The translations under genes and the position numbers were made by a program. DNA of 64,000 nt from Auanema rhodensis (taxonomy: Eukaryota > Animalia > Nematoda), in assembly GCA_964057225.1 (NCBI GenBank), contig OZ059897.1:16492001-16556000 (forward strand), read 5' to 3'. The notes under the pieces are model-generated. The model saw only the letters and a program-made list of their open reading frames with translations. It was not told the origin of the DNA and did not search any database. Within the stretch, counting starts at the first letter, position 1, and each line of letters opens with the position of its first letter. This document shows, in pieces, positions 1 through 64,000 of this stretch.

Positions 1-696
1 TACAATCAATCTGAAAATTTTGTTTGTATTCGAAATCGTTTTTTTTAATGGGTTCCAAGTTTGTTGACTGAACCCCAAAAAAGTCTAATAAGTGAGTCAT
101 ACTTCCAATTCTTTCATGTGTTCTCGAAGAATGGCATTTACACGAGCTGATGTTCCAGTTCCCATAGTTTCCAATCCATATTTGAAAATTCTAGCCATAA
201 CTAAATAGTTTAACAATTCTCATTAGAAAATTTGTTTTTACAAATTATTTTTTTATTTATTTCAGTGTAAAGTACAATTAAAATTTCCTGAAATTCATTA
301 AACAACAGTTTTTTCATAATTTATAATTTCCCGGTTTTAAACATTAAAAATTAAATAATTTCAAAAATATTCTAGACATACTTGATGTTGGATCAGCCTG
401 CATAAGGTTTGTCATTGTATTAATTAAGCCACCAAGTTTATCACAATCAGTCCATGATACAACTTGACGCAGCAATCCATCGTATTGACGACAACTTTCA
501 TCGGAAGGAGTTGAAAAGTGCATTCCTTCTTCTTTCCATGCCTGAAATAGTCGAAATTCTTCGTATAATCCATAATGATTCACAATTTATGAGAAGCCCA
601 AATTTAAGTTTTTGAGTAATTAACTTTAAACAAAAGAATAATTAATTTCTATATCACCTGGATATTTCTCAGATTTTCTGCACACCATGTAGCCAT
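1..696 (-). CDS. TTC38: TTC38-like tetratricopeptide repeat protein, 5' part (gene continues beyond window start)
   Basis: Exons 696-658, 541-382 and 200-~100 splice to MATWCAENLRNIQ/AWKEEGMHFSTPSDESCRQYDGLLRQVVSWTDCDKLGG...ADP.../MARIFKYGLETMGTGTS. This matches the recalled TTC38 N-terminus (LRDCQAWKD...LSTTSNEACKLFD...ADP...IGTGSS). A TTTTAG acceptor lies just upstream of the ATG. Confidence 0.85.
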
Positions 697-1884
697 TTTT
701 CTAAAAAAAATATTTGCACCTTATAATAATTGTTAATACAAGAAAATGAGAGAAACACTAAACAAGAGAAATTTTCTGAAATGATTTGAAAATGAATAGG
801 AAAAAAGTTGTTTAATGTAGGTAGTTCAATACGTTCCACTTAATCTTTTAAATTGATAGTTTAGCTTTTATTTTACTATATTTCTTCTAAATTTATATTC
901 AATTTCATAAAAATTTGATTTCTTAATGCTATTGTTCTCTCACTCCCCCCCCCCTCTTATTCGTTCATGTTCATTGAATTTTTTTTTCCTTTCAATTTTT
1001 TTTTGAAATTCAGGTCATGTTGCCTCTCTCATTTCATCATCAATGACAGCCTAGAATTTCCGGGATTGGCTCCTCTTTGTCTGATCCGATTTTTTTGTGA
1101 AAGTGTTCAAGACAATAATTAGAAAATACCAAAACGAACGTGATCATGTTCTTAAGAAAAAAAATTCTATCTCCTCTCGTAGAACTTCTCTATACTATAC
1201 TCTTTCTTTCTCACTTTCTTTCTCTTTCTCTCAACCTCTCTCTCTATCAATCTCTTTCTCTCTTTCCTTTTCTTCCATCCGAATTTACGCAAGCATCTAC
1301 ACATATACTACATTTCCATCTCTTTTCCTTTTTTTCTGTGCATGTTTCATGTCGTACCTTATTTCTCTCTTCCAAGGAAATTGTTTAATTCCGATAAAAT
1401 ATCAGTTAGAGTAGAGTAGCTTTGTCTGAAGTTTGACGAGAATAGTGTTTTACACTATAAAAGAAAAAAAAGAAACTAAGCGAAAGAAAAAGAGAAAAAA
1501 GGTAATTGAAATAGTTCGCAAGCATAAGAGAATTATAATGAGGGAGAGTGAAACAGAGATAGATTGAGAGAGAGAACTGATAGGAGAGAGAGGAGGACGG
1601 CAGAGAAAGAAAGAGAGAAGAGGGCTAGTTTGTGCTTTATGGCGTGAAAGATGGGCGGAGTTTGTTCGTCTACGGCTACTTCTGAATCATTTTTCTTAGC
1701 TGCAAGGTCCATACCGAAAACAGTCTGAACATAAACATATCTCTCTGGAATTATTTTGTGTTCCTTATATATTGTCTCAATCTCTCAGAAATACAACTTT
1801 TTCAAAGTTTTTTTTCTACATACATCTTATAACATTCATCCTCTATATCTTTATTCCTAGACGAGTAAATTAAAATACAAGACT

Positions 1885-4800
1885 ATGGCTAAGACAGTAA
1901 AATGGAACCAATTTCTCAGCATATATATTTTATTTTTTTTAGTTCTTGTTAGCTATGTTAGGTAAGTATGACCTTTTCAATGTTTCTTTTTCTTAAAAGC
2001 TTTCTTTCTCTTTTTTTTCATTTGTAAATATTATCATTAGAATGATTACTTCCGGAATGAGAAAAGAAACATTATAAGAGTGAGAAAAGCGGTAGATTGA
2101 AATCGAGATAGAGAAAGAGAGAGAAAGCGAAACTATTGGAATACGGCAGATATCGTCTGCTCTACTTTTATCAAATTCATCATGAAACAATCAATTATCT
2201 AGACTTTTTTGACATTTCCTTTTGATCTTAGTGAATGCAAAGAAAAGTAGTTTCTTTAGTTTTTTCTCCAAAAGTCTAACGTAAATCTTACACACATAGA
2301 CTGTTTGTTCAATCATACGACCTCTCATTGTCAGTCTTTTTTTCCTCTTGTTCTTCCTTTAATTTGTATATAGATATCTCGTCTTTAGAATTCTTTTGTC
2401 TAAACTAAAATTTAAAAACAATCTAAGATCTGTATTAGATAAATAAATTTTTATATGAAAAATTAGATTATAAACCTTTAAATAAGTTTTCTTTATAAAT
2501 ATGATTCATTTGTCAGTTATACTTGTTAATGAATAATGTTATGACAAAAAACTGTATAGATGTATTGAAAACTCATCTTTCTTTATTCTCTTCCTCTCCT
2601 AATTATTTCTTTTCAAGTACTCTCATTGAGATTTCTTGTATTTGGAAAGGACGAGTTTCAAGCTTGATGATGTCATCAGGAAGACTATTTAGGAGGGAGG
2701 AAGCTTTCGCGCTAAACTACTGGCTAAATTGAGGAAAAAAACAGAAATACAAAACTTTTTGAGATATAATTGAAGTTATGTATATATAATTTATTTTGAA
2801 CTTGTAAGTATAGTTAAACAGATCTCAGTAATGATATGTAAAAAAAAAAAAATGTTTTCAAATTTCAAAAACAAAGTTTCAAAACTAGCTTCATATTTAA
2901 TTTAAATTTCTACATAATTATTTCATATATTTATGTATTAAAAGTATATATATATTCTTTCTTTCGACTTAATTTTGCAGAAAATCTTTGAGAAACAATA
3001 CAACAAAATCATTCGTCTATTCCACTTGTGACCTTAGCAATTCAAAAGTACTGCTCTTAAACTGTTGCTTTCAATTTCAAATAAAAGAGAGAAAGAACTG
3101 GTTCAAAACGTTACCTTCATAGCCCAAAGAGATCAGAAGTATTTCTATGAATAATCATTGTAAGATTGAGGTACAAAAAAAAGTATTATATTGGATATTT
3201 CATCAAAAAAAAAGGATTAAAAATAATAGAAAAATGTTTATGATATTACATAGGCAATTTTTATATTAAATTTAGAAAAAAAGTGTTTTCTAAACATAAA
3301 ATGAGAGATTGAAAACCGTAACACATATTATTTCAGTGCTTCCTGTACTGTTTTAGATCATCAAGCGTGTGATGAATTATGTAAGGTAAAAGCATAAATA
3401 TACTAAATATAAGTTAATAAATTTATATTAAAGGTAGATAGTTTCTGGTATGGTCATTGTACAGGTTGGGATGGCACTGATTTTAGGTAAAAAAAACCTT
3501 TTTAACTCAAAATAAGTAGTTATTATGAAAGTTATTCAAACTATATATTTAATTTTTAACATTTTCCAATTTTTTTCTTTATTTCAATGTTGTAAATGAA
3601 TATATTACAGTTGCAAATGCTTTGATTACCATGCACCTCTGGACGGAAAGAAATGTCAAGGCAAACAACGCCATTGCTCTAGAAAATGTCAAGAACAAGT
3701 AAGTTTTCCTCGTTTTTTATTCAAAAAATTGAGAAAATTAAAATATTTTGAGTTATTTGTTTGAAACAATAACACATAATACCCAAAATTAAAAATTTGT
3801 CCGAGAACGAGAGAACCGAAAGAAGCGTACAGTTGAAAACGAGATAAAAGTAAAAGCGAATGAGAAGAAAGTGCGCTAGGATTATGAAAATATTTGTAGA
3901 TATCAAAAATCAAAAGGTCAGCATGATCGAAATGATAAAAGATGTTTTTGTTGCTAACAAACGGAAAAATAGAATCAAAAGATAAGAAATATATGAATAA
4001 TGATGCAGTATATTTGAATTTAAATTTAGTGAATGCAAACTAAGAATGGATAAACATAGAATGTTAGTTGAAAAGAATGTTTTCTTTTCATTAATATGGA
4101 ATTATATTGTGGCATTTTTGCGTTAATAGCCAGTTATGATACACAGGAAGCACGTTGTTTTAGGCATAAAAATCCAGTTATGAATTGAAATGAATAAGAT
4201 TTACAAGATAAAAGATTTCAATCTTTTCAACAATTTTGTTTTTATTTTTGTTTTTAATTATTAATAGATTTTTTATCGTTTCCAATAGACACAATTTTGT
4301 GTGAAAGTATAGATTTGAATAGCACATAATTAACAAATATATTAATCATAAACTATGTGTAACATACGTAATTGATAGATGTTAAAGGATATATTTGAAG
4401 AGATTGCGAATTGTAGGAGAATACGAAATGAATGAATAGCACGTGACTTAGTGTGTTGTTTGTCATCTCGGCCAAGCTTTCGATGGAGTTAAGTCATATG
4501 ATAGAGGAAAAAAGTTTTGTTTTAGTTCATCCAAGCCTGTTTTGAAGAAATTGCAATGAAAACAAAATTATTTTGATTGAATCTAAATTTTAAAAAAATA
4601 ATTCTTATGATTCTGAAATAGTGGTTGTTTAATTACCGAATTGAGTATTAAAGATAATATGAGAGATAAGACAGCAGAAGAAAAGGAAAAAAATTGACGA
4701 ACATAGATAAATTTTTCAAATAATACTTTTAAAAAACAACCATTTAGCTATGCATGCCTATTGTTAAATGAATAGACACGTGGCACGTTTTGGCTTTTCC

Positions 4801-5758
4801 TAGCAATATGCTAATTGAGGTCAAGAGGTCATCATAGTTTTAGCTATATTTGTCAGCCTTTTATTTCATAACTATTAACAAAAGTATTTTGTTAGAAATA
4901 TATATATATAAACTGGAATATTACACACGAATGGGACATTTGGTCTACTATTGGGCTTTATAGAAAGCTTCACTGATAAGCAGTTGCAGTTATGCACAAT
5001 GATAGTTCGTTTTTCATATCAAAACACTAATCTATATATCAAATTCCATCTGTAAATTTATGAAAATCTCATATAAATGATATTATTTCATAAATATATA
5101 CATATATATATATATATGTAGATGTATGTATATTATATTTGTATAATATATTCACATCAGACATCTTATGTACCTTAAAACGTCAAAAACTAACTTGTTG
5201 AATGCATGATTCAATCGGCTTTCACTTCGCTTCAAAATTAATTAGAACCTTCGTTTCATCACAACATGAACAAGCTGAAAAAGGGCAAAATTCAGATAAA
5301 ATGAAGAATATTTTCGAAGAAATTTGTAATTTAACACGGTGAATATGATTTATTTCTAATGAACAAGCTAAGATTCAACTGTTTATATTGTTATTGTTTG
5401 TTATGTTATATAATATGTATATAATATTAAAAATGAATATTACCTGTGAAATAAGAGGGAGTATTGAAAAAGAAGTGAAACCCGATTTTGAAAACCAATC
5501 ACTTCCTTCCGCTTTTTTCAGAAAAAAAAACAGCGTTTGATTAAAATTAATTACGATATAAAATGACAGATTTGATACAAATTATTTATATATATATATC
5601 TTGAAGATAATTAAATTTAAATAGTTTTTTATTTATTTTAGGGCTCAGAAGGTGGCTTCTGTTATCCTCAACGAGACGATAACCGTACAGGATGTGAATG
5701 TTTCAAAGCTATTCAACCAATACGACGAAGAAGACATGTAGTTTATAGACGAATTTAA
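1885..5758 (+). CDS. Secreted 127-aa peptide with two tandem cysteine-stabilised alpha/beta (defensin-like) domains
   Basis: GT-AG exons 1885-1961, 3337-3385, 3434-3486, 3611-3698 and 5642-5758 (384 nt, in frame) give MAKTVKWNQFLSIYILFFLVLVSYVSA-SCTVLDHQACDELCKVDSFWYGHCTGWDGTDFSCKCFDYHAPLDGKKCQGKQRHCSRKCQEQGSEGGFCYPQRDDNRTGCECFKAIQPIRRRRHVVYRRI. It has a signal peptide plus two C..CxxxC..GxC..CxC motifs. Confidence 0.8.
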
Positions 5759-6312
5759 AATCGTGAAACGTTTCTTTACTTTATTGTGATTTTTCATATT
5801 TTAAATTTGTTTGTAAATAATACATTTAAATTAAAAACAAAGATGACATAATATGATTTGATTTTCAAATATATAGATATATAACATAACATTGACAATT
5901 ATATAATAAGTATAGAGAAAGAGAAATTAAATTAATAAAGAATAAACGTTTGTATGTGATTGAGAAGAAGTAGAAATTAAGAATCTTTGTTTGATAATTA
6001 CATTTGATCTTTCATAATGAACATGTATAATTAGCTCTATATAAAAATTATTATTTAATAATACGTATATTTTATAGAAAAAAAGTATTTTTGAAATTAT
6101 ATAGAATATAAGATATGAAGTTTTGGAGAGCAAAAGGCATTTTCATGGAAGCTTTTCATATGGTTTGATAAACAATAGAAAGCAAAAGAAAAAAATAGAA
6201 ATACAATAATAATCTAAGAGCAATTTATCAAAAAATAAAATATATATTATATGAACAATATAACTTTGTTAACTATAACTGGTTGAAAAATGTGTGAAAT
6301 ACTTTTTCTTTA

Positions 6313-7483
6313 CTAATTAAGTAGAACAGCCATAATGAGCACAAGTAATAATGATAATCCAGAGCATCCAGAAAATGCACTATTACATCTGAAAATGATT
6401 TTTATTATTCATTATATAAAGTAACAAATTATATTATATTTTTCAAAAAATGAAGATTAAATGAAATACGTACCGATCACCCAAACAGCTACACACACGT
6501 ACACGTTGGGAATCTGATCGTTCATATCGAAATAAATCAGCAGCCGACATTTCTCTGTAAGAAAAAAAAGTTAAATTGAAATACATATGTCAATGTTACT
6601 AGAGATATCTACACAACATATATGTATGTATAATCTATTTAAAATTTGATATTTTATTTTATCAAAATATAATAGTTTTGTTAATACATTCTATAAACTG
6701 GATTCACTTTTTTATTCAAAGTTCTATGATTTAATTCTTCTTCTTTTTTGTTGAAAATATAAAAATTATTAGTATGTGAAAAAAATATAATTATAAATAG
6801 TTGTAATATCTATTTATTAATATTAATTTTTCATAAATCTATAATCATAATTGAACTAAGAATGATTTTGCATATACATATGTACATATGAATATTCAAA
6901 TATGTTTTTTTTCAGTTTTATGTTAAACTTAAGTTCTAACCTGCAAATATCGTATCGATCAAACATAGCTAATGTATGATTATTAACACCACGACGTGCT
7001 AATGTTAAAGCACAACCTCGCATTGTTAACCGCCGTCCAGTTGGCTGGCCTATAATTATATACTTTCGATTATATTTTTATTTTATATAATCCATTATAC
7101 CAAGAATATATAAATCTTGTTGGACAGTTAAACAAATAGTTCTACAAGATGTAACTTGCATATCTCGTGTATCCATAGGTTCATCACATTGGGAAGAAAA
7201 GTTTTTTGGAGTTGCAAAATACCTAAACAATTAATATTATATTTTAAATGTATAATATTGTTAATATGCCTATCAAGTCCTTTATAGAAATATTCTTCGT
7301 ATCCAGTAGACATACAACTATAGCAATGATTCTGCCGTAAAGAAACTAAAACGAAATCAACTTAAATTTAAAACATGAATATTACTAAAAAGAAAATTAT
7401 TTTTTATATTTAAAATTAGTTATAAAATGAATAATACCTGCTTGAGTTAGGCTAACGAATAAAAAAAAGAGAAAGTATTGCAT
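6313..7483 (-). CDS. GPI-anchored Ly6/three-finger protein of the nematode ODR-2/HOT family
   Basis: Six exons encode a signal peptide MQYFLFFLFVSLTQA, then NHCYSCMS...SQCDEP...SCRTICLT...MRGCA...DICR...VCSCLGDRCN and a hydrophobic C-terminal tail SGLSLLLVLIMAVLLN. Intron 2 requires a GC donor. Confidence 0.85.
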
Positions 7484-9337
7484 GGGTATATGTGCATTAT
7501 CAATACACAATCATATACAATCTGAATAAAAATATATTTAAAATGACAGTTTCGTGTATCTTAAAATACAAGAATAAAAGAATAATAATAATAAATATTA
7601 AAGAATCGATAGTAAACGAATTATTTTTCTTCTTACATAGCGAATTTTTTTATTTTTCTATTCATTAGCACAAGCTATTTCGGTATAATTGAACCCAAGA
7701 GAATTTATGAAAAAAAATGGAGAAAAATCGAAGAAGACGAGACACATTATACATTTTACTCAAAGATTATTTTATATTTTATAATATAATATATGAAAAA
7801 AATATTTATACTAAAATATAAAAGAATCATAATAACAAAGTTTGAAGTTTTTTAAATTAATCATAAAAAGAAATTCTATAGTATTTGTAACATTATCAAT
7901 AACTCAATTTTCAATGAAAGTTTTGACGACTACGTGAGAAAATTCTGAAATGTTGTACAATCATGAAGTCGTCTAATGTTGCTAATAACTATACATATTG
8001 TTTTTATTTGAGAAAAAAAGGAGAAAATGAATACTAATATTGGTGAGAATCGATTAGAAATGTGATTAAGTTTAAGTAATTTGAAAGCTGTAATACATTT
8101 CAATAGGTAAGAAACCTTCGTAACCTTCACAAAGATGTGTCTATGAAAAACATTATACTGATTTAGATTATTCAAAAGCAAAAAAAATTTTAGAACTTCT
8201 AGAATATAAGCTATATCAAGGAAACTAATATATGTTGACAATTTGTATAAGATGCAAGAATATAGATTTGTTTTAGGAATGCAAATTAAGACCATAAGGT
8301 AAGATCAAACTAGGGAATGATATCGAGTGTTTTACTAGCGTGCTTAAAGACCATATATCGTGTGATGACCATTTGAAATGACTGCTGACGGACTTGATGT
8401 CCTGAGTAGTCTAGTTAGTGAACAAAATAAAGAGGATGGATAGAAGCTAGGTCTTATATCTGAAGACAAAAAAGGAAAAGAATTAATTTCAATTTGTCAG
8501 AGGTTATACTCAAAATGATTCTTAATTCAACTGACTCTTGAATGGTGCTCTCCTTTAAAGAAAATCTAGCAAGACATTTCAAACATGACCATAGCAAAGA
8601 AGAGTAAAATACAACGGAAATATGCAGATAGAAGACAGATAGTAAAAAAGCTCTTCCACACTAGTTATTTGCATCATACAAATTGGATACACACCAAAAA
8701 TGACCCAAAATAGCTCATTTAACCTTTTGGGGTTAAACTAGCAAGGCTCTAATGCTGCTTTGGGGACAAGCTGTTTGAATAATTTTATTCTACGCATTTT
8801 TCAAATGAATTTTTTTTATTTCTCAATCATCTACTTCTTTTTTTTTCTTATCTCTCTTTAAAAATTAACACTCTCTTTGATTTAATTATTTCTTCAAAAT
8901 ATATCATCATCTTCACGCAACTTTATTTTCTAGTGAAATTTTTTTATGCATAATACCACATTTCAATTAATTAATCATAAACTAGATATAACATAACGAT
9001 TATTTCATAAAAATTATAATTATCTTTAATTAAAAAATACTTAAGCATTTAAATATAATATTTAACTTAATAATATAAATAAAAGATAGCATGACAATAA
9101 TAATTATATGTAGAACATAGTTAACCAAGCTCTGCCTGCTTCTAGGATACTTCGTAATATTAGACCTTTGTATCTGGTTTTATATTTACATGAACATTTT
9201 GGATAATACTGACACGAGGAAGATGAAGCAATTTTGAGCTTCTCCCTCCTTTTCGCTTTCACTGTTTTTCTCTAATTCTCTTACCCTTCCTATACTGTTT
9301 TTTCAAAAAGCTACAACGATATATATTCAACATTATC

Positions 9338-9390
9338 TCTCCCCCCCCCTCTCTCTCTCTCTATCTATCTCTCTCTCTCTCTCTCTCTCT
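9338..9390. repeat. (CT)n/C-rich microsatellite
   Basis: Visible CT dinucleotide run with a C homopolymer and CTAT interruptions. Confidence 0.9.
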
Positions 9391-12300
9391 TTATTTCTAT
9401 CTTGTACTGAAGTTCCCCTGATTCGATGTCAAAGACATCGGATCCGTTCTACAACTGATGCTATTCGAGTATATTATTAATCGACATAAATACATATGTT
9501 TCTTTCTTCTTTCACTCTCAAATCAACAATACGCTCTACCTTATCTGTATTATTCAACAGCCTAATTATATTTTAAATGAATCAGGTTTCAATGAAAAAA
9601 AAAAGATTCTGAAAGTAAGCGCAATATAATAAAAAAGGTTAATAATCGTTTTCATATCACTATTTCTCTTGCTGTCGTATTGCATCAATCACACAACAAA
9701 AAGCTTAATATTCAAGCTTTTATAACATAAGAAAATAAATGCTTTAGATAATGAGCTCAAATTTTAATGAAATTCAATCAGAATTGTGGACAAACATCAA
9801 ACGAGGGGCAGAAAATCAGCCTCTAATCATACCAATTAAGCTTGAATCTTTCGTCTTTCATAAGAATGATACATCTGATCAATTTCAAGATTTTCGTCTC
9901 ATTCTTCCCCAATGTTTCTCAGGAAAAAATAGGTTGTAGCATTTTGATCAAAAAAAAACAAATATAAATAAAAGAAAATATATTTTTTAATAACGAAAAA
10001 ATAACAATCAAATTCAAAAAAAATTATAACAGCACACGTATGTTGGTTTTCTTACATGATTCAGTTGGATTAAATGCAAATAATTAGCATTTTATTAATT
10101 TACGTTTCATAACAAGAAATAAATATATTGTAATGTCGATTTCAATTAATTTGTGGAATATAATTTTGTATAACAATTTGGAAAGTTGAAATATAATTAT
10201 TTTGAATAAAAATCAAAAATGTCCTATCTTTATTGGTTCGTACATTTGTATAATAGTTTGAACAAAGTATACTAACTCAATTCTTCCGTTTTTCAATTTT
10301 TGAACTAAAATAAAATGAAGTAACAGAAAATAATTAAGAAATATATCAATAAATATGTTTTAATAATTTTCTATAATTATTTTTCATTAATTTTATGTAT
10401 TATATATAAATGTTCGTGTACATACAAATATACATGGATATCTGTCTGTCTCAAATGTTTCTCAAGTTTTAAATATTTTCATATATCTTAAGAGTACAAG
10501 ATGTATTCTTGTGATTGAGAAATATATAAATGAATGAATAAAACTGCAAGATAAATGATAAGCTTAATCATGAGATTTTTTATTATATTTCCCTCCCTTC
10601 ATTCAAATTGTGCTTATCATATATTCTGGATGTGAAGATCATGAAGAATAACGAAAAAAAGATTACATAGTAGAATAGGAGTGTGGGAGCCGCTCTAACA
10701 CGTTTTCAATGACGATATTCGATACAAATTGGACGACCAGAATAAAAGAACGAATTAGCCAAGATAGCAAGGAAGCAAGACGTCGAACAACTAAGCAAGA
10801 GGAGCAAAAAGTAAATGTGAATCATTTAATTTAATAAATATGTTGTAGTCTGGTAGTTTTTTCAGGAATTGATTGAATTAAAATGTCTGAATAATAACAT
10901 TTGATAGACCTCACATTCTCGAATATGGGAATGAGGGAATGTTGGAGAAAGCGAAAAAGAAAAGTTAGGAATGTGAAAAAATACAAATGGAAATATAATT
11001 ATAAACAGGGTAGGTAGCATGTAAGCAGAAATCTTCTATTATTACTCTCATTACGTCAAGTTTTGTGTGGAGAAAAGACGTTTAGAAAACGATACATTAG
11101 ATCAGCACTTCGGATGAATTTTTTAAATGTCTATGTGTACTTGTGAGTATCTATGTATGTATGTATATGTGTATATACGTAATATGTGCTGGCATCATCA
11201 GTCAGGAACTCAACGTCCAAAAAAGAGAAATGGGTGAAGATAAAAGGAGAGCGTGAAAGGGATAGAAAATTGATAGAGCACGAGGAAAAGGGTGAGGTGA
11301 CGACGGCATGTCCAATAAGTTTCTAGATTTAAATTGTGCCCCTGGCAAGAAACGAAAGGGAGATGTGAAACACAGAGGTCGTGACAATAATAAGCCAATG
11401 CTACTGATGTGGAGGCTCTCTATATGGAATGTATTCTTTAGACTTGTCTCTTGTCTTGTCCTTCGCTTCTCATCTCTCTTGAAGAGTCGAATGAAAATAG
11501 AGAGATTGAAATTGAGAGAATACTAAAGAGAAACAGACAGAGAGAGAAACAGAGAGATAAAGACTTGTGCCTGAGGCATTAAGATTCATTAGCGCGATAA
11601 AATTGCAAAAAGTGCCTAAAGTAAAGATAAAATACTACAAAATTTTGAAAATTGGAAATAAGTCGTCGTCACCACAATGTCTGCAGAGGAAAAGATTCTA
11701 GATTTATGTGCTCCAACTGACAACTTCATCTAACTACATTAAACTTGAAAATTAAACGAAAAAACAAAAAAAAACACAAAACTTGCAAAAAAAGTGAATA
11801 GAAGAGAAGATTTGAAATGTCTGTTGCTTGATCGCTTCTGTTTTCGTGAGTTCAGCAATCTGGATGGAATACATAACTAAAAGAGAAGAAACGGAAAAAC
11901 CATAAAAGGATCTGGGACGACAACCTTCCGGTTTTTCTGAGCATCATTCCTAGACGGAAGACTGGTATTGAAGCAACACATATAGATAGAAAGCTTTTGG
12001 CTTTCTGATACATAGTATAGATACATGGAAGAGCATGCTAACAGAAAAGCTGTCATAGTTTCTTGCGCTTGCTTCAGCTTCAGCTCTAGCAACAGCTTGC
12101 CTAATGTTTTAGAGTTTTGAATGCTGAATCGCCATCAAAACGATGAAATTGCCAATCAAGAAAATAGGAAACGAGTCTCAACTCAAGGCGTTTTCGGTAG
12201 AGAATAGAGCAACGATGTGTATGCTCCAATCTGATTTACCACCTAATAAGCTTTCAATGATGTTTGGATCATTTAAAACAATGAAAAACAGAGAATGAGA

Positions 12301-15087
12301 CTGCAACCGTTTGCGCACATCGTAGATGTTCATACATATATACATAGCTTATGAGAGAAGATGGGTAACATATGAAACGATGCTTCTCACTTCCTTTCCT
12401 AACTCGATCTCTATCTCTCTCTTCTTCTTTAGCACTCACACTCACTAACACACATGATATCAGTTTTTCTCTCGTAAGAATTATAATACCTCTTAATGTA
12501 GGCTATTAGTGAAGAAGAAAAAACAAAAATAAATGTGAGAATTATCTCCGATTGAGAGAAAGATGACCAAATGCTTAAGAGCTTTAGTTTCACTAATAGA
12601 AGAGACATTTTAGCGAATAATCTACATCATCATTCTGTCATCCCTTACATATGTTTCATGGAAGCTTGATGCATACTTCTTCTATTTCCTCTTACTTCTC
12701 ATTCCTTTGCTATAATTGAAATAGTTTGTCACATCTTATAGCAATTTCTCTCTAATCATCATGTTTTTCATAAATAAATTTATTTCAAGAAAGGTTATCA
12801 TATTTCTTTTGACCAAATGATTGAATCAAATCTTATTACAAAACTCAAATATATTCAAAATCTGTATACGAAAATTGAGTAGGCCGATGTGAAGGAAAAC
12901 AAACTTATGCGAAAAGCAAGATATTATGAACAAGTTTCTAAGAAAAATATAAAAAAGAGAAAATAAAAGAATGAAAATAACTGTCTTCTTTGTAATATAA
13001 TCAACTACGGTATGTCTGTTATCAAGTATAAGACAAAGTTAAAATTTATAAAAAATATTATATATATATATAGAAAGAGATAAAATTTTAAAAAACTTAA
13101 TGAAACTAAGATTGTAACAGTAACTTCTGGTAATGATATGCTTGAGAAATCTCGAAATTCAGAGGAAAATTCCGAACACAAGGGCTGAGATAGGAGTAAT
13201 GCTAAGGGGTACAGATGGCTGTAAAGCGCTAATTAGCGATATCTCTATCTTTCTCTCTCGATACATATATATATTTCTATATTTCAATATATATATAGAT
13301 ATATGTATATTCTCTAAGTATATAAAATTCATAGCGATAAGAACCTTCAAATAAGAATTATATTTGGAGTCTTTCAATGAAAAAAATGTTCTGTTGTGTT
13401 TAAAAGAAAATATAGATAAGAAGATAGTGAGAGAGTTAGAAATATTCTGAAAGACAATTGCATTTTCTCCAAAAAAAAGGTTTTTTGTAGTTTTTACTTT
13501 AGTTTTATATTATGATTTGTTTTCCCTTTCTCATTAAATTCAATAAGATAGTTGATATAAACTGAATAAATCTCTTATTATTAGTATATGCTAAGCTATC
13601 ATTGTAGTTTTTCTCTACAAAAATTCTTTTTAAAAATACAATCTTCTTTTCTAGTTATCTCAGCAAAAATATTTAAAAAAAAAAAAATATATATATATAT
13701 ATATATTCTGACAAAGAAGAAGTTTCAAATGAAAGTTGATTACGCAAAGTTAGCACGATGTATTGTTACGGAAAGAACTTTCAAACCAATTGTATATAGG
13801 AATAATATATGTAGATTGTGACGTTTAGCATACTATATTGAAAAATTGCAGATTCCCGAGATTAAAAAGGAAACGTACAAAGAAAAATGGTGAGATTGCT
13901 TTAAAGAAGGAAGAAAGTTGCTGAAATAAACTGTGAGCAAAAAATAGAAGATGATATTCAAAATCTAAAAGAGCAAAGCAGCATAAAGCTGCTATGATTA
14001 GTTCTATCAAGTTTATTGACTGACGAACAAGTACGGAATTTCATCTATACACACTTTCAACAGCTTCTAGCAGACAAGGTCTTAATTAAGCAGCGTAACT
14101 AGCAATCGTCACAATCTCTTGCCCTCTCTTTACTGCAATTCCTTCCCTTTCTTACACATTTTCATGCTTTTCTATCATTCCTAGTTTCTCATTCCTTCTT
14201 TATTAATCTTACCTTCGAGTTAATACATAGACATATATGTAATATTTTTTTATAAAAAAAAAGATAAAACTCAAAGAAAAAGTTTAAAAATTTCATTATC
14301 AACATTCAGATTCTCATAATCATAAGACAAGAAAATTAAATAAAATCAGAGAATATAAATATTAATATAGACAACCATATTTTGACTTAAATATAAAATT
14401 CTGTCAATTCTTGATATCTTACCTTTTTATGGTTTATATGTTACATGCATATATGCACCTTTGTTCTGTTTCATTCAGATTATAAATGTGAATAGGAAGT
14501 AATATATGAGACTATTCAATATAATTCTTATACTATGTAGAGTATAAATGGATATCAAAATTATAAAAATAAAAATATTATTTTAATAATACAATCAAAA
14601 TTCTTTATTGTCTCATCATTTTCACACAAAACCACAGAAATTTGCAATATATGTATTCCTATTCTATTATAATAGATATCATACTTTAATTACTAATGTT
14701 AAAATTATGTTATATTAACCTACATATATACATACATATGTGCTTATTGCCCAAAAACAATTATAAATTTTTAAACAATATCAAAGAAAATTTAAATAAA
14801 ATGTATAAGTATTTAAAACATTTCGCATTTCACTCAAATTCCATGTAATGTTTATATATTCAACCATAATATAAATGAAATAGATAACTGAAATTGAACC
14901 AATTTTTAAATATTTAGGTATCACAGAGCGGTTGTTCTTGGAACTATTCGAATTAAATAAATTAACTTGCTTTCAATAGATTTGCGTAAAACCAGAAGGG
15001 TCACATTCGGCAACATTTTTCTCAATATCGTTTTGATATATATATATATATATATATGTATTATATACACTTGTTTGTGCTCTTGAG

Positions 15088-16273
15088 TTAATCATTCTGT
15101 TCAACGGCACTTTTTATTTCAGACGATACATCTTCTGAAAATATTAACAAATTTCTTGTGAGAAAGATTTTTTAAAAGATAACTACCGCTCAAGTTAGCC
15201 TTTTGAAATGTTTCTTCATTTACCATATTTTGAACTGATCTATGAATATAAGATAAAATTCATGTAAAAGTACAAGAGTTGAAAGATTCTAACATATATA
15301 TTTGTTACTCTGAGAACTTACTTAGCATCTTCGTTTTCTTTCTCATTATCAATTTCTTCTTCCTCTTCATTATCAGATATATCTTCTTTTACACTTTCTT
15401 CTTTCTTCACTTCTTCATTTTCTTCTTTATGTTTTATTTTTTGTGTTTCATCTCTTTTCATAATAAATTCTTCATTTTCTAAAATGTTTAGTTATTTTAT
15501 GTATAATTTATATTAGCTATCATAATTATTTGATAATTATTAAAATATTTCAATTTTTAGCTTTGCAAAACATTACTATCAGCTGTTCCTGGTGGGCTTG
15601 ATGGCTTAGAATGTAGAACCAATATGTCTAAATCCTTTTTCTTTTCCGCAGTTTGTAAAGGAGGCTTTACTTCTTGTGAGCCCTTAGCGGACTTTTTCTG
15701 CTTGTCACCTAGGAAAGGAAAATTATTTGGTAGCTCTTCACTTGACTAACCATTTTCTTTCTTTTTATTACTTTTTGATTCAGATTCTTTCTTTTCTTTG
15801 TTAGCAGACTTCTTAGTTGTTTTCTTCTTAATAGAATTCTCATCAACTGCTGCCACGACAGCTATTTCCTTTTCCGGTGGACTCGATAGCCGCTGAAAAC
15901 CAAACGAGCATTCAATTCTCGAAACACAAATAGGCAACTTTCATTAAAGCATAAAGTTCAATTAGACGAATTACAAACATTTTAAAAATATAATTAGCAT
16001 ACCTTTGTAGACAGAACACGTATTTTATTCGTTTTTCTTCTTTTATCAGGTTCCAAGCTTCGAGATTTTCGCATCGAACTTTGTATTCTGATGAAAAATG
16101 TATATGTTTATATAGCATATAATTTTTTAACAATGCTCAGAATAAAATAAATTATATATAAATATTAAAATTAAATAAACGTTACCTATTATAAGCATCA
16201 CCATAGTCTAATGCAATGAAAATATTTGATGAAGCAATATAGTCCTGAAAAAAAAGTTGTATGCTGTCCCCTT

Positions 16274-16326
<53 letters not shown>

Positions 16327-16920
16327 GATGTAATTATTGAATACATAAAATTAAAATGAGAAATATAGGAAATTAAAATGAATTTGCTGTGGCCTCTATT
16401 ATAAATTAGATAAATATTATATAATATAAGCTAATAATCGACAGATATGTGCATAGAGGTTGCTGAATATTTTGAGTAATATACCTTTCCATCTTCTAAA
16501 TCATCGATAGATTTTACAGTTCTTCCACTTGCTGTATAGAGCTTCTTCACACCATATGGTAAATCTATTCTTTCTGTTAATACTGTAAGAAAGACATCAA
16601 GATCATGGACTTGTTTTCGATTAACAACAACCTAAACTTCAAAATTGATATAAATATATTCAAGTTATCGAAATTAAAAATCAATTATTTATAAAGAAAT
16701 TGTTTTTCTGTATTTTCATATAGTTATATATGGATTACATGTTTTTTCCTACATTTTTTAATTTTAAATGTTTCAATGAGTACAAAAATATTGCTTAGCA
16801 ACTTACTCGGATTCCTGGGTGATGAATGTCACCATTTTTGAAAACTCGAATTTTTTTAACTGCCGTTAACGAATAAAGGGTAGTAGTAGATGGAGTTTCT
16901 ATTCTTCGACTTTTACTCAT
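15088..16920 (-). CDS. Doublecortin (DCX) domain protein with long Lys/Glu-rich tail, DCDC2/RP1-like
   Basis: Spliced N-terminus KKIRVFKNGDIHHPGIR/VVVNRKQVHDLDVFLTVLTERIDLPYGVKKLYTASGRTVKSIDDLEDGK/DYIAS is a typical single DCX domain. Downstream exons stay in phase to TAA at 15088-15090; the 3' exons are less certain. Confidence 0.8.
16278..16322. repeat. (AT)n microsatellite in an intron of the DCX gene
   Basis: Pure AT run of about 22 units. Confidence 0.95.
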
Positions 16921-17122
16921 CGCCTAAAACTCCTATAAGTAGAATAGTCGAATTACATTTTAAAAAAACTGATTAAGTAAACATGAGCTTCAGCTACATG
17001 ATTACTTAAATGATAGAAAATTGTCTAAGTTTTATAACAAAAAAGTTTTTATGCAAAAGCTCTGAAGAAGAGCACATTGAGATTGACGTGTGGACGAAGA
17101 GATCTCATAAAGCTGCGTCCAG

Positions 17123-17136
17123 GTTGCTAGGGTGGA
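17123..17136 (-). promoter_or_regulatory. Possible X-box (RFX/DAF-19) site upstream of the DCX gene
   Basis: The minus strand reads TCCACCCTAGCAAC, with one good RFX half-site (CCTAGCAAC), ~200 bp upstream of the ATG. DCDC2-like genes are typically ciliary RFX targets. The other half-site is poor. Confidence 0.35.
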
Positions 17137-17650
17137 GCCAGTGTGTCACGTTAAACAGAGAAATAGAGTAGAAGTAGAATTGTATAAAATTGAAATAGGT
17201 TAGAATGAGAGATATGGAAAGAGAGAAAAGACAAGGAATAAAATAATCAATGTTTGATCTCCATCTAGCGTAATGTAATAAGATAAAGCTACCTATCATA
17301 CATATTCGAGCATGAAAATCTATTTGACATTCGGAAACAATATACGAATGTGAGAAATTAAAATGCTCTGAGCTTTTAAAATTGTTGAAATAATGACATT
17401 AAATTCTTTTTTTGGAAGAAACAAACAAAATTGAATGATTATTACTAAGCAGATATTCGAGGTGAAAAAGTTTATTTCTGTTAAAAACTTAAATTAAACT
17501 CGTTTCTTTTGTTTGTTTTAAAAACAGTTGAAATATCTGTGAATAGTACAGAAAAAATGGAATACTTACAAACAAGATCATCTAGCAAACAAGAAAGCAA
17601 CATATTGTATAATCAAATAATTATAGTTACATATTATATATTGCAATAAT

Positions 17651-20600
17651 TTATATATTAGATATAGTGTTTAGTACTGGAATTATCATATGACAGCCAT
17701 GATGAATATTGAGTGTATTATCTATTCTATGTAACATGCAATGAACTGCAAAAAACCATCCTTCATGACAGTCTGATCCATACACCATTCGATGCAAAAA
17801 TTTAGATAAAGCCAACAGCTGATTCAAACAACCACTGGACATCAAGTCAAAGAGGTAATCCAAAACTGCGAATACAACTGATTCTGTCGGTTCTAAAACC
17901 TAGTAACTTAAACATAAGTGTATCATTTAACAAAGCCACCGTATAAGAGCATTTCTTTCAATGCCTGACGAATTTGAAACGGATTGTCTTCTCCAAATAA
18001 TACGGGCAAAGAATTCGCTAATGGAATCTACAAAACATGATTGATAGAGGAGTAATTAAAATTATATACAGAATTACATCTCGTTCAATAATTCCTCCAA
18101 ATTTTGATTTGCGTATCTTACATGGGATTATTGGCTCAACTACAACTAACTTTTCTTCTGAAAATTTATTTTGCATAATTATAATTTACCAATATGATTT
18201 AGTTTACTAACGTCGTTGTTGAGAGATGGGACGGCGAACTCGAAAAAATGAACGCATATCGACCTCAGCAGTACTTGGGGCTGTTTCTGATTTTAATCTA
18301 CCACATTGTACCCCAATCTAAAATTTAACATGAAGGATTTTTAAAGTTGTTGTATTGGCACAGAAAATAACACAACATACTCCTCGTAGATCAACAATCA
18401 ACGGATTCATTTGATTCAACAGCTGGATTGCTTCTTTCGTTAAAAACTAAATAAAACATTTGTTATATATTTTAAATATATTTTTTACCTCATGATCCTT
18501 TGTATGTGTTTTAAATAATACACTTTTACTATTCGAGTCACAGCGTCCATGCCCAAGATATTTTGCCGTTTCGACCGGAGCATCAGCACTCCGTACCTAC
18601 ATTTTCAATAAAATATCAAAATTATTTTCAAGAATACCATTAGTTTTAAAGTCAGAGAACCAGCCAACATACGACACATATTCAATTTCTTTTCTAATTC
18701 AGCTCCCAGAACTCCAAGAAATTTGAAAACTTCTTCTTTCTAGATGGAAAGATGGGATTATGAAATTAAGAGAATCCAGACATACTTTTGTGAAGCGAAT
18801 ACCGTAGTTTATATCACAAGAAACAGACTTTCTTACTGTACTTTCAAGAAAATCTTTCTCTGAATTATCTTCTCCTCGACATAATTTATAAATCTAATTG
18901 AATTAGAACTGACAATATAAGAAAATATTCATATGAATGCATACCTGGCTTCCCGCTTTTTTACCAAATAGCGAAGCTAACTCAGATTCAGAGATATTCT
19001 GCAAATCTCGGCACAATTCCATCTCTCCAAAGACTTCATCTAATTTCGAGATCATTGAGTACCCAATTCCAGGTAAATTTGCAATCTAAATAAGATAATT
19101 ATTCATATTCATCTCAAAAATCCTCAATAGCAACCTTTTCTTTTGCTACAAAGCTAGAAACTTCTGTAGTTCGAACCCAGCGAACTCCATTTGGCTTAGC
19201 ATATCTGGTAGCTAAACGAGCTATTAATACAGTAGGTCCAATTCCTACTGAAGCTGGACATCCTGTTTCTTGCCGAATATTACTTCGAATATGATCCGCT
19301 AAGGTTTCAACTTCGGATATATGGTTCTAAATGTGAAGATTGAATTGAAAAAGGAATAGAATTCTCACTTCATTACAAAGCTTAGTCATATTTACATACA
19401 TTTCATCACAAGAAACAGCTTTTATTTCTTTTGAATATCTAAATATATTTATAAAGAATACCTATTTTTGTTTTACCGGGCTACGATTGTGTAAATTGTT
19501 TTTGATACTTCCCGATATTCATCAAAACTGTATGGCAGGCATATTAAAGATGGGCATAGTTTCAGAGCATCGCGCACCTAATCAATTACTGAGTCAACAT
19601 TCTATTGGCTGACTTACTTACCAACATTCCATTTTTCAAACCTTGAGAACGAGCAGGATAACTAGCAGAAGCTATTTCAGACATCCCCTTCGTATTCGTT
19701 GATCCCTTGATAGGAATAAATAAAACTCAAAGAGCAACCTGGTGGCAAACCTTGCTGTGAGTAATTGCAACTGGCTTGCCAATTAAATCAGATCGACTTC
19801 TCAGAGCAACAGAAACGAAAAAACAATCTAAATCAATGTGGAAAAATATGTTTTCACTTAATCTGAAAGATAAATTAAACTTTATGCAACATATACACAA
19901 TATTAAACCTATCTTCACTATTCGAAGATAAGTTTTGAAGACTTATGCATTCAAATGCTGGATCTTCTCGAATTCCATTTACATAATCTTTCATTTCTTG
20001 TGCCAAAGTTGAAATCAAATGCAGGCGAGATCTACGAATCTGAGAAGTAATGATTAGACTGTTTCACAAACCGGGCATAAAATTCTTGAAGAAAGTTAGG
20101 ATCACGAGCATCTAAGCGCCGCTCTTCTCTATTTGTAACATCTTGCACACCTTCGTTGGAATCGGGTCTTGTGAAAAAGTTCGTGATGGGTTTACTAAGA
20201 TTCGAACTATGGTAAGTAGAAGAATGTAGAATATAGCTGTCTATTGGTAATTTCTCATTGGCACCAATGCTATAAAACCATAATTATATAAAGAGTAAAA
20301 TCTGATTAGAAAAAGTAAAATACCTATCCACAATCCAAGCAGGTTGGAGAAATATTTCATTTACCCTTGCTTTATTTACTTTTGCTGCGGCCAAAGAGGA
20401 AGCAATTGTATACGTAGTTTTCCCATATTCAAGATAACAATGATATTCTCCACCATGGGTTTGGATAAGTTCTCTCAATTGAAGAGCAGATGGATCTTCA
20501 CTAATATAATACAGAGAAACAATAGTAAATTTCTACCTGTATGTCCATTTACAAAAATAGATACACCTTGAAAAAGTGTTGAGACAACTGTTTTAGGTTT

Positions 20601-21991
20601 AGCCAACACATTAACCTGATATTGTAACTTAGTTTTCTTCAAATGCATGTAAGAACCCTAAATATTCTAGTTAATTATAAAAACCAAGAAAACATCTACA
20701 TATCGTTCCCCAATTCCAATATCTGGATCTTCAGAATTCATAACAGCTGCAATAAGATCTCTTTTTCGTGTAAAATCTTCATGTGCCTTTTTAGCTTCAT
20801 TATTTTTCTGTTTAAAAAAAGTATAAACGAAAAGTTCATGGTATAAACTCAAAAGTACCTCAGACGGTGGTAATCGAGATTTCTTGGAGGAAGAAAAAAT
20901 TGGAGTTGATGTTGACAAATTCCGTAAGTTAGTTAGGTTCTAATCAGACATTTTGATAAATTCTATACAAGAAATATACCTCAATATCACTTAGCCCGCT
21001 TGGACCTGGAATTGGACCGAAATCATAAAAGCTACTATGACCGGATGTAGAAGAGCATCGAGTTCCTGTATCAGGATTCATTTGAGCACAAGAACTAGTA
21101 AAATCACCAGGGATCGTAGTTTTACAAGTTGGTATAAGAGTGGTTGTAACTGATATTGTTGGCAATTCATCCATAGCAGCCGTAGTTGAACATGGTACAT
21201 TTCTAGTTGAAATAGCAGGACATAAAAGAGGAGTAAATGTTGCAGGAGTTGGACTTATGGGTTTCACCAAATTAGCCGTATTTAAAATCTATATTTTGAT
21301 TAGGAATGCGGTATCTTATACGTTATACCTGAAACGAATTTAAACTTTGTGAAACTTCCTGAGCATGTAGGGAAGAAGGAGTACGAAGAGACAAACAATT
21401 AATCTAAAGCAATGTGATCTAAGCTGAGCATGAAGTGTGAGCTATACATACTTGAGAAGTTGATTGTAACAAATTCTGGTCTTCAGTCGCGAATGTAACA
21501 TTTAGAACGTCGTCCGAAATATCGGAAGCATACTCTTCTGGCTAAAATCTGACTTTTCAATATGCGTTGAAAGATTTAACAGCACCAGAAATATTATAGG
21601 CTCATCAAAAGAATCATCTACTATTGAACGAGGAACAATATTCAGCGTTGAAACAGTGACTGCATCATCGTTTATAGTAGAGGAATCTGAGGAAACGGCA
21701 GGTGATGGTGTTGTATTATGAGAACCTCGAGAGGAAGGAACGAAATCTCCTACAGGCTCTTCTAAAATATTTTGTTAATCGAAGTTGTATCCCACAAATT
21801 GTAACCACCTGATGAATGAATCGTTGATATATCGAATATATCAATTGACTCATTAATTTCACTTGGGGCATCCTTAATTAATACGATATTATCTATATAC
21901 TTCGAAATTATACTTGATAAATATCCTCCTCAAATAAATCTAAACTATCATTCAAAGCATTTGTTAAATTAATTGTTTTATCATGTTCCAT
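17651..21991 (-). CDS. rev-1: REV1 Y-family translesion polymerase / deoxycytidyl transferase
   Basis: BRCT region GSYMH...FQGVSIFVNGHT/DPSALQLRELIQTHGGEY, N-digit SRLHLIST, catalytic HIDLDCFFVSV, EIASASYPAR and AVSCDEM, and a C-terminal domain ORF at 17651-17863. Ser/Thr-rich N-terminal exons splice in frame back to an ATG at 21991; the start is less certain. Confidence 0.92.
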
Positions 21992-22364
21992 TTAAGCTAT
22001 ACTACTATCCACTCCTTCTTTTAGATGTCTAAAAAAAAAGGAGGAACATGAAGCATCTGGTTTGCGCAAATTATGGTACCATCTTGGGTGAACACCGTTT
22101 CAAAGCCATAAGAAAAAAATATTCAATTTATTACTTATTATCACCGGTTATAAAAATGTGATTGTTTTTCTAAATGTAATAATACTTGCTTCACACAAGA
22201 ATCATATCTCAGAAAAGGAATGAAATTTCTATAGTTAGTAAAACTATGCGGAACATTGCTTGGGCTCTGTGTTATGCTGGCAAGGTATAAAAACATAAAG
22301 GCATACAAAACGCAAATAAAATTCAAAATATATATAAAAAACAACAAGGCGAACTTAAACAATA

Positions 22365-24919
22365 TCACCTAAAAACAACGGTGCGAAGAGCATCTTCTTC
22401 ATGAACTTCTAAAACAGCTTCCGAACCATCATTGAATCGATATGAAACTCCTCCATCCACAACCTAAATCATTTTTGAACGAATATACGCTACACTATGC
22501 TTAATGAAACTTACCAAGTGTGCATCGTATCCTCGGCTTTTGACTTTAATCATTTCAGCAAAGCCTCTAGGAGCTGTTGGTGGAAATGTTGCATTGAATA
22601 CAGGATCACGAACCGAAAAAGCCATTTCTAAAAAATAATTTATATATCAATCTTGTATACATGTATAAGATAAATGAAAAGAACGTACTAGGCAAGTCCG
22701 GATCATAGACTAGTTGTTGATTGAATAAAGAGCAAATATCACTTATAGTTTCTTCATTATTTACTGGAAGTGTCACCTGAAAAAATAAGTATAAAATTTT
22801 CCAAATACTATACTAATTAGATTACACTGCACTTTTCTTGAACAATGTTAAGAAGATCAGTAACACATTGATCCGTTAGCTTATTTATATTGAAATACCA
22901 AGACGTTGAACCAGTTCCTGATATATTTTGATGTAAAGATTTACTTCCAGAGATTTGAGAACCTGTGCATATGGTTAAACCACTACTTTTTTGCTTCAAC
23001 ATAGGTCCCCGGTTAACTTGGATTTCATAATAGGAAACCCTGGATGACAAAGATTCTCCCATGAAAACCTGAAAGAACATGCGATTTTCTAAATTCAGAA
23101 AGTATCGAAAAGTAAACCTCATTCAATGCCAAAACAGGGAGAGCCATAGTGATATTTTCATCATTATTACGGCTTCGCTTGGCAATAGGAGGGATATCAT
23201 GAGAATCCATGCTATTTTCCGCTTCCCCCGGATCTCTCGGATTATCAGTCCATCTAAAGCAGAAAAGTTTGAGTAATGAGAACGGAATTAAATATACCGT
23301 GTGGTAGAAGGATTCCTATTCAATTGTTGATCATGTAATTCAATTGAATCATCCACATTTTCCCCGGTTACTGTAATCCTAATACGCTGACGGAATAACC
23401 ATCTAGAAAATTAGTAATATATAAAAATTGGAAAAAAGAAACACTGCTCAAAGGCAAAAGTAGAATTTTAATTACAAAGAGTATAAATAGCATGACACGT
23501 ACTTAAAATCCCCTTTAAGAAGGCGTTCTAAAGCGGGTCGGAAATGTTCTTTAGGTAATTTTTTCATCAAACACATATAACCTTCGGATCCCTAGAAAAT
23601 ATAAAACATGAATAAATTAAGTCAACTAAAAAAGTACCTGTGGGTCTGTATTGATTCCAATTACAGGTTTATTTCTATCTTTAATTTTTGAAGCAGCCAT
23701 AAGAAAAGTACCATCACCACCAGCGCTCATTATGCAGTCTGCCCATTGCACTGCACTCTCATTGTAATCCCAACGATATACAACACGAGACTCAATACCA
23801 ACGCGTCTGAAACAATATTATATAAAACATGTGCTTTTGCATTTTTATATTATTTTAAGAAATCAAGTAACATACTCTAGTTCAGCTTTTATTGTATCTA
23901 AGTAAGTATAGTGTTGTTTATGTTTTGCTACCAATCTACTGTAGTTGGATCCTCTTCTATGCAACTAAAAAAAATCAAAGACAAAAACTTATAGTAACTT
24001 ACAATTGCTTCCAATTGGGATTCTTTGATTCCTTTATGTACTCTTTTCTCAAACTCATATCTTGTGAGCTTACTCAGAATTAAAATTTTTTTGGGCAAAA
24101 ATTCGGGTTTCTAAAAAATGGGATCTTTATACAATATTCATAATAATAAATTCAATAAAAGTTAGTGCTATTACTTACATCCATAACTAGAGGTCCTGCT
24201 GATACACTACACTGAGCGTAAGCTGGGGTCCGATACAGTGCTCCAGCCAATGATCGAGGCAATCGCATACGAGATCTCACGTCGCTCCACGGTAATTCAA
24301 TTGCCTTTACGGACTGTAAGAATTTTTAAATATGTTAAGCAATTCTTGTGAATCTACTATTCGTATTTTAGATATTTGCATTTTTTGATAACAATTTAAT
24401 ACTCAAAAGATTTTCGAACTCTATCTTAATGTCGTTCACAATAAGTGTAAACAAAATGAGGGCTAAAATTTTAAAAACAGAGAAAATTAAGGGATAGAAA
24501 AAAGAAGAGAGAAAATAAACTGCTATGGTAAGCTGAAATGAGCTTGCGTGAAAGGAATCCATGATTAAATAAAAGTCACGTGTTTCACGTATGCTTCTAA
24601 TTCAGCTAAAAGATCAGATACTCGAACGATCAATACGATCTACTCAAGACACAAAGAACAATCAAAGCGCATAGCTAAAATTATAAATCATTTGTAAAGT
24701 ATACGCATACTATAACCAATTTAACGGATATAATTCCAAAAAGTAGTTCAAGAGCAGAAACTGATGATATTCCCTTATTTCCTAGCGCCTTGGTTGTAAT
24801 AAAAATATAACCTAGTCTAATTAATTCAAACATTTGAATCGACTATATGATACGATCACAAATTTTACATAAAAACTAGTTACCTGACGAACAGTTTCGG
24901 ATGAAATTCGGATGCGCAT
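22365..24919 (-). CDS. nadk-2: NAD kinase 2, mitochondrial type
   Basis: Motifs SKLTRYEFE, SAGGDGTFL, GINTDP, LPVLALNEVFMGESLSSRVSYYEI, KQKSSGLTICTG/TGSTSW and VVDGGVS. In-frame ATGs at 24268 and, via an upstream exon (24919-24884), at 24919. Confidence 0.9.
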
Positions 24920-26153
24920 ATCCTCATTTCACACAAGACGAATGACAATCTGATTTAGAAATATAAGAATGAACCAGAAGCTCAATAAAATAATTAATAT
25001 AATAGAATCAAAAAAGTGAAAGGGAGAAAAGGGTTTTTATAGTAGAGAGCAAGGCATTGTTTTCAAGCTACATACAGGAGAATGATAAGTTGTCCAGCAG
25101 ATTTCTAAATGATATCACAAAAGGAGGTCGTACTGATAACTCTTAGTATCCAGTCTTTGCTTTCTTAGTTTTTCCTATTCTAACCTATCGATACGCAAAA
25201 ACAAATAAGCAAAACAAAAATTAACTCTTTAAATATAAAGTACTATCATTTAAATATGATCAACTAAAAAGAGAGTAATGATGCTAGGTAGGCACACAGG
25301 TAAAGCCCTAGGAAAGATAAGACTGATCTTGAACAACTAAGTTATTACACTGGGGTCGAGAAAAGACGTTGTTTGAACTAAAGAAATTCTGCGCTTAAGA
25401 GATAGCGATAGAAAACGAGAGATAATAGACCAGCAATAAGAGCGAGAATAAAACTTGCAGCACGTGGTGTGATGTCATGAAAACGCATCTTTTAGACCAT
25501 GCGCCCATTTTTTTTAAAATACTTCCTACTACATTTCGGCAATTTATTGTAGGCGTATAGCGCCCAAACATCTATCAAAGTACTTGCACATGTGCTTCAT
25601 GGTCAAAGTCGTACACAATAGTGAGGTGTATTAAGTCAAACAAGACGTAGACAGCAGAAAAAGAAAACTTCCACATAACTTACAATATATAATTAGACTA
25701 TTTTCCTAATATAATAAATTTGTACTTCATTAACAGCATAGAATATGCATAACAATAAAATGAGATGTACCAACTCGTTTGAAACGATTTTGTTGCAAGA
25801 ATCATTAGAAAAAACAGTTTAATATAATAGATATGTTTATACACGTTAAAAAAGCATGAATGTATAGAAGTTTGTATTATTTTATAAAAGTGGACATATG
25901 ATTTATAATTTGTTTAAAAAAATGTAACGCAGCACAACATTGAAAGTAAGCCCGATAGAATAATCACTCAAGAAAAGCATAAAGTTAAAGATGAAAATCA
26001 AAAAGTAAGGAAAACCTGTTTGTCATGGTTTGAAACCGGGAAACTATTGAAGTGAGCTGAAGGGAAGGCAAGGATCAAATAGTAGATTATGTACAAGAGA
26101 TATATTCTGTTAATAGCAAAAAACGAAGCACCATAGATATGATATGACGAGAC

Positions 26154-28085
26154 TTATTCCTGGATACACGGTTTTCGATTAGAATGCTCCAACTTGATAA
26201 TTTTAACCCCAGCTACAAATCGTGACATGGCATTCAGAAGATTCTTAGGACTTTTGGGATCAAGATCAACGATTTTGACAGAGAATGAAAAATAAAGTCC
26301 TAAAAATTATCTAATAATGAAGTAACCGATATAAGAACTACCATTTGATAATTTAACAACATTATTGTATTCAGCAGAATCGTTGATCATGTGGGAAGGA
26401 ACTTGTCGCATTGATACCATAACCTGAAATAATAAACAAGTATAGCATAAAAGATTGTTCCCTACAGAGCAATCTTTCATAGTTGCTGCTAGTAAATAAC
26501 GTTCAATGAGTGATTTGCTATCAGACTTGCCAAGGAAATCATCAAGAGCAGGAAGTCTTGAATTATTCAAGAAATAGTTCTAAAATCGCCTATTGAAATT
26601 TTAATTGAATCATTTTTTAACCTGATCTTTGGCCGATAATGACTGAAATAGCTTATGCGCCCTAATAATTCCGATACTGTCTACTTGTTGTCCAGCGAGA
26701 ATTTCATCTAATACCGAATTCTTATACAAGTCGAAAGACTCAATGGAAGGACTTCCGGTGAGGATCAGAGCAAGCTGAAAATATACGGATAACATAAAAT
26801 ACTTGTACTTGTATGTATATATGTTACCGCTGATACTAAGTCTTCAATTGTTCCCATTTCGTGAGGAAACAGAGTAGCACTCATAATAGAGTCACTGGTA
26901 GGTGTTTCATTTGAGAACAACTATATTAGAAAAGGTGTTATTAAAACAAATATAACTTAAACTTCACCAAATTTCCATTGATGAATAATCTCAAATTTCT
27001 ATGTGGATTGCGGAACAATTCCCTGAAATGGTGCAATTATTCTTCCGCATTAGAAATAGCAAAATGATAAAGCAGTTTACTATCATGTTTACTGATAGAA
27101 ACTTGATTATTTAAACAACAAATAACCTGAGAGCTCTACAAACACGAAAATGAACTCCAGAAAAAAGATCCAATGGACAAAAATCATACATTTGAGAAAA
27201 ATGATCAGATCCACATTTTTCTATCTTAAAATATATTGAGTTAATTTATATAAGAATGATATTATATATGAAACCTGTAGAATACAATTATTGCAAAATG
27301 GTAATCCTATGCCTGGGTGAACTTGAAAGAAACCTTGTTTCGGTTTAATTTCAACCTAATAAGGAAAAATAAAAGTTTCATCTTACAGCAAACCAACTGT
27401 TATGGTTGGCCCTATGTATGAAGTAATATGTTGAGGAATTCTTGTAGCATCCAGCATTTCCAATGCAGTAATAGTAGTACATCCTTTAGGAACTGTAGAT
27501 AGAGGTAACAAAGAAAGTTCATCAGGTAATTGTTTCAAATCTTCAAATCGCTCAATTTTCATATTTGAGAGAATGGAAGGAATCTAGAACGAAATAAATA
27601 AACTAACAATGCCAAAAATACAGCCAACCTTTCCTAATTCATGAACATCTGACACGGACATTTCCACAATTTTTGAAGATACTAAATAATGGGAAGAAAA
27701 AAACGGAGCTACCATGGTTTCCATATATCTAAAAAATAATATATATTAAGATTATTTTAAGATATTATTAAATAATAAACCAGCGCAGTAACCCAACCTA
27801 TTAACTAATTCGCTTTTTGTTTTAAGAGTTATTAGTCCACTCTTTCTTGCTTTTGAAAATCTCCATACTATTCTGAAAATAATATTTTCATTGCAATAAA
27901 CCGTGAAAAAAGTATATAAAAATGTTGAAAATCAAAGTAACGTTAATAATACTCAAAATCGATAAATAAAGAGCCCCGTACCTTGTTCCAGAAATTTTAC
28001 TTTTGGCAGAGATCACTAAATTGGCTCGCCCTTCTCCACGAAAGCAAAATGATCGATATAAACGAGGATCAACAACGAGGGGCAT
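26154..28085 (-). CDS. ippk-1: Inositol-pentakisphosphate 2-kinase
   Basis: Motifs RGEGRANLV, VEIKPKQGF, CNNCILQ, FCPLDLFSG, YLLAATMKDCS and KIVDLDPK across multiple GT-AG exons. Confidence 0.9.
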
Positions 28086-28952
28086 ATTGCATAATGTTAT
28101 AATACCATAATGCTTTTATACTTGAATAATCCTGAAAACAAAAAACATAACCTAAATATAAAAATTATTTGATTAATATATTTGACAGAAAATGCGCTGA
28201 AAAATTCCAGGCACATACAACGAAGAAGTACAAGAAACATGATAAGCGTCGGCGTTTTATAAAGCAATGTAAAAGGAAATAGGCGGGGTAGCAAGCCCAA
28301 TCAACATCAGTTCAGCCACCAGCAGACCACCAGCGTTTGGCAACGCGCCAAGTTCTGTTTACACGGGCATTGAACGTTGCTGTTTAAAATAATATGTTCA
28401 AAAAAGACTTTGTTCTCATAATCAGTTTCACTCTTGTCATAGAAAGTGATTATTGCAATAAAAAAAGAGAAAGAAAATTAGAATGTGACGACTATGATCT
28501 TCATAATTATATGTCTTTATAATTATAAAACAATTATATGTTTGAAAACGGCCTTCCTCGTGACATTAATCAGCTGTTATAATTAAGTATTAAGTTGATG
28601 AAACAATTCAAATTGTAATTTTAAGTTTATTAATTCATTTTAATAAAATGCTTTTCATAAATTATGCTCAATATATAACACACAACTTCATCACAGTGTT
28701 AGAAAGATAAGGCAAGACAATTCTTTGTACAAAAAATTGAGAGAAGTGGATGGTGCTCATTGGAATTCAGAGTAAAGACAAGAAGATAAATCTTCGCTCT
28801 TCTTAAAATCTCTATTGGATGGTTAATATTAGTAGACGAATCAGATAAACGTTTTCATAAGCCGAGATTCTAGTACTATGTATAGAAATAAGTGTAGTCA
28901 AAAAACCTAGATATAGGAAATACAACATGAGAAAAAACAGAAAATTACTAGT

Positions 28953-31900
28953 TTAAGCCGAAGAACTTTTGTTTTCTGTTGCTCTTCTAGTGATATCCGA
29001 AATTACACTATCTACAGTTTCATTCATTGGATTATCGAATTCTTCGTTGAATTCATCTCGCATGGTATGAACACGGAAGCTAAAGATATTTACTAATGAA
29101 TGTTTTTTTCAAACAAACGTACAGAGTAACTATGTCGGCATGTTTCCCTTCAATAGCTATATCTAGAGGAGTAATACCGTCGGCATTTTTTAAATCTTTG
29201 TCTGCACCTCGTTTTAACAATTGGCAGACTTGCCTGGAAAAACCATGATTATATTTCAAAAAATATATAAGGCATACAAAGTATTTCCTTCCAGGGCTGC
29301 CAGGTGCATGGGTGAATTCAATCGTTCATCCAAAATATTTATCTTAGCTCCGTTTAATAATAAGAATTCTACTGCAGCTGTTTGACCCTTACAAATTACA
29401 AATTAAAATTGAGAAGAAAACCGATACTTACATTTTGGGTAGATAAATGAAGAAGTGTTGTTCCATTTTGAAGAGTGTTCAGATCAAATTTACTAGCTAT
29501 AGCTTTTAACAAAACAACAATGTCCCCAGAACGCGCAGCTTCTTCAGCAACCTCCCAAGAAATAGATTCTCCTAAAATATTGAAGTTTCGATACATAACA
29601 AAACGAAATACCTTGATCTTCAGCAACATTTTGATCTGATCCGCAGGAGGACAATCGTTTCTTATCATCTGAAAAAAGACGTACTCTGAAATATACAACG
29701 CAAAGAAAGCTAGCCTGTGATTTGGCCAGCGCAGATGTTTTCTGCTTCTTTCACATCAACATAAGACGTTGAACGTGTTCCTAAATAACATATTCTAAAA
29801 TTCTAAAACAAGTTCCGAGTACCGATGCTGTTCTTGTGTTTTCCCAGGTATTCTTGTCTTGCTACAGCGAAACCACGAGCCCGATCAGATGATGATATTG
29901 CGAAGCGACGCTCAACATATTTAGCTTTTATCCAGGCTTCTCGAATCTGAATTTAAAAAGTACAATAAGCTTCTTGATATTGCCAAAATACTTGACGATT
30001 ACTCGATTCTGTAGCTTCTGTAGGAATAACATTGCAATCAGGAAGATGAGCTAGGTAAATTGAATTAACCTGAGCAAGAATAGATAAATTAACGTTTTAA
30101 TACAAAACTCTAACCAATCTATTTCCCAAACTTAATAAAACATCCCGTAATTCTGTGTCAATGGAATCCATTGTTAATGACCGAACTTTGGAAACTTGAA
30201 CACCAAGACTTCTATGAACACCTGAGCATTCTATGCATAATATAACCTGAAATGAAAAAGAAACAATCAATACTAGCTTAAAGAAAACTTACACCCAAAT
30301 TAATGCTGACCCATTTTGGTTGCTCACTTCCGCAATCAGCACATCGTTCATTTCCTGGTACTCGACTGAAAAAGAAATGCACTTAGCGATTCAGTAGTAA
30401 TATTCAAACCGTATTTGTTCAAACGTTGTTGTAATTTCATTTGTATACATTTTAGAACCATTTGATATAACAGCTGTATCAGAACTTGAAGATGATGGCT
30501 TTGTATTCTTAAACAAAACATAAAATACGATAGGTGAGTTTTAATGTTCTAACCTCATCATCACACTCATGTAATGCCAATATAGTTCTTTGTAAAGCTC
30601 TCATCCAATCATTACAAAGAGACTCTGTATCTGCTTGCAAGAGATGACTTCTAAACTTATATGCTAACAAAAATGCGCACGTTTTAGTTTACCTAGTAGG
30701 TGTAACTAATTCAAAGCATCCTGCACGATCTATAGATGGTGGGGCTGGACGAACTAAGCACAACTTTAAGTTTTCTTCCATTACAGTGGGCTCTTCATAA
30801 TCGTTCGACCGATGCGAATAAAGCTTGAAAAGGCTATGTATGCAAACGAAACATGACGAAAGTATTTACCAATTTATTATCCTTTATCTGGAACCATCGT
30901 CTATTCCATGTTTTAAATGCATTCGAGGATCTCTTCAATAGATATCCTTCCATCATGACATCCGGGTCAGGAGGCATGCCCGAAGGATGTTGAAACATTT
31001 CCTGAACAGTAGTTCTTAACAGGTAAACAAACTACAAACTTAAATAACGGACACTCTCTCTCGTTAGAAAGTTAAATATGAAGAACTAACATATGGAAAT
31101 TCGTTTAACAGGATAGGGTTAGATATCTCCGGAGGTACGTAGAATTTAGAAAGCTTCTTTGTCCGCAACTTCGATTTCTTTTTAGTAGCATTTTCAACGC
31201 CATATTTTGAAAAATCATACGATACATTCAATGAGTTACTCCTGGGAATGTCTAATTGTTCAATATAAGATGGTTCAGAAATCATAGAAGCACAAGAAAT
31301 TTTCTTCTTTTCAAAGTTTGTGGTCGATGTGCAAGATGACACTATGCTTTTCGATTCAATTTCAATAGACTTGGTAAATTGACTTGCAATGGTACTGCAT
31401 TTAGCATGACGATAATTATAGAATATTGATTTAGTTATAGCTGGAGGTTGATTATGAGCAGAAGGCATTGATTCTTTATCTTCTTATTGAAGAATTAAGC
31501 TTGTCACATAGAGACAAAATTAGTAATTTTTCTATTCTGTTACAATGTGATAAACAGAACAGACTGGGAAACGAATGTTGGAATGTCAATCGATTGCTCG
31601 ATTGGAGAACACTAAGCCTCGTAAATGCCTGAACGTACTAGTGAATCATCAAAAATGGTTTTACAAAACGGAAAACACATCGATTATAGAAAATTAAAAT
31701 AATCCTTGTAAAAAAACTCGGATTATACTAAGTTAAGGATGAGCATCAAAAAAATTCGATACGTGAGGAAGGGTCGTTGAGATAGATGGTCACGCAATGT
31801 TTGTTTTTTAGTGTTTACTTACTTTTGGAACTAACGAGTGAATGTCCTGCATTTTTCGCTCCGTGTGCTTACATTTCTCAGATAGAGCAGCTATAAGAAA

Positions 31901-32979
31901 TGATATATAAATAATCGAATTAAATTCGAAAACCAGGGCATACAAAATGCAAAAAATCTACTCTTTATTAAAAGATGAAGAAAACCGCAAAGCATACCTA
32001 TTGTCTCTGCCACACTACCATTATCAGCGGCGGTCCACTCATCAAAAATTGCGTGCCCACGTGAAAAGAAAGATGATGTTTCTTTCACAAAAGACCATAA
32101 CTGAATAAAACAAATAATGAAAAAAAGGCTGAAATAGAGAATATTCACCGCTTCAATAATCATATAATCTTTTTTTGCATGTGCTACATTGATTTGAGCT
32201 ACGTAATCAAGTGTTGTATGAGCGAAGCAAGCCCCAATCTAATAAAAAACGTTTTAAGATATCGTGAAACAAATAAAGACTCACGGCTGTTAAGGCATTC
32301 CGACCATCTGCGGCATCATTTGGCCGCTGTCGTGAAATCGACGAATTTCTATTCAATGCTTCGTCCATACTAGCAGACATGCTGTCAAAATGTGCTCTCG
32401 CACTAGAGACTTTCGTCAATTCCCTATATAAAAAAAGAATTAAATATTTTGAAACAAATAAAAACTCAACTGTTTGAGAAAAGAAGCTAATTTTTCATAA
32501 ACAACTAGATTCGATTGTTCATAATAGGCTTTAGAGAGACTCAAAGTTTGCCCAAACGCGTCGGATAATGATTGAAAAGTAGGCTGAGAAAGTGCATTTC
32601 CATTGAAGCTTTCGTCACATAATTGATTAACCGATACAGTAAATCTGCTGCAAAACTTATATAAATAATAAACGATATATGCATTGAATACTCACTATAA
32701 AGTTGCTATATAATTTTTGCTATATTCTATCATGGCTGTCACATGTTTTAGTATCTAAATATCAATATGATAAACATAAAAAGCAGATAAAATGCCTCAT
32801 TCAAACGGTTTTCTAATTTTGTGAAGTATTGAGTATGCTGAGAGATTGAAGCTCGAAATCTAGGAGAATCCTTAAAAGCGAATATAAGAATCTGAGATAA
32901 CAATTACCTTCATGGCTTCTGTGAATACTATAGGATTTGGCATTGATGTATTAGAAGGTAATGCCACAGAAGCGGTCAT
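28953..32979 (-). CDS. cnt-1: ACAP/centaurin-beta ArfGAP (BAR-PH-ArfGAP-ankyrin)
   Basis: DSPRFRASI BAR start, PH domain EGYLLKRSSNAFKTWNRRWF, ArfGAP zinc finger PGNERCADC...WVSINL/VILCIECSGVHRSLGVQVSKVRSLTMD, and ankyrin repeats (TLLHL, SPMHLAA, TPLDIA). Confidence 0.93.
31073..31468 (-). CDS. Probable alternative first coding exon of the ACAP gene (BAR-less isoform)
   Basis: A 134-codon ORF inside the intron between the BAR and PH exons. It has its own AG acceptor before the ATG and a phase-0 donor (NEFPY|GTTAGT) compatible with the PH exon starting EMFQHP. Confidence 0.6.
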
Positions 32980-35480
32980 CTTCCTGACGCCTAGAACGAT
33001 AATTGTATTCTTGCAACTTTGTAATATACAGTTAATAGATATGAGAATAATAAAAAAAGTTATAAGGAGAAGTGAGAGCGGAATGAAAAGAAGAAAAATC
33101 AATATAAACCGATGTTTTGTACAACAGTAAATCTATTATATTATAGTCAACTTTAATCAAACAATACAATAGTATAGTATTATAAGTAATGAAAGAAAAG
33201 TTCTGATCGAACAAACAACTTCCATTAATAAAAACAGATGGCAATTTTCCAAGTTTTCAAAAACATGTGAAAAAAAGTTTAAAAATGGATGGTTTAAGAA
33301 GAGGAGAATAGCCGAATGTAGAAAAGGCGAAGGAGAGCCTGTTGGATCACGGGGGGCAGTGGCGGTCAGAGTGTCCTAATGTCTGAACAGACAGGCAGAG
33401 TGACAGAGAAAAGGGAGAAGAGAAAAAGAAAAACGGAAAAAGAACGAAAAGAACATCACGCATTCCATCAAGAACATTCAGTTGATGATCTATATCGAGT
33501 CAATGAATGAATCCGCAGAAGAATTAAAAGTAGATGTAAATGAAGCTTTCCGAATTATTGAGAAGTTGTTTCCATTAATACAGATATTAGAAAGAATAAT
33601 GAATGAGTTAGTCGAAAGGAGGAGGGAGCCTTTGAAACTAAATCTAATTGTCTTGAGCACGAAGCAGAAAGGAAATTTGCAGCACCAGTGTTAGACAATA
33701 TGCATAAATTGAAAAACATCGAGCATAAAAACATACGTGTGAAACAATGTTACTATGTGAAATTGAAAATTAAGCTATTATAATTATAAAAATAAGCGTG
33801 AAGCAATACAATATATCAGCAGTTTTATATAATGATATAAAAATTATATCACTACATATTATTCAAAATTTTAGGATACATTTGTTGACGAAATAGATAA
33901 CTCACGTACAAAGATTTTTGGTTGAAACAGGAAGTATAAGGATAACAATAATATCAAGTTGACTTAAGGCTTTTTTCATTCACACCAGATATGTTCATAT
34001 TTTTGTCACTATGACATAATAATTCAAGATGAAAAAAACAATTCTATCGAACATTTTGTTTCTGAAACAAATTTAATTTCTCATAAGACTTTTGTTTTGG
34101 ACAGAAGAAAAAAGGTACCCGGAGACTGATTGACTTTGTTTAAACTCTTTTAAACTTTTTCTCAAAGATAATTCAAATATAGAAATGAAAGAGTAACAAC
34201 AAATTACAGGTGAAAATGTTCTCAGAAGTTGCAGCTGATATAAGAGTGAAGATTAAAAATTCGAATGCAGGAATAAAAAACATAAAATCAATTTTTAATA
34301 GAGATAAAGACAGCAATGATGAAAAGATGAACTTGAATTTCGATCTACTTTTTTTATGAATTGAGTAGCTACAACAATATCAAAGGTTTGAAAATAAAAT
34401 TCCTGAAACCAAAATTGACACCGCATAATTTGATTTTCTCAAATGGAACCTTACCAAATAGAATGAGCGTACCATGACAAAACTAAATTGAATCTTCTCG
34501 AACTAAGATTGTACAAGAGAAAATATTTATACTGGTGAATGTTTAAAATGTTGAAAACCGAAGTGAACAAAAGCAAAGATGTTTTTATTTGTTTGAAGGG
34601 TTATTATAGGAGGCTATAAACAGGTATTGCAGTAACTGTCAACTTGATTCAAAGAAAACAAAGGCTAAGGTTTATTTGTGTATGCAAATGACATCGGTAA
34701 TTCAGAAAAAAATTAAAAAAAAATTAGTTTTGAATTTCATCTTTCATCTTGATATTCAATTAAGAAAATACATCAAACTTTCGGCTGAACTAACAAACAC
34801 ATTCAATGGTTATCCAAAAAGACTTAAAAACAAATACCAAAAGGTGCTATAATTTAAACGAATTACACAGTTGTCGTAATATTGCATATTTTAAATGCAT
34901 GCTAAATTACTTTTGAAAAAGTACGAAAATAATTTATGAATCTATTCAAATTCACAGCTGTCACAAACTAATATTAAATTGTTCATTGAGTAGTGATCTT
35001 TTATAAAAAAAATCATTATTTCGAGATTTGTGCACGCTTAATATCTGCTCTGTGGCGACGCGCGAAGCAAACGTTTTCTTTGATTTAATATTTGTAGATG
35101 TTTGTTAGTATTGCTCGTATTACATGTTTGATGCGTTCTTAAGTTTTTTTTAGCGAAACGTTCATATTAATTTCATTTTGTTGTTTATGAAATTTTTGTC
35201 TTATAAATTCGTAGTTCAACTATATTTGTTAAGTTACTTAAATATGTTTTTCCTTTCTAAATAAAAATTAGCACATGTTCTTCACAACCTATAGCAGTTC
35301 TATCGATAACATGTACGTGCAGTTTCGAAAGTCTCAGCGCCGCTCTAATGCCAATCAATTCCGCAGTTGTCGAGTTATTCGTTTGCCTTTGATGCTATGT
35401 CTTTTTCTAAAACATTTCATTTTAACAATATATTGTTCTGATGCTTTGATGACTGTATGTGTTTTTAATTCATATTATAA

Positions 35481-36505
<1,025 letters not shown>

Positions 36506-36619
36506 ATTATCTCATAATTCTTGCCGTTTTAGTTATAGTCGCAATCTCTCAAATTGTTGAGATTACTTAGCTTTGTAGATTATTTTTTATACGAAATGTT
36601 TCATACATCCACAGTGTAA

Positions 36620-36722
36620 AATAAAGCGCAGTTTTCATCATCAAAATATAAATATAAGTATTTTTCTACAAATATATCTTGCAACTTTGCTAAGTACTCA
36701 AAATTACAAGAAATTTCTTTAG
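36620..36722 (+). promoter_or_regulatory. Operon-type intercistronic region (poly(A) signal followed ~100 bp later by a trans-splice acceptor)
   Basis: AATAAA at 36620-36625 after TPI, and a TTCTTTAG acceptor ending at 36722, 5 nt before the CWC27 ATG. The spacing matches SL2-type nematode operons. Confidence 0.7.
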
Positions 36723-36727
36723 GTTAA

Positions 36728-38639
36728 ATGAGTTCACAATACCAAAATGAACCCCCGACATCGGGGAAAGTGATTTTACAAACAACAGTGGGAGATATCG
36801 AAATTGAGTTGTGGACTAAAGAAGCACCAATGGCTTGTAGAAATTTCATTCAGTTATGTATGGAAGGTTATTATGACAATACTATTTTTCATCGTGTTGT
36901 AAGAGGTAAAAATATTACTGAAAAAAAAGCTGTTAATTGACCAGCATCTTTCAGATTTTATTATTCAAGGTGGTGACCCGTTGGGTTCTGGAAAAGGTGG
37001 TGAAAGTATATATGGAAAACCTTTCAAAGTATTTTTTGTTTTTGAATTTGTTCTGGAAATTTGTTTTAGGATGAATTTCACCAAAGACTACGCTTTAACA
37101 GGAGAGGATTGCTAGGCATGGCAAATGCTGGGCCGAATGATAATGGAAGTCAATTCTTTATAACAATTGGTACAGAAGGAAACCCAAATTTGAATAAAAA
37201 ACATACTTTATTTGGAAAAGTTGGTGAAATCTTCATTCATGCGAAAATAATGAAGTTTTCCAGGTTGTTGGTCCTACTGTGTATAATATGCTGAACATAG
37301 CTAATTGCGATATTGATGAAGATGAACGTCCCAAAACCATTAATAAAATTCTTTCAGCTAAAGTTATCACTAATCCTTTCGATGATATTGTACCAAGGTA
37401 TAAAAAAATTTACTTCTTGCAATGATATGATTTAAGAGAAAAAGAAAAAAAGAAAAAAGAGAAGAAGAAAGACGTCAAAAAAGTGGTTGAAACGAAAAAA
37501 TTGAATCTCTTGTCATTTGGTGATGAGGCTGAAGAAGATGAGGCAGAATTAGAAGAAGTCAACAAGCAATTAAACTCGAAAGGAAAATCTGCACATGATA
37601 TTTTACAAGATGAAAAGCTGAGCACTCAAGTAGCTGTGACTGCTGACGAATTTGACGATTATGAACCTGTAATATTGATGTTATATTCTAGTAATGGTTC
37701 AGAAGACTAATTGCAGGATGCTAATGAGGATTCGAGCACTATTTCGGAATCTTTAGACAAAATTCGTGCAAAGTTTGCCAAACGAAAGCAGGTACTTACA
37801 AGAATCATTAAATAACTCTTACATATTTAGCAAACTGAAACAATGAACAATCCGGAAGAAGAAGAAAAGGAAATAGATTACGATACTATGGTAGCAGAGC
37901 AGAAAAAAGAAGACGAAGAAGTGAAGCTGTAAAAAAAATGTTTTAGAATTTTAGGAAATTGAAAATTGTTTAAGGAACAAGATGCAGAACGAATTAATGG
38001 CTATCCAAAAAGATTATATAAAAGCTCTCAGAGGTCCAAAGCAAAAGAAGGCTAAGCATGGTCTGTAGTCAAAAGGTAGCGAATTCTATGCATAATGCAA
38101 ATTTTTAGAAGAAGAATTATCATCGGCTATGAAGCAGTACACGTCATTGAAATGGAAGTTTAAAAAACAAACCAATGATTTAGTTTCTTTGAAAGATCCA
38201 ACTAGAGAAGCAACTATAGTATGCGTTTTCTAGTAGATAACTGTAGTTCAATCGTTATAGAGTACCCCATTCGTTGAACAATTTCTTCAAAAACTTCAGA
38301 ACACCAGTCAGGCTGAAATGTTACGGCATAAACCTGTGGTTAAAAGAAAAATGGTAGAAGAGCCTGAGGCTCCAAACGAAGAAGAAGAAAAAACATTTGG
38401 TGTGGATTTAGAAGTTGAAGACCTGCCAGATACAGAATGGTAAAACGCTGTCTAAGTATTCACTAACACATTGTCACCTGTTCAGGGTGAATAAGAAAGA
38501 TAGATTCTTTGTTGGAGAAGATGGTGATCCTAAAGTAACAAAAGCTAAAGATGCAAATATGAAAGATCATAATGAAGACTGGTATAATATTGAAGATCCC
38601 CGTAACGCAATCAACAAACGCCGACGTGGCGAACAATAA
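36728..38639 (+). CDS. cyn-16: CWC27 spliceosome-associated cyclophilin
   Basis: [29 protein letters not shown]...[66 protein letters not shown] and the C-terminal [13 protein letters not shown]. Confidence 0.95.
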
Positions 38640-38938
38640 TTTCTCCACATCTCTTTATAACTCCAACTTTTTTTTACAATTAATCTTCGTAGTATAACTT
38701 CAACTATTGTAATGAAATTTTAATGATCATATAATCTGAACCAAGCATGAACAAAATTCACGAACTACTACTTATGCTTATATCATCAGTAGAATTTTCA
38801 AACAATCATCTTTTATAGATTCCCCAGTACCACGTACGTATAAACATACAAGTATCATGTGCGTATATACAGTTCTCTGAACAACCTAATTTCACGTACA
38901 TACCAACAAGACATTAGGCGCCAGCCGAAGACAACACT

Positions 38939-39017
38939 TTCTTCATAGTAGGACTACTGACCTCGGCAACACTTATAACTATAAGTACCACGCGCTAACC
39001 AACTGCGCCAATGGAGC
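38939..39017 (-). pseudogene. Inverted, decayed tRNA-Ile(UAU) copy
   Basis: Reverse complement of the array tRNA with an intact 5' half, but a deleted T-loop/B-box and acceptor-stem mismatches. It is flanked by degenerate spacer sequence. Confidence 0.9.
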
Positions 39018-39102
39018 CATAGACACAATCAAAAAACATTCTGAACAATCTGTTTTTCTTAGATACCAAGAAAACATAAGGCGCTGGCCAGAGCCAAAAC
39101 TT

Positions 39103-39160
39103 TGCTCCATAGCAGGATCGCACTGCTGACCTCGGCATCACTTATACTTATAAGTACCAC
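39103..39160 (-). pseudogene. Inverted 5'-truncated tRNA-Ile fragment
   Basis: Reverse complement of tRNA gene nt 27-84, with a GTTCGA>GTGCGA B-box change. Confidence 0.9.
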
Positions 39161-39184
39161 TCCGGCCGGCGCCTAACATCTTAT

Positions 39185-42100
39185 GTGATGCCGAGGTCAG
39201 CAGTTCGATCCTGCTATGGAGCAAAGTTTTGGCTCTGGCTGGCGCCTAATGTTTTCTTGGTATCTATGAAAAAACAGATTGTTCAGAATGTTTTTTGATA
39301 GTGTCTATAGCTCCATTGGCGCAGTTGGTTAGCGCGTGGTACTTATAAGTATAAGTGATGCCGAGGTCAGCAGTTCGATCCTGCTATGGAGCAAAGTTTT
39401 GGCTCTGGCTGGCGCCTAATGTTTTCTTGGTATCTATGAAAAACAGATTGTTCAGAATGTTTTTTGATTGTGTCTATAGCTCCATTGGCGCAGTTGGTTA
39501 GCGCGTGGTACTTATAAGTATAAGTGATGCCGAGGTCAGCAGTTCGATCCTGCTATGGAGCAAAGTTTTGGCTCTGGCTGGCGCCTAATGTTTTCTTGGT
39601 ATATATGAAAAACAGATTGTTCAGAATGTTTTTTGATTGTGTCTATAGCTCCATTGGCGCAGTTGGTTAGCGCGTGGTACTTATAAGTATAAGTGATGCC
39701 GAGGTCAGCAGTTCGATCCTGCTATGGAGCAAAGTTTTAGCTCCGTTCGGCGCCTAATGTTTTCTTGGTATCCATGAAAAACAGATTGTTCAGAATGTTT
39801 TTTGATTGTGTCTATAGCTCCATTGGCGCAGTTGGTTAGCGCGTGGTACTTATAAGTATAAGTGATGCCGAGGTCAGCAGTTCGATCCTGCTATGGAGCA
39901 AAGTTTTGGCTCTGGCTGGCGCCTAATGTTTTCTTGGTATCTATGAAAAACAGATTGTTCAGAATGTTTTTTGATTGTGTCTATAGCTCCATTGGCGCAG
40001 TTGGTTAGCGCGTGGTACTTATAAGTATAAGTGATGCCGAGGTCAGCAGTTCGATCCTGCTATGGAGCAAAGTTTTAGCTCCGTTCGGCGCCTAATGTTT
40101 TCTTGGTATCTATGAAAAACAGATTGTTCAGAATGTTTTTTGATTGTGTCTATAGCTCCATTGGCGTAGTTGGTTAGCGCGTGGTACTTATAAGTATAAG
40201 TGATGCCGAGGTCAGCAGTTCGATCCTGCTATGGAGCAAAGTTTTAGCTCCGTTCGGCGCCTAATGTTTTCTTGGTATCCATGAAAAACAGATTGTTCAG
40301 AATGTTTTTTGATTGTGTCTATAGCTCCATTGGCGCAGTTGGTTAGCGCGTGGTACTTATAAGTATAAGTGATGCCGAGGTCAGCAGTTCGATCCTGCTA
40401 TGGAGCAAAGTTTTGGCTCTGGCTGGCGCCTAATGTTTTCTTGGTATCTATGAAAAACAGATTGTTCAGAATGTTTTTTGATTGTGTCTATAGCTCCATT
40501 GGCGCAGTTGGTTAGCGCGTGGTAGTTATAAGTATAAGTGATGCCGAGGTCAGCAGTTCGATCCTGCTATGGAGCAAAGTTTTGGCTCTGGCTGGCGCCT
40601 AATGTTTTCTTGGTATCTATGAAAAACAGATTGTTCAGAATGTTTTTTGATAGTGTGTATAGCTCCATTGGCGCAGTTGGTTAGCGCGTGGTACTTATAA
40701 GTGTAAGTGATGCCGAGGTCAGCAGTTCGATCCTGCTATGGAGCAAAGTTTTAGCTCCGTTCGGCGCCTAATGTTTTCTTGGTATCTATGAAAAACAGAT
40801 TGTTCAGAATGTTTTTTGATTGTGTCTATAGCTCCATTGGCGCAGTTGGTTAGCGCGTGGTACTTATAAGTATAAGTGATGCCGAGGTCAGCAGTTCGAT
40901 CCTGCTATGGAGCAAAGTTTTGGCTCTGGCTGGCGCCTAATGTTTTCTTGGTATCTATGAAAAACAGATTGTTCAGAATGTTTTTTGATAGTGTGTATAG
41001 CTCCATTGGCGCAGTTGGTTAGCGCGTGGTACTTATAAGTGTAAGTGATGCCGAGGTCAGCAGTTCGATCCTGCTATGGAGCAAAGTTTTAGCTCCGTTC
41101 GGCGCCTAATGTTTTCTTGGTATCAATGAAAAACAGATTGTTCAGAATGTTTTTTGATTGTGTCTATAGCTCCATTGGCGCAGTTGGTTAGCGCGTGGTA
41201 CTTATAAGTATAAGTGATGCCGAGGTCAGCAGTTCGATCCTGCTATGGAGCAAAGTTTTGGCTCTGGCTGGCGCCTAATGTTTTCTTGGTATCTATGAAA
41301 AACAGATTGTTCAGAATGTTTTTTGATTGTGTCTATAGCTCCATTGGCGCAGTTGGTTAGCGCGTGGTACTTATAAGTATAAGTGATGCCGAGGTCAGCA
41401 GTTCGATCCTGCTATGGAGCAAAGTTTTAGCTCCGTTCGGCGTCTAATGTTTTCTTGGTATCTATGAAAAACAGATTGTTCAGAATGTTTTTTGATTGTG
41501 TCTATAGCTCCATTGGCGCAGTTGGTTAGCGCGTGGTACTTATAAGTATAAGTGATGCCGAGGTCAGCAGTTCGATCCTGCTATGGAGCAAAGTTTTGGC
41601 TCTGGCTGGCGCCTAATGTTTTCTTGGTATCTATGAAAAACAGATTGTTCAGAATGTTTTTTGATTGTGTCTATAGCTCCATTGGCGCAGTTGGTTAGCG
41701 CGTGGTACTTATAAGTATAAGTGATGCCGAGGTCAGCAGTTCGATCCTGCTATGGAGCAAAGTTTTAGCTCCGTTCGGCGCCTAATGTTTTCTTGGTATC
41801 TATGAAAAACAGATTGTTCAGAATGTTTTTTGATTGTGTCTATAGCTCCATTGGCGCAGTTGGTTAGCGCGTGGTACTTATAAGTATAAGTGATGCCGAG
41901 GTCAGCAGTTCGATCCTGCTATGGAGCAAAGTTTTGGCTCTGGCTGGCGCCTAATGTTTTCTTGGTATCTATGAAAAACAGATTGTTCAGAATGTTTTTT
42001 GATTGTGTGTATAGCTCCATTGGCGCAGTTGGTTAGCGCGTGGTACTTATAAGTATAAGTGATGCCGAGGTCAGCAGTTCGATCCTGCTATGGAGCAAAG

Positions 42101-45100
42101 TTTTGGCTCTGGCTGGCGCCTAATGTTTTCTTGGTATCTATGAAAAACAGATTGTTCAGAATGTTTTTTGATTGTGTCTATAGCTCCATTGGCGCAGTTG
42201 GTTAGAGCGTGGTACTTATAAGTATAAGTGATGCCGAGGTCAGCAGTTCGATCCTGCTATGGAGCAAAGTTTTGGCTCTGGCTGGCGCCTAATGTTTTCT
42301 TGGTATATATGAAAAACAGATTGTTCAGAATGTTTTTTGATTGTGTCTATAGCTCCATTGGCGCAGTTGGTTAGCGCGTGGTACTTATAAGTATAAGTGA
42401 TGCCGAGGTCAGCAGTTCGATCCTGCTATGGAGCAAAGTTTTGGCTCTGGCTGGCGCCTAATGTTTTCTTGGTATCTATGAAAAACAGATTGTTCAGAAT
42501 GTTTTTTGATTGTGTCTATAGCTCCATTGGCGCAGTTGGTTAGCGCGTGGTACTTATAAGTATAAGTGATGCCGAGGTCAGCAGTTCGATCCTGCTATGG
42601 AGCAAAGTTTTAGCTCCGTTCGGCGCCTAATGTTTTCTTGGTATCAATGAAAAACAGATTGTTCAGAATGTTTTTTGATTGTGTCTATAGCTCCATTGGC
42701 GCAGTTGGTTAGCGCGTGGTACTTATAAGTATAAGTGATGCCGAGGTCAGCAGTTCGATCCTGCTATGGAGCAAAGTTTTAGCTCCGTTCGGCGCCTAAT
42801 GTTTTCTTGGTATCCATGAAAAACAGATTGTTCAGAATGTTTTTTGATTGTGTCTATAGCTCCATTGGCGCAGTTGGTTAGCGCGTGGTACTTATAAGTA
42901 TAAGTGATGCCGAGGTCAGCAGTTCGATCCTGCTATGGAGCAAAGTTTTAGCTCCGTTCGGCGCCTAATGTTTTCTTGGTATCTATGAAAAACAGATTGT
43001 TCAGAATGTTTTTTGATTGTGTCTATAGCTCCATTGGCGCAGTTGGTTAGCGCGTGGTACTTATAAGTATAAGTGATGCCGAGGTCAGCAGTTCGATCCT
43101 GCTATGGAGCAAAGTTTTGGCTCTGGCTGGCGCCTAATGTTTTCTTGGTATCTATGAAAAACAGATTGTTCAGAATGTTTTTTGATTGTGTGTATAGCTC
43201 CATTGGCGCAGTTGGTTAGCGCGTGGTACTTATAAGTATAAGTGATGCCGAGGTCAGCAGTTCGATCCTGCTATGGAGCAAAGTTTTGGCTCTGGCTGGC
43301 GCCTAATGTTTTCTTGGTATCTATGAAAAACAGATTGTTCAGAATGTTTTTTGATTGTGTCTATAGCTCCATTGGCGCAGTTGGTTAGCGCGTGGTACTT
43401 ATAAGTATAAGTGATGCCGAGGTCAGCAGTTCGATCCTGCTATGGAGCAAAGTTTTGGCTCTGGCTGGCGCCTAATGTTTTCTTGGTATCTATGAAAAAC
43501 AGATTGTTCGGAATGTTTTTTGATTGTGTCTATAGCTCCATTGGCGCAGTTGGTTAGCGCGTGGTACTTATAAGTATAAGTGATGCCGAGGTCAGCAGTT
43601 CGATCCTGCTATGGAGCAAAGTTTTAGCTCCGTTCGGCGCCTAATGTTTTCTTGGTATCTATGAAAAACAGATTGTTCAGAATGTTTTTTGATTGTGTCT
43701 ATAGCTCCATTGGCGCAGTTGGTTAGCGCGTGGTACTTATAAGTATAAGTGATGCCGAGGTCAGCAGTTCGATCCTGCTATGGAGCAAAGTTTTAGCTCC
43801 GTTCGGCGCCTAATGTTTTCTTGGTATCCATGAAAAACAGATTGTTCAGAATGTTTTTTGATTGTGTCTATAGCTCCATTGGCGCAGTTGGTTAGCGCGT
43901 GGTACTTATAAGTATAAGTGATGCCGAGGTCAGCAGTTCGATCCTGCTATGGAGCAAAGTTTTAGCTCCGTTCGGCGCCTAATGTTTTCTTGGTATCTAT
44001 GAAAAACAGATTGTTCAGAATGTTTTTTGATTGTGTCTATAGCTCCATTGGCGCAGTTGGTTAGCGCGTGGTACTTATAAGTATAAGTGATGCCGAGGTC
44101 AGCAGTTCGATCCTGCTATGGAGCAAAGTTTTGGCTCTGGCTGGCGCCTAATGTTTTCTTGGTATCTATGAAAAACAGATTGTTCAGAATGTTTTTTGAT
44201 TGTGTGTATAGCTCCATTGGCGCAGTTGGTTAGCGCGTGGTACTTATAAGTATAAGTGATGCCGAGGTCAGCAGTTCGATCCTGCTATGGAGCAAAGTTT
44301 TGGCTCTGGCTGGCGCCTAATGTTTTCTTGGTATCTATGAAAAACAGATTGTTCAGAATGTTTTTTGATTGTGTCTATAGCTCCATTGGCGCAGTTGGTT
44401 AGAGCGTGGTACTTATAAGTATAAGTGATGCCGAGGTCAGCAGTTCGATCCTGCTATGGAGCAAAGTTTTGGCTCTGGCTGGCGCCTAATGTTTTCTTGG
44501 TATATATGAAAAACAGATTGTTCAGAATGTTTTTTGATTGTGTCTATAGCTCCATTGGCGCAGTTGGTTAGCGCGTGGTACTTATAAGTATAAGTGATGC
44601 CGAGGTCAGCAGTTCGATCCTGCTATGGAGCAAAGTTTTGGCTCTGGCTGGCGCCTAATGTTTTCTTGGTATCTATGAAAAACAGATTGTTCAGAATGTT
44701 TTTTGATTGTGTCTATAGCTCCATTGGCGCAGTTGGTTAGCGCGTGGTACTTATAAGTATAAGTGATGCCGAGGTCAGCAGTTCGATCCTGCTATGGAGC
44801 AAAGTTTTAGCTCCGTTCGGCGCCTAATGTTTTCTTGGTATCAATGAAAAACAGATTGTTCAGAATGTTTTTTGATTGTGTCTATAGCTCCATTGGCGCA
44901 GTTGGTTAGCGCGTGGTACTTATAAGTATAAGTGATGCCGAGGTCAGCAGTTCGATCCTGCTATGGAGCAAAGTTTTAGCTCCGTTCGGCGCCTAATGTT
45001 TTCTTGGTATCCATGAAAAACAGATTGTTCAGAATGTTTTTTGATTGTGTCTATAGCTCCATTGGCGCAGTTGGTTAGCGCGTGGTACTTATAAGTATAA

Positions 45101-47818
45101 GTGATGCCGAGGTCAGCAGTTCGATCCTGCTATGGAGCAAAGTTTTAGCTCCGTTCGGCGCCTAATGTTTTCTTGGTATCTATGAAAAACAGATTGTTCA
45201 GAATGTTTTTTGATTGTGTCTATAGCTCCATTGGCGCAGTTGGTTAGCGCGTGGTACTTATAAGTATAAGTGATGCCGAGGTCAGCAGTTCGATCCTGCT
45301 ATGGAGCAAAGTTTTGGCTCTGGCTGGCGCCTAATGTTTTCTTGGTATCTATGAAAAACAGATTGTTCAGAATGTTTTTTGATTGTGTGTATAGCTCCAT
45401 TGGCGCAGTTGGTTAGCGCGTGGTACTTATAAGTATAAGTGATGCCGAGGTCAGCAGTTCGATCCTGCTATGGAGCAAAGTTTTGGCTCTGGCTGGCGCC
45501 TAATGTTTTCTTGGTATCTATGAAAAACAGATTGTTCAGAATGTTTTTTGATTGTGTCTATAGCTCCATTGGCGCAGTTGGTTAGAGCGTGGTACTTATA
45601 AGTATAAGTGATGCCGAGGTCAGCAGTTCGATCCTGCTATGGAGCAAAGTTTTGGCTCTGGCTGGCGCCTAATGTTTTCTTGGTATATATGAAAAACAGA
45701 TTGTTCAGAATGTTTTTTGATTGTGTCTATAGCTCCATTGGCGCAGTTGGTTAGCGCGTGGTACTTATAAGTATAAGTGATGCCGAGGTCAGCAGTTCGA
45801 TCCTGCTATGGAGCAAAGTTTTGGCTCTGGCTGGCGCCTAATGTTTTCTTGGTATCTATGAAAAACAGATTGTTCAGAATGTTTTTTGATTGTGTCTATA
45901 GCTCCATTGGCGCAGTTGGTTAGCGCGTGGTACTTATAAGTATAAGTGATGCCGAGGTCAGCAGTTCGATCCTGCTATGGAGCAAAGTTTTAGCTCCGTT
46001 CGGCGCCTAATGTTTTCTTGGTATCAATGAAAAACAGATTGTTCAGAATGTTTTTTGATTGTGTCTATAGCTCCATTGGCGCAGTTGGTTAGCGCGTGGT
46101 ACTTATAAGTATAAGTGATGCCGAGGTCAGCAGTTCGATCCTGCTATGGAGCAAAGTTTTAGCTCCGTTCGGCGCCTAATGTTTTCTTGGTATCCATGAA
46201 AAACAGATTGTTCAGAATGTTTTTTGATTGTGTCTATAGCTCCATTGGCGCAGTTGGTTAGCGCGTGGTACTTATAAGTATAAGTGATGCCGAGGTCAGC
46301 AGTTCGATCCTGCTATGGAGCAAAGTTTTAGCTCCGTTCGGCGCCTAATGTTTTCTTGGTATCTATGAAAAACAGATTGTTCAGAATGTTTTTTGATTGT
46401 GTCTATAGCTCCATTGGCGCAGTTGGTTAGCGCGTGGTACTTATAAGTATAAGTGATGCCGAGGTCAGCAGTTCGATCCTGCTATGGAGCAAAGTTTTGG
46501 CTCTGGCTGGCGCCTAATGTTTTCTTGGTATCTATGAAAAACAGATTGTTCAGAATGTTTTTTGATTGTGTCTATAGCTCCATTGGCGCAGTTGGTTAGC
46601 GCGTGGTACTTATAAGTATAAGTGATGCCGAGGTCAGCAGTTCGATCCTGCTATGGAGCAAAGTTTTGGCTCTGGCTGGCGCCTAATGTTTTCTTGGTAT
46701 CTATGAAAAACAGATTGTTCAGAATGTTTTTTGATTGTGTGTATAGCTCCATTGGCGCAGTTGGTTAGCGCGTGGTACTTATAAGTATAAGTGATGCCGA
46801 GGTCAGCAGTTCGATCCTGCTATGGAGCAAAGTTTTGGCTCGGGCTGGCGCCTAATGTTTTCTTGGTATCTATGAAAAACAGATTGTTCAGAATGTTTTT
46901 TGATTGTGTGTATAGCTCCATTGGCGCAGTTGGTTAGCGCGTGGTACTTATAAGTATAAGTGATGCCGAGGTCAGCAGTTCGATCCTGCTATGGAGCAAA
47001 GTTTTGGCTCGGGCTGGCGCCTAATGTTTTCTTGGTATCTATGAAAAACAGATTGTTCAGAATGTTTTTTGATTGTGTGTATAGCTCCATTGGCGCAGTT
47101 GGTTAGCGCGTGGTACTTATAAGTATAAGTGATGCCGAGGTCAGCAGTTCGATCCTGCTATGGAGCAAAGTTTTGGCTCGGGCTGGCGCCTAATGTTTTC
47201 TTGGTATCTATGAAAAACAGATTGTTCAGAATGTTTTTTGATTGTGTCTATAGCTCCATTGGCGCAGTTGGTTAGCGCGTGGTACTTATAAGTATAAGTG
47301 ATGCCGAGGTCAGCAGTTCGATCCTGCTATGGAGCAAAGTTTTAGCTCGGGCTGGCGCCTAATGTTTTCTTGGTATCCATGAAAAACAGATTGTTCAGAA
47401 TGTTTTTTGATTGTGTCTATAGCTCCATTGGCGCAGTTGGTTAGCGCGTGGTACTTATAAGTATAAGTGATGCCGAGGTCAGCAGTTCGATCCTGCTATG
47501 GAGCAAAGTTTTAGCTCCGTTCGGCGCCTAATGTTTTCTTGGCATCAATGAAAAACAGATTGTTCAGAATGTTTTTTGATTGTGTCTATAGCTCCATTGG
47601 CGCAGTTGGTTAGCGCGTGGTACTTATAAGTATAAGTGATGCCGAGGTCAGCAGTTCGATCCTGCTATGGAGCAAAGTTCTAGCTCCGTTCGGCGCCTAA
47701 TGTTTTCTTGGTATCCATGAAAAACAGATTGTTCAGAATGTTTTTTGATTGTGTCTATAGCTCCATTGGCGCAGTTGGTTAGCGCGTGGTACTTATAAGT
47801 ATAAGTGATGCCGAGGTC
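39185..47818 (+). repeat. Tandem tRNA-Ile(UAU) array, left block: 169-bp unit, 50 complete genes plus truncated end copies
   Basis: tRNA starts at 39310+169n up to 47760 (exactly 50 periods). The copy at 47760 is cut after GAGGTC. Confidence 0.98.
39310..39393 (+). tRNA. tRNA-Ile-TAT: tRNA-Ile(UAU) with 10-nt intron; first complete copy, repeated every 169 bp
   Basis: GCTCCAT/ATGGAGC acceptor stem, GCGC/GCGC D-stem, TGGTA/TGCCG anticodon stem, CT-TAT-A loop, intron AGTATAAGTG after position 37, AGCAG/CTGCT T-stem with TTCGATC loop, discriminator A, and a TTTT terminator 3 nt downstream. Confidence 0.96.
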
Positions 47819-49160
47819 CGTTCCATTCGGACTCCCCATATATGTAGCTGAAGGGTTAGAGCCAGACGACCAGAGGACCGAGGAATGGCTCCGCCTTCCC
47901 TCGTTCCCTTGGTCGGGAGTTCGCCTCTTAGCAAGCTCATGGACGGCTTGTAGTTTAGTCTTTATACTTATATTTATCTTATTGTATTGTATCTTTATCT
48001 TTGTATATTATTGTTGTAGTTTCATGCTAATAAATCTTTCTCTCTTTTATCTTATGATTGACCTTATGCTCTTTATTCCTTACCGCTACACCAAGGAATA
48101 CTATGCGCGTCATAGTATAAACTACAATGGTTTATATTATCGACGCAGGAGCATAACGGAACGTGGAGGTTCCACCTCGAACTCATCTTTTGAAAAAAAA
48201 AATTTTCTTTTTATTGTAAAAGTCCATTTTTGCATTCTAAATTATAAATTCCTCCACTTGAAACAACAAAATGAAGGCGCCAATTTGTTTTAAGGTACAG
48301 ATACAAGGGATCTCGCTTAAATGCGAGATAGGACCAATAAAAATTTTGCCCGCTGTCCTCAATTAAAACCGTCTGAATGTCCACCCTTTTCTATATCGTA
48401 TCTTGTACCGCTTCTCATGCCATTTTGAGGACGTTTGGATTGAAATAGAGGACAATTTCGCCAAACGAGAAAATATAGTTGTTCACATTTTTTTTTGGGG
48501 GCATAGAGAAGTTTGATTATTGGAACAAAAATTTATAAGACGCGCGCAATTGATTATAGTTTGTATATTTTGTGGTCAGGACTAGAATTTTGAAATTATT
48601 ATATTCAGACGTAAAAGATCATTTTACATATTATTTTGCGGGAAACCAAAAACGGTTACATAAATTGAATATAAAAAGAGACCACACTAGTCCGAAAAAG
48701 CCTGGTAAATCTGCAATAAGACTTCTCAGCTCTTATTTGACAGTCAGGTCAAGTTGGCGGAAGCATAACTGCTACGGATTTTATCCCCGTAGATTATGTC
48801 ACCTTCCTCAAATCATTTCGTTGTTTCAACTCATAAGATACCCCTTATCTCCTACAGTAATCCTAAGTAAATTGGAAATGTTTAAAAATAGACGTATTTT
48901 TCTCATTTTCAAAAAGAAATTCGCTTAGGAAAACGCACTTTTGCTTATTTTGATCGAGAAAAGGGACAGCCTTTTCAATAACTCTCCTCAAACCTCATTA
49001 GCATGCACAATGTCGAAAACATTTTGAGCAAAACATGCTATTTAAGGAAAAAGGAATGAGGAAAAGATTGAAAACATAAGTCCATTTTCTTGACGAAAAC
49101 AGAGCAAAGCGCATAAAAAAAAAAAATAAAAAAAAAAAACAGAGTACAAGCTTTATTCAG

Positions 49161-49683
49161 TCAAAAACCCCACTTGAAAGCTAGCTGTCTTTCAAACTCT
49201 GCAGCAAGAGAGATAGGCTCGTAACTGGGGGAGAGGTATTCGGGATACTCTCTCCCCAGTGAGGTCCTCAGCTGCAATCCAAGCGATGAGCTATCATAAC
49301 ATACATGCATTTTAAACAAAATTTTACATAATAATTCATAGAATAAAGGCTGCCTCTCGGTATACCATCTCCAGGGACTTCCTACAAGTCCACACAGGAG
49401 AGCGGCATAAAAATGCGCGCACAGGTCACGGAGACAGAGACGCCCTACGAGCTCAATCTCGGGCGCAATTTCCGCCATAGCGGAAAAATTAACGAGGCCC
49501 CTGCCCAAATAGAACATTTGCAGATCCTCAATAAACTAAAATAGAAAAAAGAAAATACTGAAAATTGAAATTGACTAATGCACCAACCATTAATATTATA
49601 TCAGGATGGGGCCTATAAGCCAATCTCTCTTCAGCATCATAAAAGACAATAACGTCATACAGCTTTTGCATGACAAAGGTCAT
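49161..49683 (-). CDS. Orphan two-exon gene (~156 aa) in the inserted unit, copy 1
   Basis: Exon 49683-49588 (MTFVMQKLYDVIVFYDAEERLAYRPHPDIILM), a 52-bp GT-AG intron, and exon 49535-49161 (FIEDLQMFYLGRG...AFKWGF). AATAAA lies a few bases after the stop, followed by a T-tract. GC content is elevated. Confidence 0.6.
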
Positions 49684-52384
49684 TCCAGTAGGCTAGACGC
49701 TCATTTTTAAGAATTCTTAGCTCTCAAAAATAATAAAATCTAGCTTGGTAAACAAGAGAAAAAAGGGGGACAAAAACATGATTGAAAGCTACTAGTGAAG
49801 AGAGAAATTAAAGGAAGTACAAGCGGAAAGTGCAAGAGCGGATAAAAAAAAAAAGTTTTTGAGAAGAGATAAACACCATTAACTATAATAAGCTTACGGT
49901 AGATAGGCGGAGTCAGATTGTTGGCCAAGATTTGGAAAACTCCCTCTCATTTACCCTCCGCATCGCCCAGCAAAGCATGACTATCCTATTGCTCCCGAAT
50001 CTTTCTCTCTCCCAACACACATCTAAAAGAATCTTACGCACCTTACGTCAACATCCCACACGTAGCTCACCATTCTCGGTTTTTCCAAACCAAGAGTCCT
50101 ATAAAGGTGGCCAAAAGATTCTCATCGGCTTTCCGAGCCCTTTACCCGTCCGATACCAACAGTGACGCTACTGTCGCAAGTCGTCGCAGAAGCCGTACCC
50201 GACTTCTTAGTGTTCAAATAGAAAAACTGCACCAACCAGCCGAGAAGCCGAAGCCGCAAGTCGACCAGTTTTATACTCCCCGAGAAGGAACATATTCACC
50301 TTCTGACGACACCTACGAAGATCCGGACTTCATCATAGCCGACGACAGAAAAAATTTTTATATACATTCTTTTCTTTTCTGTAGATTGTAAAATGAAAGT
50401 AACGGTGAATTAGAAAAATTTTGATGAGAGATTAAGAGAATAAACAACCAAAAATAAGGAATAAGTGAAAATATAATATAAATAATAGGCTACCGTACTC
50501 CTTTACGACGATAGAGATAGTCTATCGCACTAAATTGAGCTCCATATGTATCTCCAAGAAGAGACGAAAATTGGCAGGCGCCTAAGCCACACCCCATCTG
50601 AGTGGTAGCCTCCATTAGTACTCAAGGATTCATTCAGAGAGACACATGAAGACGAAAACAATTAATAACTAAAAATCTTTATCCCCATCATCATTAGGAT
50701 ACGAGTAACCATGCACGCAAAAAGTTGAATAATTCCTTATTATCTCACATAAATCTCAAATTCATGGAACAATTTTTTTTATTACAGTACTACAATGACT
50801 AAATTTATTTTTCTAATCCTCCGTTACAAAATAACATAAAACCTATTATTGTATTCAAATTCTATCTTAATACCATAAAGAAACCTATTAAAACTATTTA
50901 TATATCTTTCTACATGTAGATTTTAAAACTTTTAATTTTATTTGTAAACTCCTAGACTCTAAAACTCAGCTACATATACACTAAAAACACTTTATATCGC
51001 GCGGACGCGAAAAATCTTTGAAAAAGGGCACGTTCCATTCGGACTCCCCATATATGTAGCTGAAGGGTTAGAGCCAGACGACCAGAGGACCGAGGAATGG
51101 CTCCGCCTTCCCTCGTTCCCTTGGTCGGGAGTTCGCCTCTTAGCAAGCTCATGGACGGCTTGTAGTTTAGTCTTTATACTTATATTTATCTTATTGTATT
51201 GTATCTTTATCTTTGTATATTATTGTTGTAGTTTCATGCTAATAAATCTTTCTCTCTTTTATCTTATGATTGACCTTATGCTCTTTATTCCTTACCGCTA
51301 CACCAAGGAATACTATGCGCGTCATAGTATAAACTACAATGGTTTATATTATCGACGCAGGAGCATAACGGAACGTGGAGGTTCCACCTCGAACTCATCT
51401 TTTGAAAAAAAAAATTTTCTTTTTATTGTAAAAGTCCATTTTTGCATTCTAAATTATAAATTCCTCCACTTGAAACAACAAAATGAAGGCGCCAATTTGT
51501 TTTAAGGTACAGATACAAGGGATCTCGCTTAAATGCGAGATAGGACCAATAAAAATTTTGCCCGCTGTCCTCAATTAAAACCGTCTGAATGTCCACCCTT
51601 TTCTATATCGTATCTTGTACCGCTTCTCATGCCATTTTGAGGACGTTTGGATTGAAATAGAGGACAATTTCGCCAAACGAGAAAATATAGTTGTTCACAT
51701 TTTTTTTTGGGGGCATAGAGAAGTTTGATTATTGGAACAAAAATTTATAAGACGCGCGCAATTGATTATAGTTTGTATATTTTGTGGTCAGGACTAGAAT
51801 TTTGAAATTATTATATTCAGACGTAAAAGATCATTTTACATATTATTTTGCGGGAAACCAAAAACGGTTACATAAATTGAATATAAAAAGAGACCACACT
51901 AGTCCGAAAAAGCCTGGTAAATCTGCAATAAGACTTCTCAGCTCTTATTTGACAGTCAGGTCAAGTTGGCGGAAGCATAACTGCTACGGATTTTATCCCC
52001 GTAGATTATGTCACCTTCCTCAAATCATTTCGTTGTTTCAACTCATAAGATACCCCTTATCTCCTACAGTAATCCTAAGTAAATTGGAAATGTTTAAAAA
52101 TAGACGTATTTTTCTCATTTTCAAAAAGAAATTCGCTTAGGAAAACGCACTTTTGCTTATTTTGATCGAGAAAAGGGACAGCCTTTTCAATAACTCTCCT
52201 CAAACCTCATTAGCATGCACAATGTCGAAAACATTTTGAGCAAAACATGCTATTTAAGGAAAAAGGAATGAGGAAAAGATTGAAAACATAAGTCCATTTT
52301 CTTGACGAAAACAGAGCAAAGCGCATAAAAAAAAAAAATAAAAAAAAAAAAAAAAAAAAAAAACAGAGTACAAGCTTTATTCAG

Positions 52385-52907
52385 TCAAAAACCCCACTTG
52401 AAAGCTAGCTGTCTTTCAAACTCTGCAGCAAGAGAGATAGGCTCGTAACTGGGGGAGAGGTAATCGGGATACTCTCTCCCCAGTGAGGTCCTCAGCTGCA
52501 ATCCAAGCGAAGAGCTATCATAACATACATGCATTTTAAACAAAATTTTACATAATAATTCATAGAATAAAGGCTGCCTCTCGGTATACCATCTCCAGGG
52601 ACTTCCTACAAGTCCACACAGGAGAGCGGCATAAAAATGCGCGCACAGGTCACGGAGACAGAGACGCCCTACGAGCTCAATCTCGGGCGCAATTTCCGCC
52701 ATAGCGGAAAAATTAACGAGGCCCCTGCCCAAATAGAACATTTGCAGATCCTCAATAAACTAAAATAGAAAAAAGAAAATACTGAAAATTGAAATTGACT
52801 AATGCACCAACCATTAATATTATATCAGGATGGGGCCTATAAGCCAATCTCTCTTCAGCATCATAAAAGACAATAACGTCATACAGCTTTTGCATGACAA
52901 AGGTCAT
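52385..52907 (-). CDS. Orphan two-exon gene, copy 2
   Basis: Same as copy 1, with one E>D and one synonymous difference. Confidence 0.55.
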
Positions 52908-53418
52908 TCCAGTAGGCTAGACGCTCATTTTTAAGAATTCTTAGCTCTCAAAAATAATAAAATCTAGCTTGGTAAACAAGAGAAAAAAGGGGGACAAAAA
53001 CATGATTGAAAGCTACTAGTGAAGAGAGAAATTAAAGGAAGTACAAGCGGAAAGTGCAAGAGCGGATAAAAAAAAAAAGTTTTTGAGAAGAGATAAACAC
53101 CATTAACTATAATAAGCTTACGGTAGATAGGCGGAGTCAGATTGTTGGCCAAGATTTGGAAAACTCCCTCTCATTTACCCTCCGCATCGCCCAGCAAAGC
53201 ATGACTATCCTATTGCTCCCGAATCTTTCTCTCTCCCAACACACATCTAAAAGAATCTTACGCACCTTACGTCAACATCCCACACGTAGCTCACCATTCT
53301 CGGTTTTTCCAAACCAAGAGTCCTATAAAGGTGGCCAAAAGATTCTCATCGGCTTTCCGAGCCCTTTACCCGTCCGATAACAACAGTGACGCTACTGTCG
53401 CAAGTCGTCGCAGAAGCC

Positions 53419-56400
53419 TTGTTCAGAATGTTTTTTGATTGTGTCTATAGCTCCATTGGCGCAGTTGGTTAGCGCGTGGTACTTATAAGTATAAGTGATG
53501 CCGAGGTCAGCAGTTCGATCCTGCTATGGAGCAAAGTTTTGGCTCTGGCTGGCGCCTAATGTTTTCTTGGTATCTATGAAAAACAGATTGTTCAGAATGT
53601 TTTTTGATTGTGTCTATAGCTCCATTGGCGCAGTTGGTTAGCGCGTGGTACTTATAAGTATAAGTGATGCCGAGGTCAGCAGTTCGATCCTGCTATGGAG
53701 CAAAGTTTTGGCTCTGGCTGGCGCCTAATGTTTTCTTGGTATCTATGAAAAACAGATTGTTCAGAATGTTTTTTGATTGTGTGTATAGCTCCATTGGCGC
53801 AGTTGGTTAGCGCGTGGTACTTATAAGTATAAGTGATGCCGAGGTCAGCAGTTCGATCCTGCTATGGAGCAAAGTTTTGGCTCGGGCTGGCGCCTAATGT
53901 TTTCTTGGTATCTATGAAAAACAGATTGTTCAGAATGTTTTTTGATTGTGTGTATAGCTCCATTGGCGCAGTTGGTTAGCGCGTGGTACTTATAAGTATA
54001 AGTGATGCCGAGGTCAGCAGTTCGATCATGCTATGGAGCAAAGTTTTGGCTCTGGCTGGCGCCTAATGTTTTCTTGGTATCTATGAAAAACAGATTGTTC
54101 AGAATGTTTTTTGATTGTGTCTATAGCTCCATTGGCGCAGTTGGTTAGCGCGTGGTACTTATAAGTATAAGTGATGCCGAGGTCAGCAGTTCGATCCTGC
54201 TATGGAGCAAAGTTTTGGCTCTGGCTGGCGCCTAATGTTTTCTTGGTATCTATGAAAAACAGATTGTTCAGAATGTTTTTTGATTGTGTGTATAGCTCCA
54301 TTGGCGCAGTTGGTTAGCGCGTGGTCCTTATAAGTATAAGTGATGCCGAGGTCAGCAGTTCGATCCTGCTATGGAGCAAAGTTTTGGCTCGGGCTGGCGC
54401 CTAATGTTTTCTTGGTATCTATGAAAAACAGATTGTTCAGTATGTTTTTTGATTGTGTCTATAGCTCCATTGGCGCAGTTGGTTAGCGCGTGGTACTTAT
54501 AAGTATAAGTGATGCCGAGGTCAGCAGTTCGATCCTGCTATGGAGCAAAGTTTTAGCTCGGTTCGGCGCCTAATGTTTTCTTGGTATCTATGAAAAACAG
54601 ATTGTTCAGAATGTTTTTTGATTGTGTCTATAGCTCCATTGGCGCAGTTGGTTAGCGCGTGGTACTTATAAGTATAAGTGATGCCGAGGTCAGCAGTTCG
54701 ATCCTGCTATGGAGCAAAGTTTTGGCTCTGGCTGGCGCCTAATGTTTTCTTGGTATCTATGAAAAACAGATTGTTCAGAATGTTTTTTGATTGTGTGTAT
54801 AGCTCCATTGGCGCAGTTGGTTAGCGCGTGGTACTTATAAGTATAAGTGATGCCGAGGTCAGCAGTTCGATCCTGCTATGGAGCAAAGTTTTGGCTCGGG
54901 CTGGCGCCTAATGTTTTCTTGGTATCTATGAAAAACAGATTGTTCAGAATGTTTTTTGATTGTGTGTATAGCTCCATTGGCGCAGTTGGTTAGCGCGTGG
55001 TACTTATAAGTATAAGTGATGCCGAGGTCAGCAGTTCGATCATGCTGTGGAGCAAAGTTTTGGCTCTGGCTGGCGCCTAATGTTTTCTTGGTATCTATGA
55101 AAAACAGATTGTTCAGAATGTTTTTTGATTGTGTGTATAGCTCCATTGGCGCAGTTGGTTAGCGCGTGGTCCTTATAAGTATAAGTGATGCCGAGGTCAG
55201 CAGTTCGATCCTGCTATGGAGCAAAGTTTTGGCTCGGGCTGGCGCCTAATGTTTTCTTGGTATCTATGAAAAACAGATTGTTCAGAATGTTTTTTGATTG
55301 TGTCTATAGCTCCATTGGCGCAGTTGGTTAGCGCGTGGTACTTATAAGTATAAGTGATGCCGAGGTCAGCAGTTCGATCCTGCTGTGGAGCAAAGTTTTG
55401 GCTCTGGCTGGCGCCTAATGTTTTCTTGGTATCTATGAAAAACAGATTGTTCAGAATGTTTTTTGATTGTGTCTATAGCTCCATTGGCGCAGTTGGTTAG
55501 CGCGTGGTACTTATAAGTATAAGTGATGCCGAGGTCAGCAGTTCGATCCTGCTATGGAGCAAAGTTTTGGCTCTGGCTGGCGCCTAATGTTTTCTTGGTA
55601 TCTATGAAAAACAGATTGTTCAGAATGTTTTTTGATTGTGTGTATAGCTCCATTGGCGCAGTTGGTTAGCGCGTGGTCCTTATAAGTATAAGTGATGCCG
55701 AGGTCAGCAGTTCGATCCTGCTATGGAGCAAAGTTTTGGCTCGGGCTGGCGCCTAATGTTTTCTTGGTATCTATGAAAAACAGATTGTTCAGAATGTTTT
55801 TTGATTGTGTCTATAGCTCCATTGGCGCAGTTGGTTAGCGCGTGGTACTTATAAGTATAAGTGATGCCGAGGTCAGCAGTTCGATCCTGCTATGGAGCAA
55901 AGTTTTGGCTCTGGCTGGCGCCTAATGTTTTCTTGGTATCTATGAAAAACAGATTGTTCAGAATGTTTTTTGATTGTGTCTATAGCTCCATTGGCGTAGT
56001 TGGTTAGCGCGTGGTACTTATAAGTATAAGTGATGCCGAGGTCAGCAGTTCGATCCTGCTATGGAGCAAAGTTTTAGCTCCGTTCGGCGCCTAATGTTTT
56101 CTTGGTATCCATGAAAAACAGATTGTTCAGAATGTTTTTTGATTGTGTCTATAGCTCCATTGGCGCAGTTGGTTAGCGCGTGGTACTTATAAGTATAAGT
56201 GATGCCGAGGTCAGCAGTTCGATCCTGCTATGGAGCAAAGTTTTGGCTCTGGCTGGCGCCTAATGTTTTCTTGGTATCTATGAAAAACAGATTGTTCAGA
56301 ATGTTTTTTGATTGTGTCTATAGCTCCATTGGCGCAGTTGGTTAGCGCGTGGTACTTATAAGTATAAGTGATGCCGAGGTCAGCAGTTCGATCCTGCTAT

Positions 56401-59400
56401 GGAGCAAAGTTTTGGCTCTGGCTGGCGCCTAATGTTTTCTTGGTATCTATGAAAAACAGATTGTTCAGAATGTTTTTTGATTGTGTGTATAGCTCCATTG
56501 GCGCAGTTGGTTAGCGCGTGGTACTTATAAGTATAAGTGATGCCGAGGTCAGCAGTTCGATCCTGCTATGGAGCAAAGTTTTGGCTCGGGCTGGCGCCTA
56601 ATGTTTTCTTGGTATCTATGAAAAACAGATTGTTCAGAATGTTTTTTGATTGTGTGTATAGCTCCATTGGCGCAGTTGGTTAGCGCGTGGTACTTATAAG
56701 TATAAGTGATGCCGAGGTCAGCAGTTCGATCCTGCTATGGAGCAAAGTTTCGGCTCTGGCTGGCGCCTAATGTTTTCTTGGTATCTATGAAAAACAGATT
56801 GTTCAGAATGTTTTTTGATTGTGTGTATAGCTCCATTGGCGCAGTTGGTTAGCGCGTGGTCCTTATAAGTATAAGTGATGCCGAGGTCAGCAGTTCGATC
56901 CTGCTATGGAGCAAAGTTTTGGCTCTGGCTGGCGCCTAATGTTTTCTTGGTATCTATGAAAAACAGATTGTTCAGAATGTTTTTTGATTGTGTCTATAGC
57001 TCCATTGGCGTAGTTGGTTAGCGCGTGGTACTTATAAGTATAAGTGATGCCGAGGTCAGCAGTTCGATCCTGCTATGGAGCAAAGTTTTAGCTCTGGCTG
57101 GCGCCTAATGTTTTCTTGGTATCTATGAAAAACAGATTGTTCAGAATGTTTTTTGATTGTGTCTATAGCTCCATTGGCGCAGTTGGTTAGCGCGTGGTAC
57201 TTATAAGTATAAGTGATGCCGAGGTCAGCAGTTCGATCCTGCTATGGAGCAAAGTTTTGGCTCTGGCTGGCGCCTAATGTTTTCTTGGTATCTATGAAAA
57301 ACAGATTGTTCAGAATGTTTTTTGATTGTGTGTATAGCTCCATTGGCGCAGTTGGTTAGCGCGTGGTCCTTATAAGTATAAGTGATGCCGAGGTCAGCAG
57401 TTCGATCCTGCTATGGAGCAAAGTTTTGGCTCTGGCTGGCGCCTAATGTTTTCTTGGTATCTATGAAAAACAGATTGTTCAGAATGTTTTTTGATTGTGT
57501 GTATAGCTCCATTGGCGCAGTTGGTTAGCGCGTGGTACTTATAAGTATAAGTGATGCCGAGGTCAGCAGTTCGATCCTGCTATGGAGCAAAGTTTTGGCT
57601 CTGGCTGGCGCCTAATGTTTTCTTGGTATCTATGAAAAACAGATTGTTCAGAATGTTTTTTGATTGTGTGTATAGCTCCATTGGCGCAGTTGGTTAGCGC
57701 GTGGTACTTATAAGTATAAGTGATGCCGAGGTCAGCAGTTCGATCCTGCTATGGAGCAAAGTTTTGGCTCGGGCTGGCGCCTAATGTTTTCTTGGTATCT
57801 ATGAAAAACAGATTGTTCAGAATGTTTTTTGATTGTGTGTATAGCTCCATTGGCGCAGTTGGTTAGCGCGTGGTCCTTATAAGTATAAGTGATGCCGAGG
57901 TCAGCAGTTCGATCCTGCTATGGAGCAAAGTTTTGGCTCGGGCTGGCGCCTAATGTTTTCTTGGTATCTATGAAAAACAGATTGTTCAGAATGTTTTTTG
58001 ATTGTGTCTATAGCTCCATTGGCGCAGTTGGTTAGCGCGTGGTACTTATAAGTATAAGTGATGCCGAGGTCAGCAGTTCGATCCTGCTATGGAGCAAAGT
58101 TTTGGCTCTGGCTGGCGCCTAATGTTTTCTTGGTATCTATGAAAAACAGATTGTTCAGAATGTTTTTTGATTGTGTCTATAGCTCCATTGGCGTAGTTGG
58201 TTAGCGCGTGGTACTTATAAGTATAAGTGATGCCGAGGTCAGCAGTTCGATCCTGCTATGGAGCAAAGTTTTAGCTCCGTTCGGCGCCTAATGTTTTCTT
58301 GGTATCCATGAAAAACAGATTGTTCAGAATGTTTTTTGATTGTGTCTATAGCTCCATTGGCGCAGTTGGTTAGCGCGTGGTACTTATAAGTATAAGTGAT
58401 GCCGAGGTCAGCAGTTCGATCCTGCTATGGAGCAAAGTTTTGGCTCTGGCTGGTGCCTAATGTTTTCTTGGTATCTATGAAAAACAGATTGTTCAGAATG
58501 TTTTTTGATTGTGTCTATAGCTCCATTGGCGCAGTTGGTTAGCGCGTGGTACTTATAAGTATAAGTGATGCCGAGGTCAGCAGTTCGATCCTGCTATGGA
58601 GCAAAGTTTTAGCTCCGTTCGGCGCCTAATGTTTTCTTGGTATCCATGAAAAACAGATTGTTCAGAATGTTTTTTGATTGTGTCTATAGCTCCATTGGCG
58701 CAGTTGGTTAGCGCGTGGTACTTATAAGTATAAGTGATGCCGAGGTCAGCAGTTCGATCCTGCTATGGAGCAAAGTTTTGGCTCTGGCTGGCGCCTAATG
58801 TTTTCTTGGTATCTATGAAAAACAGATTGTTCAGAATGTTTTTTGATTGTGTCTATAGCTCCATTGGCGCAGTTGGTTAGCGCGTGGTACTTATAAGTAT
58901 AAGTGATGCCGAGGTCAGCAGTTCGATCCTGCTATGGAGCAAAGTTTTGGCTCTGGCTGGCGCCTAATGTTTTCTTGGTATCTATGAAAAACAGATTGTT
59001 CAGAATGTTTTTTGATTGTGTGTATAGCTCCATTGGCGCAGTTGGTTAGCGCGTGGTACTTATAAGTATAAGTGATGCCGAGGTCAGCAGTTCGATCCTG
59101 CTATGGAGCAAAGTTTTGGCTCGGGCTGGCGCCTAATGTTTTCTTGGTATCTATGAAAAACAGATTGTTCAGAATGTTTTTTGATTGTGTGTATAGCTCC
59201 ATTGGCGCAGTTGGTTAGCGCGTGGTCCTTATAAGTATAAGTGATGCCGAGGTCAGCAGTTCGATCCTGCTATGGAGCAAAGTTTTGGCTCGGGCTGGCG
59301 CCTAATGTTTTCTTGGTATCTATGAAAAACAGATTGTTCAGAATGTTTTTTGATTGTGTCTATAGCTCCATTGGCGCAGTTGGTTAGCGCGTGGTACTTA

Positions 59401-62400
59401 TAAGTATAAGTGATGCCGAGGTCAGCAGTTCGATCCTGCTATGGAGCAAAGTTTTGGCTCTGGCTGGCGCCTAATGTTTTCTTGGTATCTATGAAAAACA
59501 GATTGTTCAGAATGTTTTTTGATTGTGTCTATAGCTCCATTGGCGTAGTTGGTTAGCGCGTGGTACTTATAAGTATAAGTGATGCCGAGGTCAGCAGTTC
59601 GATCCTGCTATGGAGCAAAGTTTTAGCTCCGTTCGGCGCCTAATGTTTTCTTGGTATCCATGAAAAACAGATTGTTCAGAATGTTTTTTGATTGTGTCTA
59701 TAGCTCCATTGGCGCAGTTGGTTAGCGCGTGGTACTTATAAGTATAAGTGATGCCGAGGTCAGCAGTTCGATCCTGCTATGGAGCAAAGTTTTGGCTCTG
59801 GCTGGCGCCTAATGTTTTCTTGGTATCTATGAAAAACAGATTGTTCAGAATGTTTTTTGATTGTGTCTATAGCTCCATTGGCGCAGTTGGTTAGCGCGTG
59901 GTACTTATAAGTATAAGTGATGCCGAGGTCAGCAGTTCGATCCTGCTATGGAGCAAAGTTTTGGCTCTGGCTGGCGCCTAATGTTTTCTTGGTATCTATG
60001 AAAAACAGATTGTTCAGAATGTTTTTTGATTGTGTGTATAGCTCCATTGGCGCAGTTGGTTAGCGCGTGGTACTTATAAGTATAAGTGATGCCGAGGTCA
60101 GCAGTTCGATCCTGCTATGGAGCAAAGTTTTGGCTCGGGCTGGCGCCTAATGTTTTCTTGGTATCTATGAAAAACAGATTGTTCAGAATGTTTTTTGATT
60201 GTGTGTATAGCTCCATTGGCGCAGTTGGTTAGCGCGTGGTACTTATAAGTATAAGTGATGCCGAGGTCAGCAGTTCGATCCTGCTATGGAGCAAAGTTTC
60301 GGCTCTGGCTGGCGCCTAATGTTTTCTTGGTATCTATGAAAAACAGATTGTTCAGAATGTTTTTTGATTGTGTGTATAGCTCCATTGGCGCAGTTGGTTA
60401 GCGCGTGGTCCTTATAAGTATAAGTGATGCCGAGGTCAGCAGTTCGATCCTGCTATGGAGCAAAGTTTTGGCTCTGGCTGGCGCCTAATGTTTTCTTGGT
60501 ATCTATGAAAAACAGATTGTTCAGAATGTTTTTTGATTGTGTCTATAGCTCCATTGGCGTAGTTGGTTAGCGCGTGGTACTTATAAGTATAAGTGATGCC
60601 GAGGTCAGCAGTTCGATCCTGCTATGGAGCAAAGTTTTAGCTCTGGCTGGCGCCTAATGTTTTCTTGGTATCTATGAAAAACAGATTGTTCAGAATGTTT
60701 TTTGATTGTGTCTATAGCTCCATTGGCGCAGTTGGTTAGCGCGTGGTACTTATAAGTATAAGTGATGCCGAGGTCAGCAGTTCGATCCTGCTATGGAGCA
60801 AAGTTTTGGCTCTGGCTGGCGCCTAATGTTTTCTTGGTATCTATGAAAAACAGATTGTTCAGAATGTTTTTTGATTGTGTGTATAGCTCCATTGGCGCAG
60901 TTGGTTAGCGCGTGGTCCTTATAAGTATAAGTGATGCCGAGGTCAGCAGTTCGATCCTGCTATGGAGCAAAGTTTTGGCTCTGGCTGGCGCCTAATGTTT
61001 TCTTGGTATCTATGAAAAACAGATTGTTCAGAATGTTTTTTGATTGTGTGTATAGCTCCATTGGCGCAGTTGGTTAGCGCGTGGTACTTATAAGTATAAG
61101 TGATGCCGAGGTCAGCAGTTCGATCCTGCTATGGAGCAAAGTTTTGGCTCTGGCTGGCGCCTAATGTTTTCTTGGTATCTATGAAAAACAGATTGTTCAG
61201 AATGTTTTTTGATTGTGTGTATAGCTCCATTGGCGCAGTTGGTTAGCGCGTGGTACTTATAAGTATAAGTGATGCCGAGGTCAGCAGTTCGATCCTGCTA
61301 TGGAGCAAAGTTTTGGCTCGGGCTGGCGCCTAATGTTTTCTTGGTATCTATGAAAAACAGATTGTTCAGAATGTTTTTTGATTGTGTGTATAGCTCCATT
61401 GGCGCAGTTGGTTAGCGCGTGGTCCTTATAAGTATAAGTGATGCCGAGGTCAGCAGTTCGATCCTGCTATGGAGCAAAGTTTTGGCTCGGGCTGGCGCCT
61501 AATGTTTTCTTGGTATCTATGAAAAACAGATTGTTCAGAATGTTTTTTGATTGTGTCTATAGCTCCATTGGCGCAGTTGGTTAGCGCGTGGTACTTATAA
61601 GTATAAGTGATGCCGAGGTCAGCAGTTCGATCCTGCTATGGAGCAAAGTTTTGGCTCTGGCTGGCGCCTAATGTTTTCTTGGTATCTATGAAAAACAGAT
61701 TGTTCAGAATGTTTTTTGATTGTGTCTATAGCTCCATTGGCGTAGTTGGTTAGCGCGTGGTACTTATAAGTATAAGTGATGCCGAGGTCAGCAGTTCGAT
61801 CCTGCTATGGAGCAAAGTTTTAGCTCCGTTCGGCGCCTAATGTTTTCTTGGTATCCATGAAAAACAGATTGTTCAGAATGTTTTTTGATTGTGTCTATAG
61901 CTCCATTGGCGCAGTTGGTTAGCGCGTGGTACTTATAAGTATAAGTGATGCCGAGGTCAGCAGTTCGATCCTGCTATGGAGCAAAGTTTTGGCTCTGGCT
62001 GGTGCCTAATGTTTTCTTGGTATCTATGAAAAACAGATTGTTCAGAATGTTTTTTGATTGTGTCTATAGCTCCATTGGCGCAGTTGGTTAGCGCGTGGTA
62101 CTTATAAGTATAAGTGATGCCGAGGTCAGCAGTTCGATCCTGCTATGGAGCAAAGTTTTAGCTCCGTTCGGCGCCTAATGTTTTCTTGGTATCCATGAAA
62201 AACAGATTGTTCAGAATGTTTTTTGATTGTGTCTATAGCTCCATTGGCGCAGTTGGTTAGCGCGTGGTACTTATAAGTATAAGTGATGCCGAGGTCAGCA
62301 GTTCGATCCTGCTATGGAGCAAAGTTTTGGCTCTGGCTGGCGCCTAATGTTTTCTTGGTATCTATGAAAAACAGATTGTTCAGAATGTTTTTTGATTGTG

Positions 62401-64000
62401 TGTATAGCTCCATTGGCGCAGTTGGTTAGCGCGTGGTACTTATAAGTATAAGTGATGCCGAGGTCAGCAGTTCGATCCTGCTATGGAGCAAAGTTTTGGC
62501 TCGGGCTGGCGCCTAATGTTTTCTTGGTATCTATGAAAAACAGATTGTTCAGAATGTTTTTTGATTGTGTGTATAGCTCCATTGGCGCAGTTGGTTAGCG
62601 CGTGGTCCTTATAAGTATAAGTGATGCCGAGGTCAGCAGTTCGATCCTGCTATGGAGCAAAGTTTTGGCTCGGGCTGGCGCCTAATGTTTTCTTGGTATC
62701 TATGAAAAACAGATTGTTCAGAATGTTTTTTGATTGTGTCTATAGCTCCATTGGCGCAGTTGGTTAGCGCGTGGTACTTATAAGTATAAGTGATGCCGAG
62801 GTCAGCAGTTCGATCCTGCTATGGAGCAAAGTTTTGGCTCTGGCTGGCGCCTAATGTTTTCTTGGTATCTATGAAAAACAGATTGTTCAGAATGTTTTTT
62901 GATTGTGTCTATAGCTCCATTGGCGTAGTTGGTTAGCGCGTGGTACTTATAAGTATAAGTGATGCCGAGGTCAGCAGTTCGATCCTGCTATGGAGCAAAG
63001 TTTTAGCTCCGTTCGGCGCCTAATGTTTTCTTGGTATCCATGAAAAACAGATTGTTCAGAATGTTTTTTGATTGTGTCTATAGCTCCATTGGCGCAGTTG
63101 GTTAGCGCGTGGTACTTATAAGTATAAGTGATGCCGAGGTCAGCAGTTCGATCCTGCTATGGAGCAAAGTTTTGGCTCTGGCTGGCGCCTAATGTTTTCT
63201 TGGTATCTATGAAAAACAGATTGTTCAGAATGTTTTTTGATTGTGTGTATAGCTCCATTGGCGCAGTTGGTTAGCGCGTGGTACTTATAAGTATAAGTGA
63301 TGCCGAGGTCAGCAGTTCGATCCTGCTATGGAGCAAAGTTTTAGCTCCGTTCGGCGCCTAATGTTTTCTTGGTATCCATGAAAAACAGATTGTTCAGAAT
63401 GTTTTTTGATTGTGTCTATAGCTCCATTGGCGCAGTTGGTTAGCGCGTGGTACTTATAAGTATAAGTGATGCCGAGGTCAGCAGTTCGATCCTGCTATGG
63501 AGCAAAGTTTTGGCTCTGGCTGGCGCCTAATGTTTTCTTGGTATCTATGAAAAACAGATTGTTCAGAATGTTTTTTGATTGTGTGTATAGCTCCATTGGC
63601 GCAGTTGGTTAGCGCGTGGTACTTATAAGTATAAGTGATGCCGAGGTCAGCAGTTCGATCCTGCTATGGAGCAAAGTTTTGGCTCGGGCTGGCGCCTAAT
63701 GTTTTCTTGGTATCTATGAAAAACAGATTGTTCAGAATGTTTTTTGATTGTGTGTATAGCTCCATTGGCGCAGTTGGTTAGCGCGTGGTCCTTATAAGTA
63801 TAAGTGATGCCGAGGTCAGCAGTTCGATCCTGCTATGGAGCAAAGTTTTGGCTCGGGCTGGCGCCTAATGTTTTCTTGGTATCTATGAAAAACAGATTGT
63901 TCAGAATGTTTTTTGATTGTGTCTATAGCTCCATTGGCGCAGTTGGTTAGCGCGTGGTACTTATAAGTATAAGTGATGCCGAGGTCAGCAGTTCGATCCT
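53419..64000 (+). repeat. Tandem tRNA-Ile(UAU) array, right block: 62 complete genes, continues past window end
   Basis: tRNA starts at 53450+169n up to 63928 (exactly 62 periods). The last copy is cut by the window edge. Confidence 0.98.

Follow-up and report, generated by a model that had tools for sequence, protein, structure and literature searches.

The window (the whole stretch of DNA analyzed, 64,000 nucleotides in length) contains at least 112 tRNA-Ile(UAU) genes, each with an intron, in a satellite-like array, and we consider it reasonably probable that this is a tRNA-gene satellite of individually competent genes whose copy number comes from array dynamics and not from decoding need. 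The array is real, a chance origin of such a pattern being impossible, and it grew and is homogenized in blocks. Its parts are as follows.

39185-47818, + strand: array block A, a partial unit, 50 complete 169-bp units, and a tRNA gene that breaks off after nt 59
39310-39393, + strand: first gene of block A
47591-47759, + strand: last complete unit of block A
47760-47818, + strand: truncated tRNA gene, cut by the interruption
47819-53418, no strand: array interruption, 1.74 tandem copies of a 3212-bp non-coding unit
53419-64000, + strand: array block B, opening with the final 31 nt of a spacer, followed by 62 complete units and a gene that the window end cuts short
53450-53533, + strand: first gene of block B
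63759-63927, + strand: last complete unit of block B
63928-64000, + strand: truncated tRNA gene, cut by the window end

Tandem Repeats Finder described both blocks with a period of 169, 97% matches, and 0% indels, and it counted 51.1 copies of the 169-bp unit in block A (window 39185-47818) and 62.6 copies in block B (window 53419-64000), which continues past the window end. Cutting in register from 39310 and 53450 gave 50 + 62 = 112 complete units with substitution differences only, at most seven per unit. Each unit consists of an 84-nt tRNA-Ile(UAU) gene and an 85-nt spacer, and the units run head to tail. Both approaches bear out the preliminary description, which had noted an 84-bp gene plus an 85-bp spacer without net indel over 50 and 62 periods. 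Its count of at least 112 intron-containing tRNA-Ile(UAU) genes in a satellite-like array held as well, with exactly 112 tRNA-Ile(tat) genes called by ARAGORN, every one on the + strand, when introns were limited to 1-40 nt (112/112 Ile(tat)). With unlimited intron length, the program produced chimeric "tRNA-Tyr(ata) with 158-nt intron" calls across two units, which the limit removed, and in default bacterial mode it labeled the array genes "tRNA-???". The array has the makeup of satellite DNA, being long and built of monomers in the 100-200-bp class, with higher-order repeats and concerted evolution among the units (97% matches; 7-unit and 17-unit blocks). Its strict 169-bp head-to-tail phase and the absence of tails set it apart from tRNA-derived SINEs and retroposed copies, and no copies of the unit were found elsewhere in the window besides those of an inverted left edge.

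By cloverleaf, intron, promoter, and terminator, the repeated gene is a eukaryotic nuclear tRNA-Ile(UAU) gene. The first copy and its spacer serve as representatives.

39310-39393, + strand: tRNA-Ile(UAU) gene, with exon 1 at 39310-39347, intron at 39348-39357, and exon 2 at 39358-39393
Gene nt 8-19 and nt 64-72 of the same gene (39310-39393, + strand): A box and B box, respectively
39394-39478, + strand: 85-nt spacer, with the Pol III terminator TTTT at 39397-39400, 3 nt after the gene, and back-up T4 and T6 runs

ARAGORN assigns each array gene a length of 84 nt and places a 10-nt intron at the canonical 37/38 position (gene nt 39-48). The gathering score of the Rfam tRNA model (RF00005) is reached by 97/112 genes, and the consensus gene scores 50.6 bits against the model over model positions 1-71. 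The minimum-free-energy fold of the spliced tRNA (-23.9 kcal/mol) is a perfect cloverleaf whose anticodon, UAU, occupies positions 34-36. In the pre-tRNA, CTTAT in the anticodon loop and the intron sequence ATAAG form an anticodon-intron helix, and a C32:G(-3) pair accompanies a 3-nt bulge at the 3′ splice site, features used by the eukaryotic splicing endonuclease. Of the 112 units, 104 keep the A-box string unchanged and 110 the B-box string, and a T4 terminator lies within 10 nt of the gene in 109 units and within 40 nt in all 112. The earlier claim of intact A/B boxes and terminators is thus confirmed for most copies, and the same is true of the splicing signals. Rfam recognized no other RNA family in the array spacer. 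From the sequence of the genes, we infer that the copies are individually competent and that at least some are transcribed.

Identical genes make up 83 of the 112 copies. The following substitutions occur in the 29 variant copies, a total that arises because C72A and A77G co-occur in one copy.

A32C: 12 copies, breaks pair 31-39
C13T: 8 copies, G-U
C24A: 3 copies, D stem
A42G: 2 copies, intron
C33G: 1 copy
C72A: 2 copies, G53-C61 pair
A77G: 2 copies, G-U

A stem- or loop-damaging substitution is present in 18 of the 112 copies (16%), and 94 are without a pair-breaking or loop-32 change. The damaged copies and the amplification of A32C to 12 copies indicate that selection on each copy is weak. 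Diversity is about six-fold lower in the gene (pi 0.006) than in the spacer (pi 0.038, a value inflated by a few old subfamily-defining variants), and no gene variant reaches frequencies as high as those of the spacer variants. Counted as mutational events over equal lengths, the difference is 7 in the gene against 15 in the spacer and is not significant (one-sided binomial p = 0.07). The 30 distinct unit variants are arranged in ordered, non-random blocks, and array blocks A and B differ in composition. Block A contains a 7-unit higher-order repeat that runs about three times over, and in block B an identical 17-unit run is duplicated with the copy starts 21 units (3549 bp) apart. These block repeats point to growth by unequal exchange. 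We propose that a single nuclear tRNA-Ile(UAU) transcription unit, comprising the gene and an 85-nt flank with its Pol III terminator, multiplied head to tail until it reached at least 112 copies, either through unequal crossing-over or through replication-based segmental duplication, and that concerted evolution then acted on the copies. Most AUA-decoding tRNA genes of the genome probably lie in this array, whose copy number plausibly exceeds decoding need. Whole nematode tRNA gene sets have been published at 233-659 genes, and ATA accounts for 5/33 Ile codons in 11 flanking exons. Any such excess probably stems from the dynamics of the array, with weak selection on each copy, and not from a separate structural function; in other clade V nematodes, too, tRNA genes sit in homogeneous arrays of short period.

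Related nematodes are already known to carry tRNA arrays of a similar kind. In Nippostrongylus brasiliensis, Eccles et al. (2018, PMC5765664) described a roughly 200-bp tRNA-Trp repeat in about 150 copies and a tRNA-Ser repeat with an 80-bp spacer in 90 copies. This clade V species offers a close likeness, with one conserved tRNA gene and a short species-specific spacer forming a unit of about 160-200 bp that is repeated head to tail in about 90-150 copies, but the isoacceptors are Trp and Ser, the genes are without an intron, and neither an Ile(UAU) array nor higher-order structure, an interruption, or a palindromic edge is part of the description (PMC5765664). In Heterorhabditis bacteriophora, whose draft genome has 32.2% G+C, Table S7 places most isoacceptors in head-to-tail arrays with periods of about 139-590 bp, including seven tandem Ile-TAT genes (three on contig0045 and four on contig1262), although the genome paper passes over the arrays without comment (PMC3715494). 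Those Ile-TAT genes are 84 nt long with a 10-nt intron at gene positions 39-48, the same architecture as the present gene, whereas their period is 182-191 bp instead of 169 bp and just 3-4 copies lie on each short contig, probably as collapsed repeats (PMC3715494). A single tRNA gene with a short spacer, repeated head to tail in tens to hundreds of copies, is a feature of the homogeneous arrays of clade V and is found here too. Taken with the Nippostrongylus and Heterorhabditis data, the present array suggests that clade V nematode genomes generally contain tRNA arrays of short period, an under-described feature that came into view only with long-read assembly. The preliminary description had turned to Entamoeba, and the likeness stands in that tRNA genes there also form long satellite-like tandem arrays, amounting to more than 10% of the genome (PMC2652664). 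The much closer clade V precedents were overlooked, and they lower the novelty of the present array. An Entamoeba unit holds up to 5 different tRNA genes, sometimes with 5S RNA, and has short tandem repeats between them (PMC2652664), whereas the present unit has one gene and no internal tandem repeat in its spacer. The dispersed satellites of holocentric nematodes are comparable in monomer size class, in tandem arrays scattered among genes, and in fast turnover, but they are ordinarily non-genic and the present monomer is a complete Pol III gene (PMC3634726). The array spacer was not found outside the window in metagenome contigs, prokaryotic genome contigs, or the literature; short pieces of the unit were likewise not found in the literature, and the intron-spanning unit pattern had 0 matches in both of these contig sets. 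A single match to a 30-nt 5′-half pattern (L001) fell on an unrelated contig with 13 different tRNA genes, where Ile(TAT) is intron-less, and was rejected.

On its left side, the array adjoins housekeeping genes and not repeat-only DNA, its boundary starting about 240 bp past the stop of a CWC27-like gene.

35499-38638, + strand: left-flank housekeeping genes, triosephosphate isomerase (TPI) followed by a CWC27-like cyclophilin
35499-36505, + strand: TPI gene, 7 exons with introns of 42-46 nt
36728 to about 38638, + strand: CWC27-like cyclophilin
38876-39160, - strand: about 1.7 decayed inverted array units, with 94-98% similarity to the array in the inner part and about 80-83% in the outer part
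39161-39184, no strand: palindrome center (loop) at the left boundary, from fold prediction

The TPI exons are 87-88% identical to PDB 1MO0, which we take to be C. elegans TPI, 83% identical to a Cooperia oncophora fragment, and 74.5% identical to a Meloidogyne enterolobii fragment; the TPI, CWC27-like, and ACAP-like gene models were searched exon by exon. By these comparisons, the flanking genes appear to come from an AT-rich, Rhabditina-like nematode nearest C. elegans, and not from human. A word search with TPI exons reached 83% identity at most, and none of 10 ORFs from the window had an exact match in the collection searched. For a 139-aa exon of the ACAP-like gene, neither a word search nor a full HMMER search yielded true relatives, the top hit being a spurious repetitive protein. 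Satellites of 169 bp occur in root-knot nematodes (Meloidogyne), and membership in that family was rejected because TPI is nearer to the clade V species (83-88%, against 74.5% to M. enterolobii). The papers examined on the Meloidogyne 169-bp satellites make no mention of tRNA in them, and the terminal 16-mer of M. hapla is absent from the window. The decayed inverted copies lie beyond the coordinates covered by the preliminary description and are an addition to its account. Their outer tRNA copy has lost 5 nt from the T arm, and tRNA prediction no longer recognizes it. On folding, 38950-39380 gives a hairpin of about 190 bp (-338 kcal/mol, z = -45), and this palindrome, if transcribed, could feed RNAi-type silencing via double-stranded RNA. 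A sub-threshold Rfam match to mir-6012 at 39112-39215 is the palindrome itself.

The hairpin bears on a different reading, which we judge unlikely while giving it real weight, in which the array is a silent tRNA-derived satellite held in repressive chromatin (by H3K9 methylation or nuclear RNAi) and contributes little or no tRNA. The intact look of the genes would then stem from recent amplification and homogenization, not selection. A precedent exists in Arabidopsis thaliana, where clustered tRNA genes are largely silenced with their promoters and terminators intact (PMC10701932). Those clusters resemble the present array in that their tandem units keep A/B boxes and Pol III terminators intact, vary in copy number, and are gained or lost whole. 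They differ in having larger units (0.4-1.5 kb) and fewer copies (27 Ser-Tyr-Tyr units, with Pro and Cys clusters), and DNA methylation together with repressive histone marks is held responsible for their silencing (PMC10701932). The amplification of damaging variants within blocks (A32C), the inverted repeat as a potential source of double-stranded RNA, and the marginal selection signal all fit silencing. In contrast, the six-fold lower diversity of the gene and the failure of its variants to reach the high frequencies of spacer variants favor competent genes, as does the position of the array beside housekeeping genes. Additionally, most H. bacteriophora tRNA genes are arrayed (PMC3715494), so arrays cannot all be silent in that species.

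A chromosomal function, with the array kept as a TFIIIC/condensin platform, a boundary, a holocentromere-related element, or germline-restricted DNA removed somatically, strikes us as very unlikely. We give even the narrower form scant credence, in which the array would be a chromosomal element, either germline-restricted DNA lost by programmed elimination or a Pol III/TFIIIC-condensin platform organizing a holocentric chromosome, with the palindromic edge as its boundary. The context in its favor is indirect: several Rhabditina, early-diverging Caenorhabditis among them, eliminate satellite-rich DNA (PMC13370393), one tRNA tandem repeat in human has been suggested to act as a boundary element (PMC4041453), and, as the window ends inside the array, a position at a chromosome end is possible. 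Against this, telomeric repeats are absent from the window, an ordinary housekeeping gene ends about 240 bp from where the array begins, and no feature of the array requires such a function. The structural role or tRNA-fragment source proposed in the preliminary description goes unsupported. Its argument from a nucleosome-scale period is unneeded, since 169 bp falls inside the 139-590-bp range that is ordinary for H. bacteriophora tRNA arrays. That the array or its length is an artifact, a short cluster expanded by the assembler, is highly improbable. Exact multi-kilobase duplicates such as the 17 identical units 3549 bp apart are prone to mis-sizing, but an artifact would sit poorly with 30 unit variants in ordered, non-random blocks, two blocks of differing composition, a unique interruption, and a decayed inverted boundary, and comparable arrays are known from long reads in N. 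brasiliensis (PMC5765664). Should most copies be active, the supply of AUA-reading tRNA would be set by one locus, and rapid copy-number change by unequal exchange would make it a natural system for tRNA dosage control in animals. Should the array be silent, it would show that intact-looking tRNA genes can greatly inflate gene counts and the codon-adaptation indices built on them.

The 5.6-kb interruption between the two blocks removes 79 nt of array unit phase and is without a target-site duplication. Its 3.2-kb element has no Pfam or Rfam match, and by-eye inspection for Helitron-like and LTR-like termini found only a purine tract before the second repeat to fit an LTR-like layout. Equivalently, the 1.74 tandem copies can be described as an 836-bp core flanked by direct terminal repeats of 2.38 kb (47819-50194 and 51031-53418), and the repeat copies differ at 3 mismatched positions and in one 12-nt poly(A) gap.

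The tandem array comprises at least 112 intron-containing tRNA-Ile(UAU) genes with no net indels, as the preliminary description had stated, a count that is borne out by Tandem Repeats Finder, by ARAGORN, and by cutting the sequence in register. The features of the array and its edges are as follows.

Features of the tRNA-Ile(UAU) array and its edges
38876-39160, inverted relative to the array: about 1.7 array units (about 1.2-1.7 in the palindrome), decaying outwards
39185-47818, + strand: array block A, period 169 bp, 51.1 copies (Tandem Repeats Finder)
47819-53418: interruption, a non-coding 3212-bp unit in 1.74 tandem copies
53419-64000, + strand: array block B, period 169 bp, 62.6 copies, reaching the window end (Tandem Repeats Finder)

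In both blocks the 169-bp period is kept with 97% matches and 0% indels (Tandem Repeats Finder), and the complete units in register (50 + 62 = 112), each a tRNA gene of 84 nt followed by a spacer of 85 nt, differ from one another by substitutions alone. ARAGORN, when allowed introns of 1-40 nt, called exactly 112 tRNA-Ile(tat) genes, all on the + strand and every one with a 10-nt intron starting at gene position 39. This limit was adopted because unlimited intron length gave chimeric calls spanning units; the default bacterial mode did not assign the gene type. The Rfam tRNA model aligns end to end with the consensus (50.6 bits), and its gathering score is passed by 97 of the 112 units. Every spacer also contains GCCTAA (e.g., 39416-39421), which on the opposite strand reads TTAGGC, the nematode telomere hexamer, but a single hexamer per 169-bp unit is expected at about 8% by chance and was given no weight.

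Most copies appear sound. Once spliced, the sequence is predicted to fold at minimum free energy into a perfect cloverleaf (-23.9 kcal/mol) whose anticodon loop reads C-U-U-A-U-A-A. In the modeled precursor, the intron base-pairs with the anticodon loop, C32 is paired to the intron base three positions ahead of the 3′ splice site, and the 3′ splice site lies within a 3-nt bulge. Such pairing with a bulge is the arrangement recognized by the eukaryotic splicing endonuclease. Identical genes make up 83 of the 112 copies, and 11 more have benign changes, either creating G-U pairs (C13T in eight, A77G alone in one) or falling in the intron (A42G in two). Of the 112 units, 104 have an unaltered A-box string and 110 an unaltered B-box string; a T4 run lies no more than 10 nt beyond the gene in 109 units and no more than 40 nt beyond it in every unit. 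Damaging changes affect the other 18 copies (A32C in 12, C24A in three, C33G in one, and C72A in two), so that the earlier wording "apparently functional" seems fair, as judged from sequence, for about 84% of copies.

The 30 distinct unit variants are arranged in ordered blocks. A 7-unit (1183-bp) block is present about three times in block A, an identical 17-unit run recurs 21 units (3549 bp) apart in block B, and the two blocks are enriched in different variants. Block-wise order of this kind is what unequal exchange or segmental duplication, combined with local homogenization, characteristically leaves behind. Nucleotide diversity (pi) is 0.006 in the gene and 0.038 in the spacer, about a 6-fold difference; in independent mutational events, the gene has seven and the spacer 15 across stretches of equal length (p = 0.07, one-sided binomial test), which hints at constraint on the gene but falls short of proof. 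At the left edge, the inverted units, the outer of which has a 5-nt deletion in its T arm, form a head-to-head palindrome with the first forward units (38876-39380) from which a hairpin or cruciform of about 190 bp is possible; its predicted RNA fold reaches -338 kcal/mol (z = -45). This edge could be the scar of fold-back repair at the array origin or a source of dsRNA. The interruption can equally be described as 2.38-kb direct terminal repeats flanking an 836-bp core, the two repeat copies being set apart by three mismatches and a single poly(A) gap of 12 nt, with the purine tract GAAAAAGGG immediately 5′ of the second. Neither Pfam nor Rfam has a match for its unit, which occurs nowhere else in the window. 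Unit phase is lost by 79 nt at the insertion, where no target-site duplication was found. Candidate explanations for the interruption are a non-autonomous LTR-like element and a concatemer of circular DNA that has integrated.

Arrays of this kind have been described elsewhere. Nippostrongylus brasiliensis has tRNA-Trp on a repeat of about 200 bp in close to 150 copies and tRNA-Ser with an 80-bp spacer in 90 copies, and its authors report that C. elegans is without comparable repeats (PMC5765664). In the tRNAscan table for Heterorhabditis bacteriophora, most isoacceptors lie head to tail with periods of about 139-590 bp, often on short repeat-only contigs (PMC3715494 Table S7), an organization on which the text of that paper is silent (PMC3715494). 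Among them are seven tandem Ile-TAT genes of 84 nt with a 10-nt intron at 39-48, the same architecture as here, although their period is 182-191 bp rather than 169 bp (PMC3715494 Table S7). Given the Nippostrongylus and Heterorhabditis arrays, the organization is already known in nematode clade V, and what is new is the isoacceptor and the full-length resolution. The arrays of Entamoeba differ in that a unit carries several genes, set apart by short tandem repeats (PMC2652664); here each unit has one gene. No relative of the array was found among metagenome contigs, prokaryotic genome contigs, or the papers searched. The sole metagenome match (L001, MDSZ01255420.1, 31-1162) was rejected as a relative, being an AT-rich cluster of 13 different tRNA genes within 1.2 kb; its tRNA-Ile(TAT) is intron-less and has in common with the window's gene a 30-nt D-arm/anticodon-stem stretch.

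That the copies exceed decoding need, as previously proposed, is plausible. Across 11 exons of the triosephosphate isomerase (TPI) and CWC27-like genes (423 codons), Ile is encoded by ATT 21 times, ATC seven times, and ATA five times, so that AUA is in regular use, though for a minority (15%) of Ile codons. Whole tRNA gene sets total 254 in H. bacteriophora, 659 in C. elegans, 233 in B. malayi, and 467 in M. incognita (PMC3715494), and a single array with 112 or more Ile(UAU) genes is large beside them, a soft comparison in that the published totals come from short-read assemblies with collapsed arrays. The total of 254 is probably a large underestimate, since nearly all H. bacteriophora tRNA genes lie in homogeneous arrays of short period, with many on contigs made up of repeats alone.

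The best-supported reading, which we consider reasonably probable, is a tRNA-gene satellite of competent copies with a copy number set by array dynamics. One complete Pol III unit would have been amplified through unequal exchange; going by sequence, the copies would be individually competent and probably partly expressed, and array dynamics would govern their number under weak selection per copy. A fully silent satellite is possible but doubtful: the palindromic edge might trigger RNAi-type silencing, and Arabidopsis tRNA clusters are largely silenced despite intact promoters and terminators (PMC10701932). The structural or germline-restricted role raised in the preliminary description is improbable; related nematodes do eliminate DNA rich in satellites (PMC13370393), but the sequence lends such a role no support, and telomeric repeats are absent from the window. 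An assembly artefact is very improbable because the variants are ordered, the interruption is unique, and the boundary is decayed, though the exact copy number is provisional.

The left 39 kb of the window (23-35% G+C, few long ORFs) contains no further tRNA gene. Positions 1-17000 are very AT-rich (23-31% G+C) and almost devoid of long ORFs, in contrast to the gene-dense 17-39 kb, and include dinucleotide tracts, (AT)n at 5090, 15036, and 16277 and (CT)n at 9349. The left flank encodes TPI, a CWC27-like cyclophilin, a BAR/ankyrin ArfGAP-type protein, an inositol-pentakisphosphate kinase fragment, and a BRCT protein; those introns that were mapped measure 42-46 nt and have GT-AG ends. Spliced genes were compared exon by exon. 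For the TPI exons, identity is 87-88% with PDB 1MO0, which we take to be C. elegans TPI; fragments from Cooperia oncophora and Meloidogyne enterolobii match at 83% and 74.5%, respectively. These identities would place the window nearest Rhabditina (clade V) nematodes and rule out human DNA. Looking up window ORFs by exact match, and running a word search and a full HMMER search with a 139-aa exon, brought up no relatives. The TPI and CWC27-like genes (35499-38638) lie on the same strand with 222 nt between the stop at 36505 and the ATG at 36728, an operon-like layout, and in C. elegans their orthologues, tpi-1 and cyn-16, presumably lie next to each other as well.

Follow-up and report, generated by a model that had tools for sequence, protein, structure and literature searches.

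A 5.6-kb block of 1.74 head-to-tail units, each with a predicted spliced gene, interrupts a tRNA-Ile array in Auanema rhodensis: possible capture of tandem host DNA

What is a 5.6-kb block of DNA doing in the middle of a long array of tRNA genes, and is it a mobile element, a virus or a displaced piece of the host genome? We addressed this question in a stretch of 64,000 nucleotides of Auanema rhodensis (GCA_964057225.1, OZ059897.1:16492001-16556000), hereafter the window, with all coordinates counted from its first letter. The insert occupies 47819-53418 (5600 bp) and breaks a 169-bp tRNA-Ile(UAU) array, of which it is the sole interruption over more than 24 kb. ARAGORN placed 112 tRNA copies at an exact spacing of 169 bp from 39310 to the end of the window, and the array copies submitted to Rfam scored 50.6 bits against the tRNA model. 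The left array block (39182-47818, plus strand) is made of 169-bp units, each bearing a tRNA-Ile gene with a short intron, and ends in a truncated copy (47760-47818, 59 of 84 nt), while the right block (53419-64000, plus strand) continues with tRNA-Ile units until it runs off the window. At its other boundary, too, the array is irregular, carrying about 1.4 inverted units (38900-39160). Our literature searches on nematode tRNA arrays and on the run accession SRR31646600 returned nothing relevant.

The insert is built from two long direct repeats around a single-copy core, in the order A, B, A'. Arm A (47819-50194, 2376 bp) covers unit positions 1-2376, the AT-rich core B (50195-51030, 836 bp) completes a unit of 3212 bp, and arm A' (51031-53418, 2388 bp) repeats A; none of the three is assigned to a strand. 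The insert thus holds 5600/3212, or 1.74, head-to-tail copies of an approximately 3.2-kb unit. Aligned over 2388 columns, the arms are 99.37% identical, with 3 mismatches (49239, 49287 and 50156, all of them transversions) and one 12-nt gap. The gap reflects a change in the length of an A-run (49115-49139, 25 nt, against 52327-52363, 37 nt), so that the arms are spaced 3212 bp apart to the left of this homopolymer and 3224 bp to its right. No diverged copies of the unit were detected in the other 39 kb of the window, nor did we see a donor locus or a second copy of the unit in this one window of the genome. Likewise, exact 22-24-mers taken from the unit, including one 24-mer common to its only relative (see below), were absent from IMG/VR and the JGI metagenomes.

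We then read both junctions base by base. On the left, the last array base is 47818. It is nucleotide 59 of a tRNA copy of 84 nt that begins at 47760, and it lies immediately ahead of the T-arm. On the right, the array takes up again at 53419, in the phase that it has at 47729. As a consequence, the last 90 bp before the insert (47729-47818, plus strand) are identical to the first 90 bp after it (53419-53508), which can be described as a 90-bp duplication or equally as a loss of 79 bp modulo 169. This overlap is the only repeat in the flanks (ending in GAGGTC on the left and starting with TTGTTC on the right). The insert starts with CGTTCC and finishes with GAAGCC; its ends carry neither TG..CA nor terminal inverted repeats, a short target-site duplication is lacking, and neither junction has a single base of microhomology. 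No inverted repeat of at least 30 nt was found, at the insert ends or elsewhere. A hairpin at the left junction that resembles a tRNA T-arm was judged a coincidence, as it needs three bases of the array and is missing at the internal junction. An earlier note on this DNA had proposed a 3212-bp period with about 1.74 near-identical copies, a loss of 79 bp (mod 169) from the array, insert ends free of target-site duplication, TG..CA or terminal inverted repeats, and apparently arbitrary cut points in a permuted unit. The alignment and spacing of the arms confirm the first of these, and direct reading of the ends and junctions bears out the others: the outer ends fall within the unit and match no terminus.

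Could such a structure be an artefact of assembly? Assembly errors are common in long homogeneous arrays, and the arms differ among other things in the length of a homopolymer, so a chimeric or over-expanded consensus in this hard-to-assemble region has to be considered. On the other hand, two junctions in the same orientation and nearly in phase would both have to be chimeric, the arms differ by three transversions, and the variant patterns of the array change across the insert. In fact, the left and right array blocks have the same orientation and some unit variants in common, yet their variant sets differ (variant columns being marked against a majority reference derived from the 169-bp host array alone). 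Since the array variants differ between the two sides and real substitutions separate the two arms, the data point to a genuine and not brand-new insertion rather than to an assembler duplication. We therefore consider an artefact highly improbable.

The unit, which the earlier note had treated as unclassified and poor in coding sequence, carries on its minus strand a predicted two-exon gene of 156 codons with a 52-nt intron, intact in both copies. In the first copy (49161-49683, minus strand), exon 1 runs from an ATG at 49683 to 49588 (32 codons), the intron from 49587 to 49536 (52 nt, GT..AG) and exon 2 from 49535 to 49164 (124 codons), followed by the stop codon (49163-49161) and, starting two bases after it, an AATAAA at 49157. 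The second copy (52385-52907, minus strand) has the same structure shifted by +3224 and differs from the first by one synonymous change and one Glu-to-Asp change. Upstream of the first copy (49890-50098, minus strand) lie two non-coding blocks, 50041-50098 and 49890-49920, which the second copy has at +3224. The homopolymer described above (49115-49139, not assigned to a strand) reads as A on the plus strand and as T on the gene strand, and lies a short way 3' of the gene. We considered this tract as a possible retroposition tail and rejected it, as it is the T-run 3' of the gene's poly(A) signal and lies at the same place in the relative.

That relative, P0001, is the only one among the 1.84 billion proteins covered by an exhaustive search (56% identity, E 4e-34). 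It sits on a contig of about 1 kb that is collinear with window 50123-49115 and shares with the unit the intron position, the AATAAA just past the stop and the T-run. Comparison of the gene with its relative yielded a dN/dS of about 0.22 at a dS of about 1.5, with 41, 39 and 80 differences at the first, second and third codon positions. The two upstream blocks are 86-87% identical to the relative, versus 58% across the entire upstream region, and are conserved above the level of the exons. As far as sequence comparison can tell, this is a small gene under purifying selection, and roughly 1 kb of the unit has the character of ordinary host gene sequence. The view of the unit as unclassified and coding-poor does not hold, as it had overlooked an intact spliced gene with signs of selection, conserved upstream blocks and a relative in another organism. 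The rest of the unit, about 2.2 kb (47819-49114 and 50124-51030), lies outside the stretch that is collinear with the relative.

Further searches, in which the two predicted exons were searched and scanned singly, did not enlarge this family. Word-index searches with the exon-2 ORF, P0001 and a junction-spanning ORF returned nothing beyond P0001. In the exhaustive search, a weak second match, P0002 (3764 aa; 24% identity across 49 residues at E 1e-3), was dismissed as spurious. The exon-2 alignment used as a protein pattern had no match in IMG/VR or GTDB genomes, a profile search of the PDB was negative, and AlphaFold, run on exon 2 with a 2-sequence alignment, reached a pLDDT of 43.7. Neither of the two exon-2 ORF variants, and neither of two ORFs close to the triosephosphate isomerase gene, had an exact match on record, suggesting that the protein collection does not include the genome from which the window comes. 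The locus also draws attention to a nematode gene that is restricted to its lineage and whose upstream elements are unusually well conserved.

The presence of this gene in both arms bears directly on whether A and A' could be the terminal repeats, and B the interior, of a non-autonomous LTR-like element of the LARD or TRIM type. Two direct repeats of 2.4 kb at 99.4% identity around a 0.84-kb core do recall an LTR retrotransposon, and we noted a purine-rich run immediately ahead of A' as well as a plus-strand TATA-like motif close to where A ends. However, the arms have CG..CC rather than TG..CA termini, and no target-site duplication of 4-6 bp flanks them. The plus strand of core B starts with GTACCC and its minus strand with TGCCCT, neither of which complements a tRNA 3' end as a primer-binding site should. 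There is no polypurine tract to match those of LTR retrotransposons, nor any remnant of gag or pol. Moreover, the arms hold a complete, conserved spliced gene with its own poly(A) signal, laid out in the same way in another species, which is unlike LTRs. An LTR-like origin is accordingly scarcely credible.

A size of 3.2 kb and a head-to-tail layout longer than one unit might also bring to mind an integrated small circular DNA virus, either of hepadnavirus size or CRESS-type, and these two features are all that speak for it. Pfam searches, with the 7 largest frames and then with all 65 stop-to-stop frames of at least 30 aa, gave only chance-level matches (best E-value 0.055), and no polymerase, Rep or capsid domain appeared among the 65 frames. 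The unit had no match in PHROGs, and four scans of IMG/VR were negative. Rfam, run on the unit and L001 at the gathering score and with E up to 5-10, returned only array tRNAs and noise. A mitochondrial origin found no support either: under table 5 no ORF exceeds 165 codons, and no mitochondrial gene family was matched. The sole coding feature is instead a spliced gene of nematode style with a 52-nt intron, and the viral reading is effectively refuted at the available sensitivity. Of the origins put forward in the earlier note, a virus-like element or episome is thus left with no viral or replication protein domain and no IMG/VR match, whereas a concatemer or piece of a second tandem repeat captured in the array agrees with our best reading.

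We next considered whether the unit is an unclassified mobile element, for example one passing through a circular intermediate or rolling-circle stage, that integrates at more than unit length with a preference for tRNA genes and carries the gene as its own or as cargo. The layout, the lack of a target-site duplication and the location inside a tRNA gene would fit, as would a gene of no known function that is almost without relatives. So would the structured stretch at the junction between B and A' (50956-51127, not assigned to a strand), which has a folding z of -3.5. It contains an inverted repeat with arms at 50956-50978 and 51051-51073 (13 bp perfect, about 23 bp imperfect, 72-nt spacer), followed by a second, GC-rich hairpin at about 51079-51127. 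The perfect 13-bp portion lies at 50966-50978 and 51051-51063, and also at 47839-47851; the unit boundary falls between the arms, and the equivalent of the insert's left end (47819) lies within the spacer. This position within a hairpin-prone region could hint at a specific rather than random breakpoint. Yet a perfect 13-mer inverted repeat occurred in 23 of 200 composition-matched random sequences, and the core alone is not significant; reading the pair at 47839 and 50966 as the terminal inverted repeats of a DNA transposon was rejected, since it does not lie at the insert ends either. The boundary had been noted to cut through both this inverted repeat and an ORF at 50107-50391; both exist, but nothing supports coding by the ORF (GTG start, 94 codons).

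Other evidence weighs against such an element. As had been anticipated for reverse transcriptase, integrase, transposase, tyrosine recombinase and HUH-Rep, the 65 frames contained no Pfam domain for reverse transcriptase, integrase, transposase, recombinase, Rep or helicase. The junctions have zero bases in common, whereas conservative site-specific recombination needs an identical core. Furthermore, the array of more than 24 kb is interrupted only once, and the window contains no other copy. Helitrons, rolling-circle transposons that are common in nematodes, resemble the insert in lacking a target-site duplication, in their possible tandem copies and in gene capture. However, the insert has neither a 5' TC nor a 3' CTRR with hairpin at its ends (no CTRR-TC site fell at an insert end), the junctions are bordered by host C and T instead of the expected A and T, and no Rep/helicase was detected, although a non-autonomous copy would lack Rep anyway. 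Elements of the DIRS/PAT group, PAT having first been described in a nematode, and Cryptons also leave no target-site duplication and use a circular intermediate. They differ from the insert in having a layout of split direct repeats or inverted termini, while here we find a plain 1.74-unit tandem with no recombinase, reverse transcriptase or junction core. Overall, a mobile element seems quite unlikely. Even less likely, in our view, is the bolder proposal of an undescribed gene-carrying element of nematodes that would persist or spread in circular or concatemeric form and enter tRNA genes without conventional transposon ends, and whose 156-codon orphan protein, conserved upstream blocks and junction structures would be functional.

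If the DNA belongs to the host, it might also have been there from the start: the gene would always have stood beside tRNA-Ile genes, arrays would have grown on both sides, and a local rearrangement would have copied A beyond B. Such a native locus would account for a gene that resembles a normal host gene under purifying selection and for the fact that no further copy of the unit is visible in the window, and the irregular far boundary of the array does record a history of rearrangement. Nevertheless, the array runs in one orientation on both sides of the insert, with unit variants in common; the phases of the two blocks fit a single array that was split with a 79-bp loss or a 90-bp gain, and at the left boundary a tRNA gene is cut midway. 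In addition, a simple tandem duplication in place predicts two full units and not 1.74. We thus regard a native locus as unlikely.

Considering all the above results, we favour, at a probability of roughly one half, the capture of a fragment of tandemly duplicated or concatemeric (possibly circle-derived) host DNA, joined blunt at a break in the array. On this best reading, the source of the unit is nematode DNA and the block represents a structural insertion rather than a machine. It combines a non-integer number of head-to-tail units and arbitrary ends with a small loss or gain at the target and no target-site duplication, as capture would predict. A nematode stretch of about 3.2 kb, with its small spliced gene, promoter-proximal elements and poly(A) signal, would first have been present as at least two head-to-tail copies, arising either by chromosomal tandem duplication or from an excised host DNA circle, in the form of a multimer or rolling copy. 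A double-strand break would then have occurred within one tRNA gene of the tRNA-Ile array, and a linear 5.6-kb fragment with arbitrary ends may have been end-joined there without homology, with 79 bp lost or 90 bp gained. Subsequently, the arms would have diverged (3 substitutions and the homopolymer length) and the flanking arrays would have been homogenised separately. Since both copies of the gene are intact, the event would also have duplicated and relocated a functional-looking gene.

In Caenorhabditis elegans germline repair, polymerase-theta-mediated joining typically uses at least 1 nt of homology. Blunt joins without microhomology are atypical of the germline repair signature reported for this species, and this counts against capture.

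The closest parallel we identified is the Rsp-like satellite inserted into 1.688 clusters in the Drosophila simulans clade, for which circular DNA is the suspected vehicle (PMC7403614). There too, a head-to-tail block lies in an older array, with monomers truncated at the junctions and small deletions or duplications of the host, and both end joining and reintegration of circular DNA were proposed as routes (PMC7403614). In contrast, the insert described here consists of 1.74 copies of a 3.2-kb unit with a gene, lacks microhomology, lies in a tRNA array and is the one such event visible. Nematode germlines tend to concatenate extrachromosomal DNA. Extrachromosomal circular DNA derived from chromosomes also occurs in nematodes (PMC5633380). 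Either could supply permuted, multimeric host DNA without element ends; in the present case, a circle or rolling-circle stage is possibly involved, as a candidate only.

The locus does not open a long-standing question and may be regarded as a modest curiosity, which would gain larger weight only if insertions with defined ends were found repeatedly across the genome. If our best reading is true, it would provide a clean and datable case of a functional-looking gene that was duplicated and carried, as a concatemer, into an array of tRNA genes. Such a case would also illustrate how a tandem array can take up foreign DNA and thereby be split into halves that evolve independently.

A tandem array with a 169-bp unit fills the rightmost 25 kb of the window, and every unit carries an 84-nt tRNA gene containing a short intron, identified by its UAU anticodon as tRNA-Ile(UAU). 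ARAGORN identified 112 tRNA copies spaced exactly 169 bp apart from 39310 to the end of the window, and the eight copies around the insert that were submitted to Rfam scored 40-51 bits with its tRNA model (50.6 bits in seven of the eight). More than 110 tandem intron-bearing tRNA-Ile(UAU) genes (39310-64000) represent an unusually large array for a normally low-copy isoacceptor. The left array edge (38900-39250) is irregular: about 1.4 units, at roughly 38900-39160, are inverted, and inverted and forward units meet head-to-head at about 39160-39185, only ~300 bp past the stop codon (38638) of a plus-strand gene.

Within the window, the array is interrupted only once, at 47819-53418. Self-comparison and junction reading confirmed that this block is longer than one unit, as the earlier note had observed, with the same 3212-bp period and 1.74 units. 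It comprises an arm A (47819-50194, 2376 bp), a core B (50195-51030, 836 bp) and a second arm A' (51031-53418, 2388 bp). The two arms are 99.37% identical, differing by three transversions and a 12-nt change in homopolymer length, and no diverged copies of any part of the unit were found in the window's other 39 kb. Both A and A' also hold, ~50 nt in from their left ends and in otherwise AT-rich surroundings, an imperfect, GC-rich hairpin (47867-47915 and 51079-51127) whose own arms measure ~20 bp.

The junctions were read straight from the sequence. On the left, the tRNA copy starting at 47760 is cut after its nucleotide 59, where the variable loop gives way to the T-arm, and therefore lacks both the T-arm and the 3' strand of the acceptor stem. 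The array restarts at 53419, in phase with 47729, and 47729-47818 is repeated exactly at 53419-53508. Since the array is periodic, this recurrence can be read either as 90 bp duplicated or as 79 bp lost, plus or minus whole units; the 79-bp (mod 169) loss proposed previously fits the junction phase, and the duplication fits it equally. When the sequence with which the array should have continued was compared, at both junctions, with the circular neighbour of the unit, not a single base of microhomology emerged. A 190-nt stretch spanning the B/A' junction folds much better than shuffles (z = -3.5), and the left end of the insert falls within the spacer of the inverted repeat at this junction, a mildly suggestive feature.

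The unit is not gene-less, as it carries a small spliced gene on the minus strand, the strand on which all nematode-type splice signals of the unit lie. Exon 1 (49683-49588) starts with an ATG and spans 32 codons; a 52-nt GT..AG intron follows, and exon 2 opens as a 124-codon frame immediately after a TTTTAG acceptor, with an AATAAA two bases downstream of the stop and then a T-run. The second copy (52385-52907) is intact and departs from the first (49161-49683) in two changes, one synonymous and the other Glu-to-Asp. All protein searches and the structure prediction treated the two exons separately. Exactly one convincing relative, P0001 (125 aa, 56% identity over the full length, E 4e-34), came out of an exhaustive HMMER search covering 1.84 billion representative proteins, and for P0001 no further kin was found. 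No Pfam, PHROGs or PDB relative of the small-gene protein was detected, and the structure prediction for exon 2 (pLDDT 43.7) was too poor to use.

P0001 comes from L001, a 1035-bp contig of sequencing run SRR31646600, which is collinear with 50123-49115 on the minus strand, including both exons, the intron at the same position, and the AATAAA directly after the stop with its T-run. Window ORFs that were looked up are absent from the contig collection containing L001, and L001 therefore most likely belongs to a different species. Over 153 aligned codons, differences between the two are distributed 41/39/80 by codon position, with a dN/dS of 0.22 and a dS of about 1.5. The comparison identifies the small gene as protein-coding and under purifying selection. 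Upstream of it, two non-coding minus-strand blocks (50041-50098 and 49890-49920; about 27-84 and 207-237 in L001) are 86-87% identical, versus 63-70% for the coding exons, while neutral and synonymous sites are saturated. They match no Rfam family and are probably regulatory. We rejected the plus-strand poly-A tract as a retroposition tail, since it is the T-run behind the gene, conserved in place in L001.

This conserved orphan gene, newly recognised with respect to the earlier account, gives the unit the appearance of host DNA. Elsewhere in the window, triosephosphate isomerase is matched (Pfam E 4.7e-24) by a plus-strand exon at 35722-36090 that contains a 45-nt in-frame intron, its best solved relative being PDB 1mo0, which we take to be the Caenorhabditis elegans enzyme. 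Taken with about 30% G+C and introns of roughly 50 nt, this match marks the host as a nematode and probably a rhabditid. A weak BAR-domain exon match (31894-32238, minus strand, E 4.6e-05) lies below Pfam's cut-off. That the unit is a native locus engulfed by the arrays appears unlikely to us.

The absence of element domains reported previously holds: among 65 stop-to-stop frames of at least 30 aa, the best Pfam E value was 0.055. Rfam detected nothing beyond the array tRNAs, and no long ORFs emerged under the invertebrate mitochondrial code. The insert starts with CGTTCC and ends with GAAGCC, and its ends indeed lack TG..CA, a terminal inverted repeat or a short target-site duplication. An LTR-like element is very improbable, given that the expected ends, target-site duplication, primer-binding site and gag/pol are all missing and that the arms carry a complete conserved gene. 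A Helitron was rejected, with neither a 5' TC nor a 3' CTRR and hairpin at either end, no Rep/helicase, and C and T as the host bases at the junctions. TIR transposons were discarded for want of an inverted repeat at the insert ends; of 200 random sequences matched in composition, 23 contain a perfect inverted repeat like the internal one of 13 bp (47839 and 50966). Tyrosine-recombinase elements were likewise rejected, with no recombinase and no core shared by element and target at either junction. A mobile element of an unclassified kind is a rather doubtful reading. An integrated small DNA virus is hardly credible, as no viral domain was found and four IMG/VR scans were negative.

The 169-bp units also differ across the insert. 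Their variant columns form higher-order patterns that are unlike on its two sides, with a period of 7 or 13 units to the left (39310-47674) and of about 21 units to the right (53450-63842). An anticodon-stem variant (tRNA position 32, A to C), carried by the copies that ARAGORN labels tRNA-Ile(tat), is confined to the right, and another variant pair to the left. The insert thus divides two independently homogenised domains. This division and the true substitutions that separate A from A' argue that the insert is genuine; an assembly artefact is quite improbable. Nor is the insert brand-new.

The simplest account, to which we assign a probability of about 0.5, is that the insert is a captured 5.6-kb piece of head-to-tail repeated DNA joined into a break in the array. 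The donor would have carried the 3.2-kb segment with its gene in head-to-tail copies, having arisen either by tandem duplication in a chromosome or from an excised circle, as its multimer or rolling copy. A linear piece, cut from it at arbitrary points, would have been joined into a break in one tRNA gene. Since a plain in-place tandem duplication would yield two full units rather than 1.74, the periodic donor most likely predates the insertion. The concatemer-like capture proposed in the earlier note is retained, whereas we found no evidence for its virus-like or episomal origin. Chromosome-derived circles have reportedly been documented in C. elegans (PMC5633380). In Drosophila, satellites have inserted into arrays of other satellites, with circular DNA as the suspected vehicle (PMC7403614), and we offer this as a precedent for the entry of one tandem repeat into an array of another. 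The insert would represent a new instance of an already known kind of event.
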